Part shown: in pieces, positions 1 to 64,000 of the stretch
How the letters are laid out: each line of letters starts with the position of its first letter
Position numbering within the stretch: the stretch's first letter is position 1
DNA from: Candidatus Omnitrophota bacterium
GTDB lineage: Bacteria > Omnitrophota > Gorgyraeia > Gygaellales > JAQTUX01
Length of the DNA stretch: 64,000 bases
Direction of reading: 5' to 3'
NCBI GenBank assembly: GCA_028707125.1
Contig: JAQTUX010000001.1
Coordinates: forward strand, 468,142 to 532,141
Translations under genes and position numbers: made by a program
Notes under the pieces: generated by a model
What the model was told of the DNA's origin: nothing
What the model saw: the letters and a program-made list of their open reading frames with translations, nothing else
Database searches by the model: none

Positions 1-301
1 ACTAAAAGACTCCCCATAAAGATTATTAGTAATCAAACGCAGAAAATGAGCACCATTAGAATTAAAATAGGCGAATTTTTTAAAACTCCCCAGAAAGTCA
101 CAGAGAAAAAGAACGAAGTAGCAATACCATTCGTATTAAATAAAGAGAAATTGTGGATGCGTTTGTCACTTGATAAAAAATAGGAAATAGTGATAGGAAA
201 TAGCGGGGACGGTTCTCTGGGATATTAGTTAGCGTAATAAGTTATGACACCTCGATTATAAATGCGAGGAGGCATTATCCGATAACAAAGGAGAGAGGGA
301 T

Positions 302-523
302 ATGGACAGAGAGACGAAGAACATAGTGGGTTTACTGGTCAATCTGGCTATACCAGGGATTGGAACAATTATTTGGGGTGATAGCAATAAGGGGGTAACG
401 CAGTTAGTCCTGTGGTTGGTAGGGGTATTTTTATCCTTTGTTATTATCGGTATTCCTTTAGTTTTTGGTGTTTGGGTTTGGGCTTTAGCAATGGGAATAA
501 AGAGGATGTCCAAAAATAAATAA
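302..523 (+). CDS. small integral membrane protein, TM2-domain-like
   Basis: 73-aa ORF with two hydrophobic helices and a Gly-rich pattern (IPGIGTIIWGD...QLVLWLVGVF) resembling TM2 domains. AGGAGAGAGGG RBS-like stretch lies upstream. Confidence 0.4.
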   Translation: MDRETKNIVGLLVNLAIPGIGTIIWGDSNKGVTQLVLWLVGVFLSFVIIGIPLVFGVWVWALAMGIKRMSKNK

Positions 524-651
524 TGAATACTGGCGGCGGGGCGCTTTTAGGCTGGAGGGTACCCCACACTTACGTGTGGGGAATGATACGATAAGAATAG
601 CCAGATGATTCTACACACGTAAGTGTGTAGAGGAAAAAAGGAGGGGGTGCG

Positions 652-1197
652 ATGCGCAAGGTAGTAGTCTTAGGAATTATAGCAATATTCGTGGTATTCT
701 TGGGGACTGCCCTATGCCAGGACATAGCGGGCAGGTGGTACGCGGGCGCGGCGGCAACTTATGTTCAGCCGGAAGACGCGGAATTCAAGGAAAAGCTGAC
801 GGGTTTAGGCAGGATATTTGTGGGCAAAGGAATAAATAACAATCTTTCCGCGGAGCTTGAGGCGGATAGTTTCAGGATGAAATCAAAAACCGGCTCTAAG
901 GTAAGGGTGAGCTCGGTCCTGGCCAGCCTGGAATTAAGGAAGAAGTTTGGAGTGATCTACCCTTACGCGCTGGCCGGATTGGGCTGGTCATTCTTCAGTT
1001 TTGACGGTATGACGCCCGCGGAGACAAAGGACAAATCAAACTCTTACGCGTATAAACTTGGCGCTGGAGTAGAGTATTTCCTGAATAAGGACTGGGCGCT
1101 GAATTATGAAGCGGCGCATTTTTACACCGACACAGGTGACACTCATTCCGATGTTTGGAACTGGCAGCACAGCATAGGCATAAAATACTATTTTTAG
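652..1197 (+). CDS. small outer-membrane beta-barrel protein (OmpW/OmpA-like 8-strand family)
   Basis: Signal peptide, alternating amphipathic strands and a C-terminal ...GIKYYF aromatic terminus typical of OMPs. GGAGGGGG RBS lies upstream. Confidence 0.5.
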   Translation: MRKVVVLGIIAIFVVFLGTALCQDIAGRWYAGAAATYVQPEDAEFKEKLTGLGRIFVGKGINNNLSAELEADSFRMKSKTGSKVRVSSVLASLELRKKFGVIYPYALAGLGWSFFSFDGMTPAETKDKSNSYAYKLGAGVEYFLNKDWALNYEAAHFYTDTGDTHSDVWNWQHSIGIKYYF

Positions 1198-1201
1198 TGG
1201 T

Positions 1202-1834
1202 ATGAAGGGTATATTCGTCACATTCGAGGGCTCTGAGGGCTCCGGCAAGAGCACGCACTCTAAGATGCTTTGTGATTATTTGAGGCGCGAGGGCCGCGAG
1301 GTGTTGTTTGCGCGCGAGCCGGGCTCGACGTTTGTGGGCGAGCAGATAAGGAAGGCCCTGCTCAGCGTGAGAAACAAGTCGATGTCTGCCAACTGTGAAC
1401 TGATGCTTTATATGGCGGCGAGGGCGCAGATCGTGGATGAGCTGATCATCCCCGCTTTGAAAAAAGGCGCCGCGGTGGTCTGCGACAGGTTCCTTGATTC
1501 AACGCTTGCCTATCAGGGCTATGGGCTGGGAATGGATTTATCGGCGATCCGCCACATGGGCAAACTGGTCACGCGCGGGATCAGGCCGGACATAACCTTT
1601 TTTCTTGATGTGGAGGTCAACGAAGGCCTTCGGCGCGCCGGCAGCGTAAAGGATAGGATAGAATTAAGGCCGCTTGCTTTTCACAGGAGAGTGAGGGCCG
1701 GCTATCTTAAGCTGGCAAAGGCCGAACCCGGCCGCGTCAAGGTGATCAAGGTCGACCACAATAAAGAGCAGACGCAAGAGGCGATAAGAAAACAGATAGA
1801 CGATCTGATAAAGAAATGTCATTTAAGAACATAA
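1202..1834 (+). CDS. tmk: thymidylate kinase
   Basis: P-loop FVTFEGSEGSGKST, DRF/LID-region motifs and ~210 aa length fit dTMP kinase. Confidence 0.85.
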   Translation: MKGIFVTFEGSEGSGKSTHSKMLCDYLRREGREVLFAREPGSTFVGEQIRKALLSVRNKSMSANCELMLYMAARAQIVDELIIPALKKGAAVVCDRFLDSTLAYQGYGLGMDLSAIRHMGKLVTRGIRPDITFFLDVEVNEGLRRAGSVKDRIELRPLAFHRRVRAGYLKLAKAEPGRVKVIKVDHNKEQTQEAIRKQIDDLIKKCHLRT

Positions 1835-2781
1835 TTGGACAGCCGCGGGCAATAGCGCTCATCAAGTCGCAATTAAAAGAGGGCACGCTTAAGGGCTCGT
1901 ATCTGTTCTGCGGCCCGTCCGGCATAGGCAAGACATTGACCGCGCTGGCCCTGGCAAAGGCGCTTAACTGCCAGGAGCAGGGCGATGATTCTTGCGGCGC
2001 CTGCCCTTCCTGCAGGAAGATAGACGGCCTTAATCATCCCGATGTTTTCCTGATAGAGAAGAAGGAAGGCGACTCGCAGATAAAGGTGGATGACATACGC
2101 CTGATGCTGGAAAGGATCGCCTTAAGGCCGTTTGAGGCAAAATGGAAGGTGTTTATTATCAGGGACGCGCAATACCTGAGTTTAGAGAGCGCCAACTGTC
2201 TGCTCAAGGCGCTGGAGGAGCCGCCGGATAATTCGCTGATCATACTCACCACGTCAAATTCCGCGGCGGTCATCCCCACGATCATCTCCAGGTGCAAGAA
2301 GGTTACCTTCGGCAGCCTGCCGCTTAAGGCGGTGGGGGATATCCTCTCGGAGAAGTATTCGCTGGAGGCGGACACGAGCCGATTTCTCGCCCAGTTCAGC
2401 GGGGGCTCTCCGGGTGAGGCGGCAAGGTTCAAGGATATGGATATGCTGGTCGTAAAGAACAGCATAATAGACACCTTTTTGTTCGGCCTCTACCCCAAGG
2501 TGCCCTCGGCCGTATTTGACGACGAGAGAGAGGACCTGAGATTTACCCTGGCGGTGTTAGCCGCCTACCTTCGCGATCTATGGATGCTGAAGATCGGCCT
2601 CAACAGCCGCCTGATAAATGAAGACAGGGCGGACAACCTTGAGTCAATGAGCGGCAGGTACAGTTTTGAGGAGCTGGACGCTGCATTTAACGACCTGAGC
2701 CAGTTGTCCTACCTGGCCGAGAGAAACGTAAGCACGAAACTGATATTCAACTTTCTGAGGTTAAGATTATGCAAGAGATAG
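1816..2781 (+). CDS. holB: DNA polymerase III delta-prime subunit
   Basis: AAA+ Walker A GPSGIGKT, zinc module CQEQGDDSCGACPSCRKI and sensor region. Sits directly downstream of tmk as in many bacteria. Confidence 0.8.
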   Translation: MSFKNIIGQPRAIALIKSQLKEGTLKGSYLFCGPSGIGKTLTALALAKALNCQEQGDDSCGACPSCRKIDGLNHPDVFLIEKKEGDSQIKVDDIRLMLERIALRPFEAKWKVFIIRDAQYLSLESANCLLKALEEPPDNSLIILTTSNSAAVIPTIISRCKKVTFGSLPLKAVGDILSEKYSLEADTSRFLAQFSGGSPGEAARFKDMDMLVVKNSIIDTFLFGLYPKVPSAVFDDEREDLRFTLAVLAAYLRDLWMLKIGLNSRLINEDRADNLESMSGRYSFEELDAAFNDLSQLSYLAERNVSTKLIFNFLRLRLCKR

Positions 2782-3557
2782 TGCAGGTTAAATTAAGAGA
2801 GGCCGGGCAGTGCACTTATTTCTACAACAACGGCCTTGCCCTGAAACTGGGCGATATAGTCATTGTGGAGCAGGACAGGGGGCTTGATTACGGCCATATC
2901 GCCTGCGACGCGCAGGTTGCCGCGGAGCCGGAGAACAAGGACAATATCAAGAAGGTCCTGCGCGTGGCAACGGCTGATGACATAGAGAAGATCGCCGATA
3001 ACCAGCTTCGGGCGGCCGAGGCGCGCAAGACCTGCGTAATAAAGATCGATCAGCACCGGCTTGATATGAAACTGGTTGACTGCGAATACGCCTTTGACCG
3101 CAGCAAGATAATCTTTTACTTCACCGCGGAGGAGAGGATAGATTTCCGGGAACTGGTCAAGGAGCTGGCAGGCATATTCAAGGTAAGGATAGAGTTGAGG
3201 CAGATAGGCGTCAGGGATGAGGCGCGGCTTTTAGGGGGGCTGGGCTCCTGCGGCAGGGAGCTTTGCTGCAAGACATTCCTCAAGGACTTTGTGCCGGTCA
3301 CGATAAGGATGGCAAAGGACGAAGGCCTGCCGCTGAATCCGCCCAAGATCTCCGGGCTATGCGGACGGCTGATGTGCTGCCTGGCCTATGAATATGATAC
3401 CTACAAGGAATTCAGCCGCGGCATGCCCAGGGAGGGCGATAAGATCAGCACTCCCGAAGGCAAGGGCAAGGTCGTCTCGGTCAACATACTTAAACGCAAG
3501 GCGTACGTTGAATTGGAAGAAGGAAAACAAATAATCATAGATTATACGAAGAAATAA
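2769..3557 (+). CDS. ricT: PSP1/RicT (YaaT) family regulatory protein
   Basis: PSP1 C-terminal domain pattern with Cys-rich LGSCGRELCCKTFL...GLCGRLMCC. Conserved tmk-holB-yaaT gene order. Confidence 0.65.
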   Translation: MQEIVQVKLREAGQCTYFYNNGLALKLGDIVIVEQDRGLDYGHIACDAQVAAEPENKDNIKKVLRVATADDIEKIADNQLRAAEARKTCVIKIDQHRLDMKLVDCEYAFDRSKIIFYFTAEERIDFRELVKELAGIFKVRIELRQIGVRDEARLLGGLGSCGRELCCKTFLKDFVPVTIRMAKDEGLPLNPPKISGLCGRLMCCLAYEYDTYKEFSRGMPREGDKISTPEGKGKVVSVNILKRKAYVELEEGKQIIIDYTKK

Positions 3558-5035
3558 TGCCTGAAAAATTCTACATAACCACTCCGATCTATTACGTGAA
3601 TGCCTCTCCGCACATAGGGCATTCCTATACGACGGTTGCCGCTGATACTATCGCGCGTTTTATGAGGGGCAGGATCGGCAAGGAGAACGTGCTCTTTCTT
3701 ACCGGCACCGACGAGCACGGCCAGAAAGTGCAGCGCGCGGCGGAAGAGGCGGGCGTGGCCGTGCGGGAATTCACCGACAGGACATCCGGGAAATTCAGGG
3801 ATCTCTGGCAGGCGCTGAACATCCAATACGACGATTTTATACGCACTACGGAACAAAGGCACATTGAGGCGGTGCAGAAGGTTTTAACCATGCTTTATGA
3901 TAAGGGCGATATCTTTCAGTCAAAGTATGAGGGGCTCTACTGCACGCCCTGCGAGACATTCTGGACAGGGACTCAAGCCGAGGACGGGCTCTGCCCTGAC
4001 TGTAAGCGCAAGCTGGAAAGCATAAGCGAGACAAACTTCTTCTTTAATCTTTCTAAATATCAGGAAGCGCTTATGAAGCATATCGCCTCGCACCCGGGTT
4101 TTATCCGGCCCAGGATACGCGAGAACGAGGTGATGAGCTTTCTTGAGCATAACCGCTTGTCCGACCTGTGCATATCGCGCCCCAAAGAGCGGCTGGGCTG
4201 GGGCATCCCGCTGCCGTTCAGCCCGGATCATGTTACCTATGTCTGGTTTGACGCGCTGATAAATTACATCAGCGCGATCGGCTTCGCGCGGGACAGGAAG
4301 AAATTTGATAAATTCTGGCCGGCGGACATACACATCATGGCAAAGGACATACTCAGGCAGCACGCCATATACTGGCCGATAATGCTCATGGCCCTCGGCG
4401 AGAAGCTTCCCGAGGTAGTGTTCGCCCACGGCTGGTGGAAGATAGACGAGAAAAAGATGTCAAAGTCACTGGGCAACGTGGTTGACCCCTATGCCATGGT
4501 TGAGAAATACGGCGTAGAGGCCTACAGGTATTTCCTGCTCAGAGAGGTGCAGTTCGGCTTTGACGGCAACTTTTCCGAAGAGGCGCTGGTCAAGCGCGTC
4601 AACAGCGACCTTGCCAACGATCTGGGCAATCTCGCGCACAGGAGCGCCACGATGCTGGAGAAATACTGCGCCGGAAAACTGCCGGAGAAAGGCGGAGCGT
4701 TCCCCGCTGATTTTGACAAGGCGCTGAAAGAACTGCCTGAGGCGGTAGAGGCGTTCATGCTGGAATACAATTTCAGCGCCGCCCTTGAGAAGATATGGGG
4801 ACTTATAAACAAGGCGAACAAATACATAGAAGACACAAAGCCCTGGGCCCTGGCAAAAGAAAAGAAGGACAAGGAGCTGTATCTGTTCTTGAACCTTCTG
4901 GTTGAGGTGATAAAGACAGTGGCCGCGGCCCTTGCCGCGCTTATGCCTCAGGCCTCGCAGAAGCTGTTGAAGCAGTTCTCGGCTCCAGAGATCAAAAAGG
5001 GCGAGCCCTTGTTTCCGAGAATAGAGACCAATTGA
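3557..5035 (+). CDS. metG: methionyl-tRNA synthetase (short form without C-terminal tRNA-binding domain)
   Basis: HIGH motif (PHIGHSYT), KMSKS motif (KMSKSLGN) and zinc knuckle CTPCETF...CPDC. Confidence 0.85.
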   Translation: MPEKFYITTPIYYVNASPHIGHSYTTVAADTIARFMRGRIGKENVLFLTGTDEHGQKVQRAAEEAGVAVREFTDRTSGKFRDLWQALNIQYDDFIRTTEQRHIEAVQKVLTMLYDKGDIFQSKYEGLYCTPCETFWTGTQAEDGLCPDCKRKLESISETNFFFNLSKYQEALMKHIASHPGFIRPRIRENEVMSFLEHNRLSDLCISRPKERLGWGIPLPFSPDHVTYVWFDALINYISAIGFARDRKKFDKFWPADIHIMAKDILRQHAIYWPIMLMALGEKLPEVVFAHGWWKIDEKKMSKSLGNVVDPYAMVEKYGVEAYRYFLLREVQFGFDGNFSEEALVKRVNSDLANDLGNLAHRSATMLEKYCAGKLPEKGGAFPADFDKALKELPEAVEAFMLEYNFSAALEKIWGLINKANKYIEDTKPWALAKEKKDKELYLFLNLLVEVIKTVAAALAALMPQASQKLLKQFSAPEIKKGEPLFPRIETN

Positions 5036-5138
5036 AAGCGAAAAGCGCAAAGCGAAAAACGCAAAACTAAAACGTAAAGTTCAAAACGTTTTAAACTTTA
5101 AACTTTGGTTTTACGCTTTGCGCTTTACATTTTACGCT
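5036..5138. repeat. long imperfect palindromic intergenic element (copy 1); 3' 32 bp identical to the copy at 9959-9990
   Basis: aagcgaaaagcgcaaagcg...ggttttacgctttgcgctttacattttacgct; the two halves are reverse complements of each other. Confidence 0.6.
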
Positions 5139-5960
5139 ATGTTAACTGATACTCATTGCCACCTTGATTTCCCGGAATACGGCGAGGATCTGGAGCGGGT
5201 AATAGAGAACGCCAGGCAGGCGGGGATCGCCTTTATCGTGAATATCGGCTCCAGCTTGAAGTCCAGCCGGGAGGCAGTATCTCTGTCCGCGAAATACGAT
5301 TTTATTTATGCCGCGGTTGGCCTGCATCCTCACGAATGGAAAGGTTTCTCCGCCGCGGACATATCGGAGGTCAAGTCGTTAGCGGCAAATAAAAAGGTTG
5401 TGGCAATAGGCGAATGCGGGCTGGATTATCACAGGGCCCACGATAAGGAAAGGCAAAAACAGCTCTTTTCGGCGCATATAGATATAGCCAAAGAGAAGGG
5501 CCTGCCGCTGGTCATACACACCAGGGACGCGCACAATGATACGCTTGATATCTTAAGGCGCGCTTTCCCGGAGGGCGGTATCAGGGGGGTGGTGCATTGT
5601 TTTTCCGGCGACGAAAAGGTGCTTTCTGAGTGCCTTGAGCTGGGGCTGGACATATCCTTCACCTGCAATATAACATATCCCGCTAAGGGCTTTAATACCC
5701 GGCGGGATCCCGCCGATAATATACTTCAGCGGGACAAGAAGGCGGAGGATTTAAGAAAACTGGTCGGCATGATTCCGCTTGAACGGCTCTTGCTTGAAAC
5801 CGACGCGCCGTTCCTGCCGCCGCAGGAGTTAAGGGGCAGGCGTAATGAGCCGGCGTATGTGAAATACCTGGCTGACGCGATAGCGGAGATCAAGGGAATA
5901 AGTTTTGACGAGGTATCGCGCCAGACCGAAGCCAACGCCAGAAGGTTGTTTGGAATATGA
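5139..5960 (+). CDS. tatD: TatD family metal-dependent DNase/hydrolase
   Basis: MLTDTHCHLDF start motif and conserved His/Glu/Asp metal ligands (GLHPHE, ECGLDYH, VIHTRDA, VVHCFSG, ETDAPF). Start placed at the internal Met of the ORF beginning at 5118. Confidence 0.85.
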   Translation: MLTDTHCHLDFPEYGEDLERVIENARQAGIAFIVNIGSSLKSSREAVSLSAKYDFIYAAVGLHPHEWKGFSAADISEVKSLAANKKVVAIGECGLDYHRAHDKERQKQLFSAHIDIAKEKGLPLVIHTRDAHNDTLDILRRAFPEGGIRGVVHCFSGDEKVLSECLELGLDISFTCNITYPAKGFNTRRDPADNILQRDKKAEDLRKLVGMIPLERLLLETDAPFLPPQELRGRRNEPAYVKYLADAIAEIKGISFDEVSRQTEANARRLFGI

Positions 5961-7081
5961 GATCCAGAGTGTCCATAGTCAGGTGCGGCAGTTACGACAG
6001 GGAAGCGGTGCGGCAGGCGGTAGATGACGCCGTCGGCCTGCTCGGCGGCATAACCGCCTTTGTCAAGCCCGGCCGCAAAGTGCTGGTCAAGCCAAACCTG
6101 CTTATGGCGCAGGGCCCGGAAATACCGGTATGCACGCATCCGGAATTCATAAGGGCGGTGGTAAGGATGTTGAAGGCGATCAATGCAGAGGTGCTTATCG
6201 GCGACGGCCCCAGCGTCTGGGGAGGCCGCTCGGAAAATGTGGATGAGGTCTATGATGTCTGCGGCATCAGAGAGATAGCGCGGGATGAGGGCTGCGGTAT
6301 CGTCTATTTTGACAAGCATTCCTGGTTTGGCAAGATACCCCTGGCCGCGGTCCTTAATGAGGTGGACTGCGTGGTGTCTTTGCCCAAACTTAAGACGCAC
6401 AATTTTACGGTGCTTACCGCCGGGGTAAAAAATCTTTTCGGCCTGGTCAGCAGCAGTTTTAAACTCAAGTTCCATAGAGACTTTTTTGACGCGGAGCATT
6501 TTTCCTCCGTGCTGGTTGACATCTACGAAAAGGTAAGGCCGGCGCTGACTATAATTGACGCGGTAACCGCTATGCAGGGAGATGGTCCTGGCCCCAGCGG
6601 CACCGCGAAGCAGCTAGGTTTAGCGCTGGCTTCGCGTGATGCCGTGGCGCTTGACAGCGTGGCCTCTACGATCATGGGACTGCACCCGGAAAATGTGCCT
6701 ACGAACAGGATCGCAGAAAAAAGGCAGTTGGGTAATATAAAAAAAGACAGCATAGAATTATTAGGCGAAGATTTAAGCGAGATAAATGTAGGGCATTTCC
6801 AGCAGGCAGGCGCCTCTATCATATTGAGGATCCCCGCCCCCTTAGCCGCGGTCATCAAAAGGTTCCTTAAGGCCTGGCCGCTTGTGCTGAGCAGGGAATG
6901 CAGGAGATGCCGCAAATGCGCAGCTGCCTGCCCTGAAGGGGCGATATCATTCAACGAAAATAAAGACAGAATAGAGATAGATTACGGCAAATGCATCAGT
7001 TGTTTCTGCTGCCAGGAGACCTGTCCGTATGCCGCGATCGCCACGAGGAAGAGTTTGCTGGCCAGATTGATCGGCTTGTAA
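5957..7081 (+). CDS. DUF362-family protein with C-terminal 2x[4Fe-4S] ferredoxin domain
   Basis: C-terminal CRRCRKCAAACP and CISCFCCQETCPYAAI cluster motifs. N-terminal region resembles DUF362. Confidence 0.55.
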   Translation: MRSRVSIVRCGSYDREAVRQAVDDAVGLLGGITAFVKPGRKVLVKPNLLMAQGPEIPVCTHPEFIRAVVRMLKAINAEVLIGDGPSVWGGRSENVDEVYDVCGIREIARDEGCGIVYFDKHSWFGKIPLAAVLNEVDCVVSLPKLKTHNFTVLTAGVKNLFGLVSSSFKLKFHRDFFDAEHFSSVLVDIYEKVRPALTIIDAVTAMQGDGPGPSGTAKQLGLALASRDAVALDSVASTIMGLHPENVPTNRIAEKRQLGNIKKDSIELLGEDLSEINVGHFQQAGASIILRIPAPLAAVIKRFLKAWPLVLSRECRRCRKCAAACPEGAISFNENKDRIEIDYGKCISCFCCQETCPYAAIATRKSLLARLIGL

Positions 7082-7097
7082 GTACGCTCGCGCGTCT

Positions 7098-7922
7098 TTG
7101 AGCAAAGGGAAGCGTAGAATGAAGAAAATATTTATAATCCTGGTAATAGCATCATTGATATTATCAGGGTGGACAATAAAAAGAGATACAATAAGCAGGG
7201 GCATGTTGTCCCATAGAATAGGGCTTATTTATCACGCTATACCTAGAGTAATACAGAGCGAAACGGGATCTCTCGGTTTAGATAATATTAAGCAATATAT
7301 TTATAGAAATGTCCACCGTTACGGGAATATCCGTGATGACGGCCCTGGATGGATGCTGATCTACGGAGAGGCCTGGTGCGACTCGGTGGCGAATATATAT
7401 ATTCGGTTGGCGGAGGCGCTTGATATAAGAGGATATTTGATTTTTTTAGGAAACGGCAGCCATTCAGTCGCGTATGTTACTCCGGGGCATACGGCCTTGG
7501 AGAATATAGATTATCTTCAAGAAAATGCCATTGTTGTCGATCTGGAGGCAGGCATTATATATAAATGTAAACCAAGGGATATCTGCGGTGTTGATAAGAG
7601 ATATTGTAAGAAGCCCGCGATTTTTTTGATCAATCAGCCGATTTCGGAATATCGGCCTTTCAAAACATGGTTCTATAAAAAAGTATTCCCTCGCATTCCG
7701 GTAACCTGGCTTAAGAAATATATCCAGATCGCCTTGATCTGCAGAAGGTTTGAACGGGGCGAAAGAGAATACTATCTTGCCAGGGTCCACCAGTTGTTTT
7801 TTGACTATGATGCGGCCGCTAGAGGTTATCAGGGGGTAATTAAGAGGCATCCCGCCACGCGTTGGGCTGACCTGGCGGGATATTGGGCGGAACAGATATC
7901 CCTGCGATCGGACCAGAGTTGA
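7098..7922 (+). CDS. hypothetical exported/membrane-anchored protein, possible transglutaminase-like cysteine protease fold
   Basis: N-terminal TM helix. GEAWCDSV...HSVAYV...D spacing is reminiscent of a Cys-His-Asp transglutaminase-like core; this is a weak call. Confidence 0.3.
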   Translation: MSKGKRRMKKIFIILVIASLILSGWTIKRDTISRGMLSHRIGLIYHAIPRVIQSETGSLGLDNIKQYIYRNVHRYGNIRDDGPGWMLIYGEAWCDSVANIYIRLAEALDIRGYLIFLGNGSHSVAYVTPGHTALENIDYLQENAIVVDLEAGIIYKCKPRDICGVDKRYCKKPAIFLINQPISEYRPFKTWFYKKVFPRIPVTWLKKYIQIALICRRFERGEREYYLARVHQLFFDYDAAARGYQGVIKRHPATRWADLAGYWAEQISLRSDQS

Positions 7923-7934
7923 TTTGGAGATAAT

Positions 7935-8975
7935 ATGCCTTTGGCTACTATTGCCTGGAGTAAAGGAAATATAAAGATAATTGACCAGACCAAACTGCCG
8001 CTAAAACTGGAATATATCTATTGCCGCGATATAAATGCGTTGTGGAAGGCGATAAAGTTATTGAAAGTGAGGGGCGCGCCGGCGCTGGGAGCGGCAGCAG
8101 GGTTGGGCGTGTATCTGGGGATCAAGGGTTTTAAGGGCAAGGATATAAACGTATTCAGGCAGCGTCTTAATAAGGTCATTTCCTATCTTGGCTCAAGCCG
8201 GCCTACCGCGGTGAACCTTTTCTGGGGCTTAAACCGCATGCGCTCCGCGTTTGAGGCGAACAAACGCCTTGCCGCGGGAGAAATAAAAAAGGCGCTGTTC
8301 CGCGAGGCAATGGACATAATGGAAGAAGACAGGCGGATATGCAGAAAGATGGGCGCCTACGGAGCGCGCTTGATAAAAAACGGCGACTCTGTGCTTACGG
8401 TCTGCAACGCCGGAAGCTTAGCCACGGTTGATTACGGCACAGCCCTCGGCGTGCTTTACAGCGCCAAAGAGCGGGGCAGGCGCTTTAAGGTCTATTCCTG
8501 CGAGACGCGGCCGCTGCTTCAGGGCGCGCGGCTTACTGCCTGGGAACTGAAGAAGAACAGGGTTGACGTTACGCTTATCTGCGATAATACGGCTGCAAGT
8601 TTGATGGATCAGGGAAAAATAAACAAAATCATTGCCGGAGCAGACAGGATCGCGGCAAATGGCGACGCCGCGAATAAAATAGGCACCTATATGCTGGCAG
8701 TGCTGGCCAAATTTCACAATATACCTTTCTATATAGCGGCGCCTGCCTCTACGTTTGACTTGAAGATCAAAAGCGGCAGGCAGATCCCCATTGAGCAGAG
8801 GGATGCCCGTGAGGTAACAGAGTTATTGCGTAAACGCGGCACAGCGCCGAGGGGCGTCAAGGTGTATAATCCGGCGTTTGACGTGACGCCCGCGGGGCTG
8901 ATCACCGCGATAATCACGGAGAAGGGGATCATAAATAAACCGAATACGGTGAAGATCAAGAGTTTGATCGGATGA
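7935..8975 (+). CDS. mtnA: S-methyl-5-thioribose-1-phosphate isomerase (eIF-2B alpha/beta/delta family)
   Basis: N-terminal WSKGNIKIIDQTKLP...RGAPALG, GSLAT and CDNTAA motifs characteristic of MtnA. Confidence 0.75.
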   Translation: MPLATIAWSKGNIKIIDQTKLPLKLEYIYCRDINALWKAIKLLKVRGAPALGAAAGLGVYLGIKGFKGKDINVFRQRLNKVISYLGSSRPTAVNLFWGLNRMRSAFEANKRLAAGEIKKALFREAMDIMEEDRRICRKMGAYGARLIKNGDSVLTVCNAGSLATVDYGTALGVLYSAKERGRRFKVYSCETRPLLQGARLTAWELKKNRVDVTLICDNTAASLMDQGKINKIIAGADRIAANGDAANKIGTYMLAVLAKFHNIPFYIAAPASTFDLKIKSGRQIPIEQRDAREVTELLRKRGTAPRGVKVYNPAFDVTPAGLITAIITEKGIINKPNTVKIKSLIG

Positions 8976-9871
8976 AGACGCTAAAAGACATCGGAGAATT
9001 CGCTCTGATAGACCGGCTCAGCCGCGGCATTAAAGCGCGCAGTCCCGTGGTAAAGGGCATTGGAGACGACTGCGCGGTGCTGGAGTATAGCGGAAGGGAT
9101 TATTTGCTTGCGGGCTCTGATATGATCGTGGAGGGGGTGCATTTTAAGCGTTCTGCCCCGCCGTTCTATATCGGCAGGAAGGCGCTCGCCGCCGCCTTAA
9201 GCGACATCGCGGCAATGGGGGGGGAACCGATAGCCGCGCTTATTTCCATAGGGCTGCCTGAAGGCCTGCCGCTTAGTTTTATGGACGGGATATACAGGGG
9301 CATCAGGGCGTTGGCGCGCGAATATAATGTCAACCTGATCGGCGGAGATACATCCGCCTCTTCAAAGATAGTCATTGATGCCGTTGTTTTAGGCAGGGTG
9401 GAGAAAAACCGCCTGGTTTTAAGGAGCGGGGCAAAGAAGGGGGATATTATTTTTGTCACGGGCGGATTGGGGGGTTCTATCAAGGGCAGGCATTTTACAT
9501 TTGAGCCAAAGATAAAAGAGGCGCGCTTTCTGGTGAAGAATTTCAGGGTCAACGCGATGATAGATATATCCGACGGCCTGCTTGGCGATCTGGGGCATAT
9601 TTTAAAACAGAGCAAGGCAGGCGCCGTGATCTTTGAGGAACTGATCCCCCTACGCAAGGCGGCCTCAGGCTTCAGGGAGGCGCTGATAATGGGAGAGGAC
9701 TACGAATTGCTTTTTACCACCCCTGTTTCCCAGGCGAGGAAGATAATAAAAATGACAGGCGGCAGATATCGGGAGATCGGGGAGGTCCTGGACAGGGAAC
9801 GCGGCTTTACGCTGGTCACCAAAGATTGCAGGCAGGTGAGATTGAAAGCAGAGGGATTTAGGCATTTTTAA
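8972..9871 (+). CDS. thiL: thiamine-monophosphate kinase
   Basis: AIR-synthase-related fold with IGEFALIDRL...GIGDDCAVL N-terminus and GGDTS motif. Confidence 0.75.
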   Translation: MKTLKDIGEFALIDRLSRGIKARSPVVKGIGDDCAVLEYSGRDYLLAGSDMIVEGVHFKRSAPPFYIGRKALAAALSDIAAMGGEPIAALISIGLPEGLPLSFMDGIYRGIRALAREYNVNLIGGDTSASSKIVIDAVVLGRVEKNRLVLRSGAKKGDIIFVTGGLGGSIKGRHFTFEPKIKEARFLVKNFRVNAMIDISDGLLGDLGHILKQSKAGAVIFEELIPLRKAASGFREALIMGEDYELLFTTPVSQARKIIKMTGGRYREIGEVLDRERGFTLVTKDCRQVRLKAEGFRHF

Positions 9872-9990
9872 AGCGTAGAGCGTAAAACGAAAAGCGCAAA
9901 ACTAAAGTGCAAAACTTAAAACTTTAAAACAAGAAAACTTTAAACTTTAAGTTTTGGTTTTACGCTTTGCGCTTTACATTTTACGCTAAC
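9872..9990. repeat. long imperfect palindromic intergenic element (copy 2)
   Basis: agcgtagagcgtaaaacgaaaagcgcaaaac...ggttttacgctttgcgctttacattttacgct; same family as 5036-5138. Confidence 0.6.
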
Positions 9991-9995
9991 ATCTT

Positions 9996-10412
9996 ATGCA
10001 AGTAATCACTAATTCTGAGAAAGAGACGTTTGATCTGGGCAGGAAATTGGCGGCGCGCTTAAAAAAAGGGGACATAGTCGCGCTTGAGGGAGAACTCGGC
10101 GCGGGCAAGACCATATTCGTCAAGGGCGTTGCCGCCGGCCTGGGGTTTGACAGGGACAAGGTCGTGAGCTCGTCCTTTGTCTTGATCAGGGAATATAAGG
10201 CGAAGCTCCCCCTGCATCACTTTGACCTTTACCGGCTGAAGAATAAATGCGAATTCGCCGACTTAGGATACGAGGAATATTTTTTTGGCGATGGTGTCTG
10301 CCTTGTGGAGTGGGCTGATAAAGCAAGGGAGTTCATCCCGCCGCGGGCGATCCGCATATCGTTTAAGGTCGCGGGCAAGGATAAGAGGAAGATTGAATAT
10401 TCTGGGCTTTGA
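9996..10412 (+). CDS. tsaE: tRNA t6A37 biosynthesis ATPase TsaE
   Basis: Walker A GELGAGKT within ~140 aa of YjeE-like architecture; followed by tsaB. Confidence 0.8.
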   Translation: MQVITNSEKETFDLGRKLAARLKKGDIVALEGELGAGKTIFVKGVAAGLGFDRDKVVSSSFVLIREYKAKLPLHHFDLYRLKNKCEFADLGYEEYFFGDGVCLVEWADKAREFIPPRAIRISFKVAGKDKRKIEYSGL

Positions 10413-11049
10413 TACATCCAGCAGGATGCTGGCTATAGTTGTGGGCAATGATAAAGGCGTGCTTGCCGCCCGCAACATCAACGCGCGCGTTAAGCATTCG
10501 GTTATGATAATGCCCGCGATAGAGGCGCTGCTTAAAAAGGCGGGGCTTAAGAAGGGGCGCATCGATGCTGTGGCAGCGGGCCTTGGCCCGGGTTCTTTAA
10601 CAGGTATAAGGATCGGCGTATCCACGGCAAAAGGGCTCTGCCTTGGCCTGGACAGGCCGGCCATAGGCATATGCAGTTTGGATATCATTGCCCGTAACGC
10701 GGATAGCGGCGACAGCGATGTATGTGTGCTAGTAGACGCGAAGCGCTCATTGGTATATTCCGCCGTATATAGAGGCGTAAAGCGCGCGAGGCCGCCGAGA
10801 TTATCTTCTCTGGAGGATGCCTTGCGAGGGCTCAAACCAGGCACCCTGTTCCTGGGCGACGCCATAGGCATATACGGAGATCGGATAAAAGAAAAGGTTA
10901 GCCAGGCGCGCTTTGCCGCGCAAAGACAGTGGTATCCGCGCGCGGAAAATATCCTGGAGATCGCGTTATCGCCTAAGAACAGGAAGGCCGCGGCAGAGAA
11001 GCTGGTGCCGTTGTATCTTTATCCCAAAGAATGCCAGATCAGGAAATGA
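10393..11049 (+). CDS. tsaB: tRNA t6A37 biosynthesis protein TsaB (inactive Kae1/YeaZ paralogue)
   Basis: ILGFDTSS N-terminus and GPGSLTGIRIG motif. Likely TTG start at 10393, inside the longer ORF that begins at 10285. Confidence 0.65.
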   Translation: MNILGFDTSSRMLAIVVGNDKGVLAARNINARVKHSVMIMPAIEALLKKAGLKKGRIDAVAAGLGPGSLTGIRIGVSTAKGLCLGLDRPAIGICSLDIIARNADSGDSDVCVLVDAKRSLVYSAVYRGVKRARPPRLSSLEDALRGLKPGTLFLGDAIGIYGDRIKEKVSQARFAAQRQWYPRAENILEIALSPKNRKAAAEKLVPLYLYPKECQIRK

Positions 11050-12161
11050 AGAAAGAATTCTTCCGTCCCACAATAGCCGAGATAGACCTGGGCGCGCTGG
11101 AATATAATTTCCGGCAGATAAAGCGCAGGGTCTCGTCGCATACAAAGATACTGGTGACGGTCAAGGCAGACGCCTACGGACACGGCATACTGCGGGTTTC
11201 CAAGCGGCTGGTACGCTGCGGCGTGGATTATTTAGGCGTTGCTTCTCTTGATGAGGCCGTATGTTTGAGAAGGGCAGGGGTGAAATGCCCAATACTTGTC
11301 CTGGGCGTGATCTTCCCCGAACAGGCCGGGACGGTCATCGATCACGATCTGACGCAGACCGTCTGCACCCTTGATGTCTGCCGCGCCCTGGACCGGCTGG
11401 CGGCGCGCAGGCACAAACGGGTCTCTGTCCACGTAAAGATAGACACAGGTATGGGCCGGCTGGGTGTCAGCTGGGGCGACGCCGAAGAATTCATCAGCGC
11501 CCTGTATAAGCAGATGAAGCACGTTTCCATAGAGGGCATCTTTACCCATTTTCCCCGCGCCGATGATAATAAAGCCCTTACCGGACGGCAGATAAGCATG
11601 TTCAGCGCCCTGGTGCGCCGGCTTGAGAAGAAGGGCATATTCATCCTGTTCAAGCACTGCGCCAACAGTATGGCTGTGCTGGATTATCCCGGAAGCCATT
11701 TTAATCTTATAAGGCCGGGACTGATCATTTACGGCCTGTATCCCAAAGACGGCTTAGACATACGGCTGAAACCGGCGATGGGACTGAAGTCAAAGATAGT
11801 TTTTATGAAATCAGTGAAAAAAGGCACGCCGTTAAGCTACGGCCATACCTATATAACCTCTAAAGATACCTCAGTAGCAGTTGTCCCCATTGGTTACGGC
11901 GACGGCTATTCCCGCGGCCTATCCAATAAGGCCCAGGTTTTGATCAAGGGCAGGCGTTTTCCTGTTGTGGGCACTATCTGCATGGACCAGATCCTGGTTG
12001 ATACAGGCAGGTTAAAGGCAAAGGTGGGAGATGAAGTTGTCTTGATCGGCCGTCAGGGAAAACAGGCAATTACCGCTGAAGAGATCGCCCGCCTCACGCG
12101 CACCATCCCTTATGAAGTCGTCTGCCAGGTAGGCAGGCGCGTCCCGCGGATATACAGGTAA
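11031..12161 (+). CDS. alr: alanine racemase
   Basis: PLP-lysine motif VTVKADAYGHGI and C-terminal beta-domain. Its 3' 70 nt are duplicated at 21792-21872. Confidence 0.9.
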   Translation: MPDQEMKKEFFRPTIAEIDLGALEYNFRQIKRRVSSHTKILVTVKADAYGHGILRVSKRLVRCGVDYLGVASLDEAVCLRRAGVKCPILVLGVIFPEQAGTVIDHDLTQTVCTLDVCRALDRLAARRHKRVSVHVKIDTGMGRLGVSWGDAEEFISALYKQMKHVSIEGIFTHFPRADDNKALTGRQISMFSALVRRLEKKGIFILFKHCANSMAVLDYPGSHFNLIRPGLIIYGLYPKDGLDIRLKPAMGLKSKIVFMKSVKKGTPLSYGHTYITSKDTSVAVVPIGYGDGYSRGLSNKAQVLIKGRRFPVVGTICMDQILVDTGRLKAKVGDEVVLIGRQGKQAITAEEIARLTRTIPYEVVCQVGRRVPRIYR

Positions 12162-12168
12162 TATTTAC
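12088..12168 (+). repeat. left copy of the 81-bp direct repeat (alr 3' end plus 9 nt); right copy at 21792-21872
   Basis: 61 nt are identical (cccgcctcacgcg...gtcccgcg), followed by 20 nt with 4 mismatches. Confidence 0.8.
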
Positions 12169-12244
12169 TTGACAAGATGTATTCTATGTAGTATTGTGAT
12201 TTTGTAATAACTATAAGTAAATCAAATAGTTACATTCCAGATAA

Positions 12245-15200
12245 GTGTCGTTCACGAACAAATTACCTATCCTGATTTTAAAGAAAATAACCCAAACAGG
12301 GATACTCTGCGTATCCCTGTTTTTGTTTTATCTGCCATTTGCATTTGCAGACATATCTGCATCAGCCAATGTCGGTCTGACGTTAAACAGCGTTAGAGGC
12401 CGCACTATCATGGCAGGCGCCCGGCCGATTTCATTCACGTTGCGAGTTCAATACAACGGCACAAATCAACTGACTTTTGGCGCAGAAGGATTGCGGGGAA
12501 ATGCCACTTTAGACGCCCAGACAGGCAGGTTCTACTGGATGCCAGAGGAAACTGATGTAGGAACACACCCTATCACTTTCCGGGTAACAGATGGTGTAGA
12601 AACCGACCAAAAGACAGTCACATACACTATTCTGCATAACTCTACTCCTTACACGGGCTCAGTCAGTCCCGATGATGAGATAGTCCGCTCCAATGAACAG
12701 TTGGAGTTTATTGCTACTTATTTTGACAACGCCGGCTGGCAGGACATACAGGATGTGTATATGTCTATCGGAGGGGCTTACTTCAGGTATAACCTACCTG
12801 AAAATAAGCTATATGCCTCAAGTAACTTTTCCCAATGGAATGGCGGTTATACCCCAGGCACAGCACAGATCATACAGGTAGACTTGGACGAATGGCAGGC
12901 AAGACTGGATTGTTCCAAAGTTAATATAAATGGTTCAGGTAAGGCATTAGAAATTAAATGGCCCATTCTATTTATAAATAAGACGAGGCACAATATAAGA
13001 AAGAACGTCTCTTTGTATGCTAAAGATAGAAACAACCTTGATTCCGGCTGGAGGGAGTCAGGGGAGATTAAAATTAGAGGATTAAAAGGCCGCATCCTTA
13101 CCTTTGGTCAGACCATAATAGATACTATTTCTAAAGAAAACTTTACTGTGACCTACACCTTTAGCGCCTCTAAAGACGACTACATCTACATGGCATTTGC
13201 CAAGACAGAAGGAAGTGACTTCCAGCCCTACCTTCAGTTATTTGATCCAAGCGGCAGCCATATTGCTTACGTATACGATACCACAGCCAACGCGCTCGGC
13301 ACGACACTAACCGCAACAGGCAGATATGTGTTAACCGTCTCAGACCACAACGGCGAAAATACCGGCAGCTACGCTTTGACCCTTCAGCGCTTTAATAACC
13401 CGGGCCAGGCATCTGCCCTAACTGCAGGCCAGACCCAATCCGCCTCCATATCAGCCCCCTCTGAAATAGACGCCTACAGCTTTACAGCGGCCTCAGCCGA
13501 CACCTTGATCATAAACCTGGTCAAGACATCAGGAGAGTTTAGGCCCTACATAGGAGTATATGACGATAAGGGCAAGCTGCTTAAAAAAGTTGATACCTCT
13601 TCTTCAGTCACCTTAAGTATGCCGCTTGCTCGGGCAGGGGTTTACTACATCTATGTGAGGGACTCCTATAACTATGAGACAGGAAGCTACAGTATAGCCC
13701 TGCAGGGCGCCAGCAATCCTGAACTTATCCAGCTCTCCTTCGGCCCTACAGTAACAGGCGCTATCTCTGCTGCAAGCCCGACAGTCACCTACACCTTTAG
13801 CGCCTCTAAAGACGACTACATCTACATGGCATTTGCCAAGACAGAAGGAAGTGACTTCCAGCCCTACCTTCAGTTATTTGATCCAAGCGGCAGCCATATT
13901 GCTTACGTATACGATACCACAGCCAACGCGCTCGGCACGACACTAACCGCAACAGGCAGATATGTGTTAACCGTCTCAGACCACAACGGCGAAAATACCG
14001 GCAGCTACGCTTTGACCCTTCAGCGCTTTAATAACCCGGGCCAGGCATCTGCCCTAACTGCAGGCCAGACCCAATCCGCCTCCATATCAGCCCCCTCTGA
14101 AATAGACGCCTACAGCTTTACAGCGGCCTCAGCCGACACCTTGATCATAAACCTGGTCAAGACATCAGGCCAGTTTACGCCTCGTCTGACAGTATATGAC
14201 AGTAAGGGCAAGCGGCTTGAGAGCGCTAATATCTTTTCAGATACCTTAAGCGCCTCACTTCCTCAGGCAGGCGTCTACCACATCTATGTAGTGGACTCCT
14301 ATAACTATGAGACAGGAAGTTATGACATAAGCCTGCAGAGCGCCAGTAATCCCGATGGCGCTGTAGACATTGCTTTCGGTGAGACAGTAACGGGTGAGAT
14401 TTCTTCTCCTATGGATACGGATGTATATGGCTTTACCGTAAATGAAGGTGATAATTTATACGCGGATATACGTTTTCCCAAAGTCAGCGGCAATAGTTAT
14501 TTCTCTCCATATGTGCGGCTGTATGATAGGTCAGGCAATATGATTGCCGATTCTACCTCGGGTATGCTTCTTCACTCTTTGCCTTCCGCAGGAACTTATT
14601 ATATTTTTGTCTCCGACAATTATATGGATGCCACAGGCAGCTATCAACTTACTCTGTCCAATGAGACCCCTGATATAGATAATCTTTCAGTTACGCCCAA
14701 TCCTTTTTCTCCGGACGAAAGCGGCACCTGGGTAGATCTGGATACAGGGGAAATATTCAACGACCCGGGGCCTAACCGCGTTCTGGACGATGTAGCCAAT
14801 ATTTCTTTTACCGCCTCTATGCAGGGATTTTTTGATATCAAGATTATTGATAGTAACAGCCAGCTGGTCAGGCAGCTTGTTTATGACGTATTAACTCCGG
14901 ATCACCGGACTAATTTGATACGAGTGCAGTGGAATGGCCGCAGCCAGAATAGTGATTTAGTTCCAAACGGCGCGTATACGCTGATAGTAAACTCCGGAAA
15001 TGTTGACAGGTGTCTGACCGCGACAATTAATGTAAACAAAATTGTTTTTATCACTATTGCCAGAATAACGCCAAATCCTTTTTCTCCTGACCGTGACGGT
15101 GTAGACGAAACAACCACCCTTTCTTACAGTTTATCTGAGAATTCCTATGTCAGCGTAGAGATTTATAACCAGCAAAATACTCTATTAAGAAAGTTAGCAG

Positions 15201-16279
15201 ACAATCAACTCCTTAGCTACGGCAGCCATAGCCATATCTGGGACGGTAAAGATAGTCAGGGTGCATACCTTCCTGAAGGCAGATACACTGTGAAGATAAG
15301 CGCTAAGGCAGAGGATGGAAAAGACGCAGCTCCTGTTTACCTGAATGTTGCCATACTGTTTATTTCTGATATCCGTATTTCTACGGACGAGATTAATCCT
15401 TACGCAGGAGAGGCCGTAACCATATCTTATAGAATGTCACATGAAGGCGTTTTAAATATTAAAATTTATAATAATAAAAATGCATTGGTAAGGAATCTTA
15501 TTCTAAACCAGCCCCGCCAGTCAGGCACATACTCAGAGGTTTGGGATGGCAAAGATAATGCCGGCAGGATTGTGCTTGACGGCGCCTACTATTTTATCAT
15601 AGAGGACAGCAAGGGTGGCGCTGTCTATGATCCTCGCGGCACAGGCGGGAAAGATATCTCCGGCAGCATCCGCCTGTCGGCATCTGATTTTAATCTGCTT
15701 CTTAATCAATTCTGTGTTATAGATTATACTCTGCCCCAGGCAGCAAAGATTAATCTTAAGGTCCGCTATGATAGATATTCAGGCCCGGCTGTCAGGGTGT
15801 TGAAATATCAAGAGCCGGTTTCTTCAGGCGCGCACCAGACGCTCTGGGACGGCAGGGATGAGACAGGAGATTTTGTTGACCGTACTGATTTTACCTTTGC
15901 CATCTGGGGATATACATTGGATGAGAATTCCATTTTGGTTGTGGGAGATAGACCTGTAATTAGCAATCCGGCTATTATCCCGGTCCGTTTTAGCCCTTAT
16001 GATAATCCTTATAGCACAGGTGTTTCAGAAGGCACAATCTCCTTTAATCTATCCAGAGATGCCAATGTTACGATAAATATTTATGATTCTGAAGGTAATC
16101 TGGCGCGCAATCTGCTGAATAATCAGCCCTGCGCGCAGGGCAGCAATTCTTTTATCTGGAACGGCAGAAATAACGAAGGTAATTTTGCGTCTGAAGGGTT
16201 TTATCGGGTAGCAATTCAGGCGGAAAAAGACGGCAATTATTCGGAAGGTTATACCTTGCATACGGAGATTTTCTATTGA
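12245..16279 (+). CDS. giant secreted surface protein with tandem PPC (pre-peptidase C-terminal) domains followed by ~5 FlgD-Ig-like domains
   Basis: Signal peptide. Repeated ...DAYSFTA...AGVYYIYV.DSYNYETGSY motifs (PPC-like). Repeated NPFSPD..G......L.Y.L.....V.V.IY....L.R.L...Q..G.H...WDG motifs (FlgD-Ig-like). GTG start. Confidence 0.6.
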   Translation: MSFTNKLPILILKKITQTGILCVSLFLFYLPFAFADISASANVGLTLNSVRGRTIMAGARPISFTLRVQYNGTNQLTFGAEGLRGNATLDAQTGRFYWMPEETDVGTHPITFRVTDGVETDQKTVTYTILHNSTPYTGSVSPDDEIVRSNEQLEFIATYFDNAGWQDIQDVYMSIGGAYFRYNLPENKLYASSNFSQWNGGYTPGTAQIIQVDLDEWQARLDCSKVNINGSGKALEIKWPILFINKTRHNIRKNVSLYAKDRNNLDSGWRESGEIKIRGLKGRILTFGQTIIDTISKENFTVTYTFSASKDDYIYMAFAKTEGSDFQPYLQLFDPSGSHIAYVYDTTANALGTTLTATGRYVLTVSDHNGENTGSYALTLQRFNNPGQASALTAGQTQSASISAPSEIDAYSFTAASADTLIINLVKTSGEFRPYIGVYDDKGKLLKKVDTSSSVTLSMPLARAGVYYIYVRDSYNYETGSYSIALQGASNPELIQLSFGPTVTGAISAASPTVTYTFSASKDDYIYMAFAKTEGSDFQPYLQLFDPSGSHIAYVYDTTANALGTTLTATGRYVLTVSDHNGENTGSYALTLQRFNNPGQASALTAGQTQSASISAPSEIDAYSFTAASADTLIINLVKTSGQFTPRLTVYDSKGKRLESANIFSDTLSASLPQAGVYHIYVVDSYNYETGSYDISLQSASNPDGAVDIAFGETVTGEISSPMDTDVYGFTVNEGDNLYADIRFPKVSGNSYFSPYVRLYDRSGNMIADSTSGMLLHSLPSAGTYYIFVSDNYMDATGSYQLTLSNETPDIDNLSVTPNPFSPDESGTWVDLDTGEIFNDPGPNRVLDDVANISFTASMQGFFDIKIIDSNSQLVRQLVYDVLTPDHRTNLIRVQWNGRSQNSDLVPNGAYTLIVNSGNVDRCLTATINVNKIVFITIARITPNPFSPDRDGVDETTTLSYSLSENSYVSVEIYNQQNTLLRKLADNQLLSYGSHSHIWDGKDSQGAYLPEGRYTVKISAKAEDGKDAAPVYLNVAILFISDIRISTDEINPYAGEAVTISYRMSHEGVLNIKIYNNKNALVRNLILNQPRQSGTYSEVWDGKDNAGRIVLDGAYYFIIEDSKGGAVYDPRGTGGKDISGSIRLSASDFNLLLNQFCVIDYTLPQAAKINLKVRYDRYSGPAVRVLKYQEPVSSGAHQTLWDGRDETGDFVDRTDFTFAIWGYTLDENSILVVGDRPVISNPAIIPVRFSPYDNPYSTGVSEGTISFNLSRDANVTINIYDSEGNLARNLLNNQPCAQGSNSFIWNGRNNEGNFASEGFYRVAIQAEKDGNYSEGYTLHTEIFY
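13148..14169 (+). repeat. intragenic tandem duplication, 636-bp period; 386 bp are 100% identical between units (13148-13533 vs 13784-14169)
   Basis: Exact DNA identity, giving an identical 128-aa peptide TVTYTFSASKDDYIYMAF...LVKTSG. The adjacent halves of each unit are only ~60-70% identical. Confidence 0.9.
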
Positions 16280-16285
16280 TATGGG

Positions 16286-16717
16286 GTGGACGGGATGAAA
16301 AAAACGAGTATGTATATTCTGTTTTTCATAGCCGCATTCTCTTTTAATCTTTTAGCAAAAGAGGCGTATCAAAACCAGTTGATTTTGGAATTAAACTTTC
16401 CAAAAGAAAGCACTGCTAAAATGGAGGCGCCGCGACCAAAGGCAGAGGCCCTGTCCATTTCCGGCGAAATCCTTGTTAACATCAGCCCTGTTCCTGAGAA
16501 AATAGAACAGGACAGGTATTTGGTGGAGTATTTCTTAGATGAGCAGTTAATATATCGAACCACCGGTTTTGACAGGCGCACTTTTGCCTGTATTCTGGAT
16601 ACTGCCCAATATGAAAACGGCACGCATAAGCTGATCATTAATTTCTGGGATAAATCCGGCCCTTCAGCCATCGGCATAAGAGAGCTTATCATTAACAACG
16701 AGGAAACAAATGAATAA
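16286..16717 (+). CDS. hypothetical secreted protein
   Basis: Signal peptide MYILFFIAAFSFNLLA and no recognisable motif. Lies immediately upstream of rhs with a 4-nt overlap. Confidence 0.3.
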   Translation: MDGMKKTSMYILFFIAAFSFNLLAKEAYQNQLILELNFPKESTAKMEAPRPKAEALSISGEILVNISPVPEKIEQDRYLVEYFLDEQLIYRTTGFDRRTFACILDTAQYENGTHKLIINFWDKSGPSAIGIRELIINNEETNE

Positions 16718-19700
16718 CCGCCTCCTGAAGATCCTCTCGGTATTCACGCTTTTCTTCTTTGTTTCCAATATCTTCATACCCCCTGTAGCCCTTGCCGAGC
16801 TTCCCTGCTGGAACGATGCCTCGCTTGCTTCCGGAGAGGGCGGGGTAGATGATGCAGCCACCGCAGGCGGCAAGCCCGCTGGCATAAACCAGAAGAACAG
16901 GACAGAGGCAGCAGATCCTGTTGATGTCTCAAACGGCAATTTCTTCTACCAGAACCAGGATTTATCCATCCCTTCACGAGGACTCTCCTTAGAGATAAAG
17001 CGCTTCTACAACAGTTTAGACACCTACGAAGGCCCCTTTGGCATAGGCACAAGCCACAGCTATAATATATTCTTGTTGGAGATTTCAGAAGCAAGCCAGA
17101 CATACGTTCTAAGGCGTAACGCCAACGGCTCAAAGGACAGATTCCTGCGGAATGCCGACGGTTCCCATACACCTTCAGCTGGCTGCTATGACACCTTAAC
17201 CAAAGACACAACCGGCTACCTGATACAGGACAAGTATGGCTTCATCTATCGCTTTGGTTTAGATGGTCGCCTTAACTCAATCACTGACCGAAACAACAAC
17301 ACAATCTCCTTAGAGTATGACTCACAATCATCTGTATTAAGCAGAGTCAGCGACAGCTTAAGCCGCTTTATTGAATTCGCTTATAACCCCCAGCGCAAGA
17401 TAAGCCAGGTAAGCGACTCTACCGGCCGCCTGATCTCATATGAATACGATTCAGACGGCAATCTAATCTATGTAACCACTCCTGCCACAGGGGATTATCC
17501 TTCAGGACTGACTACCACATACGCCTACGACGATAAGCACAGGTTAACCTCCATAACAAACGCCAGGGATAGGCGATATATATCCCTGGAGTATGATGAA
17601 AATAGCCGCGTAAAGGATCTTACCTATGGAGCAGGCGTATATCGCTTTAGCTATAAGAGCGCTCTTACAACCCTTATTGACCCCAGGGGCTTTACGACAG
17701 AATACGAGCTTAATACAGATGGCACAGTCCAGAGCCAGAAGCAATACGCCGGCAGCTCATCTTATCAAACCAGATACGAATACAACCAGAACCGCGAGCG
17801 CACCAGGATAACCTATCCTGAGGGCAACTGGGTTAAATACACCTATGATAATAAGGGCAGCATTCTGGAAATCAGGCGCAAGAAAGCCAACGCCTCTGAC
17901 AGTGATGACCCTGCAAATGACATAGTAGCTGCCTTTAGCTATGAGCCGCAGTTTAACTTCGTCAAGACCGCAACAGACCCTAAGGGCAACGTTACTACCT
18001 ATGATTATGACTCAAAAGGAAATCTCATCAAAATAATCTATCCGGCTGTTAACGGCGTAAAACCCGAAGTTAAATTCGCCTATAGTGCTTACGGCCCGCC
18101 AACCAGCGTAACAGACCCTAACGGTAATGTAACTACCTATGATTACGACCCTGATACTGGATACTTAGTCAAAACAACCGCTGCTCAAGGCGTTCTTAAC
18201 CTTATCACCCGGTTTACCTACGACACAACCGGTAACATCAAAACCGTAACCGACCCCAAAGGCAGCACCACGACATTTGAATACGACAGCCACAACAACC
18301 TGATTAAGACCACATCCGCTTCACCATTTAACTATGAGACCCTCTATAAATACGATGAGAACGATAACCTGATTGAGCTCCACAGACAGACCGGCGACCC
18401 TGATAATCCCTGGCAGACAACCTCCTACACCTATGATATCCTTGACCGGCTGGACTCTGTCAAAGACGCCATAGGCAATACCTCTAACTTTATCTATGAC
18501 TTAAACGGCAACCGCCGCTCGCTTGCAGATGCGGAAGGTAATACTACTACTTATGAATACGATGAACGCAATCTACTCTGGAGGGTAACCGACGCAGAGA
18601 ATAATGTTACAGAATACTCCTACGATACAAACGGCAACCTCAAGCAAATCACTGACGCAAAAGGCAATGCTACCGTCTACACCTACGACAGCTTTGATCG
18701 GCTCATCTCTACCACCTACGCTGACGACTCAATAGAGGAATACACCTATGACGCCAATTCCAACCTCATCACCAAAAAAGACCCCAAAGGCCAGGTCATC
18801 ACCTACGCCTATGACTCCATTAACCAGCTGGACTTAAAGACCTATCCTGATAAATCAAGCGTTGACTATGTTTATGACATCGGCTCCCGGCTTGTTGATG
18901 TCATTGACAAAATCGGCACCATACACTATGACTATGATGCGGCCAGCCGAATTACCAGCGTAACCTATCCCGGCAATAAATCCGTCTCTTACGAATACGA
19001 CGCCAATTCCAACCGCAGCAAGCTAACCTACCCCGATAATACCTATCTTACCTATATATATGATGAACTCAACCGCCTGACCAATGTAGTTGCCCCATTG
19101 ATGGGGCAAGGCAGTGCCGTCGCCTCCTACACCTATGACGCCCTCTCCAGACGCACCCGGCTTGACTACCTCAACAATACCTACTCGCTCTATGACTATG
19201 ACCCAGCCAGCCGCCTGACAACGCTTACCAATGTCTCTAACTCTATACCTAACCCCTACTCCTACACCTATGATAACGCGGGCAACAGGACGTCATTGCG
19301 AGGAGCCGAAGGCGACGAAGCAACCTACACCTATGACAAGACCTACCAGCTCACAGCCGTCAACTACCCTGACGGCTTTGCCTTCTTTGACACTGCCTAC
19401 GACTATGATGAGATAGGCAACCGCACGACAAACTACACCTCAAACTCCCTCAACCAATATACCAAGGCAGGTACAACCAACCTCGCCTACGACAGCAACG
19501 GCAACCTCACCAATGACGGCAGCTTCACCTACGCCTATGACTACGAGAACCGGCTGGTGAGCGCCTCGTCATTGCGAGGGAGCGAAGCGACCGAAGCAAT
19601 CTACGCCTACGACCCCTTCGGCAGGCGCACCTCAAAGTCATTGCGAGGAGCCGAAGGCGACGAAGCAATCTCCTACATCTACGATGGCGACCAGATCATC

Positions 19701-20468
19701 GCGGAATACGACGCAAGCAACAATCTCATCGCTAAATATATCTATGGTACGGGTATAGATGAACCCATTCTTATGCAAAGGGGGGAGAATGCTTATTACT
19801 ACCACTTTGACGGCCTGGGAAGCGTAGTAAACCTCACCGACTCTTCCGGCTCAAAGGTTGAAAGCTACACCTACGATGCCTACGGTAATCCCATTATCCA
19901 CGATCCATCATCCAATATCCTTCTTCAATCCTCCGTTGGTAATCGCTACATGTTCACAGGAAGAGAATATGATGATGAGACGGGGCTGTATTACTACAGG
20001 GCGAGGCATTATTCGCCGATGATTGGGAGATTCTTGCAGAGGGACTCTTGGCCAGGAATACCAGAAGATCCCGGTTCACTCGTTAATAAATATACCTACT
20101 GCTCCAACAATCCCATAAATTGGATAGATCCTTATGGGTGGGATAAACAGAAGAAGGATCAACCATGGTGGATTGTAGTTGGAGGTATTACAGTAGCTAC
20201 ACCTATTCAAGGGGATGAAGCAATCTTTTGGACAGGAGTAGGTATAGTTGCAATAGGTAGTTATGCTGTTCATCAGTTTAGTAAATATCACGCAAAAGGT
20301 CCGTTATGGAATGCTCCAGGTATGCCAGGGTGGAATTTAAGGCAATATGAAGAACGACAACCAGGAGCTTTCAAGCCACCGCCAAATTTTAAGAATTGGA
20401 AAGATAGAATTATATGGGCAGCTGGTTTACTCGCTAAATTATTTAATAATTTCAGAGGAGGCAGATGA
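16710..20468 (+). CDS. rhs: Sec-secreted Rhs/YD-repeat polymorphic toxin with variable C-terminal domain
   Basis: Signal peptide, dozens of YD repeats (xYxYDxxGNL) and the Rhs core ending ...YYYRARHYSPMIGRFLQRD...NNPINWIDPYGW. A ~120-aa divergent hydrophobic C-terminal domain follows, in visibly AT-rich DNA. Confidence 0.8.
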   Translation: MNNRLLKILSVFTLFFFVSNIFIPPVALAELPCWNDASLASGEGGVDDAATAGGKPAGINQKNRTEAADPVDVSNGNFFYQNQDLSIPSRGLSLEIKRFYNSLDTYEGPFGIGTSHSYNIFLLEISEASQTYVLRRNANGSKDRFLRNADGSHTPSAGCYDTLTKDTTGYLIQDKYGFIYRFGLDGRLNSITDRNNNTISLEYDSQSSVLSRVSDSLSRFIEFAYNPQRKISQVSDSTGRLISYEYDSDGNLIYVTTPATGDYPSGLTTTYAYDDKHRLTSITNARDRRYISLEYDENSRVKDLTYGAGVYRFSYKSALTTLIDPRGFTTEYELNTDGTVQSQKQYAGSSSYQTRYEYNQNRERTRITYPEGNWVKYTYDNKGSILEIRRKKANASDSDDPANDIVAAFSYEPQFNFVKTATDPKGNVTTYDYDSKGNLIKIIYPAVNGVKPEVKFAYSAYGPPTSVTDPNGNVTTYDYDPDTGYLVKTTAAQGVLNLITRFTYDTTGNIKTVTDPKGSTTTFEYDSHNNLIKTTSASPFNYETLYKYDENDNLIELHRQTGDPDNPWQTTSYTYDILDRLDSVKDAIGNTSNFIYDLNGNRRSLADAEGNTTTYEYDERNLLWRVTDAENNVTEYSYDTNGNLKQITDAKGNATVYTYDSFDRLISTTYADDSIEEYTYDANSNLITKKDPKGQVITYAYDSINQLDLKTYPDKSSVDYVYDIGSRLVDVIDKIGTIHYDYDAASRITSVTYPGNKSVSYEYDANSNRSKLTYPDNTYLTYIYDELNRLTNVVAPLMGQGSAVASYTYDALSRRTRLDYLNNTYSLYDYDPASRLTTLTNVSNSIPNPYSYTYDNAGNRTSLRGAEGDEATYTYDKTYQLTAVNYPDGFAFFDTAYDYDEIGNRTTNYTSNSLNQYTKAGTTNLAYDSNGNLTNDGSFTYAYDYENRLVSASSLRGSEATEAIYAYDPFGRRTSKSLRGAEGDEAISYIYDGDQIIAEYDASNNLIAKYIYGTGIDEPILMQRGENAYYYHFDGLGSVVNLTDSSGSKVESYTYDAYGNPIIHDPSSNILLQSSVGNRYMFTGREYDDETGLYYYRARHYSPMIGRFLQRDSWPGIPEDPGSLVNKYTYCSNNPINWIDPYGWDKQKKDQPWWIVVGGITVATPIQGDEAIFWTGVGIVAIGSYAVHQFSKYHAKGPLWNAPGMPGWNLRQYEERQPGAFKPPPNFKNWKDRIIWAAGLLAKLFNNFRGGR

Positions 20469-20962
20469 TAAAAAATAAATTACTTTTTCATATGATACCA
20501 ATAGAAGATAGAACTAATAAAGGTTATAAGAATTTAGTTGAAAATATTTTAAAACATGCTTTCTATTTTATTCCAGCAGAAGATTTGGAGGGAATAGAAA
20601 AAATAATACTTTTAGATGAATGCCAAGATCGAGAGTTTAAATGGGCGGGTGGATTTTATTATGCCTATGAAGAAAAGGATGCTATTATAGAACTGTATCC
20701 TCCAAAAATAATAGATGCAAAACCATTTTTTGTTCCAACATCAAAATTCTTTAATAGTTACTCAATCACTAAGATGTTTTTGCATGAATTGGGACACCAT
20801 AAATTCGGAAATGTGCAGGAACGAGAATTCAAAGCTCAAGAATACATGGTGTTATATATTAAGAAAATATATGGCAATTGGATTTATTTTTTTGATTTTT
20901 TAGCTAGACTAGATAATTTTTTACGTAAGTTTCTCAAAACCTTCAACAAAAAAGCAATGTAG
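20465..20962 (+). CDS. small protein downstream of the Rhs C-terminus: candidate immunity protein or HExxH zincin-like partner
   Basis: ATGA overlap with the rhs stop and GGAGG RBS. Contains HELGHH (HExxH) at residues ~107-112. AT-rich. Confidence 0.35.
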   Translation: MIKNKLLFHMIPIEDRTNKGYKNLVENILKHAFYFIPAEDLEGIEKIILLDECQDREFKWAGGFYYAYEEKDAIIELYPPKIIDAKPFFVPTSKFFNSYSITKMFLHELGHHKFGNVQEREFKAQEYMVLYIKKIYGNWIYFFDFLARLDNFLRKFLKTFNKKAM

Positions 20963-21022
20963 TATAACGAAAAAACGCCAACGAAGCTTTACATAACTAG
21001 CAATACATAATGGGCATAACGG

Positions 21023-21036
21023 GGACGGTTCTCTTT
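21023..21036 (+). repeat. REP-like motif GGGGACGGTTCTCT (copy upstream of RAYT)
   Basis: Same 13-14-mer occurs at 206-220 (+) and as the reverse complement at 21775-21790. Confidence 0.6.
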
Positions 21037-21157
21037 ATCATAACCTTAACTATCATAATCACTTACAACACCTACTTTATAAATTTTAAGATTTCTTGCA
21101 AGTAAACGCCTCATTTTTGCGTCTATTATAGTAGAAGGGCAGAAAGGGGGCGTTTTT

Positions 21158-21763
21158 ATGCCACGAGACAGAAGGCACATACCAGAGGCAGGTTTCCTGC
21201 ACGTTATATCCAGAGGCAACAACAGAAGGAAGATATTTCGGTATGAGAGAGATTTAGAGGCGTATTATTCAATTCTTCTTCAAAGCAAAGCAGAAGACAG
21301 AATCAACATCTCTCATTATTGCCTGATGAGCAATCATATACACTTGATACTGGAGGTAAACGAAGCAAGCAACCTTTCCAGGTTCATGAAGCGGGTAAAC
21401 CTGAGGTACGTCTACTATTACAGAAGAAAGTATGCCTACTGCGGCCATCTCTGGCAGGACAGGTTCAAGGCAAAGACTATAGACAATGAGGAATACCTTA
21501 TTCAATGCGGCAAATACATAGAGCTGAATCCTGTTAGAGCGGGCATAGTCAAGAGACCTGAAGAATATCGGTTTTCCAGTTACCTCCACTATGCTTATGG
21601 AGCTGAGGATGTATTGATACAAGATAATCCTTTCTACTCTGAATTGGGAGAGAGCCAAGAGCGAAGGCAAACAATTTACAGAGATATGATTATAGAAGAG
21701 ATGATAGAGAAGGGCCTAAGACAGGAAAAAATAATTGAGCACTCAGAACTTATTGCGGTATAA
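21158..21763 (+). CDS. REP-associated tyrosine transposase (RAYT) / IS200-like Y1 HUH transposase
   Basis: HUH motif SNHIHLILEV and catalytic Tyr region YYYRRKYAYCGHLWQDRF, with N-terminal HVISRGNNRRKIF. Flanked by inverted GGGGACGGTTCTC motifs. Confidence 0.75.
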   Translation: MPRDRRHIPEAGFLHVISRGNNRRKIFRYERDLEAYYSILLQSKAEDRINISHYCLMSNHIHLILEVNEASNLSRFMKRVNLRYVYYYRRKYAYCGHLWQDRFKAKTIDNEEYLIQCGKYIELNPVRAGIVKRPEEYRFSSYLHYAYGAEDVLIQDNPFYSELGESQERRQTIYRDMIIEEMIEKGLRQEKIIEHSELIAV

Positions 21764-21774
21764 TAGATAACAGC

Positions 21775-21790
21775 AAGGAGAACCGTCCCC
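21775..21790 (-). repeat. REP-like motif (inverted copy downstream of RAYT)
   Basis: aggagaaccgtcccccc is the reverse complement of GGGGACGGTTCTCCT. Confidence 0.6.
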
Positions 21791-21791
21791 C

Positions 21792-21872
21792 CCCGCCTCA
21801 CGCGCACCATCCCTTATGAAGTCGTCTGCCAGGTAGGCAGGCGCGTCCCGCGCGTATACAAATAATATTTAC
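21792..21872 (+). repeat. right copy of the alr 3'-end direct repeat (degenerate C-terminal coding fragment ...RLTRTIPYEVVCQVGRRVPRVYK*)
   Basis: 61/61 nt identical to 12088-12148, then 16/20 identical. Its stop abuts the convergent lptF/G stop. Confidence 0.8.
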
Positions 21873-22972
21873 AGAGTATCCTGGAATTTGAACAGGGCGA
21901 TATAAAGGAAGATGATGTTTGTCGTCCACGCGGCAAGAAGGGGGGGCAGCAGGCCGGATTTTCCCAGGGCGATGCTTACCGCGTCCATCACGTAATACAG
22001 GAAGGCGATGATCATGCATATGCCGATAGAGGACAGCGCCGCGCCGCGTTTCTTGATCTCCAGGGAAAACGGTATGCCCAGCAGGATTATTACTAGGCTG
22101 GTAAAGGGAAAGGAGGTCTTGTAAAATAAATCCACCTGAAGGTTCCTTATGACCGTCTTTGCCCCGCTTTTTGAGATCTTTCGTATGTAATTATTCAAAC
22201 GGGCCATATTCATATGCTCCGGCCGCTGCCTTTGTTCTATAAAATCCTTGGGCGTCTCGTCAAGATACATCGCGATCTCCGCGTGGAATTCGGGGTTGCC
22301 CTTTACGATGCCGCGGCTGTCAAAATAGAATATGGTGCATTTGTAGAGGTTCCAGTATTTATCCTTCCATACGCCTTTATCCGCCAGGATCTTTGAAGTG
22401 ATATTCTGGTTTTTATCCTGCTCAAGTATGGTCACGTTTTCAATGGTATTTGACTGCGTATCAAAGGACTTGATAAAAAACAGCCGGTTGCGCAGGCCGT
22501 AGATCGAAAGGTTATTTATCTCCGGCCGCGACCGCTTTTTATTCCTGTCCGCGCTTGAATACTCCATCTGCCTTTTTATCTGCTCGGTCGTTTCCCTGGC
22601 ATTGGGCACGAGGCGTTCATTGGCCATGAACACAAAGGCGCTTATGACGCATCCGAAGAACACCGTTGAGCGGCAGATCTGCCAGAGGCTCAGGCCTGAG
22701 GCGCGCATAGCCACTATCTCGTGGCTGCGGTTGAGGCGGCCGAAGGTGTAGAGCACGGCAAGCAGGCAGGCGATGGGCGAGGTCTGGATAAATATCACCG
22801 GCAGGTATGAGGCGTAGTATTGCAGCAGGAGGGGCGGGTTCATGCCCTGTTTCAGTATCTCGTCCAGATGGCTGAGTATATCAATGGCTATATACAGGAG
22901 GAAGAACAGCGACTGTGTCCCTATAAACAGTGAGGCCGTTGATTTGAGGATGTAACGGTCTAATATACGCAT
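21869..22972 (-). CDS. LPS export ABC permease, LptF/LptG (YjgP/YjgQ) family
   Basis: Six-TM permease architecture with a periplasmic beta-jellyroll insert, paired with an adjacent paralogue. Confidence 0.65.
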   Translation of the reverse strand: MRILDRYILKSTASLFIGTQSLFFLLYIAIDILSHLDEILKQGMNPPLLLQYYASYLPVIFIQTSPIACLLAVLYTFGRLNRSHEIVAMRASGLSLWQICRSTVFFGCVISAFVFMANERLVPNARETTEQIKRQMEYSSADRNKKRSRPEINNLSIYGLRNRLFFIKSFDTQSNTIENVTILEQDKNQNITSKILADKGVWKDKYWNLYKCTIFYFDSRGIVKGNPEFHAEIAMYLDETPKDFIEQRQRPEHMNMARLNNYIRKISKSGAKTVIRNLQVDLFYKTSFPFTSLVIILLGIPFSLEIKKRGAALSSIGICMIIAFLYYVMDAVSIALGKSGLLPPLLAAWTTNIIFLYIALFKFQDTL

Positions 22973-24048
22973 GACTTATAGGTAAGCACGCCGCCTATGG
23001 CGCCCAGCAGCACATTAGGCGCCCACATAGCGATATTGGGGTTGAAATTGCTCTGCAGGCAGAGCGCCTCCGCTCCGATCACGAGAAGGTAGTAGGCGCC
23101 CACGATGAGGAAGGCGATGCCGAAATTCACGGACTTTTCCCGCCGCCTTGTGATTATCGCCAGCGGAGCGCCGATAAGCACAAAGACAAGGCAGGAGAAC
23201 GCCATTGATAATTTTTTATTTATCTCCGTGATCAGGGGAAGGGGGTTGATGCCTTTTGTTTTCAACCTGCCGATCTCCTGCATCAGTTCTTTTATCGTCA
23301 TATGCTTGGGCTTCTTCTCTACTTCCCCCGTGGCAGAGGCAAGGTTAAGCGTCATAAAATAGGTCTTGAAATTCAATTTGTAGAAGCTGTTGGGTTCGTT
23401 GGGGTCGGGTTCGTCGGATGTGCCGTCCAGCAGTTTAAGTTTGACTATATTCTTGTCGGGGATGGCTATGAATTCCCCTTCTTTGGCGACGATCGTCCTG
23501 GTGGGCTTGCCTTCCTGCGGCTCATAGATCCTTATGTTGGAGAACCTGTTGCCTTCTATCTGGTAGATGAACAGGACGTATTTTTCAAAAGAGTCAATGA
23601 ATACCCCCGGCTCAAGCGCGGCAGTGGGGTTGCTTACCCCCACCCGCATCACCGCCTTTTTTGAGGCAAGCTGGGCGCGGGGGATGACCTTATCGTTGAA
23701 TACGACGAGCACGAGGCTCATGATCAGGCCCAGCACAAGGATGGGCACTATCAGGCGGAATATGTTTATTCCGCTTGAGCGTATGGCTATTATTTCGTTG
23801 TCGGAAGACAGCCGGCCGAAGCACAGGAGCACGGCCGCGAGCGTGGCAATAGGCAGGGTATAGCTGAAGAGGTATGGGGTCAGGAGCAAGAACAGCTTGC
23901 TTACGCTGACGATGTCAACCCCTTTGTTGATCACCAGGTCGGCCATCTTTACCATGTTCCCCAGAAGCATCACGAACGTCAACACCAGAATGGACGCTAT
24001 CAGGGGGGCGGCAAATTCTTTCAATATGTAATTTCTCAGGATCTTCAT
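22960..24048 (-). CDS. LPS export ABC permease, LptF/LptG (YjgP/YjgQ) family
   Basis: Same family as the neighbour, with overlapping start and stop. Confidence 0.65.
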   Translation of the reverse strand: MKILRNYILKEFAAPLIASILVLTFVMLLGNMVKMADLVINKGVDIVSVSKLFLLLTPYLFSYTLPIATLAAVLLCFGRLSSDNEIIAIRSSGINIFRLIVPILVLGLIMSLVLVVFNDKVIPRAQLASKKAVMRVGVSNPTAALEPGVFIDSFEKYVLFIYQIEGNRFSNIRIYEPQEGKPTRTIVAKEGEFIAIPDKNIVKLKLLDGTSDEPDPNEPNSFYKLNFKTYFMTLNLASATGEVEKKPKHMTIKELMQEIGRLKTKGINPLPLITEINKKLSMAFSCLVFVLIGAPLAIITRRREKSVNFGIAFLIVGAYYLLVIGAEALCLQSNFNPNIAMWAPNVLLGAIGGVLTYKSCVY

Positions 24049-24049
24049 T

Positions 24050-24751
24050 TTAGTTCGCGAGGGTATACACGTAGATCTTTGCGCAGCCGGCCTTCTTCAA
24101 TACCTCGGCCGCTTCCTGAACTGTGGCTTGAGTGGTCATGATATCGTCAAACAGCATTATGGATTTTCCTTTGACAGCTTCAGGATCGTCTAAGGCAAAG
24201 CAGCCCTTGACGTTGCCGGCCTTATGTTCCGGCTCAAGCTCTGATTGAGGCCGGGTATATTTTACGCGCCGCAATCCCTTAAATATCTCTAATCCGAATT
24301 CCTCCGCCAGTTCTTCGCAGAGGAGCATCGCCTGATCGAATTCCCTTTCTCTGAGTTTTCTGCCGTGCAGCGGTATGGGCACGATAAGGTCCACGTTCGT
24401 AAGCGGCAAATAATTTTCCCGGATATACTCGATCAACAACTTACCCAGCAGCTCCTTCAGTTTCAGCCGGCTGGAGTATTTAAACAGATGTATCAGTTTT
24501 CTGGCGCACCCTTTATATTTCAGGCAGGCATACGCCTTTTCAAAGGCGGCCCCTTTGCCGCCGGGCGCGTAGCACACGTTGTTTTTCTCTATTTTCTCCC
24601 AACATTCAAAGCAGAGCAGCCCATCTATGTTGACCTCCTTGAGCCTCCTGCCGCATACGAGGCAGACCTTGGGGTAGAGGATGTTTATCAGGCCCTCCAC
24701 GGCGCCGCATAGCATAGCCAATATAATAACAACTAATATGGTTGAATTCAA
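24050..24751 (-). CDS. comFC: ComF family phosphoribosyltransferase-domain protein
   Basis: N-terminal double zinc ribbon (CLVCGRRL...CFECW) and PRTase motif IMLFDDIMTTQATV. Confidence 0.6.
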   Translation of the reverse strand: MNSTILVVIILAMLCGAVEGLINILYPKVCLVCGRRLKEVNIDGLLCFECWEKIEKNNVCYAPGGKGAAFEKAYACLKYKGCARKLIHLFKYSSRLKLKELLGKLLIEYIRENYLPLTNVDLIVPIPLHGRKLREREFDQAMLLCEELAEEFGLEIFKGLRRVKYTRPQSELEPEHKAGNVKGCFALDDPEAVKGKSIMLFDDIMTTQATVQEAAEVLKKAGCAKIYVYTLAN

Positions 24752-24845
24752 GGAGAAAAAGTTGTAGAATATATTTGCAATACTCGGGTCCGGGATTGGC
24801 TGTTATTTCCGGAGGTTAAATAGTTGATGGCCGGGCCGCCATCTG

Positions 24846-25943
24846 ATGAAACGTCAGGTGGCGGTTTTCTTTGGGGGAACGCGAACAATGGATAAATATC
24901 TTATCTTTTCAACGCGGGAAGTGGTCGGGATATTATTACCTTTGGCTGTTTTCATAGTCACTTTAATATCGGGTTTTATCATCAGGAAGGTTATCTTTTC
25001 CCGCCTGGCGCGCTGGTCTGAAAAGACCAGGACCGAGATCGACGACGTCATTATTACTTCCGCCAAAGGCCCTTTTATGATCTGGTTTTTAATGCTGGGG
25101 CTTTATTTCGCGCTTGAATCCTCAAGTATCCCCGAAGGTTCAAGTCATTTTATTAACAAACTCTTGTTGGTTCTTGGTATTCTGTCCGTCACCTTTGTCC
25201 TGTCAAATGTGACAGCGAAGTTGATCAGGATATATTCGCGTAAAGTGGAAACCGCCTTGCCCGTTACTTCGCTTACCGGGAATATCAGCCGCATAGTGAT
25301 ATTCGGTGTGGGGATTTTAATAATCCTGAATAGCCTGGGCATCTCCATAACGCCTATTTTAGCCACCTTAGGTGTCGGCGGCCTGGCCGTTGCCCTGGCC
25401 TTACAGGATACCCTTTCCAATCTTTTCGCAGGTTTTCATATTATCGTTACTAGGCAGATCAGGGTGGGAGATTACATAAAGTTAGACACCGGAGAAGAGG
25501 GTTACGTCATTGATATTACCTGGAGGACGACCCAGGTCAAGATGCTGCCCAATAACGTGGTATTGGTCCCCAATGAAAAGCTTACCAAGGCCATCGTAAC
25601 CAACTATTATCTTCCCGATAAAGAAATGGCCGTCCTGGTTAATTTAGGGGTCCACTACAAAAGCGATCTGAAGAAGGTTGAGAAGATAACCTGTGAAGCG
25701 GCGGCGGAGGTCATGAAATCGGTAACCGGAGGCGTCCCGGAATTCCAGCCCTTTATCCGCTACGGAGGTTTCGGCGATTCCGCCATAAATCTCACCGTGA
25801 TCTTGAGGGCGAAGGAATTCGTGGACCAATACCTGATCAAGCATGAGTTCATAAAGCTGCTCCATGAGCGTTTTTCCAAAGAAGGCATCGTGATCCCCTA
25901 TCCCATAAGAGCGGTAAATTACGAACAGGAAAAAGAGAAATGA
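24846..25943 (+). CDS. mechanosensitive ion channel, MscS family
   Basis: Three N-terminal TM helices, then the MscS beta-domain signature IRVGDYIKLDTGEEGYVIDITWRTTQVKMLPNNVVLVPNEKL. True start may be the Met at 24891. Confidence 0.75.
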   Translation: MKRQVAVFFGGTRTMDKYLIFSTREVVGILLPLAVFIVTLISGFIIRKVIFSRLARWSEKTRTEIDDVIITSAKGPFMIWFLMLGLYFALESSSIPEGSSHFINKLLLVLGILSVTFVLSNVTAKLIRIYSRKVETALPVTSLTGNISRIVIFGVGILIILNSLGISITPILATLGVGGLAVALALQDTLSNLFAGFHIIVTRQIRVGDYIKLDTGEEGYVIDITWRTTQVKMLPNNVVLVPNEKLTKAIVTNYYLPDKEMAVLVNLGVHYKSDLKKVEKITCEAAAEVMKSVTGGVPEFQPFIRYGGFGDSAINLTVILRAKEFVDQYLIKHEFIKLLHERFSKEGIVIPYPIRAVNYEQEKEK

Positions 25944-28174
25944 AGAGAGTCCTTTTATTTATCCTGCCGATCCTGATCCTTATCTCCGTCGCCTTCACTA
26001 TATTCGGGATACTCCAGGTCCGCTATGAAGAAGAGAAGCTTATGGATGACCTGAAAAGAAAGGCGAGGACGGTAGCGGAAAGCGTGGAATTGTCCGCCAG
26101 GCACGCGCTTATTAACGGCGACCTGAAGTCGGCCAAGCGGTTAGTGGAAAGTTTCCAGAAAAGAGAAAGGATGCAGGGCTGCGTAATCTATGATAAGAAC
26201 GGGCAGGTCCTGGTCATTACTGAACGCATCTCTGACTGGGCGCGGAAAGATAAACCTTACCTTAGAGACGTTCTGGACGGCAAGAGCGCCGTCGGGGCGA
26301 TGGAAAAATTCGGCGATTATTCCGTATACGTCCATGCCCTGCCGGTCCTGGACGATGAAAATAATATATTGGGCGCGGTAGAGGTCGTTTACGATACCTC
26401 TTATCTATTCATCACTCTGGCAGACCTGTGGAGGCGGATAAGCATAACCCTGATAACCTTGATCGTGCTTATAGCCATAGCCGCTTTATTGATCCAGAGG
26501 CAGATCTTTATCCTGCCTGTGCGCCGGCTCACTCAATGGTTCACTCATTTTCAAAAAGGAGAAACGGAAAAGTTGAAGCCGTTCGAAGAAAAGGGCGAGT
26601 TTGGGCGGCTGGTAAGCGAAGTAGAGCAGGTCGCCCTGGGCCTGAGGGTGGCGCGTAAGGTGGTCAGCGAAGAAGCGCATGTCCGCCTCGCCAAAGAGGA
26701 CCTGTGGACGGAGCATAAATTAAAAGACCTTATCCACGCTAAGTTGGGAGACAACGCCTTTTTTGTGGTCTCCAACCGCGAGCCGTATATGCACGTCATA
26801 GATGAGGTGACCGGCGCGCCTAAATGCATCCGGCCGGCAAGCGGCGTTGTCACCGCCATAGACCCGATACTGCGCGCCTGCGGCGGGACGTGGATCGCGC
26901 ACGGAAGCGCGGAGGCGGACAGGAGGTTTGTCAACTCCAGGGATAAACTGGGGGTGCCGCCGCAAGACAACCGTTATATCCTGAAGAGGGTATGGCTTAC
27001 CAAGGAAGAGGAGGAGGGCTATTATTACGGTTTTGCCAACGAGGGCTTATGGCCGCTTTGCCATGTTACTCATACCCGCCCCATATTCAGGGAGACCGAC
27101 TGGCAGATGTATAAGAAGGTAAACCAGAAATTTGCCGACAGCGTTTTAGAGGAACTGCCGGCAAAGAACCCGTTTGTCTTTATCCAGGATTATCATTTCA
27201 CCATGCTTGCCAGGATGATCAAGGAAAAAAGGCCCGACGCTACGATAGCGCTGTTCTGGCATATCCCCTGGCCTAACCCGGAGGTCTTCGCGATCTGCCC
27301 CTACCAGCGGGAGATCCTCAATGGGATGCTCGCCTGCGATCTGATCGGCTTCCACGTGCAGGTCCATTGCAACAACTTTCTTGACACGGCCAACCGCCTG
27401 ATCGAATGCCGCGTTGACACGGAAAAATTCAGCATAGTCAGGGCCAGTAAGGAGACGTTTGTCAGGGCCTTTCCCATCAGCGTTGACGTACACATGGGCG
27501 CTAAGGCGTCTAAAGCCGAATCCAGCCAGATAGACGCGATACGCCAGGAATTTCAATTGCAGGATAAGCTGGTCGCCGTGGGCGTGGACAGGATAGATTA
27601 TACTAAAGGCATAATTGAAAGGGTGCTCGCCGTTGACAGGTTTCTGGAAAAATATCCGGAATATAAAAATAAGTTCGTATTCATCCAATTGGCCGCTCCC
27701 AGCAGGACCCATATTAAGCGCTATCATGAGCTTATCGGGGAGATAGATGAATTGGTCGAAAAAAAGAACTGGAAATACTCGGAAGGGGACTGGAAGCCGA
27801 TAATCTATCTAAAGAAGTATTTTTCGCAGGAAGAGGTAAGGCCGTATTATCTGCTCGCGGACCTGTGTATCGTGAGCTCTTTGCATGACGGGATGAATTT
27901 AGTCGCGAAAGAATATGTGGCGTCAAAGGCCGATCTAAGCGGCGCTTTGATCCTGAGCCGTTTTACCGGCGCCGCCCGGGAGCTCACCGATGCCGTGCAG
28001 ATAAACCCCTATTCCATAGAAGAATTCGCGGACGCGATAAAGCTTTCTCTTGAGATGCCCGCGGAGGAAAAGAGGAAGCGCATGGAGAACATGCAGAGGA
28101 TCATCAGCGAGAACAATGTCTATCGCTGGGCAGGCAGCATAGTTACGGAGCTGACCGCGTTGAATAAGGCATGA
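25940..28174 (+). CDS. otsA: trehalose-6-phosphate synthase (GT20) fused to an N-terminal two-TM sensor-like region
   Basis: GT20 catalytic core from ~aa 268 (FFVVSNREPY...GFANEGLWPLCH...IGFHVQ...), about 470 aa long. It is preceded by TM1, a ~140-aa extracytoplasmic segment, TM2 and a HAMP-like amphipathic linker. Confidence 0.85.
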   Translation: MKRVLLFILPILILISVAFTIFGILQVRYEEEKLMDDLKRKARTVAESVELSARHALINGDLKSAKRLVESFQKRERMQGCVIYDKNGQVLVITERISDWARKDKPYLRDVLDGKSAVGAMEKFGDYSVYVHALPVLDDENNILGAVEVVYDTSYLFITLADLWRRISITLITLIVLIAIAALLIQRQIFILPVRRLTQWFTHFQKGETEKLKPFEEKGEFGRLVSEVEQVALGLRVARKVVSEEAHVRLAKEDLWTEHKLKDLIHAKLGDNAFFVVSNREPYMHVIDEVTGAPKCIRPASGVVTAIDPILRACGGTWIAHGSAEADRRFVNSRDKLGVPPQDNRYILKRVWLTKEEEEGYYYGFANEGLWPLCHVTHTRPIFRETDWQMYKKVNQKFADSVLEELPAKNPFVFIQDYHFTMLARMIKEKRPDATIALFWHIPWPNPEVFAICPYQREILNGMLACDLIGFHVQVHCNNFLDTANRLIECRVDTEKFSIVRASKETFVRAFPISVDVHMGAKASKAESSQIDAIRQEFQLQDKLVAVGVDRIDYTKGIIERVLAVDRFLEKYPEYKNKFVFIQLAAPSRTHIKRYHELIGEIDELVEKKNWKYSEGDWKPIIYLKKYFSQEEVRPYYLLADLCIVSSLHDGMNLVAKEYVASKADLSGALILSRFTGAARELTDAVQINPYSIEEFADAIKLSLEMPAEEKRKRMENMQRIISENNVYRWAGSIVTELTALNKA

Positions 28175-28181
28175 GTATGCC

Positions 28182-28979
28182 ATGAAAGATATTTTGCTCT
28201 CCTGGGGGGGCGTCAAGAAGGAGATAGCCGGTAAACATCTTCTGCTGTTTTTGGATTATGACGGGACGCTTGCCCCGATCGCGCGGACGCCCGGAGAGGC
28301 GGTTCTTTCTAAAGAGGTAAAAGGATTATTACGGGGCCTGTCCACGAGCCCTTATTGCTCGCTGGGCATCATCAGCGGCAGGGCCCTGGGAAGCATAAAG
28401 AAGGCCGTGGGGATAAAAGGCATTATTTATGCCGGCAACCACGGCCTGGAGATAGAAGGGCCCGAGTTCAAATTTACAGTGCCTCTTTCGCCGCGCTTTA
28501 GGTCGGCCCTGCGCGATATCTCCGGAAAATTGCGCAAGCGGCTTTCCGGCATAAAAGGCGTTCTCATGGAGGATAAGGGCCTGACGCTGAGCATCCATTA
28601 TCGTTTAGCCGGCAGAAAAGATATCCCCGCGTTTGAGAGGGCCGTTTCCGAGGTTACCCGTCCTTACGCCGCGCGCGGCAGTGTAGGGATCGATCATGGG
28701 AAGAAAGTTTATGAGATAAAACCCCCTATACAATGGGATAAAGGCAAAGCCGTCTTATGGCTTATGGCAAGGCGGCAATTTGCCTCAGGAGGCAAAGGCG
28801 TTCTTCCCGTTTATATCGGAGACGACGTAACCGATGAAGATGCCTTTAAGGCATTAAAAAGAAGGGGGCTGACGGTATTCGTGGGGGAGAGGCGCGCTTC
28901 CAGGGCCGATTACCGCCTGAAGAACACGGGAGAGGTGGCGAAGTTCCTGCGTTTAATATCAGCGTTAAAGCGTGAATAG
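28182..28979 (+). CDS. otsB: trehalose-6-phosphate phosphatase
   Basis: HAD motif I LLFLDYDGTL, motif GDDVTDE, and adjacency to otsA. Confidence 0.8.
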   Translation: MKDILLSWGGVKKEIAGKHLLLFLDYDGTLAPIARTPGEAVLSKEVKGLLRGLSTSPYCSLGIISGRALGSIKKAVGIKGIIYAGNHGLEIEGPEFKFTVPLSPRFRSALRDISGKLRKRLSGIKGVLMEDKGLTLSIHYRLAGRKDIPAFERAVSEVTRPYAARGSVGIDHGKKVYEIKPPIQWDKGKAVLWLMARRQFASGGKGVLPVYIGDDVTDEDAFKALKRRGLTVFVGERRASRADYRLKNTGEVAKFLRLISALKRE

Positions 28980-28982
28980 ATC

Positions 28983-29654
28983 ATGCCCGAGTCAATAAAA
29001 GCAAAAGAGCCGTTCAGGTTTTTCACGAGATTGCACCTGTCGGAGCTGACCGGATTAAGAGCCGTCACCTTAGGCCAATTGCTGGGCTTTATCAAGGAGG
29101 TGTCTGGTTCCTGCATTTATCACCACACCCATAGATATCTGCAGCAGCACCAGTATCTTTCTCCCGAGCCGCCTAATGATTTCGCGTATTGGGTAAGCGA
29201 GGTCCTTGGCGAAGATGAGCTCGCGGAGATGCTGGTCAGCATTGATACGGTGCAATACCCGACCATCCGGCAATTGAGGGAAAAGATCGCGGCCACGATC
29301 GAGGCGTACTTAAAAGAGAGCCCTTCCGCTAAGCTGAAATTCGCGCGTTCAGGAGAAGAGTTCCATTTCATCAAGTCGGTAAGTTTTATTTTACCGACAA
29401 ACTATATCGTTTATGATCTGAGCGAATTCGCGCGGGTCCTGAGGAAGATCACCATTGACTCTATCTATTTTCATATCTTTGAGGCGCGCCTGCGGCTGGA
29501 AAAGGCGGCAAACGACTTTTCATACTGGATAGAGAATTCTTTGGGCGACAAGGAATTGGCTGATAACATTTCCGGCTTTGACCCCTATACCCGCACCCTG
29601 GAAGACCTGAGGAAAACAATCGTCCGGATAATCGAAAGAAGGATACGGGATTAG
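28983..29654 (+). CDS. hypothetical protein with internal two-fold repeat, embedded in the trehalose cluster
   Basis: Two ~45-aa repeats (FAYWVSEVLGEDELAEMLVSIDTVQYPTIRQLREKI / FSYWIENSLGDKELADNISGFDPYTRTLEDLRKTI). No motif I can name. Confidence 0.3.
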   Translation: MPESIKAKEPFRFFTRLHLSELTGLRAVTLGQLLGFIKEVSGSCIYHHTHRYLQQHQYLSPEPPNDFAYWVSEVLGEDELAEMLVSIDTVQYPTIRQLREKIAATIEAYLKESPSAKLKFARSGEEFHFIKSVSFILPTNYIVYDLSEFARVLRKITIDSIYFHIFEARLRLEKAANDFSYWIENSLGDKELADNISGFDPYTRTLEDLRKTIVRIIERRIRD

Positions 29655-30869
29655 ATGGCAAAGATAGAAGAATATATACCTATTGTGGGGCAGTCCATCA
29701 TCGACGACCTGAGGCTGCTCGGCGAACGCCTGAAAGGCAAGGTCATCCAGCATATAAACTCTACTCCTGTAGGAGGCGGGGTCGCCGAGTTGTTAAACCG
29801 CATGGTCCCGTTGTTAAAAGAGCTGGCGGTAGACGCGAGGTGGGACGTAATAAAGGGCGGCGAGCAATTCTTTAACGTGACCAAGAGGTTCCATAACGCG
29901 CTGCACGGCAGGGCCGAGGATATAACACAAAGGGATTTTGAAGTATTCCTGGAGACCAGCAGGGAAAACATCGCGAATGTCAATACCTACGGGGATATTG
30001 TCTTTGTCCACGACCCGCAGCCGATAGCCCTGATAAAAAAGAGGTCCGAGAACAAATGGCTTTGGCGCTGCCATATTGATGTGTCTAATCCCGACAAAAA
30101 GGTCTGGGAGTTTCTAATGGATTTTATTATTCAGTATGACTCGGCGGTATTTTCCGCCCCGGCCTTCTCGCAAAAACTGCCGATAAGGCAATTCTTGATC
30201 TCTCCGTCCATCGACCCTTTAAGCGATAAGAACAAAGAGCTGCCGCGGGAGGTGATAGACGGCGTTTTACAAAAATATAATATCAGTAAAAATAAGCCGA
30301 TAATCACCCAGATATCCCGCTTTGACCGCCTGAAAGACCCTGTAGGTGTGATCGACGCGTATAAGCAGGTAAGAAGATATATCAATTGCCAGCTGGTTTT
30401 GGCCGGCGGCGCCGCGGAAGACGACCCGGAGGGCCTGAAGGTCCTTGAGGAAGTTAAAGAGAAGGCCAGGAATGATCCGGATATCCATATATTGCTTTTG
30501 CCTCAAAATGATATAGAGGTGAACGCGCTGCAAAGGGCCTCAGACGTCATTATCCAGAAGTCCCTGAGGGAAGGGTTCGGTTTAACGGTCGCCGAGGCCT
30601 TGTGGAAGGCAAAGCCGGTTGTGGCCTCCAATGTCGGCGGTATCCCTCTGCAAATAAAACATAAATACTCAGGGCTGCTTTGCCATTCTATTGAGGGGGC
30701 CAGTTTTGCCATAAAACAGCTCTTAAGCAGCCCTGAATACGCCGGAAAATTGGGAGAGAACGGGCGCGAACATATAAAAAACAATTTTTTAGTTACGAGG
30801 CACTTAAGAGATTATATGCTGCTGTTCCTTTCATTGTATTACCAGGAAGATGTCATTAACCTGTGTTGA
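29655..30869 (+). CDS. treT: trehalose glycosyltransferring synthase TreT (GT4)
   Basis: Blocks match archaeal/thermophile TreT almost residue for residue: VNSTPVGGGVAE, ARWDVIKG, FFNVTKRFHNALHG, VHDPQP, WLWRCHID, PSIDPLSDKN, KPIITQISRFDRLKDP, DDPEG, ALQRASDVIIQKSLREGFGLTVAEALWKAKPV, VGGIPLQI. Confidence 0.8.
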   Translation: MAKIEEYIPIVGQSIIDDLRLLGERLKGKVIQHINSTPVGGGVAELLNRMVPLLKELAVDARWDVIKGGEQFFNVTKRFHNALHGRAEDITQRDFEVFLETSRENIANVNTYGDIVFVHDPQPIALIKKRSENKWLWRCHIDVSNPDKKVWEFLMDFIIQYDSAVFSAPAFSQKLPIRQFLISPSIDPLSDKNKELPREVIDGVLQKYNISKNKPIITQISRFDRLKDPVGVIDAYKQVRRYINCQLVLAGGAAEDDPEGLKVLEEVKEKARNDPDIHILLLPQNDIEVNALQRASDVIIQKSLREGFGLTVAEALWKAKPVVASNVGGIPLQIKHKYSGLLCHSIEGASFAIKQLLSSPEYAGKLGENGREHIKNNFLVTRHLRDYMLLFLSLYYQEDVINLC

Positions 30870-30950
30870 TTTCGGCGGTTTTGACTTTGATTGACAGAGA
30901 TATATAGTAAAGGTAGAATAAGGGCTAAAGAAATACAGGCAGAGGTGATA

Positions 30951-31508
30951 AATATGAATAATATAGACGCCTTAAAGGCCAGGTTACTGGTTGTCTTGAA
31001 AGAAAAAAGTTTTCACAAGCAGAAGGTGAAGTTGGCCTCGGGGCTTGAGAGCGATTATTATATTGACGCCCGGGTCACTACTTTAAGCGCCGAAGGCGCC
31101 TACCTGGCGGCGAAGATAATGATAGAGATGGCTAAAGGAGAAAAGATAAAGGCGATAGGCGGCCCTACCCTCGGCGCGGACCCCCTTGCCGGCGCTATCG
31201 CCGCCGTGAGTTTTCAGGAAGGCGCTCCCATAGACACATTTATCGTAAGGAAGGCGGTTAAGGCGCACGGCAGGCAGAAACGCGTAGAAGGCGCCGCGTT
31301 AGAAAAGGGAGACGAGGTTATTTTGATAGACGATGTGGCGACCACGGGCGGCTCCCTCGTTGATGCCATAGGGGCGTTAAAAGAAATGGGCGTCAAGGTC
31401 AACAAGGTATTTTGCGTGGTTGACCGGCTGCAGGGAGCGGCAGAAAACCTGCGCAAGTCCGGCTGTGAACTTATTCCCATATTTACCTCAAAGGATTTCG
31501 GAGTATAA
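30951..31508 (+). CDS. pyrE: orotate phosphoribosyltransferase
   Basis: PRPP-binding motif VILIDDVATTGGSL and KLASGLESDYYID N-region. Start chosen at the Met after GAGGTG inside the longer ORF that begins at 30891. Confidence 0.75.
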   Translation, partial: NMNNIDALKARLLVVLKEKSFHKQKVKLASGLESDYYIDARVTTLSAEGAYLAAKIMIEMAKGEKIKAIGGPTLGADPLAGAIAAVSFQEGAPIDTFIVRKAVKAHGRQKRVEGAALEKGDEVILIDDVATTGGSLVDAIGALKEMGVKVNKVFCVVDRLQGAAENLRKSGCELIPIFTSKDFGV

Positions 31509-32282
31509 ATGTTAAGGGGCATTTTCGCGTCAGTCCTCGCGTTTTCCCTATGCGGCTGTATCACGGAGTACAACATCGCCACGCGGCAGGAGGAGTTGAT
31601 ATATTACAGCACGGAGAAAGAGGGGCGGTTAGGCGCCTCAGTGGCGGCGGCGATCGAGAAGGAATACAAATTAGCGGAAGACCCTCTGGTGCAGGAACGC
31701 GTGCGGCGGATAGGAGAGCGTATCGCGGCCGTTTCCGACCGCAAAGACATAAAGTATCATTTTAAGGTCATAGATGAGGACGAAGTTAACGCCGTGTCAT
31801 TGCCCGGCGGATATGTCTATTGTTTCAGCGGGCTGATCGAGAAGATAGAGACCGACGACCAGCTGGCCGCGGTGCTGGCGCATGAAGTGGCGCACATTGC
31901 CGCCAAGCACAGCATAAAGAAACTCCAGGCGGCGATGGGATATTCGCTTCTGCGCGTCGCGCTCGCGCAGGCAGGGGATGCCAATGCCGCGGCAGGCATT
32001 GACGCCGCGGTAAATCAGGCATTCCTGGGTTATTCCCGTGAGGATGAACTTCAGGCCGATACGTTAGGCGTTAAATACACCCGGCTCGCGGGATATGACC
32101 CCGACGCGGCGCTGGGGGTCCTTGAGATACTGGAGAAAGAAGGCAGGAAAAGGCCCGCCGGAAGCAAGTCCTACTTTCGCACCCATCCCTATATCCCCGA
32201 CCGCATAAGAGTGGTCAGGCAGGGGCTGGGCGAAGACATGAGTTTTACGGACTATATCAACATCGAGCAGGAAGTGAAATGA
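31509..32282 (+). CDS. M48-family zinc metalloprotease lipoprotein (BepA/Ste24-like)
   Basis: Lipobox ...SLCGC, HExxH motif LAHEVAHIAAKH and downstream Glu ligand region. Confidence 0.7.
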   Translation: MLRGIFASVLAFSLCGCITEYNIATRQEELIYYSTEKEGRLGASVAAAIEKEYKLAEDPLVQERVRRIGERIAAVSDRKDIKYHFKVIDEDEVNAVSLPGGYVYCFSGLIEKIETDDQLAAVLAHEVAHIAAKHSIKKLQAAMGYSLLRVALAQAGDANAAAGIDAAVNQAFLGYSREDELQADTLGVKYTRLAGYDPDAALGVLEILEKEGRKRPAGSKSYFRTHPYIPDRIRVVRQGLGEDMSFTDYINIEQEVK

Positions 32283-32659
32283 AAAACAATAAGGCGTTCA
32301 CTCTCGCGGAATTGATATTAGCCGCCGCGATAACGGCGTTTGCCTTCAGCGCCATACTTCTGGGCATATTGACTTATTCGCTGATAGGCAAGAAGGCGCG
32401 GCAGATCACTATCGCCACCGGCCATGCCGAATACGTCCTGGAGGAGATAAAGGATTCCACGATCTCTGCTATACAATCAACCGACTGGGCGCAGTGGGCC
32501 CGGGATGAAGGGCTGGATGATTTAGATAGAGGGGATGATCTTGAGGCAATAACCGTATCCACGTCAGGGACGAATCCCCTCCTTGTTCAGGTTACTGTCA
32601 GTTGGGATGAAGACGGGGCATCCAGAAGCATAGATTTTTACACAAAGGTCGCGGAATGA
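32279..32659 (+). CDS. prepilin-type N-terminal cleavage/methylation domain protein (pseudopilin)
   Basis: KAFTLAELILAAAITAF class III signal peptide. Confidence 0.55.
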   Translation: MKNNKAFTLAELILAAAITAFAFSAILLGILTYSLIGKKARQITIATGHAEYVLEEIKDSTISAIQSTDWAQWARDEGLDDLDRGDDLEAITVSTSGTNPLLVQVTVSWDEDGASRSIDFYTKVAE

Positions 32660-33141
32660 GAGTGGGGAATAAAAAAAACGGTTTTACGCTGGTAGAGGCC
32701 ATGATAGTGGTCTTGATATTTTCTTTTATTGTCGCCGCCATATCCGGCGTCCTGCTGGCAGGTAATCAATCGCTGAAGGCAAATTACGCCTCATTCATAG
32801 TCCAGCAGCAGGGGCGCGGCTCCCTGTTGAAGATCGCGAGGGAATTGAGGAAGGCCTCAGGGGTGTCGCTTGTTTCTCAAGGGGCGGATTCTATCACCTA
32901 TCAGGCAAAGGATGCGTTGGGCGCTTCCTATGAAGCCGCTATCTATCTTAACGAGGAAAGCGGCAAGATCATGAAGAGCGTAGGCGGTGTTGATACCGCG
33001 ACCATAGCGGGGGAAATATCAGGCCTGGCTTTTTATACGCAAGGCAACACCGTGAAAATAGAGGTTACGTCCCAAAAGACAGTCCTGGGCAGGACGCATA
33101 CCTTTACTCTCGCGGGCAGGGCGCGGGTGAGGAACCTATGA
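32656..33141 (+). CDS. prepilin-type N-terminal cleavage/methylation domain protein (pseudopilin)
   Basis: GFTLVEAMIVVLIF class III signal peptide. Confidence 0.55.
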   Translation: MRVGNKKNGFTLVEAMIVVLIFSFIVAAISGVLLAGNQSLKANYASFIVQQQGRGSLLKIARELRKASGVSLVSQGADSITYQAKDALGASYEAAIYLNEESGKIMKSVGGVDTATIAGEISGLAFYTQGNTVKIEVTSQKTVLGRTHTFTLAGRARVRNL

Positions 33142-34280
33142 GAATAGTCGGCGATAAAAAAGGCGCCGTGCTTATATTCTGCTATTTTGTAATAGCCATG
33201 CTGGCTATAGCGGGCGCCGGGATCTTCGGCTTTGGCATCGTCGAGTTAAGGTCCGCTTCCGTATACCGCGATTCTACCAAGGCATTCTGGCTGGCAGAGG
33301 GGGGCCTGCAAGAGGCATTTTATCAGTTAAGACAGGATATCAACTGGGCGCCTGAACCGGTATCCTTCGGCGGCTTCACGGATGGTTCGGCATCGGTAAC
33401 GGTTGAAAACCTGGGCAGTAAACTCAACATTGTTTCGGTGGGCAATTATGCTTCGCCTCAGGCCACGTTCAATCGCGCGGTCTCGGCTGACGCCTATTTG
33501 ATCCCTTCTCCCGCCGAGAACACCATTTCTTCCGGAGGCGACCTTGGCCTGTGGGGCGTATTTTCCGATTTAAGGGTGCACGACAAGACGAGGATAAGCG
33601 GAGAATTTGAAGAAAGCGGCCCCGGGGCGCAGAGCTGGTTTGAAGACAAGCAGGAGGGCGTAAACTCCGATCACACCACGCTTAAGATACCGGATATGAA
33701 CGATAACGGAACCGCCGATGAATTTGACGATTTCGTGCTTTTTGCCAGGGACGCGGTCGCGTCAGAGGACCCGGACGATGTGGTGTATATCCAGTCAAAT
33801 AACGCGGTGCTTGTCTTCCCCGACGAGGACCTTGTCGGCAAGAAGATCGTATATGTGGAGGGTTCAACTCCGGGGAGCGGAGATATAAGTATAATATTTG
33901 ACGGCACCTGGCAGGACGGCGAGGACCTGACATTTATTTCAACCGGGGACATAACCTATCTGGAGCCGCTGCAGTTCCAGTCAGAGGCGCGCCTGAGCAC
34001 CATGTCCTGGGAGGATTATTCAGAGACGGCGATATTTATCAGCGCGCATGAAAGCGTGAACTACTCGCACGGGCAGAGCAATTTTGTCGATATATTTGAA
34101 TGGGGCTCAACCACGGGCAACGTTATCTCCAACGGCGGCATCTCATTCACTGAGGTGTTGACTTACAAGGAGTTTTATTTCAGCGACAGGTTTATGAACG
34201 GAGATTTCCCTCCGGGTTTTTACGGCCTGATCGCGGCCGGACAGCTGGGAGACGGCCTGTCTGACTGGAGGGAAGAGTAG
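33138..34280 (+). CDS. minor pilin / PilX-like protein (N-terminal TM anchor)
   Basis: Translationally coupled to the two pseudopilin genes. Hydrophobic N-terminus, then an Asp/Gly-rich extracellular region. Confidence 0.35.
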   Translation: MRIVGDKKGAVLIFCYFVIAMLAIAGAGIFGFGIVELRSASVYRDSTKAFWLAEGGLQEAFYQLRQDINWAPEPVSFGGFTDGSASVTVENLGSKLNIVSVGNYASPQATFNRAVSADAYLIPSPAENTISSGGDLGLWGVFSDLRVHDKTRISGEFEESGPGAQSWFEDKQEGVNSDHTTLKIPDMNDNGTADEFDDFVLFARDAVASEDPDDVVYIQSNNAVLVFPDEDLVGKKIVYVEGSTPGSGDISIIFDGTWQDGEDLTFISTGDITYLEPLQFQSEARLSTMSWEDYSETAIFISAHESVNYSHGQSNFVDIFEWGSTTGNVISNGGISFTEVLTYKEFYFSDRFMNGDFPPGFYGLIAAGQLGDGLSDWREE

Positions 34281-34787
34281 ATGATGAAGGCCGGGAAATC
34301 CCATATCGTATTTTTGATCGCCGCGGCCGGGCTGGCGCTCATCATTTTCTATTTTATATCGTCCATTACGGAGAAAGCACAACTTGAGAATATAGAACCC
34401 GTTCCGTCGGAGGCGCGGAAGATAGAGGCGCCGAGGCGAACGCTTATTCCTTCGCGGCCGGAGGACTATGGAATGATAGCGCTTTCTCCCGTTAACAGCC
34501 CGCGGGACCAGGGGCAGTGGGATGGGCTGATGATGAGCAAGGTGTCGGAGCTTAGAAGCGGATTGAAAGAGGGCCAGGTTGGAGCGATAAAGAAAGCTGT
34601 CGCCGAAGACCCCAGGAGGTCGCGGGAGAAGTTAAAGCTGGTTGATTCAAAGATCGAAGAGATGAAAGTGGTCTTATCATCGGACCCGAATAACGAGCAG
34701 GCGGCAGAGCGCCTGCGGAACCTGATGGCTTTAAAAAGTATCCACAAGGCAATGAAGGAAAACTTCGGCGCGGAAAAGGAGAGGTGA
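34281..34787 (+). CDS. hypothetical membrane-anchored protein
   Basis: Single N-terminal TM helix, charged coiled region, coupled to the pilin genes. Confidence 0.25.
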   Translation: MMKAGKSHIVFLIAAAGLALIIFYFISSITEKAQLENIEPVPSEARKIEAPRRTLIPSRPEDYGMIALSPVNSPRDQGQWDGLMMSKVSELRSGLKEGQVGAIKKAVAEDPRRSREKLKLVDSKIEEMKVVLSSDPNNEQAAERLRNLMALKSIHKAMKENFGAEKER

Positions 34788-35218
34788 AGATGGCGAAATT
34801 GTTAACGGTAGCGGCGGTGTTGTTCGGTTTGTTGGGCTGCGCTTCAGTCAGGAAGGAAACCAGGGACGCGCAGATCCAGCAGCTTCAAACGCAGGTCAGC
34901 GATCTAAGCGGTGAGCTTCAGAAAAAGGACGAAGAGATCGGTTATTTAGAGCGGCAGCTGGCAGCGGCCCAGACCCAAAGGGAAGAGATTACCTCCGCGC
35001 GGGAACGCGCGCCAAAAAAATCGCTGGACAGCAAAAAGAGGACCCGTAAGAACATTCAGCTCGCCCTGAAGAAGGCCGGCTATTATAAGGGCGAGATTGA
35101 CGGCAAACTGGGGAAGGCGACAAAAAAGGCTGTCAGGGATTTTCAAAAGGCCAATGGTTTGAGCGCGGATGGGATAGTAGGAAAGGCGACCTGGGCCAAG
35201 TTAAGCGGGCATTTGTAA
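34784..35218 (+). CDS. lipoprotein with coiled-coil and peptidoglycan-binding (PG_binding_1) domain
   Basis: Lipobox LLGCAS, coiled-coil QLQTQVSDLSGELQKKDEEIGYLERQL and C-terminal GKLGKATKKAVRDFQKANGLSADGIVGKATW. Confidence 0.5.
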   Translation: MKMAKLLTVAAVLFGLLGCASVRKETRDAQIQQLQTQVSDLSGELQKKDEEIGYLERQLAAAQTQREEITSARERAPKKSLDSKKRTRKNIQLALKKAGYYKGEIDGKLGKATKKAVRDFQKANGLSADGIVGKATWAKLSGHL

Positions 35219-35245
35219 TAAACAGCGGCTTGGAGGAAAACAGAC

Positions 35246-36238
35246 ATGTTGAAGACAATGAGATCCCCGAGGTTTCTGGCGTGTTCCCTGATGATGATCG
35301 TATTCTTCTGCGCGAGCAATGCTTTTACCTATGCTAAAGATAGAGAGGGAAAGCGCGAAAAAGAATCAAAGGAACTGCAAAAACGTTTTGAATGGTGGCC
35401 TACCGACGCCAAACCCGCTCCCGTAAAAGACCCCGCGATGGGAGGATACTGGTGGATGCCGACAGAGCCGGGGACTGCCCGCCCCTGGGGCAACCGTGGC
35501 TACATTTATGTCTATAAAATAATCTTTGACTATAAGGAGGAAGAGCTCCCGCCGCCCAAGCCGCAGGAGCCGAGGGCGGCCCTGCTTATAAAGAAGATCA
35601 TCAAGAACGTAAAGATCTATTTTGATTACGATAAGTCCGAATTGCGCGACGACGCGGTGGATATACTGGAAAACGCCGTCAGGGTATTGGGAAGGAACCC
35701 CGATGCCAGCGTCCTCATAACCGGCAACTGCGATCTCCGCGGCTCGGAGGCATACAATGAAAAACTGGGGCGAAGGCGGGGGGAGGCGGTAAGAAGATTT
35801 ATGCTGGATAATGGTATCCCCGAAGAGAGGATACGCATAGTCAGCCGCGGCAAGCTGGACGCGATAGCGCACGTAGACGACCTCGTGGGCATGCAGAAAG
35901 ACAGGAACGCGCAGTTCACCATCGCCGAGGTGAAAGAGGTGATGATCCCCTATGGCGGCGAGGGAGAACAGGCCGCCGCGGAAGCGGAAGATATCTCGCA
36001 GGCGCAGGAGATAGAAGACGGCAAATACCTTATTGAAAAAGAGCAGGAAGTGACGTCTGAGGTGAGGATCTCCACAAAGGAATACAGGGTCAAGAAAGGC
36101 GATACGCTTTCAAGCATAGCCAAGGAGCAGCTGGGCAAGGCGCACCGCTGGAAATATCTTTACGAATTGAATAAAGACAGGATCAAAGACCCCAATAAGC
36201 TCAAGGCAGGGCAGGAGATTGTCATTCCAGTAGAATAA
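35246..36238 (+). CDS. OmpA-family protein with C-terminal LysM domain
   Basis: OmpA_C motif NPDASVLITGNCDLRGSEAYNEKLGRRRGEAVRRFM, and LysM YRVKKGDTLSSIAKEQLG...AGQEIVIP. Confidence 0.75.
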   Translation: MLKTMRSPRFLACSLMMIVFFCASNAFTYAKDREGKREKESKELQKRFEWWPTDAKPAPVKDPAMGGYWWMPTEPGTARPWGNRGYIYVYKIIFDYKEEELPPPKPQEPRAALLIKKIIKNVKIYFDYDKSELRDDAVDILENAVRVLGRNPDASVLITGNCDLRGSEAYNEKLGRRRGEAVRRFMLDNGIPEERIRIVSRGKLDAIAHVDDLVGMQKDRNAQFTIAEVKEVMIPYGGEGEQAAAEAEDISQAQEIEDGKYLIEKEQEVTSEVRISTKEYRVKKGDTLSSIAKEQLGKAHRWKYLYELNKDRIKDPNKLKAGQEIVIPVE

Positions 36239-36240
36239 AT

Positions 36241-36259
36241 AGTGCGGAAGGAGAGATTT
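36241..36259. repeat. 19-bp direct repeat agtgcggaaggagagattt (attL-like; copy of the tRNA-Leu 3' end)
   Basis: Identical to 40906-40924, which covers the last 17 nt of tRNA-Leu plus 2 nt. Confidence 0.8.
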
Positions 36260-36330
36260 ACCCGACCATCGTGCCACATAGGTCGGGATCCCGCCGAGAA
36301 TTAGACAAGTAGCGGGAGAACTCTCACAGA

Positions 36331-36700
36331 GCTATGGTGTCCTTCATCTGAGGAATGCCCAAAAGGCCGTTTGTCAATTAACCTACTCGATTCAATCCTA
36401 CTACAACCATACAAATCAATCAAGAGAATAGTCCCCGCGGGCTAGGCCGCTCGCTTCTTGCTAATGCAATGCGTGTTCGGCTCGGCTTGGGGCTGGCGGC
36501 GGGCGGCGGCGCCAGCCCCAAGCGTCCTAGCTTTCAATCCTTTTAAAACCTACCTATGCTCGGCCACTATGCCGCATTCACCAAATAAAAAACTCGGCGG
36601 TGCGGCATGCCGAGCTTCTTGGTGGAAAACTTAGTATTCTCCTTACCAGAACTAATACTAACTATACTTGCGTCTTGAGATTAAAAGAGTTACAATGAAA
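36331..36700 (+). repeat. left ~370-bp inverted repeat of the module; carries an outward-terminating hairpin and an inward promoter
   Basis: Reverse complement of 40380-40815, apart from a ~70-bp internal tandem duplication in the right copy. ctgaggaatgcccaaaaggccgtttgtcaattaacc...gagttacaatgaaaac. Confidence 0.85.
36668..36696 (+). promoter_or_regulatory. sigma70-like promoter TTGCGT-17-TACAAT inside the left IR; ATG of 36703 lies ~7 nt after the -10 (leaderless-like)
   Basis: Hexamers and spacing read directly from the sequence. An identical promoter sits in the right IR facing inward. Confidence 0.5.
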
Positions 36701-36702
36701 AC

Positions 36703-37935
36703 ATGGAAAATTATGTAAAGGAAATGTATTTGGATATTGTTAAGTCAAAAATTGCTGCCTATAAAATCCTTAATTTTGGTGATAAGTTTTCTTTAAAAGC
36801 ACCTTCTAAAATTAACTGTAAAGATTTTAAAGAGCTTATTGCAAAGCTTGAAAATGAGACTTTACAAGATGGTGCAATAGTCACTTTAGATGGTTATTTT
36901 TCAAATTATGCCCAAATGTATTTCCCATTGACATATATGCCTTCAATCCCGTCTGTGGCTAAAATAGAGGAAATTGAAGAAGCACATCAAATCACGGAGG
37001 ATATTATTATTCCTCGAGTAAAAGGAAACTTGCAGTTTTCGTTCAAGAGTTTTCAATTACCAATAGAAAATATTCCGGTTTTAAATATTGAAAATAGACA
37101 GTGGAAAATTGGATTCTTGTATCCTAAGGAATTTTCGGGTTTTAATTTTGAAGAAGATAAAACACCTGAGAAGAATAAATTAAGAGAGCTACGCTTAAAA
37201 ATCCCCTCTTCCGCAACACCGGTTTTGGTTCTTTATGACAATTCTGTTTATTCTCAATTTACGGAAAGCGACGTAATAATTACCGCACAAGTTGCCGTCT
37301 TGGACAAAGCGCTTGTTGATGAATTCGGATGTTGTTTAGGGGACTTACAGTATTTATTACAAAGGAATTCATTTTTTAGAAAAAAGGAAGATACTAATGC
37401 CTTATGTTTAATCCTTAACAAATTCACTGGCGGGATAAAAAATAGTGTAAAACGAGAAGTCGAGGGGACTTTGTTATTGGAAGCATATTTTAGAAAGGAG
37501 ATGCATGTAACTGAACAAGGTTTATCAAAAGCCTTACCCAATGCTCCTGGTGGCTTGCGTATAGCTAATTACCCGCCTTATGCACAAGCAGGATATGGGG
37601 CAAGTATACCTACCAATAAAGTTAATTTTGTTTTACGCCAACCGTTAACCTTCTCAATCTTAACTAATTCGTCAGTTAATAAAGAAGTTTTGTTAAAAGA
37701 CATTGAGTTAATGCGCATACATTTTATGCTATTTATTCGTAATATATGCGCAATAAAAGCGAGCGAGCGTAAAATTAGTCTTTCTCCTCCCGATATATTT
37801 TTCTTATCTTCAATATATGAAAAGAGTTTATTCGGAATAGATAATTTCTTGAAAGCTGCAGGCGGAATTGAAGGAGTTAAAGGATTGGCAGGCTTTAATG
37901 AAACTAGAAACTGGCTTTGGGACTTCTGTTCTTAA
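36703..37935 (+). CDS. hypothetical protein (410 aa), AT-rich, no recognisable domain
   Basis: Long ORF, AT-rich composition unlike its flanks, promoter immediately upstream, and a 4-nt stop overlap with the convergent partner. Confidence 0.5.
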   Translation: MENYVKEMYLDIVKSKIAAYKILNFGDKFSLKAPSKINCKDFKELIAKLENETLQDGAIVTLDGYFSNYAQMYFPLTYMPSIPSVAKIEEIEEAHQITEDIIIPRVKGNLQFSFKSFQLPIENIPVLNIENRQWKIGFLYPKEFSGFNFEEDKTPEKNKLRELRLKIPSSATPVLVLYDNSVYSQFTESDVIITAQVAVLDKALVDEFGCCLGDLQYLLQRNSFFRKKEDTNALCLILNKFTGGIKNSVKREVEGTLLLEAYFRKEMHVTEQGLSKALPNAPGGLRIANYPPYAQAGYGASIPTNKVNFVLRQPLTFSILTNSSVNKEVLLKDIELMRIHFMLFIRNICAIKASERKISLSPPDIFFLSSIYEKSLFGIDNFLKAAGGIEGVKGLAGFNETRNWLWDFCS

Positions 37936-40364
37936 GAGAGACAAAAGAATAAGTGATATATTTTTAGTTTTGTTCTCCATTTAGTTACGTGCAGGGAACT
38001 AAAGGTTTTTCCCGGTGTACCAACATCTATTTCTATGATTTCCAGACTATCTTTTTCAAAATCGTCAAAATCCGTCACGCACTTTTGAGCTCTATTGATT
38101 GTACCTACAAAGTCCTGATCTTTGAAAAAGGTTACCAAAAAAGCAAATTTCTGCTTGTCTGTCAAATTACCCAACAATTGTTTTTCTTTTGATTTGTAGT
38201 ATTCTTCGCCTTTCCAGACTAAACACTCACTAATAGCCTTTTCCTTATCAATCGCAATATGAATATCTGTTTTTCCTTCTCCGTGCTTGCTTTCTCGAGT
38301 TGCAGCTTCGCCAATTTGGGGAATATTTTGTAATTGCACTAACATAATATCTCTTAAATGTTCTTCACCCTGACTTCTGCAAGTGCCTCTTATTTCTTCA
38401 AGACGATTGCCCACGTTAAGCAAAGACTTAAAAACAAGTGTTTCGAAATCTTCTATTGGCGCTTCTTCATCTACATTATTCTTATCTAAGGGTGATCTTT
38501 GCGCTAGTAGCTGATTCTGATAATCAAGACGTAGTTCCTTAATCTCTTGATTACTCTTCAATTTTCTATAATCTTCTTGAAGCAATTTTTCTGCGATTTG
38601 CATCTCTTTTTGAAGACTTGACAATTTTGGTAATTCTTTAACTGCTTGTCTAAAAACTTCTACTGATAGATCAAATTGACCCCTGTCTCTCAATAACCAA
38701 CCTTTTCCTCTATAAGCCATTTCTTTTGTATTTGCATTTCCCTTAGCTATAATGTCATCAAATATAGATAAGGCCCTTTGATCTAATTCTTGTTTTTTTG
38801 CAGCATTTTCTGGCAGATCTCCTAATAATTTATAATATTCCGCTTCAAAAAGATTATTAAGTAATTTCGCATCAAAGGGGAGAAACTCTAGACACATTCT
38901 TGCTTGAGACTTCTTAGCTTCAATTTTTATATACGCGGCTAAATGAAGTAGAGATTTTCTTCGATAAATATCTTTCTTAGATTCATCGGATTCATTTTCG
39001 ATAAGAATTTGATACAATTTGTGACACGCAAGATCATAAACTTCAATATGGCTTGTAAGCAATAAATTATTTGCTGCTATTCCTATAGCTTCGATATTTT
39101 TTGGAAAGGACAAGTGGGATGAAATAGCCAAGAAAGCTAAACCTGAGTATAAGTTGCCTTCTAAGAAATACCCGCCGGCTTGAAAAGCTTTAGAAGCTCT
39201 AAATTGAAGGTAAACTAGTCTTTTACTATTGTTACTTACTAAACCATAACTAATAGCTTGTACCAAAAACAACTCCCCCAAAGACTTATAATAGAGCCTC
39301 TTTGCTTTAGTTGATTTCAATATACGAAGTGCATCCTTATAAAGAATAATTCTTTCTTTAAAAGAAACGTTTTGAGCATTTGCAAGTATTAACTTTGATA
39401 GAGCTTCGCAAATTTGAGATTTTTCAATGGCTGTCGGTTCTTTTTTGAATAATTCTGCTGCCTTAAGAAAAAGGGCTGATTTTTCTTTTGGGTCACCTGA
39501 ATGTCTTGCTTTTAGTTCTTCAATTGTTCCCTTGAGTTCATAAAGCAAGAATTTATCAGCAGTCTTTTCGGTTTCTCCACATGCTTCTTCTAAATATTGA
39601 ATTCGTTTATTGAAATCATTCTGAAAATACGAGGCGGCCCTCAGATAAGCAGATTTAACCTTCGCTAAACATTCAGGATTATCTGCTTTCTCGGCATGTT
39701 CACAAGCTTTTTTAAGCGCTGGAAGACATTCGGGAGAAAAAGAGCTATAATAATATAAAGAAGAATACAGGTAATGAAAACTCATGTACAAATTGAACTT
39801 TTTCTCGTCTCCTGCCTTACTATATTCTTCTGCACACTCCTTAAATAATTCACCCATCTTTTTTGTATCATGTTTCTTAGCTTCTGTAGTAATCTGTACT
39901 AACGCCTCGCACCGTTTTGCCTTTGCAATATGAATATCTTTCTGTGCTTGCAGATAATAATCACCATTTTTAGCAATTTCTTCTGGACTAAGCGATTTTA
40001 CTTTAGATAATTCATATGCTTCTTGTTCATAAAGCTTAGCTTTTTTGTGCTTATTTTTTTCTTCTCCTGCTAAATAAGCTAAATAAGCTGCCTTCATTGC
40101 ACGATAAAAGTTCTTGTCACCACTTTCCTTGAAAGCCTCTAAGCATTTAGCAAAATTTTCTTTTTTATTTTCTGGGGCATCGGCAGCAACTTTTGATAAG
40201 TAATACATGCCAAGCATTTGAAATCCGCTTTTTTTATCTCCAGCAGTTATATATAATTCATGGGCCTTGAAAAAATGAGGAATTCTCTCTAGGAAAGAAA
40301 TTTCATCTTTTTGTGCCAATTCTTGTTCTGCTTGCGCTTCTTTTAATAATTGCTCTTTAGTCAT
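37932..40364 (-). CDS. hypothetical protein (810 aa): N-terminal ~570-aa alpha-helical/TPR-like repeat region plus ~240-aa C-terminal domain with a possible nuclease-like acidic cluster
   Basis: Long AT-rich ORF driven by the right-IR promoter. C-terminal ...HGEGKTDIHIAIDKEKAISECLVWKGEEYY; the D..D.E.K reading is speculative. Confidence 0.5.
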   Translation of the reverse strand: MTKEQLLKEAQAEQELAQKDEISFLERIPHFFKAHELYITAGDKKSGFQMLGMYYLSKVAADAPENKKENFAKCLEAFKESGDKNFYRAMKAAYLAYLAGEEKNKHKKAKLYEQEAYELSKVKSLSPEEIAKNGDYYLQAQKDIHIAKAKRCEALVQITTEAKKHDTKKMGELFKECAEEYSKAGDEKKFNLYMSFHYLYSSLYYYSSFSPECLPALKKACEHAEKADNPECLAKVKSAYLRAASYFQNDFNKRIQYLEEACGETEKTADKFLLYELKGTIEELKARHSGDPKEKSALFLKAAELFKKEPTAIEKSQICEALSKLILANAQNVSFKERIILYKDALRILKSTKAKRLYYKSLGELFLVQAISYGLVSNNSKRLVYLQFRASKAFQAGGYFLEGNLYSGLAFLAISSHLSFPKNIEAIGIAANNLLLTSHIEVYDLACHKLYQILIENESDESKKDIYRRKSLLHLAAYIKIEAKKSQARMCLEFLPFDAKLLNNLFEAEYYKLLGDLPENAAKKQELDQRALSIFDDIIAKGNANTKEMAYRGKGWLLRDRGQFDLSVEVFRQAVKELPKLSSLQKEMQIAEKLLQEDYRKLKSNQEIKELRLDYQNQLLAQRSPLDKNNVDEEAPIEDFETLVFKSLLNVGNRLEEIRGTCRSQGEEHLRDIMLVQLQNIPQIGEAATRESKHGEGKTDIHIAIDKEKAISECLVWKGEEYYKSKEKQLLGNLTDKQKFAFLVTFFKDQDFVGTINRAQKCVTDFDDFEKDSLEIIEIDVGTPGKTFSSLHVTKWRTKLKIYHLFFCLS

Positions 40365-40379
40365 CTAAAAGGTAGTTTG

Positions 40380-40815
40380 TGAACTTTCGTTTTCATTGTA
40401 ACTCTTTTAATTTCAAGACGCAAGTATAGTTAGTATTAGTTCTGGTAAGGAGAATACTAAGTTTTCCACCAAGAAGCTCGGCATGCCGCACCGCCGAGCT
40501 TTTTTATTTGTTCATTGCGGCATGGTGGACGAGCCTGGATAGTTTTTTAGAAGGTTAAGCGAGGACACTGCGGCTGGGGCTGCCCCCACCCAGCCCCAGC
40601 CGCAAACCGAGCTGAACACGCATAGCATTAGTAAGAAGCGAGCGGCCTAGCGAGCGCCAAGCGAAGGCCTGCCCCAAGCCGAGCCGAACACGCATTGCAT
40701 TAGCAAGAAGCGAGCGGCCTAGCCCGCGGGGACTATTCTCTTGATTGATTTGTATGGTTGTAGTAGGATTGAATCGAGTAGGTTAATTGACAAACGGCCT
40801 TTTGGGCATTCCTCA
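40380..40815 (-). repeat. right inverted repeat of the module (with promoter TTGCGT-17-TACAAT on the minus strand at 40395-40423 and a terminator hairpin)
   Basis: Reverse complement of the left IR. Contains ctcggcatgccgcaccgccgag plus a T-tract. Confidence 0.85.
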
Positions 40816-40907
40816 GAAGCAGTGAGGAGGGAGTTTCCCGACCATCGTGTCACATAGGTCGGGATCCCGCCGAGTTACTATATAGCAGCGGGAGAACCCG
40901 AAAATAG

Positions 40908-40990
40908 TGCGGAAGGAGAGATTTGAACTCTCACAGGGTTACCCCCACAACGCCCTGAACGTTGCGTGTCTGCCATTCCACCACTTCCGC
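40908..40990 (-). tRNA. tRNA-Leu (anticodon CAG)
   Basis: Reverse complement reads GCGGAAGTGGTGGAATGGCAGACACGCAACGTTCAGGGCGTTGTGGGGGTAACCCTGTGAGAGTTCAAATCTCTCCTTCCGCA. Cloverleaf with long variable arm, anticodon loop TTCAGGG. Confidence 0.85.
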
Positions 40991-41089
40991 GTTTTCTTCC
41001 TGAACTATCCCGCATATTTTACCCCTTTTGTCCGTAATGTCAAAACAAAATGAATTGTAAGTTCCCTGTCCGGTTGGTATAATTAGGCC

Positions 41090-42046
41090 ATGTTTATCGC
41101 CTCGTTCAATAGCGTGTTTGCGGCGTGTTTTCAGGTATTTGTGCTGGGCTTCCTGGGATATATCTGCTTTAAGCGCCGGCTTGTGGATGATAACGGGCTT
41201 AATTTCATCAGCAAGTTGACAATAGAAGTGACCCTGCCGCTGCTCATATTTACCAGCATACTGCGTAATTTCAGTTTTTCCGCGTTTAATCTTTGGTGGC
41301 TCCTGCCTTTGATAGGCGTGGCAGTCAGCGTATGCGGTTTTTTTGTCTCTCTGCCTTTCTCTCCGTTTTTTAAGGCGGGGCAGGAGAGAAGGCAGTATAT
41401 GGCGCTGATAGGGTTTCAGAACGCCGGATACCTTATGATCATGTTTATCTCCTCATATTTTTCCGGCGCGGACAAAGAAAACATGCTGATACTTCTGTTT
41501 TTGTTTCTTCTGGGTTTTAATCTGCTTGTGTGGTCGTTCGGCGTCAGCTTTCTCACCGGCCGGAGCTTAAGGAGTTTTGAGCTGGGCAGTCTGTTCAGCC
41601 CTCCGGTTATTGCGGCGCTCTCAGGCCTTCTGGCGGTGCTGCTGGGTTTAAACAGGTATCTTCCCGGCCCGCTGATCCAGCCGTTTAAGATGTTAGGCGA
41701 CTGCACCTCGCCGCTGGCGCTGTTTATGATTGGAGGTAATCTGGCGCGGGTGAGACCGAAGGACTTAAACCCCAAGCTCATATCGCTGGCCTCCCTGGGA
41801 AAGCTGGTTATCCTGCCGTTTATCGCCCTGATACTCGTGGTAAATCTCAATCTTCCCCGCTTGTTGGGCTTGTTGATCCTGCTTGAGGCGGCTATGCCTC
41901 CGGCCGTATCCTCGTCGGTAATACTCAGGCATTATAAAAAAGAGGATATATTCGTCAGCCAGGGCATCTTCTTCGGCCACATATTAAGCGTCCTGACCGT
42001 GCCGCTTTTTTTGAGTTTGTATTTTATGCTTAGTGTGGTAAAATAA
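41090..42046 (+). CDS. AEC (auxin efflux carrier) family membrane transporter
   Basis: ~10 TM helices in a 5+5 arrangement with a central loop. Mem_trans-like N-terminus MFIASFNSVFAACFQVFVLGFLGY. Confidence 0.65.
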   Translation: MFIASFNSVFAACFQVFVLGFLGYICFKRRLVDDNGLNFISKLTIEVTLPLLIFTSILRNFSFSAFNLWWLLPLIGVAVSVCGFFVSLPFSPFFKAGQERRQYMALIGFQNAGYLMIMFISSYFSGADKENMLILLFLFLLGFNLLVWSFGVSFLTGRSLRSFELGSLFSPPVIAALSGLLAVLLGLNRYLPGPLIQPFKMLGDCTSPLALFMIGGNLARVRPKDLNPKLISLASLGKLVILPFIALILVVNLNLPRLLGLLILLEAAMPPAVSSSVILRHYKKEDIFVSQGIFFGHILSVLTVPLFLSLYFMLSVVK

Positions 42047-42054
42047 TCTCCCCT

Positions 42055-42507
42055 ATGGGTAAGGTCATAGCCACGAACAAAAAGGCATTAAGGGACTATT
42101 TTGTCGTCGAGACGCTTGAGGCGGGTATCGAGCTGAAGGGCTCCGAGGTAAAATCCGTGAGGGCGGCCAACGCCGACCTCAACGACGGCTATGCCAGGAT
42201 CGAGGGCGGGGAAGCCGTTCTTTATAATATGTACATAGCGCCTTATGTGGAGGCCTCTTATATGAACGTGGACCCTTTGAGGCCGAGGAGGCTTTTGCTT
42301 AAGAAGGCGCAGATAACGAAGTTGATGCAGCAGGCCTCGCAAAAGGGCTGCACGCTTATACCGCTTAGATTATATTTTTCAGACAGGGGCTTTGCCAAGA
42401 TAGAGCTTGCCGTATGCAAAGGCAAGAGGATGTTTGATAAGCGCCAGGCAATAAAGGAAAGGGAGGTTGGCCTGGCGATCAAACGCACTTTGCGCGCGAG
42501 GCGATAA
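42055..42507 (+). CDS. smpB: SsrA-binding protein
   Basis: KVIATNKKALRDYFV...GIELKGSEVKS...GYARIEGGEA; canonical SmpB, immediately upstream of ssrA. Confidence 0.9.
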   Translation: MGKVIATNKKALRDYFVVETLEAGIELKGSEVKSVRAANADLNDGYARIEGGEAVLYNMYIAPYVEASYMNVDPLRPRRLLLKKAQITKLMQQASQKGCTLIPLRLYFSDRGFAKIELAVCKGKRMFDKRQAIKEREVGLAIKRTLRARR

Positions 42508-42937
42508 TATGTTAGAATTGGGTAAGGAAAGGAGGGGGTGATCTGGTCTCGACCTGAGACGAGCCGGGTAAGAGCAGCATGCCGCGGACGCAGGGTAGGC
42601 CGCGTTAACAATCCTTGCACATATAAACGCTAACGAACAGTTGACGTTTAACGGGCTGATGAGCACAATGGAAGTGGTTCCTTCCACTTTTGTTGCGCCT
42701 CAGTTCGCGCTAAGCCTCGTTCGTTAATTAACGAACGAGCCTCTACTTAGCCCTGTCTGGGGGCTGGGATAGAGCGGTTACAGACTGGCTCCAATAGTTT
42801 GCCTTTGTAGTTGGGGCGAGATCTTAAAAGGCTGCTGTTCCGGCGATTCTGTTTATCGAAGCGGCGGAAAGTAAGCATAAAAGATAAACTAAGCATGTAG
42901 CGGCTTTTATCGGGCTGCTTGGGGACGCGGGTTCGAT

Positions 42938-43578
42938 CGGTAAAGGTCGACTCCCGAAGCAATTCGGGATGAAAAATCTGGCTTACATCAGGGAAACCCT
43001 AACGTAGAGACGAGGGCAACCCTGAGGGGTGATGAGCCCTGCAGAGACTGCCTCTTTTAAGAGGCGATAGGAGGCGATACCGTTGGAAGAAGTCGAGAAA
43101 GCGTATATCGCGGGAATCGTTGATGGCGAAGGGACTGTAACCTTGATGAAGCACCATAAAAATGAGACGCATATCCCTTTTGTTGGGATTGCTAATAATA
43201 ATTTGGGGCTTCTGAAGTGGATTAAGTCTCTGGTGGGCGGCAATATTTGTTCGAAGAAGAAAAGATTGCCGCATCACAATGATTCCTATGTCTTAAACAT
43301 AAGACAGGATAGGGCTTTACGTTTTCTCGGCGAAATAGGCGAATACCTGATCGTAAAGAAACCACAGGCAGAATTGATACTGCAGAAGTATAAGTCTGTC
43401 ACGCATCGTAACGGAAGATATACTCCTGCGTTGCTGCAAAAAAAGATGCAGTTGGTTGCCGAGATCAGAAGGCTTAACCAGCGGTAAATATATGCCTCTT
43501 ATAATATGCCAGGCTCCGTCAGGGATTTAGGCGGATGAAGAGATAGTCCACGCTATTTGGAAAACAAATAGATAAGTG
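42938..43578 (+). mobile_element. group I-like intron (641 nt) in the tmRNA T-loop, encoding a LAGLIDADG homing endonuclease
   Basis: Exon 1 ends in U that can pair with intron G in a P1 helix (exon UCGAU / intron GUCGA, loop cgguaaag). Intron ends in G. LAGLIDADG ORF sits inside. Exon junction restores TTCGATT T-loop. Confidence 0.65.
43083..43487 (+). CDS. LAGLIDADG-family homing endonuclease (single-motif, I-CreI-like size)
   Basis: KAYIAGIVDGEGTV motif near the N-terminus, 134 aa, basic C-terminus; intron-internal. TTG start with GGAGG RBS. Confidence 0.7.
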   Translation: MEEVEKAYIAGIVDGEGTVTLMKHHKNETHIPFVGIANNNLGLLKWIKSLVGGNICSKKKRLPHHNDSYVLNIRQDRALRFLGEIGEYLIVKKPQAELILQKYKSVTHRNGRYTPALLQKKMQLVAEIRRLNQR

Positions 43579-43591
43579 TCCCGCCACCTCC

Positions 43592-43635
43592 ACCAACTTT
43601 TTCCGACAAGGAAAAAGTTGGTGGATACTTAACGA
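43592..43635 (+). terminator. hairpin terminator overlapping the tmRNA CCA end
   Basis: ccaccaactttttccgacaaggaaaaagttggtgg forms a 13-bp stem. Confidence 0.5.
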
Positions 43636-43707
43636 GCGTAGCGCTGCGACAAGCAGCGCAGCGAGTTAAGTATCTTAAACGAGTGTAGTGCCTAACAAGA
43701 AAGCTTA

Positions 43708-44793
43708 ATGCATAATATCTTTAGAAATCGCGTATTCCTTTACTGCTGCCTGTTGCTTGCGGGCAGTTATTTGTTGACCGGCTGCGCCACTGTCCCTTCA
43801 CGCATTGAAGGTATGCCGCGTTATTCCCTTAACGGCACATCCTATCTTCCGCTCATATCCGTATGCGAGAAGATGGGCGTAAAGTGGGAATATGATACGC
43901 TCACGCGCCAGATCTCCCTTTATAAAAACAACCATACAGTTAAAATGGCGGTGGGCAGCAGCTGGATCCAGATAGACGGTTCTCCCCGGCGCATTGAAAT
44001 GCCTGTGCGGGCCTACAGGGGCATCGTGGTCATACCGCAGGGCCTGAGGACTTCCCTGTTCAGCTCGCTGTTTGAGGGGCCTGCTGCCCCGGCCAGGGCA
44101 AGGAGGATCAAAAGGATAGTGCTGGATGCCGGCCACGGCGGCAAGGACCCCGGGGCGATAGGAAGAGGGGGGTTAAGGGAGAAAGACGTGAACTTTGATA
44201 TCGTAAAGCGCTTGAAAAAGCGCCTTGAGTCCGAAGGCTTTGAAGTCATATTGACAAGGGCAAGTGATATCTTTATTACACTGGGCGAGCGCTCCCGTAT
44301 CGCCAACAGGTCGGGCGCGGACCTGTTCATAAGCATTCACAGTAACGCCAACCGTTCAAAGTATGTCAACGGTTTTGAAGTGTATTATCTTACCTCTACG
44401 GTGGACGATTCTAACCGGGCTTATACCACTGCCATGAATACCGCCTCTTCTCCCATGGACGGCGACATAGCTGTCCCGTCGGAGTCGCTCAGGGCCACGC
44501 TCTGGGACCTCTATTTTACCCAGAACCGCTCTGATTCAATAGGCCTGGCAAAGAGCATAACCAGGGAAGCGAACAAGTATATGGGGCTTAAGATACTGGG
44601 CGTAAAGGGCGCGAAGTTTTTTGTCCTGAAGGGCGCGCGCATGCCGGCGGTGCTGGTTGAGGTGGGTTTCCTCTCCAATAGTAAAGAGGAGCGTTTGCTC
44701 AGGAACGGATATTACAGGCAGCAGATCGCCGACAGCATTGCCGGCGGCATAATGAATTATGCTGATTCGGGATATTACCGGGGAGGGGCGTAG
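43708..44793 (+). CDS. N-acetylmuramoyl-L-alanine amidase (Amidase_3, AmiC-like) with N-terminal AMIN-like region
   Basis: RIVLDAGHGGKDPGA zinc-binding motif and SIHSNA motif. Confidence 0.8.
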   Translation: MHNIFRNRVFLYCCLLLAGSYLLTGCATVPSRIEGMPRYSLNGTSYLPLISVCEKMGVKWEYDTLTRQISLYKNNHTVKMAVGSSWIQIDGSPRRIEMPVRAYRGIVVIPQGLRTSLFSSLFEGPAAPARARRIKRIVLDAGHGGKDPGAIGRGGLREKDVNFDIVKRLKKRLESEGFEVILTRASDIFITLGERSRIANRSGADLFISIHSNANRSKYVNGFEVYYLTSTVDDSNRAYTTAMNTASSPMDGDIAVPSESLRATLWDLYFTQNRSDSIGLAKSITREANKYMGLKILGVKGAKFFVLKGARMPAVLVEVGFLSNSKEERLLRNGYYRQQIADSIAGGIMNYADSGYYRGGA

Positions 44794-44795
44794 GC

Positions 44796-45587
44796 TTGAG
44801 GCAGGCGATCGGGGTATTTGATTCAGGGGTAGGCGGGCTTACCGTAGCCAGGGAATTGATCCATCAGCTTCCCTGCGAGGACATTGTCTATTTCGGCGAC
44901 ACCGCCCGCGTGCCTTACGGCATAAAATCCAAAGAAACGGTAATAAGGTTTTCCGTTGAGAACACGCTGTTTTTGCTTAAACACGACGTAAAGCTTATCT
45001 GCGTTGCCTGTAATACCGCCTCCAGCGTAGCGCTGCCGGTGATCAAGGCGCATTTTAAGGTGCCGGTGGTAGGCGTCATATCTCCGGGAGTGAGAGAGGC
45101 GGTTTACGCCACGCAGAATAAACGCGTCGGCGTCATCGGCACGCGCGGCACCATAAGGAGCAGGTCATACGAATATGAAATAAAGCAGCTTGACCCTCAA
45201 GTCAAGGTGACCGCTGTTGCCTGCCCTTTATTTGTCCCTTTTGTGGAAGAGGGCTGGCTTTCCGGCGAAGTTGTGCTTAGTGTGGCCCGCGCGTATCTTA
45301 AGCCCTTGAAGGATGCCCGCGTAGACACGGTCATACTGGGCTGCACGCATTATCCCTTGCTTAAAGGCATCATTAAGGAAGTGCTGGGCAGGGAAGTCAC
45401 TTTGATAGATTCCGCCAAACAAGTCGCCATAGAAGTTAAAAAGATATTGATCCAGGACGGCCTGTTAAATAAAGGCCGGGGCGGCAGGCATAATTTTTTC
45501 GTGAGCGATAACCCGGAATGGTTCAGCGGACTGGCAGAGACATTTCTGGGCAGGAAGATCAATAATGTGGAAATGGTGAGGGTATAG
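44796..45587 (+). CDS. murI: glutamate racemase
   Basis: IGVFDSGVGGLTV N-terminus, catalytic Cys motifs VACNTAS and GCTHYP. Confidence 0.85.
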   Translation: MRQAIGVFDSGVGGLTVARELIHQLPCEDIVYFGDTARVPYGIKSKETVIRFSVENTLFLLKHDVKLICVACNTASSVALPVIKAHFKVPVVGVISPGVREAVYATQNKRVGVIGTRGTIRSRSYEYEIKQLDPQVKVTAVACPLFVPFVEEGWLSGEVVLSVARAYLKPLKDARVDTVILGCTHYPLLKGIIKEVLGREVTLIDSAKQVAIEVKKILIQDGLLNKGRGGRHNFFVSDNPEWFSGLAETFLGRKINNVEMVRV

Positions 45588-45589
45588 TA

Positions 45590-45961
45590 ATGCCGTTTGA
45601 ATTAAGGATTGAAGACAGCTTCAGTTCGGCGCACAACCTCAAGGGATATCGCGGCAGGTGCGAGGACCTGCACGGCCACAACTGGAAGGTTGAGATCCGT
45701 GTTGCCGCCGATAAACTGGATAACGTGGGCCTGGCCATTGACTTCAGGTCGCTGAAGAAGATACTTAAGGATACCCTCGACGGGCTCGACCATAAATACC
45801 TCAACAGGATCCCCTATTTCAGGAAGCATAACCCCAGCTCAGAGAACATAGCCAGGTATATTTATGAAGAGCTTTTCGCGCGCCTGCGGCGTAAAGGCGT
45901 CCTGCTGAAACAGGCGCGGGTCTGGGAGAGCGAGAACGCCTCTGCGATCTATTCTCCATGA
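45590..45961 (+). CDS. queD: 6-carboxy-5,6,7,8-tetrahydropterin synthase
   Basis: CEDLHGHNWKVEI zinc-binding motif, ~120 aa, heads the queDCEF cluster. Confidence 0.8.
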   Translation: MPFELRIEDSFSSAHNLKGYRGRCEDLHGHNWKVEIRVAADKLDNVGLAIDFRSLKKILKDTLDGLDHKYLNRIPYFRKHNPSSENIARYIYEELFARLRRKGVLLKQARVWESENASAIYSP

Positions 45962-46614
45962 AGAAGGCGATAGTCCTGCTTTCGGGCGGGCTTGATTCTG
46001 CCACAACTCTTTTTATAGCCGGGGCAAGGGGTTTTAGCCCTCAAGCGCTGATCTTTGATTACGGCCAGAGGCACAGGCGCGAGATCGGATCCGCGAAGAA
46101 GATCTGCCGCCTCGCTAAATGCCCATATACAATAATGAAGATCAGCATGCCCTGGAAGGGCTCGGCTCTGCTGGATAGGAAAATACGGATAAGGAAAACA
46201 GGGGTTTGCCCGGGGATCCCCGCCACATACGTCCCTTCCAGAAACCTGATCTTTTTGAGTTTCGCCGCCTCATACGCGGAGGCATCCGGCGCGGATGCGG
46301 TATTCATCGGCGCCAACGAGATAGATTTTTCCGGTTACCCGGATTGCAGGAAGAGTTTTTTCAGGGCGCTTGAGCGGGTATTCAGGGCCGGGACAAAAAA
46401 AGGGGTTGAAGGCAAGCCCTTAAAGATAATCGCGCCTTTAATAAATAAAAGCAAGGCCGAGATCATAAAGATCGGGACGCGGCTGGGCGTGCCTTATGAG
46501 TTTACTTCTTCCTGTTACATCGGCAAGGCCGGTCCCTGCGGGAAATGCGACAGCTGCCGCTTGCGGGCAAAGGGTTTCAGAGAGGCAGGGGCCAAGGATC
46601 CATTATTGAGATGA
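45958..46614 (+). CDS. queC: 7-cyano-7-deazaguanine synthase
   Basis: PP-loop KAIVLLSGGLDS and C-terminal zinc Cys cluster CGKCDSC. Confidence 0.85.
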   Translation: MKKAIVLLSGGLDSATTLFIAGARGFSPQALIFDYGQRHRREIGSAKKICRLAKCPYTIMKISMPWKGSALLDRKIRIRKTGVCPGIPATYVPSRNLIFLSFAASYAEASGADAVFIGANEIDFSGYPDCRKSFFRALERVFRAGTKKGVEGKPLKIIAPLINKSKAEIIKIGTRLGVPYEFTSSCYIGKAGPCGKCDSCRLRAKGFREAGAKDPLLR

Positions 46615-47276
46615 TCGCGAAAATAGCGGAGATTTTTGAGAGCATTCAGGGAGAGGGGCTGTATCAGGGCAAGCGGCAGATATTTGTGCGTTTTTTCGGC
46701 TGTGGCCTTAACTGCCGCTTTTGCGATACAGCGCCGGCTTCTTTTAAGGAATTTTCCGCCTCTGCTCTGGCTGTTGAAGTGTCCGGCTTTGAAGGCAGGT
46801 TTCACAGCGTATCGCTTACCGGAGGCGAGCCGCTTGAACAGACGCCTTTCCTGAAGGAACTCTTGAAGCATCTCAAGCCGCTGGGCCATAATATTTTTCT
46901 GGAAACAAACGGCATATTATACGAGGAGCTGCGCGGAATGATCGACGATATAGATATTGTCTCAATGGATTTTAAGCTGCCGTCTTCTACCGGCTGCCGG
47001 CCGGTGTGGCAGGAGCACAGCAGGTTTCTTGAAATAGCGCGGAAAAAAAACGCCTACGTCAAAGCGGTTATCTGCCGCGATACAGAGGGGCAGGACCTGA
47101 ACAAGGCGGTAGATATCATCGCGGAGATAGACAGGGACATACCGCTTGTGCTTCAGGAGAATTTCTACGAGGCGGGCTTAGAGGACAAGATATCGAGATA
47201 CAGGGAGATCGCTGCCAGCCGCCTATCCAACGTAACAAGCGGGATACAGGCGCACAAACTGCTGGGGGTCAGGTAA
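46611..47276 (+). CDS. queE: 7-carboxy-7-deazaguanine synthase (radical SAM)
   Basis: FESIQGEG...FVRFFGCGLNCRFCDT motif. Start at the Met inside the ORF beginning at 46545. Confidence 0.8.
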   Translation: MIAKIAEIFESIQGEGLYQGKRQIFVRFFGCGLNCRFCDTAPASFKEFSASALAVEVSGFEGRFHSVSLTGGEPLEQTPFLKELLKHLKPLGHNIFLETNGILYEELRGMIDDIDIVSMDFKLPSSTGCRPVWQEHSRFLEIARKKNAYVKAVICRDTEGQDLNKAVDIIAEIDRDIPLVLQENFYEAGLEDKISRYREIAASRLSNVTSGIQAHKLLGVR

Positions 47277-47668
47277 TGAAATCATCCTACGAAAACCTGC
47301 AGAGAGGCGTAAGAAAAATGAAGACGCCTACCATAGAGGCCTGGGAGAACCAGTATCCCGACAGGAAATACGAGATAGAGATAAAAGAGCCGGAATTCAC
47401 CTGCATCTGCCCCAAGACCGGCCTGCCTGATTTTGCCGCCATAACCATCAGGTATTCGCCGGTCAAATACTGCGTAGAGTTGAAGTCATTCAAATATTAC
47501 GTATATTCTTTTCGCAATGTGGGGATATTTCATGAACATGTCATTAACAGGATGCTGGATGATTTTATCAGGGCGGTAAAGCCGCGCTGGGCAGAGATAG
47601 AAGGGGTGTTTAATCCGCGCGGCGGCATCACCACGATAGTGCGCAGGAGTTACGGAAAGAAGGCATGA
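47276..47668 (+). CDS. queF: NADPH-dependent 7-cyano-7-deazaguanine reductase (type I)
   Basis: EFTCICPKTGLPDFA catalytic Cys motif and C-terminal GFHE-like region. Confidence 0.8.
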   Translation: MKSSYENLQRGVRKMKTPTIEAWENQYPDRKYEIEIKEPEFTCICPKTGLPDFAAITIRYSPVKYCVELKSFKYYVYSFRNVGIFHEHVINRMLDDFIRAVKPRWAEIEGVFNPRGGITTIVRRSYGKKA

Positions 47669-48501
47669 TCACAGAAAATAAAATTATCAACACAGTCGCG
47701 GGCCTGTGCGTCAAGGCAAACACGCGTTTAAGGCCGGACGTATTGAGGGCGTTGAAGGCGGCATTGAGGCGGGAGAAAAATAAGGGGGCAAAGTACGCGC
47801 TCCGCGTCCTGATAGAAAACGCCTCTATCGCGCGCGGGGAGGGCATCGCCTTATGCCAGGATACCGGGATGCCGGTCGTATTCGTAGAGACAGGCAGCAG
47901 GGCGGCGTTAAGCGGCAATATAAAGAATGCCATAATTAGGGGTGTGGAAAAGGGATACAGGCAAGGTTTCCTGCGCGGTTCAATAATAGCCGATCCCTTG
48001 ACGAGAAAGGCGCCCGCGCGTCCTTCTCCGGCGGTAATACATTTTGATTACGTAAACGGCGCGTCGCTTAAGATCACGGTCTTGCCTAAGGGGTTTGGTT
48101 CGGAGAATAAGAGCAGTTTAAGGATGTTCAAACCCACAGCCGGCATTGAGGAGATAGAAGAATACATAGTGGACAGGGTAAAAGACGCGGGGCCTGATGC
48201 CTGCCCTCCTTACATAGTCGGTATCGGAATAGGCGGGACCGCGGATTACGCCTGTCTCCTGGCAAAAAAGGCGCTGCTTCGCCCTCTGGACAAGAGGCAC
48301 AGCAGCTACCTTATCGCCGGCATTGAGAAAGACCTATTGAAGCGCATCAACAAACTGGGAATAGGGGCGGCAGGCCTGGGAGGCAGCAGCACCTGCCTGG
48401 CGGCGGCGATAGAAGAATTTCCTACCCACATCTCCGGCCTCGCGGTTGCCGTGAATATTTGCTGCCATGCCCTGCGCTCTGCCTCAGCAATAATAAGATG
48501 A
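47665..48501 (+). CDS. Fe-S hydro-lyase (fumarate hydratase class I / tartrate dehydratase) alpha subunit
   Basis: CQDTGMP motif and Cys ligands, ~280 aa; followed by the beta subunit. Confidence 0.7.
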   Translation: MITENKIINTVAGLCVKANTRLRPDVLRALKAALRREKNKGAKYALRVLIENASIARGEGIALCQDTGMPVVFVETGSRAALSGNIKNAIIRGVEKGYRQGFLRGSIIADPLTRKAPARPSPAVIHFDYVNGASLKITVLPKGFGSENKSSLRMFKPTAGIEEIEEYIVDRVKDAGPDACPPYIVGIGIGGTADYACLLAKKALLRPLDKRHSSYLIAGIEKDLLKRINKLGIGAAGLGGSSTCLAAAIEEFPTHISGLAVAVNICCHALRSASAIIR

Positions 48502-49022
48502 AGAGAATATTTTTGCCATTAAGCGACGTAGATCTGTCCGGCCTCAAAGCCGGAGACGCCGTGTTTTTAAACGGTATCGTATACACTGCCCGCGACCAGG
48601 CGCACAAGCGGCTGGTCAAGCTGCTTAAGTCAGGCAGGCGCCTGCCGTTTGAGATAAGGGGGGCGGCTTTGTATTATTGCGGGCCTACGCCGGCTAAGCC
48701 GGGAAAGATCATAGGTTCTTGCGGTCCGACCACAAGTTCGCGCATGGACGCGTTCACGCCCGCCTTACTGAAGGCAGGGCTTAAGGCCATGATCGGCAAG
48801 GGCAGGCGTTCCAAAGAAGTGATCGGCGCGATCAAAAAATATAAAGCGGTGTATTTCACGGCAATAGGCGGCGCCGGAGCGTTTTTAAGCAGGCGCGTAA
48901 CAGCTTCCGCTTTAACGGCATTTGAGGAATTGGGGCCTGAGGCAGTGCGCTGCCTTCGGCTGAAGGATTTTCCCGCGATAGTGGCGGTTGACCCCGGAGG
49001 AAGGAGCGTAAAAGGATGGTAA
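48498..49022 (+). CDS. Fe-S hydro-lyase (fumarate hydratase class I) beta subunit
   Basis: [16 protein letters not shown] and GPTTSSRMD motifs; coupled to the alpha subunit. Confidence 0.7.
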
Positions 49023-49729
49023 GAGCTGACGGAAGGGCCAACGATAAAATACGAAAGGTGAAGATAACACGGAATTTCAATAAATACGCGGAGGGCTCCT
49101 GCCTGATAGAGATCGGGCAGACCAGGGTCATCTGCACGGCGACAGTAGAAGAGGCAGTGCCGCAATTTTTACGGGGCAGAGGGGTGGGCTGGGTTACCGC
49201 CGAATACGGCATGCTGCCGCGCTCCTGCAAGACGCGGGTATCAAGGGACAAGAATTCAGGCAGGACCCATGAGATAAAACGGCTTGTCGGCCGCTCCTTA
49301 AGGTCGGCGGTTGATATGGATGAGATGGGCGAGAGGACGATCTGGATCGACTGCGACGTTATACAGGCGGACGGAGGCACGCGCACCGCCTCTATCACCG
49401 GAAGCTACGTCGCCCTTGTTGATGCCCTCAATTGGCTGAAGAAGCAGGGCGCTTTTAACAAACTGCCCGTAACCGGCTTTGTCGCGGCAATAAGCGTGGG
49501 CATGCTTGAAGAGCATGTTATCCTGGACCTGACTTACGAAGAGGACTCCAGGGCGGACGTTGATATGAACGTGGTGATGAACGGAAAGGGAGAATTCATA
49601 GAGATACAGGGCACATCAGAGCGCGAGACATTCAACAGGCAGCAGATGGATAAGATGCTGAAGCTGGCGCAGTCAGGCATTGAAGAGCTTATAGGCGCCC
49701 AAAGGGAATTACTTAAGGATGTGTTGTGA
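49016..49729 (+). CDS. rph: ribonuclease PH
   Basis: [11 protein letters not shown]...[17 protein letters not shown] and TAEYGMLP motifs. Confidence 0.85.
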
Positions 49730-50348
49730 TCCTGAAGGCGCGGAACTCGTAGCCGCCACTAAAAATAAAAAGAAGTTGGAAGAGATCAGGGAACTGCTTA
49801 AGGATCTTGATCTGAAGATTACCTCCCTGTCGGACTACCCCGCGGCACCGCGCATAATTGAGAACGGCAGGACATTCAAAGCCAACGCGGTAAAGAAGGC
49901 GGTCAAGATCGCCCGTTTTACGGGGAAGCTGACGCTGGGAGAGGATTCCGGGCTTGAGGTTGAGGCATTAGGCAATCAGCCCGGCGTGCGCTCCTCAAGG
50001 TTTTCCGGCAAGAACAAAAGCGACAACCAGAATAATTTAAAACTGCTTAAACTCCTTGAAGGCGTGCCGCTCTCTAAAAGGAAGGCCAGATACCGCTCGA
50101 GCGTTGCCCTTGCCGGCGCCAAAGGGCTTATAGGAGTGGTTGAAGGAAGCTGTTCCGGATTGATCGGATTTACGCCGAGGGGCAGTTACGGCTTCGGCTA
50201 TGACCCGCTGTTTCTTATCCCCAGGTTCAAAAAGACCTTCGCGCAATTAGGCCCTCTCGTCAAACACAAAATGAGCCACCGTTTCCGCGCGCTAAAGAAG
50301 GCAAGGGCGCTTATCGCGGCGTCTATTTGCCGAAGATCAGGTCGGTAA
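49719..50348 (+). CDS. rdgB: non-canonical purine NTP pyrophosphatase (RdgB/HAM1)
   Basis: [21 protein letters not shown] and GFGYDPLF motifs. rph-rdgB adjacency is conserved. Confidence 0.75.
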
Positions 50349-52794
50349 TATTCTTGATATTTTTAATGGGGTCCATAACCGCGGACTTCAAGCTGTATTT
50401 CGGCTCTTTGACCGTGCCGCTTATCTTGATGGTTATGCCCGGGCCGCCGAATATGGCGGTGGTGATCTTGCGTATGTCGCCGGTTTCCTTGAGCAGGCCC
50501 TCGCTCATTATCGCCTCAAGGGTGAAGTCAAGGCTGCTGTCAAATCCTATGGAGCCCTTTCCCTGCAGATGAAGTGAGTCGCTGGATAGCGCCAGGTCTT
50601 CGGTGCGGACAAAGCCGTCCCGCAGTATAAAAGAAGCGCCCCCTTCGCTGAAGACGATATTCTGGAACGCGGGGACAAATATGAAGTTTCCCAGCCCTTT
50701 GAGCAGGTTCAGCTCCCATATCTTGCCTTCTATTATTGATACGATGCCGTCTCCCTGCAGTTGAGCCATATCAGCGCCCCTGCCGTTTAAACTGAGCGAG
50801 GCGTTGAGCGTTCCCGCGTAGTCCTTGCCTTTGAGTTTGGGAAAATCATTTTCCAGAAGCGAGATATCCGCCCTGGTTATGCCCGCGTTCAGGCTGTGCA
50901 CAGGCGTTTCCGCGGCAAAATTTACCGCGCCTTCCAGGTTAAGCGCGCCGGCGTACAGCGAGGAATTAGCGTTGACCTTTAACAGGCGGTTGCTTTGGCT
51001 GATGTTTGAAGATAAGGTATTTAATGAAACCCCGTATAATGATATTCGGGGTGAACTGATCCCGGCGTCCACCTGCCAGTTTTTATAGTCAGCCGCCTGT
51101 CCTTTCAGCGTGCCTTCAATTTTAAGCAGGCCCACGGGTTTTATCCGGCCGATCGCGTCTTTTACCTGTTGGGGAAGCGGGGCAGAGCCGAGGTTCTCCA
51201 GGTTGATCTCCGCGGCCAGGCCCATGTCCAAAAACGGGCTGCTTGTGTCGGCGGTCGTGATCACGCCGCTCGCGTTGAGAATTGAATCAAAGTAGCTCGC
51301 GTTAAAGGAGTTGACCGTGATCTGTTTGCCGATGATCTCCAGCTTGCTCTTTATCGCCAACTCATTATTATTTAAGGTAAAATCAATGAGCGGCCTGGCA
51401 AAGTCAGTCAGCGCGCCTTCGGAAGTAAACCGCATCTCCTCATAGGTAAAACCCGCCTGTTTCCAACTCAATGTATCTTTGGAAAATTCCACCACCGCGT
51501 TCACGTTCTTCAGCGGTTCGGGCAGCGCCTTTAAACCGCATTCCGCCTCAGAGATGGCCAGCCGGCCGTCGTATTTAAGCGGCATATCTCCGCTTAGCGC
51601 TCCGCTCACATTCGCGGAAAACGCGATCTTGCCGGTCACATCAAGCGGTATCTCTCCGGCAGCATCTTTCAGCGCCTTAAGCAGCGTGCCCGCGTCGGTG
51701 TCTGCCGAGGCAGTCAATTCAATATAGGGAGGAAAGCCCAGTTTTGCTTTGCCGTTTATTAAGAAGGGGATCTCCTTTACCCGCAGAACGATGTTTTCAT
51801 ATGCAACAAGGTTCCGGTCAAAGGTAAGCGCGCCTTTGATGCTCTGGATCTCGCCTATCCGCGGTATGCCGGATACCCTGGTATCTTCCAGCGCGATGCT
51901 GCCCTTGTACGATGTTGCCCCGCCTTTTAGCGGCAGGGAGATATCGGGCTTGAGCAGCCAGTTTGCCGTAACTTCGATCTCGTTGTATTTTACGCGCGCG
52001 TCCTTAAGCGGGATCTCCGCCGTTATATTAAGCTTATCCTGAGAGAATTTCAGCGACGCCTTTATCAGCGGCGATACGCCGGATATCTCGGCGGGGATTA
52101 TGCGGAAGTATTCTTTGATCTCAGAAAGCGGCAGGTCGCTGAGCGTGATATCGGCGTTACCCTGTTTTTTGGCGATAAGGAACTGCCCTTTTAAATTCAG
52201 CTTACTTGTTACCTGTCCCCGCGCCATTGCCGCCGACAGCCGCAGGTCTATTTTAGCCGGCAGATCAAGCGACGCCTTAAGGTTTATCTCGTTGATCTCT
52301 TTTTTGTATTCAGGGTCAAACCGCTTATCCCGGAACACAACCTCGCCGTCCGCTATGTTAATGCCGCCGATCATCAGGGAAAACGCGGGCTTATCCGTTT
52401 TTGCCGGCTTGAGGAACCGCGTAATATTCAGCTGTCCGGCCTGGTCAATGGCCGCGCTCAGCCGCGGCTTGTTGATCTTAATGGAGGGGATTATGATCTT
52501 CTTCTGTTTGAAAATAGGCAGGACCAATAAGTTGAAAGAGATGTCCTCGCAGGAAAATACCTCTTCGTTGGCGCCCTTTTCAGAGAGCCCTATGTTCTTT
52601 ATCACAAAGCCGCGGATGATGTTGTATTCCAGGGAGCCCACGCGCGCGGACAGGGTAGTGGCGTCTTCAATGCCGGATATGAGAAGTGCCCTGAGCTTGA
52701 CCGGCAGATAGAATTTATTCAGGTAGAAAAGCGAGCCGACAACCAGCAGTATAAAAGCGGCAAGATAAATAAGGACGCGTTTCTTTTTGGCCAT
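50323..52794 (-). CDS. AsmA-family / DUF748-like large envelope protein (N-terminal TM anchor)
   Basis: 823 aa with one N-terminal TM helix and long repetitive beta-rich periplasmic body, as in AsmA/TamB-like proteins. Confidence 0.45.
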   Translation of the reverse strand: MAKKKRVLIYLAAFILLVVGSLFYLNKFYLPVKLRALLISGIEDATTLSARVGSLEYNIIRGFVIKNIGLSEKGANEEVFSCEDISFNLLVLPIFKQKKIIIPSIKINKPRLSAAIDQAGQLNITRFLKPAKTDKPAFSLMIGGINIADGEVVFRDKRFDPEYKKEINEINLKASLDLPAKIDLRLSAAMARGQVTSKLNLKGQFLIAKKQGNADITLSDLPLSEIKEYFRIIPAEISGVSPLIKASLKFSQDKLNITAEIPLKDARVKYNEIEVTANWLLKPDISLPLKGGATSYKGSIALEDTRVSGIPRIGEIQSIKGALTFDRNLVAYENIVLRVKEIPFLINGKAKLGFPPYIELTASADTDAGTLLKALKDAAGEIPLDVTGKIAFSANVSGALSGDMPLKYDGRLAISEAECGLKALPEPLKNVNAVVEFSKDTLSWKQAGFTYEEMRFTSEGALTDFARPLIDFTLNNNELAIKSKLEIIGKQITVNSFNASYFDSILNASGVITTADTSSPFLDMGLAAEINLENLGSAPLPQQVKDAIGRIKPVGLLKIEGTLKGQAADYKNWQVDAGISSPRISLYGVSLNTLSSNISQSNRLLKVNANSSLYAGALNLEGAVNFAAETPVHSLNAGITRADISLLENDFPKLKGKDYAGTLNASLSLNGRGADMAQLQGDGIVSIIEGKIWELNLLKGLGNFIFVPAFQNIVFSEGGASFILRDGFVRTEDLALSSDSLHLQGKGSIGFDSSLDFTLEAIMSEGLLKETGDIRKITTAIFGGPGITIKISGTVKEPKYSLKSAVMDPIKNIKNITDLIFGK

Positions 52795-52851
52795 GGGACT
52801 ATTATATACTATTTTTCCTACATATCAATCAGTGTGATATAATATATCTCA

Positions 52852-53928
52852 ATGTCCATATCCGCCATAGATTCCATACGCTGCAGGTTCAATTATCCCT
52901 ACCGCGCGCTCCGCAATAAGCTCCTGGGAAGGAGCGACCCGCTTATAGTGATCCTGGTCGTAAATAATGAATGCAACCTGAAATGCAGGTATTGCTTCGG
53001 CCAATACTGCGCGAGAAAGGCCGGCAGTGATTTCAACACCGCGCAGATAATCAGCATCGTTGATGAGCTGCACGCTTTGGGCACGCGCGTGCTGACGGTG
53101 CACGGAGGCGAGACGCTGTTAAGGGACGACATCGGCGAGATCGTTGACTACATAAAGAAAAAGGGGATGTATATCCACCTTGTGACCAACGGCCTGCTGC
53201 TTAAACAGAAGATCGGCCTGATAAGAAAAGTGGACAGCTTGTGCATCAGTTTTGACGGCAGGCAGGAGGGGCATGAGGCCAACCGGGGCGCGGGCACATT
53301 CAAGCCCACGCTTGAGGCGATAAAACTGGCCAAGAGAGAAGGGTTCCGCCTGCGTATCCACGCCACCATCACCAAATACACAAAGGACGATATTGAATAC
53401 CTTGCCAAGCTGGCAAGGGAAATAGGGTTCTTCCAGTATTTCAGCATCCTCTATCAATGCGGCGGGGTGACCCGGGAATTTCAGGAGCTTATGTTGAGCG
53501 ATGAGGAGACAAAAGACGCGATCCGGCAGATCATACACTGGAAGAAAAAGGGCTATCCCATTTTTACTTCTTACCGCGTGCTTGAGAACGCCTTAAACTG
53601 GCCTTATCCCTACATCAAGCCGCATCTCAGGCCGGAGGAGATACCCGCGCGCTTTAAGCCCATTGACTGTTTTTACGGCAAAAGCAAATTCATAATAGAC
53701 GCGGACGGCCGCGTCTATCCCTGTTTCGCGCTTATGGATGAATTCAAGCCCCTCAACATAAAGGAAGTGGGGCTGAAGAGGGCGATAGAGCACGTAAGAG
53801 ACGCGAAGCGCTGCTCCAGCTGCATGTATTTTACCAATAATGACCACAACCTTCTACTGGGCCTTTCAATCAGGCAGCTCCTCAATCAATGCAAGTTACA
53901 ATTCAAGGAACTGATCGGAAGATATTAA
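52852..53928 (+). CDS. radical SAM protein with C-terminal SPASM-like Cys cluster
   Basis: CNLKCRYC (CxxxCxxC), and C-terminal CF...C...CSSC motifs. Confidence 0.65.
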   Translation: MSISAIDSIRCRFNYPYRALRNKLLGRSDPLIVILVVNNECNLKCRYCFGQYCARKAGSDFNTAQIISIVDELHALGTRVLTVHGGETLLRDDIGEIVDYIKKKGMYIHLVTNGLLLKQKIGLIRKVDSLCISFDGRQEGHEANRGAGTFKPTLEAIKLAKREGFRLRIHATITKYTKDDIEYLAKLAREIGFFQYFSILYQCGGVTREFQELMLSDEETKDAIRQIIHWKKKGYPIFTSYRVLENALNWPYPYIKPHLRPEEIPARFKPIDCFYGKSKFIIDADGRVYPCFALMDEFKPLNIKEVGLKRAIEHVRDAKRCSSCMYFTNNDHNLLLGLSIRQLLNQCKLQFKELIGRY

Positions 53929-53934
53929 GGCGCC

Positions 53935-55893
53935 ATGCATAGTTTCGCGGCATTATTTTATCCGGCTTTTATTCTGGGGGTATGCCTGCTGCCGTTCTAT
54001 CTGTTCAGGCGCAGCTGGAAGGAAACCGGCATTATCGCCTGCGTCGTGATCTATTTCTTTATCCTGAATAAGGACTTGCTCGGCGGCAGGCAGGTGTTTT
54101 ACCACGACACGCGTTTCACCTACGAATACCTTCTGATGATCTTTAAGCAATGGCTGGACAGCGGCGCCGCGGTCGGCTGGAATCCCTATATGAACGCGGG
54201 AGAGCCGCTGTATCTGTTCTCCAATTATTTTCTCTGGGCGCCCTGGGTATTATTTTGCTGGATAAATAAATTTACCGGCATCAACGCCCACGCCCTGTTC
54301 AATATGTTCTGGTTGTTTTTGTTCGTCAATTTCTGCGTCGGCGGCCTGCTGTTCTTTCTGGCCTTATACGACAATTTCAAGGCAGCGCTGTTCTCTTTCA
54401 TCGCCTTGATGCTCGGCGGGATGTTCATCGTAAACCTGGGCCAGCCCATGGGGTTGGCCACGATGTATTACCTGCCCTATATACTTTTCTGCCTCGCCTT
54501 ATCCGTTAAGAGAAAAGATATTTACGGCTTTGTTCTCGCCGTTGCCTTCTCGGGGATAGCCCTGAATCATTACCTGCCTCACTATGTCTTTTTGGCGGCC
54601 GGCATCTGCGTCTTTTTCTTTCTCGCGTTTAATTTCAGGTTGCTGCCCGCGGCGCTGCGTTTATTGGGCTCAGGATATAGATTTATGCTTTTAGCTCTGG
54701 CAGTCGCTTTGCTGGCGGCATCGCCTGCCATGTTCCTGGCCGGGGAGATGCGGAATTACGTGTCTCCCAGCCGCGGCGGCGCCCTGGCCGGAGCCGCGCT
54801 TGAGCCCGGCCGCAGCGGCTACCAGCCCGGCGTTAAAGCGTCGCTGTCCGATTATCGGATATTGCTTAAGCAGGATCTTCCTTCCGACGCGAATATACAC
54901 CACGCCTTTTATTTCGGCATTGTGCCGCTTTTGCTTATGCCGCTGGCTATATTCGGGCGGCGCAACAGACGCGCCTGGGCTATCCTCGCTAGCGCTGCCT
55001 TGCTCATATTCCTGGGCAGCGGCAATGATTTCTGGGGATACCGCCTGTTGATAAAATATGTCCCGGGATTTAATATGATCAGGCATTCTTTCGGGCTGGC
55101 CCAATTTGCCGCCTTTTTCCTGATATGCCTGTCGGGTTTCGGGCTCAAGGAATTACTGCGGGATAACGGCAGAAAACAGCTGTTCTTCTGGCTGGCAGTC
55201 ATTGTTTTATTAACGGATTTAAGTTTATTTTATGTCCGCCATAACAAGAGCAACGCCTCGCAGGCGTTGCGGGTCACTCCGGCGAATATAGTTTATCCCC
55301 GGGAAAGGTCTCTTTATCCTTCTCAGGCCTACCCATTGCCTCCGGATATCTCGCCTTTAATTTACAAGAAGGCGGCATTAAAAAATCCCTTTCTCAATTT
55401 CACGCTCTTCAGGGATAAGCGTCTTAACGATATACTTAATCGCTTTCTGCCGGAAAACGGCTATGAGCTGGCATTGGGCGTGGGCGGGCCGCTGATCTAT
55501 TTTACTCAAGACAGAGGCGCTTTGCTTTCGGAGGAATTTTACAATATGGGCGATAATGGGGCCGCGGGGCAAGGGGCGGTTGACTATATACAAACCAATA
55601 AACCCAATGAGCTGGAGGTCCTGGTCAAGGCGCCCGCGCCCGGGTTACTTGTGCGGCTGGAGAGTTTTCACCCCGGCTGGCAGGCATTTATAGACGGAGA
55701 AAAGACGCGCGTCCATAGGGCCAATTATACCTTTCAGGCAATAGAGGTGCCTGAGGGGCGTCACAGGGTTGTGTTCAGGTTTGCCACGGCCTACCCGGTA
55801 TTGTTATATATTCATATCCTTTGCGTATTCTTGACCTGGGCGGCGTTCAACATTTATCTTTTTTCTGGTCCGCGCCTTGCTGCCGCAGGTTGA
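53935..55893 (+). CDS. polytopic membrane protein (possible YfhO/glycosyltransferase-like)
   Basis: At least 12 predicted TM helices across 652 aa with a C-terminal soluble domain. Family assignment is weak. Confidence 0.3.
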   Translation: MHSFAALFYPAFILGVCLLPFYLFRRSWKETGIIACVVIYFFILNKDLLGGRQVFYHDTRFTYEYLLMIFKQWLDSGAAVGWNPYMNAGEPLYLFSNYFLWAPWVLFCWINKFTGINAHALFNMFWLFLFVNFCVGGLLFFLALYDNFKAALFSFIALMLGGMFIVNLGQPMGLATMYYLPYILFCLALSVKRKDIYGFVLAVAFSGIALNHYLPHYVFLAAGICVFFFLAFNFRLLPAALRLLGSGYRFMLLALAVALLAASPAMFLAGEMRNYVSPSRGGALAGAALEPGRSGYQPGVKASLSDYRILLKQDLPSDANIHHAFYFGIVPLLLMPLAIFGRRNRRAWAILASAALLIFLGSGNDFWGYRLLIKYVPGFNMIRHSFGLAQFAAFFLICLSGFGLKELLRDNGRKQLFFWLAVIVLLTDLSLFYVRHNKSNASQALRVTPANIVYPRERSLYPSQAYPLPPDISPLIYKKAALKNPFLNFTLFRDKRLNDILNRFLPENGYELALGVGGPLIYFTQDRGALLSEEFYNMGDNGAAGQGAVDYIQTNKPNELEVLVKAPAPGLLVRLESFHPGWQAFIDGEKTRVHRANYTFQAIEVPEGRHRVVFRFATAYPVLLYIHILCVFLTWAAFNIYLFSGPRLAAAG

Positions 55894-56007
55894 GGTTGAA
55901 AAGCGCGTTTTGGCGTGTTATAATTGAATGCTTGAAATATATAGGTACCGCGGGTAATAAATATTAGCGGGCGGTACCGTTCTTCCGATATGCAATAGAG
56001 AAAAGAA

Positions 56008-56082
56008 CGGGGCGTGGCTCAGTTTGGCTAGAGCGTGTGGTTTGGGACCACAAGGTCACAGGTTCGAATCCTGTCGCCCCGA
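56008..56082 (+). tRNA. tRNA-Pro (anticodon TGG)
   Basis: CGGGGCGTGGCTCAGTTTGGCTAGAGCGTGTGGTTTGGGACCACAAGGTCACAGGTTCGAATCCTGTCGCCCCGA; anticodon loop TTTGGGA. Confidence 0.9.
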
Positions 56083-56092
56083 CTGGATAAAT

Positions 56093-56167
56093 GTCCCTGT
56101 AGCTCAGTTGGATAGAGCATCTGCCTTCTAAGCAGAGGGTCGCCTGTTCGAATCAGGCCAGGGACGC
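56093..56167 (+). tRNA. tRNA-Arg (anticodon TCT)
   Basis: GTCCCTGTAGCTCAGTTGGATAGAGCATCTGCCTTCTAAGCAGAGGGTCGCCTGTTCGAATCAGGCCAGGGACG; anticodon loop CTTCTAA. Confidence 0.9.
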
Positions 56168-56197
56168 TGAGATGTAAACCCGATAGGGTATTTATAT

Positions 56198-57523
56198 ATG
56201 ATCAATAAGAAAAAACTGTTGCCGGAGGTCCTGCTGATCGCGCTGGGCGCCTGCTCTGTTTTGGTCCTCGCGGTATATGTTTTTGTTTCCCTTAATTACA
56301 GGGCGATGGTCGCCTCCGGACTGAAGGGCCTGACCTCCAAGGATATCTCGGTCGGCTCAAGCGAGCTCAGGTTTCCCTTGACGGTCACGCTCAACGACTT
56401 GAAGGTAGAGGACCTGTTTGAGGCAAAGGAATTCAGGGTCGGCATCAGCGTGATCGGGTTGATCTTCGGGGACTTGGTGTTCTCTGAGGTCTACCTGGGC
56501 GGGCCGAAGCTCACGATGGAACTCAATAAGCCGCTGATAGATTCAGAGCCGCAGCTGCCGGGCGATGGCATAGAGGCAGCGGCTATTGATGTAAGCAAGA
56601 TACCGCTTCCTCCGGCAGCGCCTTCGGTTTCTGAGGCGCGCGCTGTTGCCGAAGATGAGACGCCCACCAGAGGGTTTGTCATAAAGCGCCTGCGCGTTAA
56701 AGACGGCAGCATTGATATTGTTGACAGGAATGCCGGGCCGGAAGGCCTGCTCATATATCTTAACGCCGTGAACGCGGATATAGAGAATTTTTATTTCGCG
56801 CCTGAGCCGGTCATCACCAACTTTAATATCAGCGCGCGCATGCCCTGGCAGGGCGGCGGCAAAGAGGGGAGTTTCAACTTCGCCGGATGGATGAACCTGT
56901 TCCAGAGGGATATGCAGGCAGACCTGAATATCAACGGCATAGACGGGGTTTACCTGAGCCCTTATTATTCGGAATGGGTTGACGTTGAGGGCGCGCGCAT
57001 AAACGAGGCGTACCTGAATTTTTCCAGCAACCTGAGCGCGGCGAATAACAACCTGACCGCCAGGTGCCATCTTGAGCTGACGGATATAAAATTTAATCCC
57101 CGCCCCGAGGGAGAAGAATTCAATAAGGCGGAGAAGATCACCTCGGCAGTGCTGGATATATTCCGCGAGATGGATAAGGGCAAGGTGGAGCTGAATTTTA
57201 CCCTGAACACCACTATGGACAAGCCGGGCTTCGGCATCAACACCATACGCCAGGCAGTGGATGAGAAGATAGCCCGGAGAGGCAATAAGCTTGGGCCGGA
57301 AGACCTCCTGGCTTTGCCCATTAAGTTCTTGAGCAACGCGCTGAAGGGCACGATCAAAAGCACAGCCGAGATATCCCGCGCCTTGGTCGGCGGTACCATT
57401 GAGATCGGCAGGGAGATGAAGAAGTCCGTTGAAGGCGCCTTCAGCAAGGACGAGACAGAGTTGAAGGACATAGAATCAGGAGAAACACAGGAACCGGAGA
57501 ATAAAAGCAGCGATTTGAATTGA
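56198..57523 (+). CDS. hypothetical membrane-anchored protein (DUF748/AsmA-N-like)
   Basis: N-terminal TM helix and beta-rich body; no catalytic motif recognised. Confidence 0.3.
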   Translation: MINKKKLLPEVLLIALGACSVLVLAVYVFVSLNYRAMVASGLKGLTSKDISVGSSELRFPLTVTLNDLKVEDLFEAKEFRVGISVIGLIFGDLVFSEVYLGGPKLTMELNKPLIDSEPQLPGDGIEAAAIDVSKIPLPPAAPSVSEARAVAEDETPTRGFVIKRLRVKDGSIDIVDRNAGPEGLLIYLNAVNADIENFYFAPEPVITNFNISARMPWQGGGKEGSFNFAGWMNLFQRDMQADLNINGIDGVYLSPYYSEWVDVEGARINEAYLNFSSNLSAANNNLTARCHLELTDIKFNPRPEGEEFNKAEKITSAVLDIFREMDKGKVELNFTLNTTMDKPGFGINTIRQAVDEKIARRGNKLGPEDLLALPIKFLSNALKGTIKSTAEISRALVGGTIEIGREMKKSVEGAFSKDETELKDIESGETQEPENKSSDLN

Positions 57524-57531
57524 TAGATAAT

Positions 57532-57608
57532 GGTGGGTGTAGCTCAGTCTGGTTCAGAGCACTTGACTGTGGCTCAAGTGGCCGCGGGTTCAAATCCCGT
57601 CACCCACC
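57532..57608 (+). tRNA. tRNA-His (anticodon GTG) with extra 5' G(-1)
   Basis: GGTGGGTGTAGCTCAGTCTGGTTCAGAGCACTTGACTGTGGCTCAAGTGGCCGCGGGTTCAAATCCCGTCACCCACC; anticodon loop CTGTGGC. Confidence 0.9.
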
Positions 57609-57643
57609 CCTTTGATTGTAACTTATTGAGATGAAATGAGTTA

Positions 57644-57682
57644 CGAAATATCCCCGACGGGTCATCTCCGTCGGGGATATTT
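57644..57682 (+). terminator. rho-independent terminator
   Basis: atccccgacgggtcatctccgtcggggatattttat is a GC hairpin followed by a T-run. Confidence 0.6.
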
Positions 57683-57735
57683 TATCTGGCGACACCCCTA
57701 GGAGTCAGGAAAAGAAGGATTTATGAAGAAATGAT

Positions 57736-57783
57736 TTGACAGTTGTTCTAAAAATGAGTACAATTGTTCTCAAGGTGAGAACG
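57736..57783 (+). promoter_or_regulatory. promoter TTGACA-17-TACAAT followed by palindromic operator GTTCTCaaggtGAGAAC
   Basis: Consensus hexamers with 17-nt spacer at 57736-57764; a perfect 6-bp-arm palindrome at 57767-57783 lies between the -10 and the ATG at 57786. Confidence 0.55.
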
Positions 57784-57785
57784 CC

Positions 57786-58358
57786 ATGTTAAAAGATCTG
57801 ATAGGTTCAAAGACCCGCCAAACCATACTAAAGGCTTTTGTTGAATCTCCCGATAGCGAATATTACACCCGCCAGTTGGCCAAGCTATACAAAATCTCGG
57901 TAGGAACGCTTCACAGGGAGCTAAAAAGACTTAGCGCTTCGAGCATTCTTAAAGAGCGCAAAGTCGGCAATATAAAGCTATTTTCCCTGAATAAACAAAA
58001 TCCTCTTTATGAGGAGATCAAGAATATTATATATAAAACCCAGGGTGTGGTAAGTTTCGTAAGAGACGCAATATCCGGCATAAAAGGCATTAAAGTCGCT
58101 TTCATATACGGGTCCTTCGCAAAAGGAGACGAAAGACAGGATAGCGATGTAGATATATTTTTGATGGGGAATAGCATTGATGAAGATAAATTGATACATG
58201 CGATAAAAGATGTAGAAAAAAAACTATTTAAAGAAATAAATTATACGCGGTATACGGAAAATGAATACAGAAAAGAGAAGAAAAAGAAGAATTCCTTTAT
58301 ATTAGAAGTCATAAGGGGCAAGAAAACATTTATTAAGGGGGGCGAAGGTGACCTCTAA
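57786..58358 (+). CDS. HTH plus minimal nucleotidyltransferase (MNT) domain protein (antitoxin-like of an MNT/HEPN pair)
   Basis: N-terminal winged-helix and NTase motif GSFAKGDERQDSDVDIF. Overlaps the next ORF by 11 nt. Confidence 0.65.
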   Translation: MLKDLIGSKTRQTILKAFVESPDSEYYTRQLAKLYKISVGTLHRELKRLSASSILKERKVGNIKLFSLNKQNPLYEEIKNIIYKTQGVVSFVRDAISGIKGIKVAFIYGSFAKGDERQDSDVDIFLMGNSIDEDKLIHAIKDVEKKLFKEINYTRYTENEYRKEKKKKNSFILEVIRGKKTFIKGGEGDL

Positions 58359-58815
58359 CGGTTTCTTAAGCGAATATATAGAAAAGAAGCTGATTAAGCC
58401 GGAGAAAATAGGGACCGACCAGATAGAAAAAGTAATAAAAGCTGCGGAGAAAAGCCTGACAGTCGCAGAGAGGTTGCTTTCAATAGATGAAGAGACCGCC
58501 TATGAGAAAGCTTACGCCGCAATGCTCCATGCCGCCAGGGCGTTTGTATTTATGAAAGGATATAGGCCAACGACAAATTTTCAGCATAAGACAGTCGTTG
58601 CTTTTACGGCGCACTTTTTAGGCGATAAATATAAAGCTCTAACCGAAAAGTTTGACTATATGAGGAAGAACAGAAACAATTTTATTTACGAACCATGGAA
58701 ATTTCACGTCTCTATGACTGACGTTAAGAGCGCGTTAAAATCAGCCCATCAGTTTATTGATGTTATCAAAGAAGAAATAAAAAAAGAAAATCCCCAAGGT
58801 AATTTTAAGTTTTAA
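58348..58815 (+). CDS. HEPN-domain protein (partner of the MNT; canonical Rx4-6H motif not evident)
   Basis: All-alpha ~155 aa, HEPN-like helix pattern (AAMLHAARAFVFMKGY...). Position downstream of the MNT is typical. Confidence 0.45.
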   Translation: MTSNGFLSEYIEKKLIKPEKIGTDQIEKVIKAAEKSLTVAERLLSIDEETAYEKAYAAMLHAARAFVFMKGYRPTTNFQHKTVVAFTAHFLGDKYKALTEKFDYMRKNRNNFIYEPWKFHVSMTDVKSALKSAHQFIDVIKEEIKKENPQGNFKF

Positions 58816-58913
58816 ATATCTCGACCTTTTTTCCCTGATTCTTGATTGCAGGAAAAAAGTCCTGGGCCGCCAAAGGCGGACCAGGACTTAGCACTTCTTT
58901 AATCCCTCCCCAT

Positions 58914-59162
58914 ATGCCTTGGCACGTTTACATCATTGAATGCAGCGACGGCAAGCTCTACACCGGTATCACCAATAACCTGGAACGCAGGATCAAAGCT
59001 CACAATAGCGGCAACGGCTGCAGGTTCACGAAATACCGCCGTCCGGTTCAACTTGTCCATTCCGAAGAATGTCCTGCCAAACCCGATGCCTTGAAGAGGG
59101 AAGCGCGCATCAAGCGCCTGACAAGGGTGGAGAAAATAGAGCTGATTCAAGCCGCTACATAG
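58914..59162 (+). CDS. GIY-YIG nuclease family protein (UPF0213-like, stand-alone)
   Basis: WHVYIIECSDGKLYTGITNNLERRIKAHN matches the GIY-YIG core. Start at the internal Met of the ORF beginning at 58842. Confidence 0.65.
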   Translation: MPWHVYIIECSDGKLYTGITNNLERRIKAHNSGNGCRFTKYRRPVQLVHSEECPAKPDALKREARIKRLTRVEKIELIQAAT

Positions 59163-59189
59163 TTTAGTGGGTCCTGTCTCTTTTTCCGC

Positions 59190-59420
59190 TCGGTAGCTAA
59201 TGAACCTACCCCTTTTCTCGCTCAGTGCGATTTTGCCTAAATCTAACGAGGGCCGGCAAAGGTCTCTCGCAGCTCGGTGCTGCGAACTCGCCCTTTTTGC
59301 TTTAACAAAAAGGGCTCAGACAGTCCTCGCACTTTGGGCCTTATAGGCCACAAAGTTCCCTCGCTGCTCGAGCTGCTTTGCCTAAAATCGCAATTCGCTC
59401 GAAAAGGGTAGGTTCATTTT
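59190..59420. repeat. ~230-bp nested imperfect palindrome / structured element
   Basis: Outer arms aatgaacctacccctttt...gaaaagggtaggttcatt; inner hairpin cccttttt gctttaac aaaaaggg; several further dyads. Confidence 0.5.
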
Positions 59421-59541
59421 ACAAGAAGAAGAGCAACAGTGTCACCGTAACCACGATTCCTGCCATAAATAGGTCTTCGTAATAGCGAATATATCTCATA
59501 GGAATATGATACTTATAGTCATCATATATGTCAATAGAGAA

Positions 59542-59587
59542 TGCTACTTATAGTATCGTAGACAATAAGTAGCAATGATGCCATAAT
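59542..59587 (+). promoter_or_regulatory. C-box-like operator (TGCTACTTAT-N13-ATAAGTAGCA) overlapping promoter TAGACA-17-CATAAT; ATG 7 nt after the -10 (leaderless-type)
   Basis: Perfect 10-bp inverted repeat at 59542-59551 / 59565-59574 flanks the -35. Confidence 0.5.
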
Positions 59588-59594
59588 AAAAGTA

Positions 59595-59804
59595 ATGGAA
59601 AGCAAAATACTAAGGCAATTTGGGGATAGGGTCAAAAAGCTAAGAAAGGCCAAGGGTTGGTCTCAAGAAGACCTTGCTAAGAGGGCGGGACTGCACAGGA
59701 CTTACATTGGCAGTATTGAGAGAAGCGAAAGGAATGTAAGCTTGCTTAATGTAGAGAGAATTGCAAAGGCACTAAATGTTGCAACTCAACACCTTTTAAA
59801 ATAA
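59595..59804 (+). CDS. XRE-family HTH controller (C) protein of a restriction-modification system
   Basis: 69 aa; LRKAKGWSQEDLAKRAGLHRTYIGSIERSERNVSLLNVERIAKALNV is the classic C-protein size and helix-turn-helix. Stop overlaps the next start (taATGtca). Confidence 0.6.
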   Translation: MESKILRQFGDRVKKLRKAKGWSQEDLAKRAGLHRTYIGSIERSERNVSLLNVERIAKALNVATQHLLK

Positions 59805-60775
59805 TGTCAGAAACAATAGATTACAAGATAATATTATCAAGATTTCCATGGATTGTTGAGAAAAATCAGAATGTTATACTAAGTCCTGATTGCGATGGGT
59901 TTTTATGCGGATTATTAATGTCTAGTTTTCTAGGATGGAAAATAGTTGGTTTCTACGATGGCAAGATTCTTATATTAAAAAAGGGCCTAAAGACAAGGGA
60001 CTGTGTATTTCTAGATATGGAGATCTTTAGGAAAGACATTAGAAGTGTAGGGCATCATATGCTTATGTTCGATGTTCGTAATCTACCGTCTAATTGGGAT
60101 AATTTTAATAATTGTATCCAGCCAAACAATATAAGAGGATTTGATTTTCGTAGCAGTTTTAACCTGAAATACCCGCTTGGTACGATCCATTTTCTTATAG
60201 GGATTTTAGCTCAAAGTGTAAAGATAGATATTCAGGAAAAAGCAATTTGCCCCATGCTTTTTGTAGATGGCACATTTAAGAACTTATTCAATTTCCCGGA
60301 AAATTGTTTAAGTTGGCTCCATTTTTTAAAAGCAGATTGTTTAGAGAACCCGCTACATAAAATATTTTATAATAATTATTATTCTGTGAATGAATTAATG
60401 GTTGCGTTGAAGGATTTATTCCAGAAATTAAGAGAGATTAATCACGGTAAGAGAGGCGGGGATAAGCTTAAAATATCTAACTCAAGGGGCGATATTCAAA
60501 GTTTTCAATATAAAGGAAAATTTTACGCTTTGGAAGATGATAAGAAAGTAAAGATAGAAAATTTGTTGAAGTTATTATCCGGATTAACAGGATGGAAGTA
60601 TGATTCTAACGATTGGCAATGGAATGATATGAATTCATTTATTTTCTCAAAGTCCTCAATAATGCCGCGTAAAAAAAACTACTATCCTTTGATGGACAGC
60701 AATCCTTTATCTTATGCTATCACAGGTACCCTGTCGCTAGAATACACCCTGGAAAAACCAAATAATCTGCCTTAG
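59804..60775 (+). CDS. candidate restriction endonuclease (no conserved motif identified)
   Basis: Translationally coupled to the C gene and convergent with the methyltransferase; AT-rich. Assignment is by context only. Confidence 0.3.
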   Translation: MSETIDYKIILSRFPWIVEKNQNVILSPDCDGFLCGLLMSSFLGWKIVGFYDGKILILKKGLKTRDCVFLDMEIFRKDIRSVGHHMLMFDVRNLPSNWDNFNNCIQPNNIRGFDFRSSFNLKYPLGTIHFLIGILAQSVKIDIQEKAICPMLFVDGTFKNLFNFPENCLSWLHFLKADCLENPLHKIFYNNYYSVNELMVALKDLFQKLREINHGKRGGDKLKISNSRGDIQSFQYKGKFYALEDDKKVKIENLLKLLSGLTGWKYDSNDWQWNDMNSFIFSKSSIMPRKKNYYPLMDSNPLSYAITGTLSLEYTLEKPNNLP

Positions 60776-62295
60776 GATGTAATGTTAACAAGTTCGAATT
60801 CTTTTTGACCAACATTCGCCTCTTGTTTTGTTCGTTTTTCTGCCAGTTTACAATAATCTTCAGAGATATCAAAACCTATGTATTTTCTGCCTAGCTTTAT
60901 AGCAGCGATAGCAGTTGTTCCGCTGCCCATGTATGGATCTAAAACTATACCCCCTGGTGGGCAAAAGCAGCGAATAAAGTCGACAGGTAGCTTATCGGGA
61001 AAGGTAGCAGGATGCTGATGTTTTAACCGTGTGCCGTCTCCACAAGTCACATAATCCCAAATTGTACCTCTACATTTTACAGGATTGATTGTTACTTTCT
61101 TTGATTTCAATGTATGTCCATTCGTCAAGCGAGTAGCACATCCGGTCATCGTTTTCCCGCCATGCTTACTCGGTATCTTAAGAGGGGTTTTATTGAAATA
61201 TTGCGGTCTTGAACCTTTAAGAAAGATTGGTATATATTCATGATCAACCCTAAATCTTTTTGTCCACCAAGCGCCTTCGCCACCGTGCTTTCTGTAAATA
61301 ACCGTCTCAAATAATTTAAACCCGACATTTTCACACCAATCAATTACGGTTTTAAATGTAGTTAATGTCTTGCCGAAGTTTTTAGTTTGGTCTTGTATAA
61401 CCATCGCGGTAATCCCGCCTTCTTTTAATACCCTATAAATCTCTTTCCCAGTAGCATGAAGATCATAAGTAAACCCATTATATGCTCTTATGCCATCATA
61501 CGGAGGAGAGGTAACGACTAAATCAATTGAATTATCCGGTAATTTTCTCAATCCCTCCACACAGTCCATGCATTGAACAGTGTTTAGCCATTTCTTCAAA
61601 TAATCATCTGTCTTAACGGAGTCCTTGATTTTTTTATTACCTAATACATTCGTGATTGTAGAGTTATCTGTGCTAGCCGGACTTTTAATAATATCGACAA
61701 CTATTCCTTGGATAGTAAGATGATCGGGGGCTACTAAAATAGGTTCCATGTTAGAATTTGCTGGTTCTAGCCGTATTCTATTTCTTTCTTTATAGAATTT
61801 TTTTAGCGTGACTTCTTTATTTTCCAACAGCGCAACAATTCTTTCGCCATTCTGAGCCGTACTTTGTTGTTTTATTACCACTATATCACCATCATCAATA
61901 TTTTCTTCTATCATGCTTTTGCCAGCTACTTTTAATGCAAAATAATTGTCACTTGCTTTTATTTTATCTTGAGGAACAGCTATACTTTCTCTATCTTCTA
62001 CTGCTTCAATTGGTGTACCTGCAGCTATTCTGCCTAAAAGTGGTATTCGGATCAAATTTTGTTTGGCAAAAACATCCAATGCTCGAGGATGGTTTTCCTC
62101 TTTTCTTAAATACCCCATATTTTGTAGCGTTTGGACATGATAGTGGGCCGTTGAGACAGAAGAAAGGCGAAGGTGTTTTTTGATTTCTTCTAGGGAAGGC
62201 GCGTAATCGTGCTTATCCTTGTAGCTTTTTATGAAATCTAGTACCTGTTTTTGACGTTTAGTAAGCATTTTAATAACCCTTGACTTTCGATTCAT
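60772..62295 (-). CDS. LexA repressor (wHTH + S24 autopeptidase) fused in frame to a beta-class (N4C/N6A) DNA methyltransferase
   Basis: N-terminal ~200 aa align to LexA: LTKRQKQVLDFI...SSVSTAHYHVQTLQNMGYLRKEENHPRALDV, cleavage site GRIAAGTP, Ser in AGKSMIE, Lys in VTLKKF. C-terminal MTase: motif IV VVTSPPY, then motif I FDPYMGSGTTAIAAIKLGRKYIGFDISEDY. Alternative start at Met 62268 (MLTKRQ). Confidence 0.75.
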   Translation of the reverse strand: MNRKSRVIKMLTKRQKQVLDFIKSYKDKHDYAPSLEEIKKHLRLSSVSTAHYHVQTLQNMGYLRKEENHPRALDVFAKQNLIRIPLLGRIAAGTPIEAVEDRESIAVPQDKIKASDNYFALKVAGKSMIEENIDDGDIVVIKQQSTAQNGERIVALLENKEVTLKKFYKERNRIRLEPANSNMEPILVAPDHLTIQGIVVDIIKSPASTDNSTITNVLGNKKIKDSVKTDDYLKKWLNTVQCMDCVEGLRKLPDNSIDLVVTSPPYDGIRAYNGFTYDLHATGKEIYRVLKEGGITAMVIQDQTKNFGKTLTTFKTVIDWCENVGFKLFETVIYRKHGGEGAWWTKRFRVDHEYIPIFLKGSRPQYFNKTPLKIPSKHGGKTMTGCATRLTNGHTLKSKKVTINPVKCRGTIWDYVTCGDGTRLKHQHPATFPDKLPVDFIRCFCPPGGIVLDPYMGSGTTAIAAIKLGRKYIGFDISEDYCKLAEKRTKQEANVGQKEFELVNITS

Positions 62296-62329
62296 TTTCG
62301 ATTATAATATATTCATTAGAAAAGTCAAG
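62279..62329. promoter_or_regulatory. palindromic promoter/operator CTTGACTTT-N33-AAAGTCAAG embracing the TTGACT/TATAAT hexamers for the LexA-MTase gene
   Basis: Perfect 9-bp inverted arms. Minus-strand -35 TTGACT (62324-62329) and -10 TATAAT (62301-62306) with a 16-nt spacer. Confidence 0.5.
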
Positions 62330-62658
62330 AGAAAATTTGTAAGAGTGGTATTTTAAGAGGATAGAAAATATGCCAGAAAACAAAGAAAATTCCGAAGGAA
62401 ATCTTAAAGAATCTTCGGATTCATCCCAAGATACTAGTAAACCGAGCGAAGGTAATAATTCAAATAAATAGAGAGAAAAATTAAAGAGAGGTTTCTACTT
62501 TGTGCCATCTCCCTCCCCTAAAAATTGCGGCAGTTTTCTGAAAAGCTAGCGCTGGGAGAGAGTATCTAAAACAGTCAGTTTTTAATTTATTTCTTAGGGA
62601 GTTAAGGTGTAATAACTACCATTTCTAATGATTTACCCAGTAATGAGGAGGATATTAA

Positions 62659-63375
62659 GTGAATACGTGTAATCAAAAATTTAACTTGAAGAATATATTT
62701 GTGAGAACTAAGCAAAAGATCTCAAAATTTAAAGACCTTATTTCTAATAACTTAAATTATTTGGCTAACGCGATTTTAGTAATTCTTCTGCTAACATTGT
62801 TCTATATCTTTTGCCTTAAGAGCGTTATTCTTGAAAGTAAAGTATTATTAGCTACTTTGTGGGCGCTACTTTTATACACATGGAAAACCTGGCAATTAAA
62901 AGATATTACTTTTAAACATGTTAGTTATACTTTAAGACCCGTGGTGGTATTAGATATTATTAATATTGAAAATAGTGACTTGACAATAGATTATCAAGGT
63001 CTTGGGAAAGTTTTATCGGTATGCGCAGAACTCCGCAATATTGGAGAAGGTATCGCAACAAACATTTTTGTAGGATATAGTATTTTTGTTAAAAATTCTC
63101 AAGGTAAAGAGATTCAAATTACTGCGAACAATAGAGGTCGTTCGCTAGGAAGCAAGGAAAAAAGATGTGTTGAATTGACTGTCATAGAAGACGGCTTAGA
63201 TTTAAATGAGATAGCTCTCAAATTAAAAAGTGGTCAGACCGAAAATAGAACAATAACGATCTATTATAAAGACCTTGAAGGTAACAGATACTTTACAGAG
63301 ATGCAACAAAATTTTCATGGCGCAGGATGGACATTTCTTTACACTAAAGAAGGTTCTGGGATGGAAAATTCCTAG
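62659..63375 (+). CDS. hypothetical membrane-anchored protein
   Basis: N-terminal TM (LANAILVILLLTLFYIFCL) and ~170-aa beta-rich domain; AT-rich. Confidence 0.3.
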   Translation: MNTCNQKFNLKNIFVRTKQKISKFKDLISNNLNYLANAILVILLLTLFYIFCLKSVILESKVLLATLWALLLYTWKTWQLKDITFKHVSYTLRPVVVLDIINIENSDLTIDYQGLGKVLSVCAELRNIGEGIATNIFVGYSIFVKNSQGKEIQITANNRGRSLGSKEKRCVELTVIEDGLDLNEIALKLKSGQTENRTITIYYKDLEGNRYFTEMQQNFHGAGWTFLYTKEGSGMENS

Positions 63376-63410
63376 ATAGATAATAGTTTATAAAAAGAAA
63401 ACAATTGGCA

Positions 63411-64000
63411 ATGTTCGAAGAAAATATTTTTAAAAAAATCTTAGAAACTTGGTCATCCGATCAACACCATCCTTACAGGGATAGAAGGAAAAAGCCACTT
63501 CCTTCAATTACCGATTTAAAGATAATGATTGAAACCTTATTTCTGGCAAGTCTAAAAAGAGAGGAAGGTGGATGGTTAACTTTTGCTACCGTGTTATTAG
63601 CGAAGGATAAATTAGAACAGGAGCTTAAAACATCTGAGCGCAAACAGCTTATTCTTAATTTTGATAAAAGTATACCTTTCATAGAATCGTCCATAACAAA
63701 ATTAGCTTCTGCATTTGACCCAAAAATCTCTGCGCTAATTGTTGGTCCTCGAGAGGGCAATAGTAATGAGTATGAGATATGGGGAGTAATGTTCTTTAGA
63801 CCAAGCCACAATCGATTTAATGAAATTTCTGCTGGTATGCCAGAATTTAGTTATTTTCGTCCAGATTTAATGATGGTTACCGTTGTTTCACCTGGCTCAT
63901 TAATCATAAGCCGGGGAGATAGCCGAATAGGACATTTGACCGCAGGAACATTTGTTGCAGCAACCCCGACCCCATTTACTTCGCATGCGATGGGGAATTA
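63411..64000 (+). CDS. hypothetical protein, 3'-truncated by the window end
   Basis: Open frame from ATG 63411 to the window edge (>=196 codons, no stop). It is not in the supplied ORF track because it is incomplete. Preferred over the overlapping 112-aa minus-strand ORF. Confidence 0.35.
   Translation, partial: MFEENIFKKILETWSSDQHHPYRDRRKKPLPSITDLKIMIETLFLASLKREEGGWLTFATVLLAKDKLEQELKTSERKQLILNFDKSIPFIESSITKLASAFDPKISALIVGPREGNSNEYEIWGVMFFRPSHNRFNEISAGMPEFSYFRPDLMMVTVVSPGSLIISRGDSRIGHLTAGTFVAATPTPFTSHAMGN

Follow-up and report, generated by a model that had tools for sequence, protein, structure and literature searches.

A probable TIRtron, a RAYT-lineage Y1 transposase gene within TIRs, at the edge of an RHS toxin island in an Omnitrophota genome

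Introduction

TIRYT genes are bracketed by TIRs that share the sequence GGGGWSAS, and copies of these TIRs are found as singles, dimers or groups (Di Nocera, De Gregorio & Rocco 2013, BMC Genomics 14:522, PMC3733652). Proteins of the TnpAY1 subclass 2.1 carry the motifs NHVH (or NH[YF]H), W[EQ], and YIELNP or Y[IV]HLNP (Quentin et al. 2018, Table 1, PMC6006769); they carry an HTH-like domain (Bac_DnaA_C, HTH_23, HTH_28) at the C-terminus, their median length is 238 aa, and no REPs were found for this subclass (PMC6006769). Canonical REPs are imperfect palindromes of 20-40 nt with a 5′ GT[AG]G foot, and the repeats of the E. coli TnpAREP system, or REPtron (4ER8; Ton-Hoang 2012, Messing 2012), are 35-nt GTAG-footed hairpins present in hundreds of copies. 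REPs may also be arranged as REPIN doublets (Bertels & Rainey 2011, PMC3116915). Conventional IS200/IS605 elements such as IS608 and ISDra2 encode a TnpA with a YxxxQ motif, have subterminal hairpins, frequently carry tnpB, reach high copy numbers and have no TIRs (PMC6006769).

Here, we analyse a Y1 transposase locus in a 64-kb stretch of Omnitrophota DNA (hereafter the window, meaning the whole stretch) and compare it with these systems.

Results

The Y1/HUH gene of the window (Table 1) encodes a protein whose HUH residues, H60 and H62, lie within NHIHLIL (NHIH at residues 59-62), followed by WQ at 99-100 and YIELNP at 120-125. Tyr120 of YIELNP aligns with the Tyr-bearing YIYINP of E. coli TnpAREP and, judged from this alignment, is the predicted conserved catalytic tyrosine; the YYYRRKY run at residue 86, which the original prediction had quoted, is not the catalytic motif. 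The protein scored 66 bits with Pfam Y1_Tnp. Its best-scoring model was NCBIfam REP_Tyr_transpos NF047646 (76.7 bits), which fell 3 bits under the cut-off of 80, whereas the IS200 model NF033573, for which the cut-off is 55, gave 24.6 bits. The sole sequence relative in the PDB was E. coli TnpAREP (4ER8, E = 7e-4), with which the HUH and Tyr-NP core aligns, and the Y motif has the form YxxxNP instead of YxxxQ. On these sequence criteria the protein is a member of the RAYT lineage and not an IS200 transposase, in agreement with the original prediction; the contrary grouping named there, with conventional IS200/IS605 transposases flanked by IS ends, was not what we found. No tnpB was present, and no other sense-strand ORF lay between the element ends.

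The motifs NH[V/I]H, WQ and YIELNP are those of subclass 2.1 and of RAYT Group 1 (PMC6006769; Bertels et al. 2017, PMC5581495), and homologues in A4 carry NHVH. With 201 aa, the window protein differs from the subclass in length and in having no detectable C-terminal HTH: besides Y1_Tnp, no Pfam model matched at E up to 1. Such an HTH tail is present in all 20 published subclass 2.1 TIRYTs, and some close relatives of the window protein carry an AT-hook-like RGRPRK tail in its place. Long relatives (260-275 aa) give weak C-terminal matches to Bac_DnaA_C, HTH_23 or HTH_19; because these HTH-bearing proteins have the same TIR core (see below), the window protein appears to be a short derivative or a member of a sister clade. 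The source contig (1,261,957 bp) encodes the proteins MDD4909485.1 and MDD4910180.1, and the source genome holds one further paralogue (P0003), which is N-terminally deleted and 88% identical.

Table 1. Features of the Y1 element, the adjoining island and the solo end in the window.
Feature	Position	Strand	Remarks
Solo TIR copy, left-end type	205-263	+	core 205-217; boxes AATAAGTTATGACACC..ATTATAAAT
alr (alanine racemase)	11031-12161		Pfam-confirmed
Direct repeat copy A	12088-12168	+	functional alr 3′ end plus 7 nt; left edge of the 9.6-kb insertion
FlgD_ig/PPC/CHU_C surface protein, 1344 aa	12245-16279	+	first gene of the island
143-aa ORF	16286-16717	+	second gene of the island
RHS-repeat polymorphic toxin gene, 1252 aa	16710-20468	+	3′ end toward the Y1 element
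165-aa ORF	20465-20962	+	overlaps the RHS stop codon; ends 59 nt ahead of TIR-L
TIR-L	21021-21084	+	perfect 13-nt core GGGGACGGTTCTC at 21021-21033, then subterminal boxes ..AATCACTTACAACACC..TTTATAAAT
Y1/HUH tyrosine transposase-like gene, 201 aa, MDD4909485.1	21158-21763	+	ORF list, Pfam, NCBIfam
TIR-R	21726-21790	-	core 21778-21790
Direct repeat copy B	21792-21872	+	displaced alr 3′-end duplicate; 95% identical to copy A

An exact search of both strands identified three copies of GGGGACGGTTCTC in the window, against a uniform chance expectation of about 0.002 for a 13-mer in 2 x 64 kb. This confirmed the reported three copies, two of them inverted around the transposase gene, with the positions first given for them being 1-2 nt off. 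Only two further window sites, at 36424 and 40728, lay within two mismatches of GGGGACGGTTCTC, compared with 1.03 such sites in shuffled sequence, and these form the arms of a single long inverted repeat. Beyond the element, the window has one extra copy of the core per 63 kb and no doublet. This solo copy is intergenic, located 24 nt past the stop (181) of a plus-strand ORF and 85 nt ahead of the ATG at 302, and a tandem ATAGGAAATAG x2 (181-204) directly precedes its core. Its local alignments with the other ends scored 37-38, against a 95th percentile of 21 for the background.

The repeat unit extends beyond 13 nt: in all three window copies, as in the ends of related loci, conserved boxes (GGGGACGGTTCTC, about 22 nt, then CAATAAGTTATGA..CAC..ATTAT) reach about 60 nt inward. 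The extent of about 60 nt is derived from a multi-locus alignment; in pairwise alignment, TIR-L and TIR-R of the window element are similar only across the 13-16-nt core. In the closest relative (L249), DNA similarity begins about 10 nt outside the TIR-L core and continues up to the gene. The final ~12 codons of the Y1 ORF lie within the inner part of TIR-R, and the outer edge of TIR-R is flush with the core, without the ATA[AG]CG flank common to the other two copies. The core GGGGACGG matches the published GGGGWSAS at 7 of 8 positions, with G rather than A at position 7.

The motifs had originally been described as REP-like, with hairpin folding proposed as a check. GGGGACGGTTCTC is not palindromic and has no GT[AG]G foot (GTAG or GTGG) at the core. 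DNA folding of the three copy contexts, on either strand, was no better than that of shuffled sequences (z from -1.8 to +1.4), and folding of the aligned ends yielded just a 5-pair, G-T-dependent stem without covariation and no conserved stem. Lacking palindrome, foot and hairpin, the copies do not support the REP-like label.

For comparison, we used 134 related loci from several phyla, 89 of which could be tested for a flanking core. Exact GGGACGGTTC was inverted on both flanks in 32 of these 89 loci, and elsewhere in those loci its density was 0.34 copies per 10 kb, where 0.019 would be expected. In at least 15 genome loci, the longest inverted repeat on the flanks included a GGGGACG[GT]TTCT core, and in 42 of 61 metagenome loci it included a GGG(G)AC/GGGGT core. 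The 10-12-nt core GGGACGGTTC(T), conserved well past the published 8-mer, is constant in Omnitrophota, Planctomycetota, Elusimicrobiota, CPR and Proteobacteria-labelled MAGs; since it is conserved beside homologues just 35-67% identical, it is implied to be the recognition site of the protein. More distant relatives carry GGGGACAG, GGGGTCAG and GGGGACAC, which match GGGGWSAS. Low copy number with occasional duplicates, and a broad, uneven distribution among taxa that suggests horizontal transfer, are further features shared with subclass 2.1 and Group 1.

Dimers and groups of the core were found at five related loci (L110, L112, L113, L116 and L137). The doublets of L110, L112 and L113, with inverted cores 17-60 nt apart, form long DNA hairpins (z from -7 to -10) and in this respect resemble REPINs, and L113 has five doublets in 20 kb; the window differs from REPINs in having no doublet and in that each half is not itself palindromic. 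Head-to-head core doublets in related genomes form 20-bp hairpins, and a 150-nt MITE-like pair also occurs. The relatives P0017 and P0011 were each found at a single fixed site in several samples, between housekeeping genes.

The Y1 element lies at the right edge of a 9.6-kb insertion bounded by an 81-nt direct repeat (copies A and B), in which all four mismatches fall in the last 20 nt. Copy B begins one base past the TIR-R core, so that the downstream motif abuts the alr duplicate at the island edge as originally predicted; past copy B lie lptG/lptF, on the minus strand. The left edge of the island showed nothing TIR-like in local alignment against the TIR ends. Within the island, the core of the RHS protein ends with NPINWIDPYG (residues 1134-1143), after which comes a variable C-terminal tail of 109 aa; the 165-aa ORF, for which no Pfam match was obtained, is a putative immunity protein by its position.

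RHS-family ORFs were present in 11 of the 134 related loci, in every case no more than 2.1 kb from the Y1 gene, as also in the window, and in 10 of these 11 the RHS gene was upstream on the same strand (P ~5e-6 under a random placement model). One locus (L176) has the same order of adhesin, small ORF, RHS, immunity and Y1 genes, with other genes downstream. No relationship links the toxin tails or immunity ORFs of different loci, while the RHS core and Y1 element on either side of them are conserved. About 88% of the loci having at least 1.5 kb of upstream sequence have no RHS gene. In the literature searched, we found no report tying RAYT or TIRYT genes to RHS loci.

Discussion

Taken together, these results make it probable that the locus is a TIRtron: a 770-bp unit (21021-21790) with a RAYT-lineage Y1/HUH gene (a TIRYT) inside imperfect TIRs of about 60 nt whose outermost 13 nt are perfect, plus a solo left-type end at 205-263; the core is the proposed recognition site. 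The locus resembles the described TIRtrons in that the Y1 gene lies in TIRs, not REP hairpins, at similar TIR-gene distances, that the ends have a GGGG-rich start, and that extra TIR copies exist in moderate numbers, as a solo copy here and as dimers or groups in relatives. It differs in its longer conserved core, in the short protein and in its hosts, Omnitrophota and other candidate phyla unsampled in 2013. Judged by motifs and shared TIRs rather than by the HMMs of the respective authors, the protein is placed as TnpAY1 subclass 2.1-like and Bertels Group 1-like, in a short form without the C-terminal HTH. Against the TIRtron reading speak the one deviating core position, the missing HTH tail, the 3-bit shortfall with the NCBIfam RAYT model and the pairwise similarity of TIR-L and TIR-R confined to the core.

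In the proposed mechanism, the TIRYT would bind the GGGGACGGTTCTC core and, by analogy with TnpAREP and with IS608 TnpA acting at hairpins, would cut and rejoin single-stranded DNA at or just outside the core using Tyr120 together with the metal site of the HUH motif. Being inverted, the two cores are able to pair on one strand, and the head-to-head doublets and MITE-like pairs of related genomes may represent minimal substrates. The system seems to be of low copy number in the source genome and almost sessile, either domesticated or rarely mobile, unlike an expanding REP population; the fixed sites of P0017 and P0011 and the single further paralogue P0003 point in this direction.

A more ambitious reading, which we consider rather unlikely, is that the Y1 element serves RHS toxin islands as a mobility or boundary module, with the TIRYT cutting at the outer edge of the TIR core. 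Either the upstream RHS operon would be mobilised whole, by one-ended, circle-forming excision, or the element would provide a conserved downstream arm for the exchange of toxin/immunity cassettes. As a conserved 3′ boundary module nicked at the GGGGACGGTTCT outer edge, it would allow the RHS operon or the variable cassette to be excised, circularised and re-integrated, and the flush TIR-R/alr junction would be the scar, a scenario to which we likewise give a low probability. The biased position of RHS genes, the gene order repeated in L176 and the variable tails and immunity ORFs between conserved flanks are consistent with such a role, as is an island that ends exactly at the TIR-R core edge, with the outer flank lost and the alr duplicate adjoining. 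Against it stand the large majority of loci without an RHS gene, the elements of P0017 and P0011 between housekeeping genes and the left island edge without a TIR. Furthermore, the 81-bp duplication fits Campbell-type homologous or site-specific integration, for which an HUH enzyme is not needed, and shared ancestry of several RHS-linked loci may inflate the statistic. The link may also be passive, as RHS 3′ regions are known dumping grounds for mobile DNA. The Rhs loci of E. coli contain H-rpt (ISAs1-family) elements, which similarly are transposase-type elements habitually located 3′ of rhs genes; H-rpt, however, is a DDE-type IS and has no Y1/HUH enzyme.

We regard as improbable the originally proposed canonical arrangement, in which a domesticated single-copy RAYT would be accompanied by cognate REPs belonging to a large dispersed hairpin-forming family (REPINs/BIMEs). 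The lineage of the protein, the inverted flanking copies with one more copy in an intergenic gap, and the dense core hairpin doublets of some related genomes such as L113 would agree with it, and the E. coli REPtron likewise has inverted cognate repeats around its gene. However, the window copies lack palindrome, GT[AG]G foot and fold, and the locus is for this reason not a canonical REPtron; its ends are those of a TIR-flanked TIRYT instead. The repeat unit is an end of about 60 nt, not a REP of 20-40 nt, the window has no doublet and a single extra copy in 63 kb compared with the hundreds of E. coli, the source genome has a second, degenerate gene copy, and the protein has the motifs of subclass 2.1, where no REPs were found (Quentin et al. 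2018, PMC6006769).

Two readings retain hardly any probability. A conventional IS200/IS605-type IS, with ends sharing a short motif by chance, would fit the Pfam domain name "Transposase IS200 like", the public annotation "transposase" and the two copies in the source genome, and the enzyme belongs to the same HUH/Y1 fold family with presumably the same single-strand cut-and-rejoin chemistry; it is contradicted by the model score, the Y motif, the absence of subterminal hairpins and tnpB, and the presence of TIRs, which such elements do not have (PMC6006769). Just as implausible is a host regulatory site or chance repeat unconnected to the Y1 gene: the copy at 205 stands 85 nt upstream of a gene start and the copy at 21778(-) was flagged by a terminator-like scan allowing G-T pairs, whereas the core is inverted around homologous genes in dozens of unrelated genomes, promoter scans at the copies gave nothing convincing and Rfam gave no match.

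The probable TIRtron thus belongs to a known class that has been little studied, and the TIR-flanked RAYT relatives (subclass 2.1/Group 1) are the largest RAYT group. For annotation, the locus illustrates that a RAYT with inverted flanking motifs is not by itself proof of a REP system. Because the candidate recognition site GGGACGGTTC(T) is sharply defined, binding and cleavage assays would be straightforward, with the hairpin doublets and the 150-nt MITE-like pair proposed as natural minimal substrates. The new lead is the RHS association in 11 of 134 loci and in the window, a non-random link to RHS toxin gene 3′ ends that hints at the biological setting of these enzymes. If the boundary-module reading is true, Group 1/subclass 2.1 would gain a concrete cellular role together with a defined DNA substrate.

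A short TIRYT in the window

The window carries a short form of a kind of element that is already known but barely studied. RAYT-like genes with long terminal inverted repeats (TIRs) instead of REPs have been named TIRYTs, and the whole units TIRtrons (Di Nocera et al. 2013, PMC3733652), terms that only two papers in the literature searched use. An exact search of the window found exactly three copies of the core motif GGGGACGGTTCTC, in agreement with the original prediction apart from coordinates 1-2 nt off, and the predicted transposase ORF of 201 aa was confirmed between the second and third copies, the inverted cognate repeats that had been predicted.

The encoded protein matched Pfam Y1_Tnp at 66 bits. 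Its best NCBIfam model was the RAYT equivalog NF047646 (76.7 bits, slightly below the cut-off of 80), whereas the IS200/IS605 model, with a cut-off of 55, gave it 24.6 bits, and its sole meaningful sequence relative in the PDB was E. coli TnpAREP (4ER8; E = 7e-4). When it was aligned with ten homologues, H60 and H62 (HUH, in NHIH), W99-Q100 and Y120-I-E-L-N-P were among the invariant residues. Y120 also aligns with the tyrosine-bearing YIYINP of TnpAREP. Class 2 (TnpAREP-like) proteins are marked by YxxxNP, IS200 proteins by YxxxQ (PMC6006769). The RAYT lineage assigned originally is upheld, and the catalytic motif is not the Tyr-rich run from residue 86 onward that had been quoted.

The motifs NHIH, WQ and YIELNP fit the signature of subclass 2.1 (NH[V]H / W[EQ] / YIELNP; Quentin et al. 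2018 Table 1, PMC6006769), which corresponds to Group 1 of Bertels in the table of Quentin (PMC6006769). Published members of this subclass have a median of 238 aa and a C-terminal HTH-like domain, whereas the window protein has 201 aa and no domain past the Y1 core in a Pfam search. Its sequence equals that of MDD4909485.1 (100% identity), a protein of a Candidatus Omnitrophota MAG. The 1,261,957-bp contig of that protein also carries a second gene copy, whose product, the paralogue MDD4910180.1, is 88% identical and has an N-terminal deletion. On the opposite strand within the Y1 gene, an ORF of 133 aa had blastp matches to antisense ORFs at other loci; it is unlikely to be a gene and probably results from conservation of the sense strand.

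Features of the window and of related loci (L-numbers)
Feature	Locus	Position	Remark
Purine-rich tandem repeat, ATAGGAAATAG x2	window	181-204	outside solo core
Core, solo left-type end	window	205-217 (+)	
A-rich imperfect palindromes	window	5035-5139, 9870-9988	gaps after metG and thiL
81-nt direct repeat	window	12088-12168 / 21792-21872	
Island	window	12169-21791	between alr and lptG
Surface protein FlgD_ig/PPC, 1344 aa	window		island
Surface-protein duplication	window	13101-13400 / 13737-14036; 13555-13722 / 14191-14355	
143-aa ORF	window		island
RHS-repeat protein, 1252 aa	window	16710-20468	island
62-nt repeat (GTCATTGCGAGGAGCCGAAGGCGACGAAGCAA...) x3	window	19292-19353, 19568-19629, 19637-19698	in RHS ORF
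165-aa ORF overlapping RHS stop codon, putative immunity	window		island
Core of TIR-L	window	21021-21033 (+)	
Y1 gene	window	21158-21763	island
Antisense ORF	window	21269-21670 (-)	inside Y1 gene
Core of TIR-R	window	21778-21790 (-)	
lptG + lptF	window		right of island, minus strand
Long inverted repeat	window	36342-36702 / 40389-40822	
Internal 72-nt tandem duplication	window	40596-40728	within long inverted repeat pair
Outer purine-rich tandem repeats	L109; L116; L141; L164; L176	9851-9875; 9826-9850; 8415-8441; 7903-7927; 9711-9779	
Additional right-end copies	L109; L176	10672, 11149; 10505-10541, 13152-13188	direct orientation, downstream of element
Second, partial Y1 ORF	L109	10673-11146	with one extra right-end copy
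RHS-linked loci	window, L109, L116, L120, L123, L133, L141, L147, L153, L176, L249	window: 16710-20468 with 21021-21790	

The repeats are ends of the element

We aligned nine ends: three from the window, and both ends of each of the three closest genome loci. All share the core and, about 22 nt inward, conserved boxes (CAATAAGTTATGA..CAC..ATTAT), a common stretch of about 60 nt; left ends continue ..ATTATAAAT and right ends ..ATTATTTTTT. The solo copy is a left-type end and aligns with either element end over 60-65 nt (scores of 37-38; background 95th percentile, 21); compared pairwise, TIR-L and TIR-R of the window element are alike over the core only. The Y1 reading frame runs into the right end, whose inner part supplies its last ~12 codons.

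The repeats had been described as cognate REPs in the canonical arrangement of a REP system, a reading that did not hold: they are ends, not REPs. The core copies of the window have no GT[AG]G foot, and single-stranded DNA folds of the three copies, on both strands, were no better than shuffles (z -1.8 to +1.4). The alignment fold of the nine ends gave only a 5-pair, G-T-dependent stem without compensatory change, so the hairpin check was negative. A regulatory role of the copies was also considered and rejected: scans for promoters and terminators stayed at shuffle level, bar a G-T-dependent 'terminator' at TIR-R, and an Rfam search returned no match. Directly outside many TIR cores lie purine-rich short tandem repeats (8-23-nt period), which are absent outside the right end of the window element, where it abuts the alr duplicate; examples at other cores are GGGAAAGGAAAA x2 and ACAATAAAGGGCAATAAAGGGGAC x3.

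Two sites with 2 mismatches to the core, at 36424 and 40728, were rejected as family members: they have no other TIR box in common with the exact copies and point outwards, and each lies in one arm of a single long inverted repeat. Its copies measure ~360-430 nt, its best arms are 96-98% complementary, and the arms contain GGGGACTATTCTC without any other TIR box. The low-GC (0.34-0.39) segment between them has two convergent ORFs; one, of 410 aa, is without a Pfam hit, and the other, of 810 aa, hits TPR weakly. This segment is a possible invertible or inserted cassette. Elsewhere in the window, an A-rich imperfect palindrome of ~100 nt (AAAGCGAAAAGCGCAAAGCG...; arms 44-49 nt, loop 11 nt) occurs in two copies; truly palindromic and dispersed, it is more REP/MITE-like than the core motif.

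Conservation and copy behaviour of the core

Relatives comprised 51 loci from species-representative genomes and 80 from metagenomes, with others added by exact-protein look-up; the best match to the window protein in the species-representative scan was 67% identical. Relative to the protein, the core is strongly conserved. Within the closest clade, GGGGACG[G/T]TTCT, often lengthened to AAAGGGGACGGTTCTATTTTT, was always the basis of the longest inverted repeat shared by the 350 nt upstream and the 400 nt downstream of the gene. A GGG(G)AC/GGGGT-cored flanking repeat was present at 42 of the 61 metagenome loci with enough flank, an independent set, and the exact 10-mer GGGACGGTTC stood inverted on both flanks of 32 of the 89 testable loci of all sets; in the rest of those loci its density was 0.34 copies per 10 kb, ~18-fold the uniform expectation. 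The element has an unusually well defined and widely conserved core of 10-12 nt. More distant homologues have other cores beside them (GGTACCGGTACC, GGGACGTTCCC, GGGGACAGTCCCC, GGGGTCAG..), as expected for an enzyme and a site evolving together. The GGGGACGGTTCT core also accompanies longer proteins (260-275 aa) whose C-termini give weak Bac_DnaA_C / HTH_23 / HTH_19 hits, HTH families named for subclass 2.1 (Quentin et al., PMC6006769). The short protein of the window is thereby linked to the classical long form.

Copies of TIRs, present as singles, dimers or groups, can build up families of moderate abundance (PMC3733652). In some relatives, head-to-head core doublets 17-60 nt apart fold into 20-bp DNA hairpins (z -7 to -10), and L137 has a 150-nt MITE-like pair, which indicates that the family can generate REPIN-like or MITE-like derivatives. 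A dispersed REP family had been predicted for this genome; in the window's lineage the element family looks quiet. The window has one solo end besides the element, L106-L108, L157 and L164 have two flanking copies only in 16-20 kb, and the genes of two related proteins, P0017 and P0011, occupy one fixed site each across five to eight assemblies. In viral contigs, the 14-mer was found in 105 stretches, nearly all with a single match, and in 39-nt-spaced tandem copies in two contigs. Additional right-end copies lie downstream of the element at L109 and L176, one of those at L176 being 2.6 kb away, past a TPR gene; orphan toxin modules between the two L176 copies were not obvious, the ORFs there encoding the TPR protein and unknowns.

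Relation to published TIRYTs and proposed mechanism

Many TIRs have GGGGWSAS in common (Di Nocera et al. 2013, PMC3733652); the window element fits the TIRYT/TIRtron description and departs from this 8-mer consensus at one position. It differs from the published class in the missing HTH and in its host phylum. Quentin et al. 2018 assigned 20 of the 26 TIRYTs of Di Nocera to subclass 2.1 and found no REP-like structures for it (PMC6006769). Group 1 is the largest and widest-spread RAYT group, with the second-highest duplicate and plasmid rates among groups and modestly repeated flanking 16-mers, ~12 per replicon (Bertels et al. 2017, PMC5581495).

By analogy with TnpAREP and IS608 TnpA, the protein would recognise the core and cut and rejoin at or beside it, with chemistry presumably performed by the HUH metal site and the Tyr nucleophile on single-stranded DNA. 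Inverted cores on one strand could pair into a stem of the kind that Y1 enzymes usually read. To our knowledge, no experiment has been reported for any TIRYT.

The island between the alr repeats

The 81-nt direct repeats are 95% identical, the left one consisting of the last 74 nt of alr (alanine racemase; Pfam Ala_racemase_N and _C) plus 7 nt. They delimit a 9.6-kb island with lower G+C and reversed GC skew relative to its surroundings, in which no integrase was found. As predicted, the Y1 element lies at the island edge and its downstream copy abuts the alr duplicate (core end 21790, duplicate start 21792).

Two explanations of the island are equally compatible with these data. A break at the TIR core edge may have produced the right junction, which falls on the outer margin of the TIR-R core; the ATA[AG]CG flank that the other two window copies retain is lost there. 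Alternatively, the island may have entered by Campbell-type integration via the 81-nt alr homology. The repeats differ at four positions, all of them confined to the final 20 nt, which would be expected of a crossover within the identical 60 nt. At the left edge (12080-12420), TIR-like scores were at background level.

Within the island, the surface-protein gene contains an internal tandem duplication of ~636 nt, with 93% identity across 300 nt, and the intact RHS (polymorphic toxin) ORF contains a 62-nt triple that may be an in-frame intragenic repeat insertion.

RHS toxin genes beside the element

All ORFs in 1.3 Mb of related loci were searched with a sensitive method, and RHS-family ORFs turned up at 11 of 134 distinct loci, each within 2.1 kb of the Y1 gene (P ~5e-6 under random placement within loci, a generous figure that treats loci as independent). 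The RHS gene was upstream and on the same strand in 10 of the 11, its toxin-encoding 3' end facing the element; at L153 another RHS gene converges on it from the opposite side. Other recurrent neighbour families were ordinary two-component-system genes and were dismissed. A link between RAYT or TIRYT genes and RHS loci did not appear in any paper of the literature searched.

L176 repeats the whole order of the window island, with the adhesin 43%, the small ORF 33%, RHS 50% and Y1 52% identical and an unrelated immunity ORF; its downstream genes differ from those of the window. At L249, where Y1 is 81% identical, the RHS core end NPVKYVDPTG is followed by a tail and a small ORF that both differ from those of the window, and after these comes the element; DNA similarity to the window starts ~10 nt outside the TIR core. 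Tails past NPxxxxDPxG are unrelated between loci, the immunity ORFs differ as well, and the RHS core and Y1 element are conserved, so that two conserved pieces bracket a variable toxin/immunity cassette.

Follow-up and report, generated by a model that had tools for sequence, protein, structure and literature searches.

Intervening sequences (IVSs) that carry an ORF are found in the 23S rRNA of Coxiella, Leptospira and alphaproteobacteria, and those of the Salmonella type are ORF-less and 90–150 nt long. PF05635 is the family of the four-helix-bundle 23S rRNA intervening-sequence protein (S23p) and also of Avd, the accessory protein of diversity-generating retroelements (DGRs). In Coxiella, the IVS consists of a 28-bp inverted-repeat stem with the S23p ORF in its loop and with tandem GACAGAT heptamers, and it is excised by RNase III (PMC4990558). 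Tandem heptamers are also prominent outside rRNA: according to Mrazek (2007), as quoted in PMC4679880 and PMC4692102, heptanucleotides are the most over-represented bacterial long simple-sequence repeats (LSSRs), and Xanthomonas genomes contain 70–75 inverted heptamer pairs each (Rehm et al., PMC4692102). Neither of these two heptanucleotide-repeat papers (PMC4692102, PMC4679880) mentions a link to PF05635.

Elements A and B at two gene junctions

The window, the whole 64-kb stretch of DNA analyzed here, contains two palindromic elements, A and B, located between protein genes whose identities as metG, tatD, thiL and tsaE were confirmed with NCBIfam. The features that matter for the following are:

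5033..5035, + strand: TGA stop of metG; hairpin A has its 5′ foot here
5035..5138, + strand: element A, which occupies the gap between metG and tatD: a heptad-repeat palindrome without an ORF, built of about fifteen 7-nt units
5083–5092: palindrome center of A, AAAACGTTTT
5107..5138, + strand: first of two exact occurrences of the 32-mer, within A's T-rich 3′ arm
5139..5141, + strand: tatD start ATG, directly adjoining the 3′ foot of hairpin A, without a Shine-Dalgarno sequence
8972..8975, + strand: empty site ATGA, the overlap of the mtnA stop and the thiL start, where the closest relative (L097) has a family copy of about 105 bp
9869..9871, + strand: TAA stop of thiL, shared with the first unit of B
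9869..9987, + strand: element B, the other copy, which lies between thiL and tsaE in the same orientation as A
9956..9987, + strand: second exact occurrence of the 32-mer, within B's T-rich 3′ arm
9996..9998, + strand: tsaE start ATG, 8 nt past B, without a Shine-Dalgarno sequence

At both junctions the flanking genes are co-directional and the element fills the whole intergenic gap. Element A begins 1–2 nt beyond the metG stop and leaves 0 nt before the tatD ATG; the start at 5139 is also the one used in an 88%-identical homologue (L087). Two palindromic copies with a common 32-mer had been proposed in a sequence-only reading of this DNA, and this description holds: GGTTTTACGCTTTGCGCTTTACATTTTACGCT occurs exactly twice, on the + strand at 5107–5138 and 9956–9987, with 0 matches in 100 dinucleotide-preserving shuffles. 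As found in A, the 32-mer includes the core ACGCTTTGCGCTTTAC, which is conserved throughout the family. The similarity spans the whole elements, with 47 of 49 nucleotides identical in the right arms and 32 of 37 in the left arms, and the loop of B contains a 14-nt insertion relative to A. Both are imperfect palindromes, the arms of A (5037–5092 and 5083–5138) showing 79% and those of B (9879–9927 and 9939–9987) 78% complementarity, and the resulting terminal inverted repeats, 49–56 nt in length, are able to form a long stem. In a profile search of the window with nhmmer, A (E 2.7e-27) and B (E 1.9e-24) were the only copies.

Each arm is made up of about seven degenerate 7-nt units, first A-rich units of the AAAGCGN type and then complementary T-rich ones. 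In the 5′ arm, three or four A's are followed by GCG, ACT or CGT, and the 3′ arm holds the complementary T-rich heptads. The lag-7 identity is 0.64 for A (z 8.3) and 0.62 for B (z 8.4), and TRF reports a strict period of 7 with 3.4–5.4 copies per arm, which places the arms among intergenic tandem 7-nt repeats (at least 3 copies). Unit number and register vary between copies. This periodicity had not been recorded in the earlier reading. The arms thereby resemble the heptanucleotide LSSRs with which we compared them, namely cyanobacterial STRR, Xanthomonas GGGAATC and Beggiatoaceae TAACTGA, which are likewise intergenic 7-mers near or over stop codons or upstream of Shine-Dalgarno-less starts, often as inverted pairs between aligned ORFs (PMC4692102; PMC4679880). 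Unlike these, however, the units in the window are degenerate, come in a fixed order and build a sharply bounded element of about 100 bp.

The RNAs of both copies were predicted, as had been anticipated, to fold into hairpins. These have about 35–45 paired bases; on the sense strand, 34–39 base pairs are predicted. The minimum free energies are −32.0 kcal/mol (z −3.5) for A and −38.3 kcal/mol (z −4.8) for B in the sense orientation, versus −41.5 kcal/mol (z −5.5) and −47.2 kcal/mol (z −6.7), respectively, for the minus strand, and no shuffle equalled either element on either strand. The antisense strand is thus the better folder in both, as it is for the family consensus (−27.3 versus −7.7 kcal/mol), which is not what would be expected under selection for a stable mRNA hairpin. 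Family copies are not fixed in orientation with respect to the neighboring genes, the split being 5 to 2. A search of Rfam returned no family at or above the gathering threshold for A or B, the sub-threshold matches being to eukaryotic miRNA-precursor hairpin models only, on the minus strand.

A dispersed family with recent gain

A 19-mer from the arm matches 85 loci, and homologous copies of 95–125 bp are present in at least 10 other Omnitrophota contigs, where they lie between unrelated co-directional genes. Full-length Omnitrophota homologues, for example those beside atpD and dnaE, show the unit variants in the same order and the same sharp ends, AGCG...CGCT. Since homologous copies occur in unrelated gene contexts of many other genomes, the resemblance of A and B does not reduce to a local duplication, and the earlier suggestion of a MITE-like palindromic intergenic element is borne out: the repeat is dispersed, small and ORF-less, with inverted termini and in varied contexts. 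The existence of a dispersed family had not been recorded in the earlier reading.

Comparison with the closest relative, L097, whose ThiL and TatD are 95% and 88% identical to the window proteins, revealed differences in occupancy. Copy B has an ortholog at the thiL–tsaE junction of L097. Between mtnA and thiL, which overlap by 4 nt in the window and in the more distant L088, L097 carries an additional, A-like copy, so that filled and empty sites coexist among close relatives. At metG–tatD, the closest relative has a different palindrome and L088 a gap of only 9 nt; across lineages, the palindromes at this junction are built of different units (CGCTAAT, AGTAGGN, GNTAGAT and TGGTTAT). The family has probably been mobile in recent times, the extra mtnA–thiL copy being a recent gain. 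Such gain and loss among close relatives had gone unmentioned in the sequence-only reading. Copies are often flanked by TA or TAA, which is ambiguous as a target-site duplication because it either extends the palindrome or is a stop codon; the left end of A lacks it. The loops of some family members hold foreign inserts, GC-rich palindromes in L018 and L091 and a GTCATTGCGAGG-type repeat in L014.

Relatives carrying a PF05635 gene

In full-length relatives, the same two arms enclose a PF05635 gene of about 350 nt. In the Omnitrophota locus L057, arms of the AAAGCG type surround such a gene (Pfam E 8.9e-22); the protein of a Paceibacterota locus with AAAGCG-type arms (L071) shares 67% amino-acid identity with that of L057. 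The gene also lies within AAAGCG-type arms in Omnitrophica (L108, L111), Caldatribacteriota (L118) and Elusimicrobiota (L019), the last matching PF05635 at E 1e-36 and the bAvd family PF22296 below threshold, at 30.1 bits versus a cut-off of 40. One MAG contains both an ORF-less member (L052) and an ORF-carrying one (L057), with near-identical right arms. When the arms of the cassettes L057, L108 and L118 were joined, A and B aligned to them end to end over 93–100 aligned nucleotides (z 11–16) with 80–88% identity, or 77% for A versus the Caldatribacteriota arms, and the nhmmer family profile matches both arms of L057. No PF05635 gene is present within the 64-kb window, and A and B contain no ORF. 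The kinship with PF05635-carrying cassettes was not part of the sequence-only reading.

Host sites of the ORF-carrying relatives include rRNA and the cas, pro and isp operons, and the PF05635 protein is the sole encoded product of these relatives, with no transposase. We also inspected a set of 20 PF05635 genes that includes the Azospirillum 23S rRNA IVS and 12 cyanobacterial plasmid genes. Short tandem arrays, mostly of 7-nt and some of 8-nt units, were present in at least one flank of all 20, and complementary arrays on both sides of 14 (judged by eye from printed flanks); arrays of this kind occupy only 0.3–0.8% of the surrounding 35–50 kb.

Since the full-length relatives have the architecture of ORF-carrying 23S rRNA IVSs, the window copies appear IVS-like with the ORF missing. 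A and B are thus probably ORF-less miniature members of a mobile palindromic family, IVS-like hairpins situated in operon junctions. The ORF-less form may have arisen by loss of the ORF from a cassette, or a palindrome may have existed first and acquired an ORF in its loop. With 23S rRNA IVSs the family shares terminal inverted repeats that give a long stem, a loop with or without a PF05635 (S23p) gene, tandem heptamers in the stem region (GACAGAT in Coxiella, PMC4990558; GAGGACG / GTCTTCT in Azospirillum), a sporadic distribution, presumed transcription within a host RNA and an ORF-less size of about 100 nt. In contrast to IVSs, the window elements lie between protein genes and not in helix 25 or 45 of 23S rRNA; no rRNA is present in the window, and the elements sit at metG–tatD and thiL–tsaE. 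They also differ in forming one sequence family across several phyla. The protein of the full-length relatives belongs to the same family as Avd (PMC10053308), but the cassettes examined have neither a reverse transcriptase nor a template or variable repeat next to them, and the window copies are without any protein gene.

In the mechanism that we envisage, each element would be co-transcribed within the operon mRNA without terminating transcription, and its predicted long, imperfect hairpin would draw the upstream stop and the downstream start codon together. Because of this juxtaposition, an insertion would not have to break the translational coupling that tatD and tsaE, both without a Shine-Dalgarno sequence, rely on. 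With rRNA IVSs as the model, we regard the stem as a candidate RNase III substrate whose likely cleavage would lead to intercistronic processing. The earlier suggestion that the elements influence expression of the downstream genes is plausible.

A broader interpretation is possible, though on balance doubtful: heptamer repeats would largely be the arms or relics of a selfish PF05635 hairpin cassette, IVSs would be copies that landed in rRNA, and A and B would be MITE-like derivatives. If so, cyanobacterial STRR would be included, as would the overall excess of heptanucleotides among LSSRs, with the four-helix-bundle PF05635 protein (S23p, Avd-like) as the cassette's only gene and with the ORF-less A and B relating to the cassette as MITEs do to insertion sequences. 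The protein, which is pentameric, binds nucleic acid and is a relative of a reverse-transcriptase cofactor, would then attach to the heptad arms and contribute to the spread or maintenance of a mobile element without a recognizable transposase. The better folding of the ORF-antisense strand would in that case fit a cDNA or ssDNA intermediate.

Other explanations for the elements

Alternatively, A and B could be ordinary MITEs, deletion derivatives of an insertion sequence mobilized in trans by a conventional transposase, with the PF05635 gene a mere passenger in the loop. Hairpin MITEs such as ERIC, Correia/CREE, RUP and Nezha are similar in being intergenic, ORF-less and about 100–150 bp long with inverted termini, in showing filled and empty sites between relatives and, presumably, in being co-transcribed and able to alter mRNA fate (PMC3184786). 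The small size, terminal inverted repeats, dispersed contexts and filled versus empty sites of the present family fit this explanation, as do the loops that accept foreign inserts (L018, L091 and L014) and the TA that is often found at both ends, as in ERIC and Correia elements (PMC3184786). However, 723 kb of retrieved loci yielded neither a transposase-carrying relative nor a parent insertion sequence with the same termini; the only ORF between the arms, in five independent genomes from four phyla, is PF05635, and the ORF-carrying relatives thus encode a four-helix-bundle protein. In addition, the arms are heptad-periodic and no clear target-site duplication is apparent. PF05635 genes with unrelated arm sequences but the same architecture, found in cyanobacteria, Bacteroidota and an rRNA IVS, further indicate that gene and repeat arms travel together. 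We therefore regard a conventional MITE as unlikely.

Local polymerase slippage on heptamer repeats combined with template switching would involve no transposition, and gene conversion would then account for the likeness of A and B. It would fit the over-representation of heptanucleotide repeats among bacterial long simple-sequence repeats, the metG–tatD palindromes made of different short units in different lineages, and the differences in unit number and register between copies. Yet independent slippage events cannot produce a shared consensus of roughly 100 nt, in which the unit variants keep their order and the termini coincide, across unrelated gene contexts and different genomes, nor do they account for the A-like copy that the closest relative carries at another junction, between two genes that overlap by 4 nt in the window. 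This makes it very unlikely.

That the elements are Rho-independent terminators or attenuators, ending or throttling transcription after metG and thiL, is highly improbable, and the earlier proposal of a bidirectional terminator-attenuator finds no backing. A long, stable hairpin does follow directly behind each stop codon, its 3′ arm is U-rich, and a GC-richer inner stem (AAAGCGCAAAGCG / CGCUUUGCGCUUU) is followed by ACAUUUUAC. The stem is not followed by a T-run, though, and a terminator scan that calls a canonical terminator at 12294–12322 makes no call for either element. With tatD and tsaE starting 0 and 8 nt downstream, there is no room for a promoter, the sole promoter-like match placing its −10 box inside tatD, so transcription must read through. 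Termination would moreover be harmful to the full-length relatives inside rRNA and the cas, pro and isp operons.

Mobilization as a REP element by a RAYT tyrosine transposase can be practically dismissed: the elements are extragenic palindromes between unidirectional genes with a strand asymmetry like that of ssDNA-acting elements, but REPs are 20–40 bp long and carry an unpaired tag, GTAG or CGTC, at one terminus (PMC3733652), whereas A and B, at 104–119 bp, are AT-rich, heptad-periodic and untagged, and no RAYT gene was seen adjoining any copy. The REP-like label given earlier is thus not retained. The earlier distinction from the GGGGACGGTTCTC motif is correct: that motif is unrelated to the elements and has three copies elsewhere in the window.

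Inverted heptamer arrays at two operon junctions

Exactly two copies of the 32-mer GGTTTTACGCTTTGCGCTTTACATTTTACGCT are present in the window (5107-5138 and 9956-9987), both on the + strand; none would be expected by chance. The 32-mer closes two elements of the same orientation, each of which takes up the entire gap between co-directional genes; the identities of these genes as metG, tatD, thiL and tsaE were confirmed with NCBIfam.

Elements at the operon junctions
~5035-5138, + strand: copy A, from just past the metG stop codon (TGA, 5033-5035) up to the base preceding the tatD ATG (5139)
9869-9987, + strand: copy B, overlapping the thiL stop codon (TAA, 9869-9871) and ending 8 nt short of the tsaE ATG (9996)

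The likeness extends beyond the 32-mer, with 47 of 49 nt identical between the right arms and 32 of 37 nt between the left arms; relative to copy A, copy B carries a 14-nt insertion in its loop. Both are imperfect palindromes with an arm complementarity of 78-79% over 49-56 nt. Predicted folding energies of the sense RNA are -32.0 kcal/mol (z -3.5) for copy A and -38.3 kcal/mol (z -4.8) for copy B, and those of the minus-strand RNA are -41.5 kcal/mol (z -5.5) and -47.2 kcal/mol (z -6.7), respectively, all well beyond shuffled sequences. The exact match, the arm complementarity and the fold z-scores thus confirm the two palindromes with an identical 32-mer that the sequence-only reading had described.

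Written in heptads, copy A reads AAAGCGA AAAGCGC AAAGCGA AAAACGC AAAACTA AAACGTA AAGTTCA AAACGTT TTAAACT TTAAACT TTGGTTT TACGCTT TGCGCTT TACATTT TACGCT; the units consist of an A-tract plus GCG, ACT or CGT in one arm and of the complement in the other. TRF reports period 7 in both arms of each copy, and the lag-7 identity is 0.64 (z 8.3) for copy A and 0.62 (z 8.4) for copy B, with lags 14 and 21 also prominent. Two degenerate heptamer arrays in inverted orientation thus make up each element. No Rfam family was found at either copy at the gathering threshold, and a permissive search there returned eukaryotic miRNA hairpin models only, all below threshold.

A family profile detects copies A and B only within the 64-kb window. 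Elsewhere, a 19-mer from the arm matched 85 loci in a species-representative genome collection and nothing among viral contigs, and a 23-mer scan of metagenomes gave only four loci, which were added as extra family members. The Bacteroidota matches to the 19-mer are simple (CGCTTTR)n arrays adjoining arrays of other heptamers; the entire element of about 100 nt is recognisable in about 10 Omnitrophota MAGs and four metagenome contigs. Its copies have a common order of unit variants (AGCGYAAAACTCAAAGCGNAAAGCGCAAAACTAAAACGTAAAACTTAAAAC / GTTTTAAGTTTTAAACTTTTAGTTTTACGCTTTGCGCTTTACAYTTTACGCT), sharp ends and unrelated neighbour genes, by reading for example those for products starting like AtpD and DnaE. 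They typically occupy the whole gap between co-directional genes, at distances of 0-4 nt between the stop codon and the 5' foot and of 0-15 nt between the 3' foot and the start codon, and some (L018, L091, L014) have GC-rich palindromes nested in their loops. Among the copies inspected, no consistent target-site duplication was found. Local duplication, under which the similarity of A and B would be confined to these two loci, does not hold, as the family is dispersed over other Omnitrophota genomes beside unrelated genes. A low-threshold TRF census of repeat periods in the relatives was discarded because it yielded mostly noise, with similar counts in shuffled sequences.

Logan contigs terminate within copy B from either side. 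We do not take such breaks as a sign of high copy number, since contigs break on both sides of a single copy and the palindrome alone suffices to break them; in practice, palindromes of this type break short-read assemblies.

Cassettes with a PF05635 gene between the arms

At one locus (L057), two arms of the family are separated by a 116-aa ORF that matches PF05635 (Pfam, E 8.9e-22), the family of the 23S rRNA intervening-sequence (IVS) protein; the same MAG carries an ORF-less copy (L052). We searched the loci for PF05635 genes with Pfam and an iterated protein profile.

Further loci with AAAGCG-type arms and a PF05635 gene
L071, Paceibacterota: protein 67% identical to that of L057
L108/L111, Omnitrophica: between proA and nadD
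L118, Caldatribacteriota
L019, Elusimicrobiota

This protein subfamily comprises more than 5,400 proteins at E<=1e-10. Among the 120 best, identity across phyla is 66-94%, and many are encoded on contigs of under 2 kb. When the arms of the cassettes are joined, copies A and B align with them from end to end at 80-88% identity over 93-100 nt (z 11-16), with 77% between copy A and the Caldatribacteriota arms, from which we conclude that the window copies are the same element minus the ORF. No transposase was found in the ORF-carrying relatives.

The association of PF05635 genes with short tandem arrays extends beyond these arms. A Bacteroidota PF05635 gene, 5.5 kb from an array matched by the 19-mer, is preceded by GTTGGCN units and followed by GGCCAAC units. 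Plasmids searched by tblastn gave 23 records, mostly from Nostoc, Calothrix and Anabaena, and flanks were read for 14 of these genes.

Arrays flanking PF05635 genes
L098, Geminocystis: GGGAAAA upstream, TTTTCCC downstream
L101, Nostoc C052: GGGAACA x4 upstream, TGTTCCC x7 downstream
L122, Stanieria: AGGCAGA upstream, CCTTCTG downstream
L125, Picosynechococcus, 8-nt units: GGAGATAA upstream, TATCTCCT downstream
L107, Azospirillum, classical IVS within 23S rRNA: GAGGACG x3.9 upstream, GTCTTCT x4.1 downstream

Short tandem arrays accompany every one of the 20 PF05635 genes examined, on at least one side, and by reading of the flanks the arrays of 14 genes are two-sided and complementary; those of period 7 make up just 0.30-0.77% of the surrounding 35-50 kb. 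The published Coxiella IVS shows the same pattern. In this 428-nt "selfish" element, inverted repeats form a 28-bp stem and the loop holds an S23p ORF; tandem GACAGAT heptamers are also present, two or three depending on the strain, and RNase III excises the element (PMC4990558). PF05635 is also the family of Avd, the accessory protein of DGRs (PMC10053308). Our literature search found no paper linking heptamer repeats in general to the PF05635 gene family.

PF05635 genes with heptamer or octamer arms were also seen within CRISPR-cas operons of Pseudanabaena (L100), Anabaena 90 (L102) and Picosynechococcus (L125), in the cas6-cas4 or cas10-cmr3 interval. This recurrence may be meaningful or may reflect mere tolerance of insertions there.

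PF05635 genes and heptamer arrays may form one cassette, which is perhaps behind much of the bacterial heptamer-repeat excess. The finding connects three old orphan observations. Tandem repeats of 7 nt are reportedly in excess in bacterial intergenic DNA, as described for STRR in 1990 and by Mrazek in 2007; hairpin IVSs occur sporadically in 23S rRNA; and "four helix bundle / S23 ribosomal" proteins, related to Avd of DGRs, are very abundant and, to our knowledge, functionless. If the link is true, the 7-nt repeats, the rRNA IVSs and the S23 proteins would be aspects of one element.

Turnover, expression and classification

TatD of the window has a 100% identical counterpart in a "Candidatus Omnitrophica" MAG at NCBI with a 1.26-Mb contig. 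We compared the operon with those of the closest accessible relative (L087/L097, Logan sample SRR33086907; TatD and ThiL 88% and 95% identical to those of the window) and of a more distant one (L088, about 70%).

Occupancy of three junctions
metG/tatD: copy A in the window; an unrelated ~45-nt palindrome of CGCTAAT units in L087/L097; a 9-nt gap in L088
mtnA/thiL: a 4-nt ATGA overlap (8972-8975) in the window; an A-like copy of ~105 nt in L087/L097; a 4-nt overlap in L088
thiL/tsaE: copy B in the window; an orthologous copy that shares the loop insertion and differs by a few substitutions in L087/L097; no element in L088

Judged from these differences in occupancy, the family has moved recently, with at least three gains inside one 5-kb operon of a shallow clade. 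In the closest relative, the mtnA frame enters the inserted element for about 22 codons and stops in its loop (L097 1-138); insertion thus rewrites the C-terminus of a housekeeping protein, and such elements shift called gene ends. In more distant relatives the metG/tatD palindromes are built from other units, namely AGTAGGN (L094), GNTAGAT (L095) and TGGTTAT (L093).

Many gaps of the same operon in the relatives are likewise hairpins or arrays of other short units of lineage-specific sequence (L095 5231-5375, 8557-8624 and 10725-10788; L094 3776-3864; L087 3553-3600). These units include 7-nt GNTAGAT and AGTAGGN, 6-nt TAAGGT / CTTAAC, and 10-nt TAAGGGGTAG and CGCTAATTAC.

The elements sit exactly at sites of translational coupling in compact genomes of uncultured phyla. 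In the window and in four relatives tatD lacks a Shine-Dalgarno sequence, and in L088 it starts 9 nt past metG. Transcription of the operon probably continues through copies A and B, and in the resulting RNA the modelled hairpin would place the stop codon next to the start codon. On reaching the stop codon, a ribosome would melt the foot of the stem and free the start region, so that the element could insert without loss of coupling. As in rRNA IVSs, RNase III would be likely to act on the long stem, with intercistronic cleavage as the result.

Of ten family members, eight fold more stably on the strand opposite the conserved T-rich arm (consensus -27.3 versus -7.7 kcal/mol), and this strand is antisense in both window copies; orientation relative to the flanking genes is mixed, at 5 to 2. 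We therefore do not claim selection for the hairpin at the mRNA level, and the fold polarity seems to be intrinsic to the element. In the cassettes whose arms were compared with the family (L057, L071 and L108), the strand that ends 3' in the T-rich arm is the one in sense orientation for the PF05635 ORF.

We classify copies A and B as putative miniature IVS-like elements outside rRNA. The 23S rRNA IVS is the best fit among known kinds, from which the window elements differ in lying at operon junctions and in belonging to one sequence family across phyla. By behaviour they also resemble MITEs (PMC3184786), but they lack a clear target-site duplication, and their ORF-carrying relative lacks a transposase. 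The element is a heptanucleotide LSSR or STRR by definition, and resembles both the inverted GGGAATC pairs between aligned ORFs of Xanthomonas and the TAACTGA arrays of Beggiatoaceae, which closely precede starts without a Shine-Dalgarno sequence (PMC4692102; PMC4679880). Of the initial reading as REP/MITE-like or terminator-attenuator palindromes, the MITE-like, hairpin-forming repeat stands. The element falls outside the definition of a REP (PMC3733652), and it is not an intrinsic terminator, since a terminator scan called none at A or B. The scan did call a textbook bidirectional terminator at 12294-12322, about 130 nt downstream of alr, with a 12-bp stem and T-runs on both strands, which shows that this genome uses canonical terminators. 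A promoter within the element was also rejected: the sole match, TTTACA-18-GATACT (5124-5153), would place its -10 box inside tatD.

Other features of the window

An 81-nt direct repeat is present at 12088-12168 and 21792-21872 (95% identity), with its first copy forming the 3' end of alr (ORF 11031-12161). Between the two copies lie about 9.7 kb of DNA of lower GC content, in which YD/Rhs-type repeats are found at 13-20 kb; the arrangement resembles an island that entered at the end of alr and left the attachment sequence duplicated. Three copies of the motif GGGGACGGTTCTC are present (0.06 expected), at 205-217 and 21021-21033 (+) and at 21778-21790 (-); the copy at 205 is immediately preceded by a direct heptamer array, AAATAGG x3.9 (178-203), and that at 21778 abuts the 81-nt repeat. 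Sequence of the GTCATTGCGAGGAGCCGAAGGCGACGAAGCAA type is found three times in the YD-repeat region (19292-19353, 19568-19629, 19637-19698); this palindromic repeat recurs in L095, where it fills a gap downstream of tatD (6201-6322), and within the loop of a heptad element in L014.

Long inverted repeats of 156 nt (98% complementarity) and 123 nt (96%) are set about 4 kb apart, at 36342-36702 and 40389-40822; the segment between them is low in GC (34-39%) and could be invertible or mobile. Its two ORFs encode 410 aa with no Pfam match and 810 aa with a weak TPR match.

Further annotated features
24786-24844: nhaA-I riboswitch candidate (47.4 bits, gathering score 37)
42542-42958: tmRNA
56008-56166 and 57533-57608: three tRNAs

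Between the DUF362/ferredoxin gene and mtnA lies a 274-aa ORF (7098-7922) with no NCBIfam or Pfam match, which is absent from L088 and present in the closest relative (L087, L096).

Follow-up and report, generated by a model that had tools for sequence, protein, structure and literature searches.

Rhs elements of Escherichia coli combine a GC-distinct core with an AT-rich tip, a downstream ORF and an adjacent IS-like H-rpt. Elements that use a tyrosine recombinase commonly insert at the 3′ ends of housekeeping genes, with the gene end contained in one of the flanking direct repeats (PMC5704250). The att repeats of such elements are usually quoted as 8–60 bp, and CIMEs keep attL and attR, having lost the integrase (PMC5704250). 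In E. coli K-12, the cryptic prophage e14, which encodes intE and xisE, lies between the icd 3′ end and the icdC fragment (PMC13626634). Omnitrophota are an uncultured phylum in which hardly any mobile elements have been described, and we found no described ICEs or IMEs of this phylum in the literature.

Here, we analyse an island located between alr and lptG in an uncultured Omnitrophota bacterium. The segment 12169–21791 is best read as a horizontally acquired islet, present in one strain, that would have entered by Campbell-type integration through a look-alike of the alr end and then decayed to an integrase-less, CIME-like form; we give this reading a probability of about 0.55. The island is a new example of a known and well-documented kind.

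Results

Coordinates (Table 1) refer to the window, i.e. the whole 64-kb stretch of DNA that was analysed. The original prediction was of a 61-nt identical repeat followed by 20 nt with four mismatches, and both a repeat search and direct reading of the sequence bear it out. The two copies of this 81-nt direct repeat start 9,704 nt apart and differ only at 12149, 12150, 12157 and 12158 (left-copy positions). With up to three mismatches allowed, the 61-mer occurs exactly twice in the window, against 0.00 times in 100 shuffles. The repeat takes in the final 74 nt of alr, stop codon included, then the 3-nt spacer, and lastly 4 nt that belong to the convergent lptG (its stop codon and one base). 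[quoted passage not shown] The right copy, predicted to meet the stop of a convergent lptF/G gene, overlaps the lptG stop at 21869–21871. The predicted block of about 9.6 kb is real and can be refined to a unique insert of 9,623 nt (12169–21791). Its delimitation by the repeat is less precise than was claimed, as the right boundary coincides with the end of the RAYT cassette and the junction looks secondary.

Table 1. Features of the alr–lptG region (window coordinates)
Feature	Position	Strand	Description
alr (alanine racemase), intact	11031..12161	+	Pfam Ala_racemase_N 6e-69, Ala_racemase_C 1.6e-48, both full length
Left repeat copy (attL-like)	12088..12168	+	61-nt identical block, then 20-nt tail with 4 changes
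Promoter-like site TTGACA-17-TATTGT	12169..12197	+	10/12 consensus matches, consensus match only
1344-aa secreted/surface protein	12245..16279	+	PPC, He_PIG, CHU_C, three FlgD_ig domains
143-aa ORF	16286..16717	+	hydrophobic N-terminus; no family match (Pfam, NCBIfam)
Rhs/YD-repeat protein, 1252 aa	16710..20468	+	signal-like N-terminus, DUF6531, YD shell
165-aa partner ORF	20465..20962	+	overlaps Rhs stop by 4 nt; HELGH motif; no family match
RAYT cassette, discrete 776-nt unit	21015..21790	+	Y1 transposase ORF 21158-21763, 201 aa
Right repeat copy (attR-like)	21792..21872	+	orphaned native alr terminus …RLTRTIPYEVVCQVGRRVPRVYK*
lptG, intact, convergent with alr	21869..22972	-	Pfam LptF_LptG 1.5e-81; P0001 named LptG by NCBI

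Comparison with related genomes uncovered uninterrupted alr–lptG junctions. In the metagenome contig L002, which belongs to the same species (LptG 100% identical), the site is empty and alr converges on lptG with a 3-nt spacer. The junction is likewise empty in four further relatives with alr 57–83% identical, represented by L062 (83% amino acid identity, 3-nt spacer), L145 (57%, 6 nt), L060 (54 nt) and L061 (78 nt). Nothing but the spacer lies between alr and lptG in any of the five, each of which displays an unoccupied attB with a single repeat copy. Presence of the island is therefore polymorphic, and the ancestral order put forward earlier, alr directly convergent with lptG, agrees with all five junctions. 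Shared gene content in the relatives would have spoken for ancestral genes; the relatives proved empty, the opposite outcome, and the insertion reading is strongly supported by these sequence comparisons.

The comparison also reveals which repeat copy is native. The right copy had been taken for a degenerate alr C-terminus; this was wrong, since it is a perfect native terminus, identical to L002 at 81/81 nt, and its side of the island shows two mismatches to L062 over 21792–21900. The native tail is present in L001, L002 and L062, whereas the left-copy variant CCGCGGATATACAGGTAA is absent from all 145 fetched loci. The four changes of the left copy are found in no empty site and all fall within its last 20 nt, for which the probability is ~0.003 if four random changes are distributed over 81 positions. 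They are conservative: CGC to CGG is synonymous, and V to I and K to R convert the native end …PRVYK* to …PRIYR*. The last 13 coding nt of alr (from 12149) hence represent a non-native allele. The encoded protein (P0121, named alanine racemase, Candidatus Omnitrophica, by NCBI) nevertheless matches Ala_racemase_C over positions 1–127 of 127 with the last 20 nt of its gene being non-native, as expected of a replacement end. The suggestion that the repeat regenerated the alr terminus is thus upheld, with R-I-Y-R in place of R-V-Y-K. The new end appears to have been brought by the incoming DNA, and the native end, which keeps the lptG stop, to have been left on the right. Both genes are undamaged because the insert carried its own copy of the last 81 bases of alr. 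Immediately upstream of the repeat (12020–12086), the variants are a mix of L002 and L062 alleles, which we read as ordinary population variation.

The intervening DNA is compositionally foreign. Its GC content is 45% compared with 52% outside, its GC3 values are 0.23–0.55 compared with 0.60–0.72, and its tetranucleotide content is atypical, in keeping with the accessory nature claimed for it. Domain searches recovered the predicted gene content, i.e. a 1344-aa PPC/FlgD-Ig protein, an Rhs protein with its partner ORF, and a RAYT. A candidate promoter begins at the first island-specific base (12169). The 1344-aa protein is matched by FlgD_ig (Pfam E-value 2e-38), CHU_C (3e-12) and PPC (2e-11), and its gene contains an internal tandem duplication of ~636 nt (repeat families D1 and D2). 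The Rhs protein is matched by RHS_repeat (9e-89; 14 RHS repeats), DUF6531 (4e-16) and Rhs_assc_core (5e-22), and its gene contains a 32-nt palindromic element in three in-frame copies, at 19292, 19568 and 19637. The core ends with DPYGW at residue 1140 (nt 20127–20141) and is followed by a 108-aa tip. GC content drops stepwise from the core (48.5%) through the tip (39.8%) to the partner ORF (27.9%). This is the layout of an Rhs polymorphic toxin, in which a YD shell and an Rhs-associated core ending in DPxGx are followed by a tip and then by a small ORF. In Pfam and NCBIfam, no family matched the tip or the 165-aa ORF; the low-GC tip is predicted to be exchangeable, and the ORF occupies the position expected of an immunity gene and may have that role. 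As a whole, the cargo is predicted to be a competition and adhesion module, in which a small secreted protein would accompany the large Ig-like/PPC protein of the surface and the Rhs toxin would be paired with its partner ORF.

The RAYT cassette is a unit independent of the rest of the island. Homology to it in other contexts spans exactly 21015–21790 in L064 and 21021–21770 in L063. It is bounded by inverted arms, GGGGACGGTTCTCTTT (21021–21036) and AAGGAGAACCGTCCCC (21775–21790), and a third copy of the motif is located at 205–218. The Y1 ORF matches Pfam Y1_Tnp (3.9e-18, 66 bits against a cut-off of 23) and reaches 76.7 bits with NCBIfam REP_Tyr_transpos, just under the cut-off of 80. In many other loci the same inverted arms flank relatives of the cassette, and the motif is also dispersed and present as doublets ~100 nt apart; a gene flanked by inverted REP copies along with dispersed copies, the hallmark of RAYTs, is therefore seen both here and in relatives. 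A 13-mer of the arm is conserved across relatives that are only 40–80% identical. Taken together with their flanks, the arms show no stronger folding than shuffled sequence does (z +0.4 and +0.7) and hence give no sign of a hairpin. A second copy of the RAYT, 88% identical, is on record, and overall the cassette seems closer in its behaviour to an IS than to a domesticated RAYT of the single-copy type.

The outer arm ends 1 nt, and the RAYT stop 29 nt, from the right repeat. The sequence outside the arm is A/T-rich in 25 of 25 other loci (mostly AAA) and GGCGGG in the window; the right junction is thus atypical and probably secondary. The ~65 cassette relatives with usable flanks are bounded by inverted arms, and long direct repeats occur in just two cases: one is a 30-nt repeat in L121, and the other, in the duplicate contigs L075/L076, is revealed by a third copy to be a dispersed element. 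Since these relatives show no long target duplications, the cassette is probably not the maker of the 81-nt repeat.

A separate observation concerns the neighbourhood of such cassettes. RAYT-like Y1 transposases adjoin Rhs loci far more often than expected, with Rhs matches in 13 of 80 RAYT loci as compared with 0 of 56 alr loci, and in L111 PPC-like genes, Rhs and RAYT follow one another as they do here.

Searches of the five island ORFs against Pfam and NCBIfam yielded no recombinase other than Y1_Tnp, and a search of the remaining low-GC regions of the window likewise gave no tyrosine or serine integrase. The non-coding DNA of the island, 76 nt at the left end (12169–12244) and 52 nt separating the partner ORF from the cassette (20963–21014), is too short to leave space for an integrase remnant. 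Relaxase and transfer genes were not found in the island either (Pfam, NCBIfam), so that, as in CIMEs, attL- and attR-like repeats are kept and the genes for integration and transfer are absent. The att core had no match among viral contigs, and no second element with alr as its target was found. Nor does the island as a whole have the form of an IS200/IS605-type transposon, given its 81-nt duplication, the lack of an arm at the left end and, in other loci, arm flanks of the AAA rather than the TTAC type.

Discussion

The alr and lptG stops are only 3 nt apart; insertion at this site would therefore damage one of two essential genes unless a replacement end were supplied. According to the reading that we favour, a single crossover would have taken place between the chromosomal alr/lptG junction (attB) and a look-alike of at least 81 nt on incoming, presumably circular, DNA. 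The distal part of the look-alike would have become the new alr terminus (…PRIYR*, with an unchanged TATTTAC after it), and the original terminus (…PRVYK*) an orphan fragment still supplying the lptG stop. The most likely catalyst would be a site-specific integrase of the type that targets housekeeping-gene 3′ ends, since lost; because it is no longer in the island, the remnant resembles the integrase-less CIME type. The right edge would have been remodelled later, as the REP/RAYT cassette now ends exactly at the orphan alr fragment. A deletion probably came first, one that could have taken out the recombination module and shortened an originally longer alr fragment. This deletion, like the circular intermediate and the integrase, is something that we infer from the present arrangement. 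Several points count against this reading: the island contains no integrase, no second element targeting alr was found, the repeat exceeds the usual 8–60 bp of att sites (PMC5704250), and its 61-nt perfect block would suffice for recombination by RecA.

The last point is the basis of a possible, though rather doubtful, alternative in which no site-specific recombinase was ever involved and the island entered when DNA taken up from a related strain recombined in a RecA-dependent manner. Either a circularised fragment with an alr 3′ end integrated by a single crossover, or homology-facilitated illegitimate recombination took place, with the left anchor in alr and the right junction at microhomology in the C-run 21787–21794, leaving the recipient's own alr end as an orphan. 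The 61-nt block would be adequate for homologous pairing, the C-run provides at least 3 nt of microhomology at the right junction, and no integrase is present. Moreover, alr is mosaic with respect to L002 (15 mismatches in 11450–11594, none in 11595–12019 and 10 in 12020–12168), which shows frequent homologous exchange at this locus and would be compatible with a donor tract starting near 12020. Such a tract is not required, however, as three of the six variants in 12020–12086 are common to the island-free L062. The look-alike shares its final spacer and lptG stop (TATTTAC) with the native copy, and on these grounds it would derive from the alr/lptG junction of a close relative, not from an ancient attP. 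Yet a donor allele diverging by ~7% would rarely keep 61 consecutive identical bases, and the sharp ends of the repeat, covering exactly the gene end and both stop codons, are typical of targeted elements. This explanation also only defers the question, as the first insertion would then have happened in the donor. Plain homologous replacement of this sort would be favoured by natural empty sites whose alleles end in …CGGATATACAGGTAA, if donor genomes also bore the same cargo beside alr and lacked any repeat.

The only recombinase-like gene of the island, the Y1 (HUH) RAYT-like transposase, lies at the right repeat and might itself be considered the integration enzyme. The Rhs and RAYT genes would then form a self-contained mobile unit that moves as single-stranded DNA and inserts 3′ of TTAC, with the 81-nt alr look-alike serving as part of its right end and as its homing sequence; more generally, Rhs toxin loci in Omnitrophota and neighbouring lineages would be moved or rearranged by the Y1 HUH family that is repeatedly found capping them. 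We regard this proposal as very improbable. Both repeat copies do end in …ATTTAC, TTAC being the target of IS608, and the linkage of the family to Rhs loci (13/80 against 0/56, and the gene order of L111) fits. IS200/IS605-type transposition, however, makes no target duplication, and the ~65 cassette relatives are bounded by inverted arms, long direct repeats being confined to the two cases described above. In addition, the left end of the island has no arm-like motif, the arms in other loci do not adjoin TTAC, the cassette occurs alone in unrelated contexts (L063, L064), and its arm lacks a hairpin of the kind that Y1 enzymes recognise. Were the proposal true, it would provide a case of HUH-driven, integrase-free insertion of cargo between two abutting essential genes.

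It is very improbable that the island is an artefact of assembly, that is, that the chromosome is empty and a 9.7-kb segment, episomal or located elsewhere, was threaded in via the shared 61-nt block. Such an error might be suspected because the sample that yielded the empty site (SRR22315506, L002) also yields island sequence (L059, with an identical copy of the 165-aa partner ORF), and because Logan contigs break at the repeat, L001 stopping inside it at 21823, as a branch in a k=31 graph would give; we take 31 to be the k of the Logan assembly. However, ordinary reads are longer than 61 nt, and the source contig has a length of 1.26 Mb. The alr allele of L002 is 3.3% divergent, so that L002 represents a different strain rather than the same chromosome. 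The segment carries no replication gene (Pfam, NCBIfam), and the left variant completes a full-length Ala_racemase_C domain. Even if the artefact were real, the segment would be an element with an attP derived from the alr end.

Finally, although recombination within the 61-nt block would regenerate exactly the L002 sequence, so that L002 alone cannot separate a site never occupied from one precisely excised, ancestral content lost through secondary deletion is effectively refuted by five scar-free empty junctions (alr identity from 57% to near-identity; spacers of 3, 3, 6, 54 and 78 nt), by the foreign GC3 and tetranucleotide composition, and by a left-copy tail that is not the allele of the lineage.

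Campbell-type integration through the alr-end look-alike is accordingly the reading that we retain. The locus documents a clean, comparatively verified strain-level gene gain in Omnitrophota, with the filled and the empty site represented in the same sample, and illustrates how cargo can be placed between convergent essential genes 3 nt apart if the incoming DNA supplies a spare gene end. Its practical value is modest: the attB/attL/attR triplet could be used for measuring excision from reads, and the island as a strain-tracking marker. The adjacency of RAYT and Rhs genes may hold more general interest than the island itself.

With respect to known systems, the cassette resembles REP/RAYT systems (REPINs) in that a Y1_Tnp protein lies between two inverted short motifs that are also dispersed and form doublets. 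It differs in its RAYT score, which is under the cut-off, and in its arm, which is neither a palindrome nor a hairpin. Its 88% identical second copy, the 13-mer conserved among divergent relatives, its varied contexts and its frequent position beside Rhs genes set it apart from single-copy domesticated RAYTs (PMC5581495).

The island shares with the Rhs elements of E. coli its strain variability, the DPxGx end of the core, the lower-GC tip, the partner ORF and a transposase-like unit downstream. That unit, however, is a Y1/RAYT cassette rather than an H-rpt of the ISAs1 family, the Rhs protein begins with a Sec-type N-terminus and shows no evident link to T6SS or PAAR, and the island is bracketed by a duplicated gene end.

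Like CIMEs and decayed IMEs or ICEs, such as ICESt1/CIME at fda, the island displays att-like repeats enclosing cargo only, with no genes for integration or transfer (PMC5704250). Its repeat is longer than the usual 8–60 bp, and no related integrase-bearing element is known for the alr site; the island resembles a CIME in layout and may or may not descend from an ICE or IME.

A further close parallel is provided by e14 (and phage 21) in icd of E. coli K-12, which likewise sits in the 3′ end of a housekeeping gene. There, too, the gene ends in element-borne sequence with conservative substitutions, while the native end survives as a fragment, icdC, on the far side. The direct repeat formed by the icd 3′ end (in the prophage) and icdC measures 216 nt, with 87% identity and a distance of 15,204 nt. 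Unlike the island, which has neither an integrase nor an excisionase, e14 encodes intE and xisE and excises upon SOS induction. The island, in turn, has a shorter repeat of 81 nt, in which only the last 20 nt contain differences, and its target lies between convergent genes 3 nt apart, both of whose stop codons are preserved by the repeat.

The duplicated alr end and the empty site

Direct sequence comparison and a repeat search bear out the original prediction of a ~9.6-kb island bracketed by an 81-bp repeat of the alr end. The stretch 12088–12168 is duplicated at 21792–21872, with the leading 61 nt identical and four mismatches in the final 20 nt (tails GATATACAGG in the left copy and CGTATACAAA in the right). 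The two copies start 9,704 nt apart and enclose 9,623 nt of unique DNA (12169–21791). At a tolerance of three mismatches, the window contains just two copies of the 61-mer, and 100 shuffles gave none. The repeat covers the final 74 nt of alr including TAA, a 3-nt spacer (TAT) and TTAC. Read on the opposite strand, TTAC gives the stop codon of lptG and one further base, so that lptG terminates within the right copy. Core genes lie on both sides: thiL, tsaE, tsaB and alr upstream, and lptG, lptF and a comF-like gene downstream. NCBI lists the LptG, alr and RAYT proteins under a metagenome-assembled genome (MAG) of Candidatus Omnitrophica/Omnitrophota, on a contig of 1,261,957 nt. An Rfam search detected structured RNA in neither the island nor the repeat. 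Compared by eye with the dif consensus of E. coli, the junction showed no convincing similarity to a dif/Xer (IMEX) site.

Exact-protein look-up of LptG led to a Logan contig (L002, SRR22315506) in which convergent alr lies 3 nt beyond lptG. On the lptG side this contig matches the window at 99.5% identity, the match reaching precisely to 21792; on the alr side the identity is 96.7%, and its alr terminus is the right-copy version. Island DNA is present in that sample too (L059, 100% identical to 19870–21356), so that filled and empty alleles coexist in one community. A contig from SRR22315508 (L001) is 100% identical to 21823–25979 and breaks inside the repeat. Four more distant relatives with the same synteny have no gene between alr and lptG, the spacer measuring 3 nt in L062 (alr 83% identical at the amino acid level, with a nearly identical 3′ end), 6 nt in L145 (alr 57%), 54 nt in L060 and 78 nt in L061. 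The uninterrupted junction proposed at the outset is thus seen in relatives; a scan of a genome collection with alr gave identities of at most 46% (Bacteroidota and Ignavibacteria MAGs) and was uninformative for the junction. Composition, likewise put forward as a check, agrees with insertion: GC is 44.9% in the island versus 51.7% in the core, GC3 0.23–0.55 versus 0.60–0.72 in flanking genes, and tetranucleotide distance 25–35 × 10⁻³ versus 12–17 × 10⁻³. As judged from these comparisons, the island is evidently an insertion.

Coordinates and order of features in the window and of related RAYT sites
Feature	Position	Strand	Remarks
alr	11031–12161		Intact alanine racemase gene; ends in left repeat copy; both Pfam domains full-length
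Promoter-like site TTGACA-17-TATTGT	Begins at very first island base
1344-aa PPC/He_PIG/CHU_C/FlgD_ig protein	Leftmost island ORF
143-aa ORF	After 1344-aa ORF		Hydrophobic N-terminus
1252-aa Rhs protein			Signal-like N-terminus, DUF6531, 14 RHS-repeat stretches, Rhs-associated core
165-aa partner ORF	Overlaps Rhs stop by 4 nt
Y1_Tnp (RAYT) gene	21158–21763		Last island element; between inverted 16-nt arms 21021–21036 and 21775–21790
lptG	21869–22972	minus	Stop overlapped by right repeat copy
Nucleotidyltransferase/HEPN pair	57786–58815		In third low-GC region
507-aa fusion	60772–62295		LexA DNA-binding and S24 peptidase domains with N6_N4 DNA methylase
Stutter sites at arm edges	Window 180–218; L064 1240–1285; L065, L069–L071, L073, L074, L082, L087, L093
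RAYT beside Rhs	Window 21015–21790; L067, L071, L103/L106, L108, L111, L122, L130, L133, L134, L136, L142/L143

The native and the imported end of alr

The original prediction took the right copy for a degenerate alr end, but the reverse holds: the right copy is the native one. It is identical to L002 across all 81 nt, and 21792–21900 differs from L062 at only two positions. L001, L002 and L062 have the native tail CCGCGCGTATACAAATAA; none of the 145 fetched loci has the left-copy tail CCGCGGATATACAGGTAA. The functional alr therefore ends in imported sequence, and its original end is now an orphan. The imported look-alike, which ends in …CGGATATACAGGTAATATTTAC, differs by one synonymous change (CGC to CGG) and by conservative Val to Ile and Lys to Arg replacements, which together account for the four differences and give the C-terminus …PRIYR* as against the native …PRVYK*. 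Both PRIY and PRVY are natural in Omnitrophota alr proteins, and the probability that four changes placed at random all land in the final 20 of the 81 positions is ~0.003. Since the imported piece ends with TATTTAC like the native junction, it was copied from the alr/lptG junction of a close relative.

At 11450–12086, comparison with L002 and L062 shows alr to be mosaic on a fine scale between strains that co-occur: against L002, 15 mismatches in 145 nt are followed by none in 425 nt and six in 67 nt, and variants common to the window and L062 appear in differing combinations. The pattern points to frequent homologous recombination in the population. The mismatches with L002 at 12020–12086 were considered as a donor tract, a reading weakened by the presence of half of them in the island-free L062.

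Contents of the island

The gene of the 1344-aa surface protein contains an internal tandem duplication of ~636 nt (13101–14355), the units of which share a 300-nt block (93% identical) and a 120-nt block (78%); in the protein, segments at ~aa 286–500 and ~aa 500–710 are near-identical. A strong bidirectional terminator-like hairpin (12294–12322; 12-bp stem and T-run) lies 133 nt past the alr stop, within the predicted signal-peptide coding region of this ORF. Either the hairpin would end alr transcripts inside the island, or the start of the ORF may be mis-set.

The Rhs core ends at DPYGW (aa 1140) and is followed by a 108-aa tip. GC content declines stepwise from 48.5% in the core to 39.8% in the tip and 27.9% in the partner ORF, which is the classical Rhs pattern. 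The Rhs gene also carries, three times in frame (19292–19323, 19568–19599 and 19637–19668), a ~32-nt element, GTCATTGCGAGG…GAAGCAATC, which encodes SLRGAEGDEA-like loops between YD repeats. The element recurs in frame in an unrelated YD-repeat ORF (L130 2635–2674), in part (…GAAGCAATC…) in the Rhs ORF of L111 (7636–7672, repeat family D2), and as intergenic inverted doublets in a Christensenellaceae MAG (L041 2913–3013 and 3058–3160); it is reminiscent of the Rickettsia palindromic elements found inside genes.

The island contains no integrase, excisionase, relaxase or replication gene, and its non-coding DNA is too short for a hidden remnant. In exact-protein look-ups, no record matched the alr, RAYT or 143-aa ORF of the window, or a second RAYT copy (P0243). 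Neither the Rhs protein nor the att core matched viral contigs, and there is thus no sign of phage origin.

The RAYT cassette and its neighbours

The Y1 gene and its arms (GGGGACGGTTCTC) form a discrete 776-nt unit, since nucleotide homology to two relatives in unrelated contexts stops at the arms (21015–21790 for L064, 21021–21770 for L063). A metagenome scan yielded 80 loci with RAYT relatives of 37–80% identity, in which the gene typically lies between inverted copies of (A)AAGGGGACG[G/T]TTCT… or of another 15–34-nt sequence, with additional arm copies as doublets ~100 nt apart. The cassette fits a REP/RAYT-type system except on three points: the NCBIfam RAYT score of the protein is just below cut-off, the arm does not fold, and a second, 88% identical copy of this RAYT is on record from a contig likewise 1,261,957 nt in length.

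In all 25 of the other loci inspected, the sequence just outside the arm is A/T-rich; in the window, the right arm is followed by 1 nt and then by GGCGGG of the alr fragment. We infer that this junction arose secondarily, the simplest route being a deletion with one end at the arm. Such a deletion could have taken out a recombination module and trimmed a longer alr fragment. Many GGGGACGG… arms show, at their outer edge, a short tandem duplication of 8–20 nt of flank and the first Gs of the arm (for example GGAAATAG…GGAAATAGCGGGG, window 186–208); these 'stutters' suggest that cleavage and rejoining may occur repeatedly at that point.

The Rhs protein of the window matches 13 of the 80 RAYT-derived loci versus none of the 56 derived from alr. 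In seven loci, no more than 3 kb separates an upstream Rhs core end from a RAYT on the same strand, and the RAYT usually sits directly downstream of the last pair of toxin tip and small ORF. L111 repeats the gene order of the window (PPC-like genes, Rhs, RAYT); in L108, Rhs and a small ORF are followed by an orphan Rhs fragment and a further small ORF, and these by the RAYT and a second Y1 gene. RAYT-like Y1 genes of this family thus adjoin Rhs loci far above expectation, a link for which we found no literature; this is a lead rather than a result, since the control is imperfect, the RAYT and alr locus sets coming from different taxa.

Other features of the window

A second low-GC segment (34%, ~4.6 kb, 36249–40874) adjoins tRNA-Leu (40907–40990) and encodes ORFs of 410 aa (no match) and 810 aa (weak TPR match). 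Inverted repeats of 156 nt and 123 nt (96–98%) mark its boundaries, as does a 50-nt direct repeat (92%) containing a 7-bp-stem hairpin. The third low-GC region (57611–64000) begins directly after tRNA-His (57533–57610) and continues past the window end. An A/T-rich palindromic intergenic element of 115–130 nt (…AAAGCGAAAAGCGCAAAGCG … CGCTTTGCGCTTTACATTTTACGCT) is present in two copies with 85% column identity (5030–5145 and 9865–9995), one of them between thiL and tsaE. Rfam places a tmRNA, unreported by ARAGORN, at 42542–42958 (106 bits), and an nhaA-I riboswitch at 24786–24844, just upstream of an MscS-like channel gene at 24846.

Origin of the island and comparison with known systems

[quoted passage not shown] We favour, with a probability of about 0.55, site-specific integration at the alr end through this look-alike, followed by decay to an integrase-less state, since the anatomy is like that of e14 at icd and of the 3′-end integrations and cis-mobilizable element (CIME) remnants described previously (PMC5704250). 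The main rival, somewhat unlikely in our estimation, is homology-driven insertion in which no integrase was ever involved; it is supported by the 61 nt of unbroken identity, by alr sequences that are plainly mosaic between strains, by the derivation of the look-alike from a close relative and by the absence of an integrase. An integrase acting in trans was not found in the other low-GC regions of the window either (36–41 kb and 58–64 kb), and sequence alone cannot separate the two possibilities.

It is very improbable that the RAYT itself drove the event, a mechanism that fails the tests run here. That RAYT cassettes make long target duplications was rejected across the 80 related loci, where inverted arms are the rule. 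Long direct repeats surround the cassette only in L121 and in L075/L076; the latter are duplicate contigs with a third copy of the repeat, which reveals a dispersed element. Such exceptions imply that the cassette does not normally duplicate its target. Moreover, the left end of the island has no arm-like motif with two or fewer mismatches. An assembly chimera would be a slightly more strained reading still, and ancestral content with secondary loss is the least credible of all. No relative was found with the same genes but without the repeat, the outcome that the original prediction named as refuting it.

Integration into the 3′ ends of housekeeping genes has been described, as have integrase-less CIME remnants that retain attL and attR (PMC5704250). 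In e14, the icd 3′ end lies inside the prophage, with intE and xisE within the element (PMC13626634); by our measurement, the repeat on either side of e14 in E. coli K-12, the textbook case, is 216 nt long and 87% identical, and consists of the icd 3′ end and the icdC fragment. We found no literature on alr as an attachment site. The novelty lies in the target (the alr/lptG junction), the phylum and a duplication that spares two abutting stop codons; to specialists, this will be a tidy rather than a surprising case. The island contains no integrase, the defining feature of an autonomous integrative element, and is therefore not filed as one; by its cargo it matches an Rhs accessory element, and in its operation it resembles e14/icd and CIME-type remnants.
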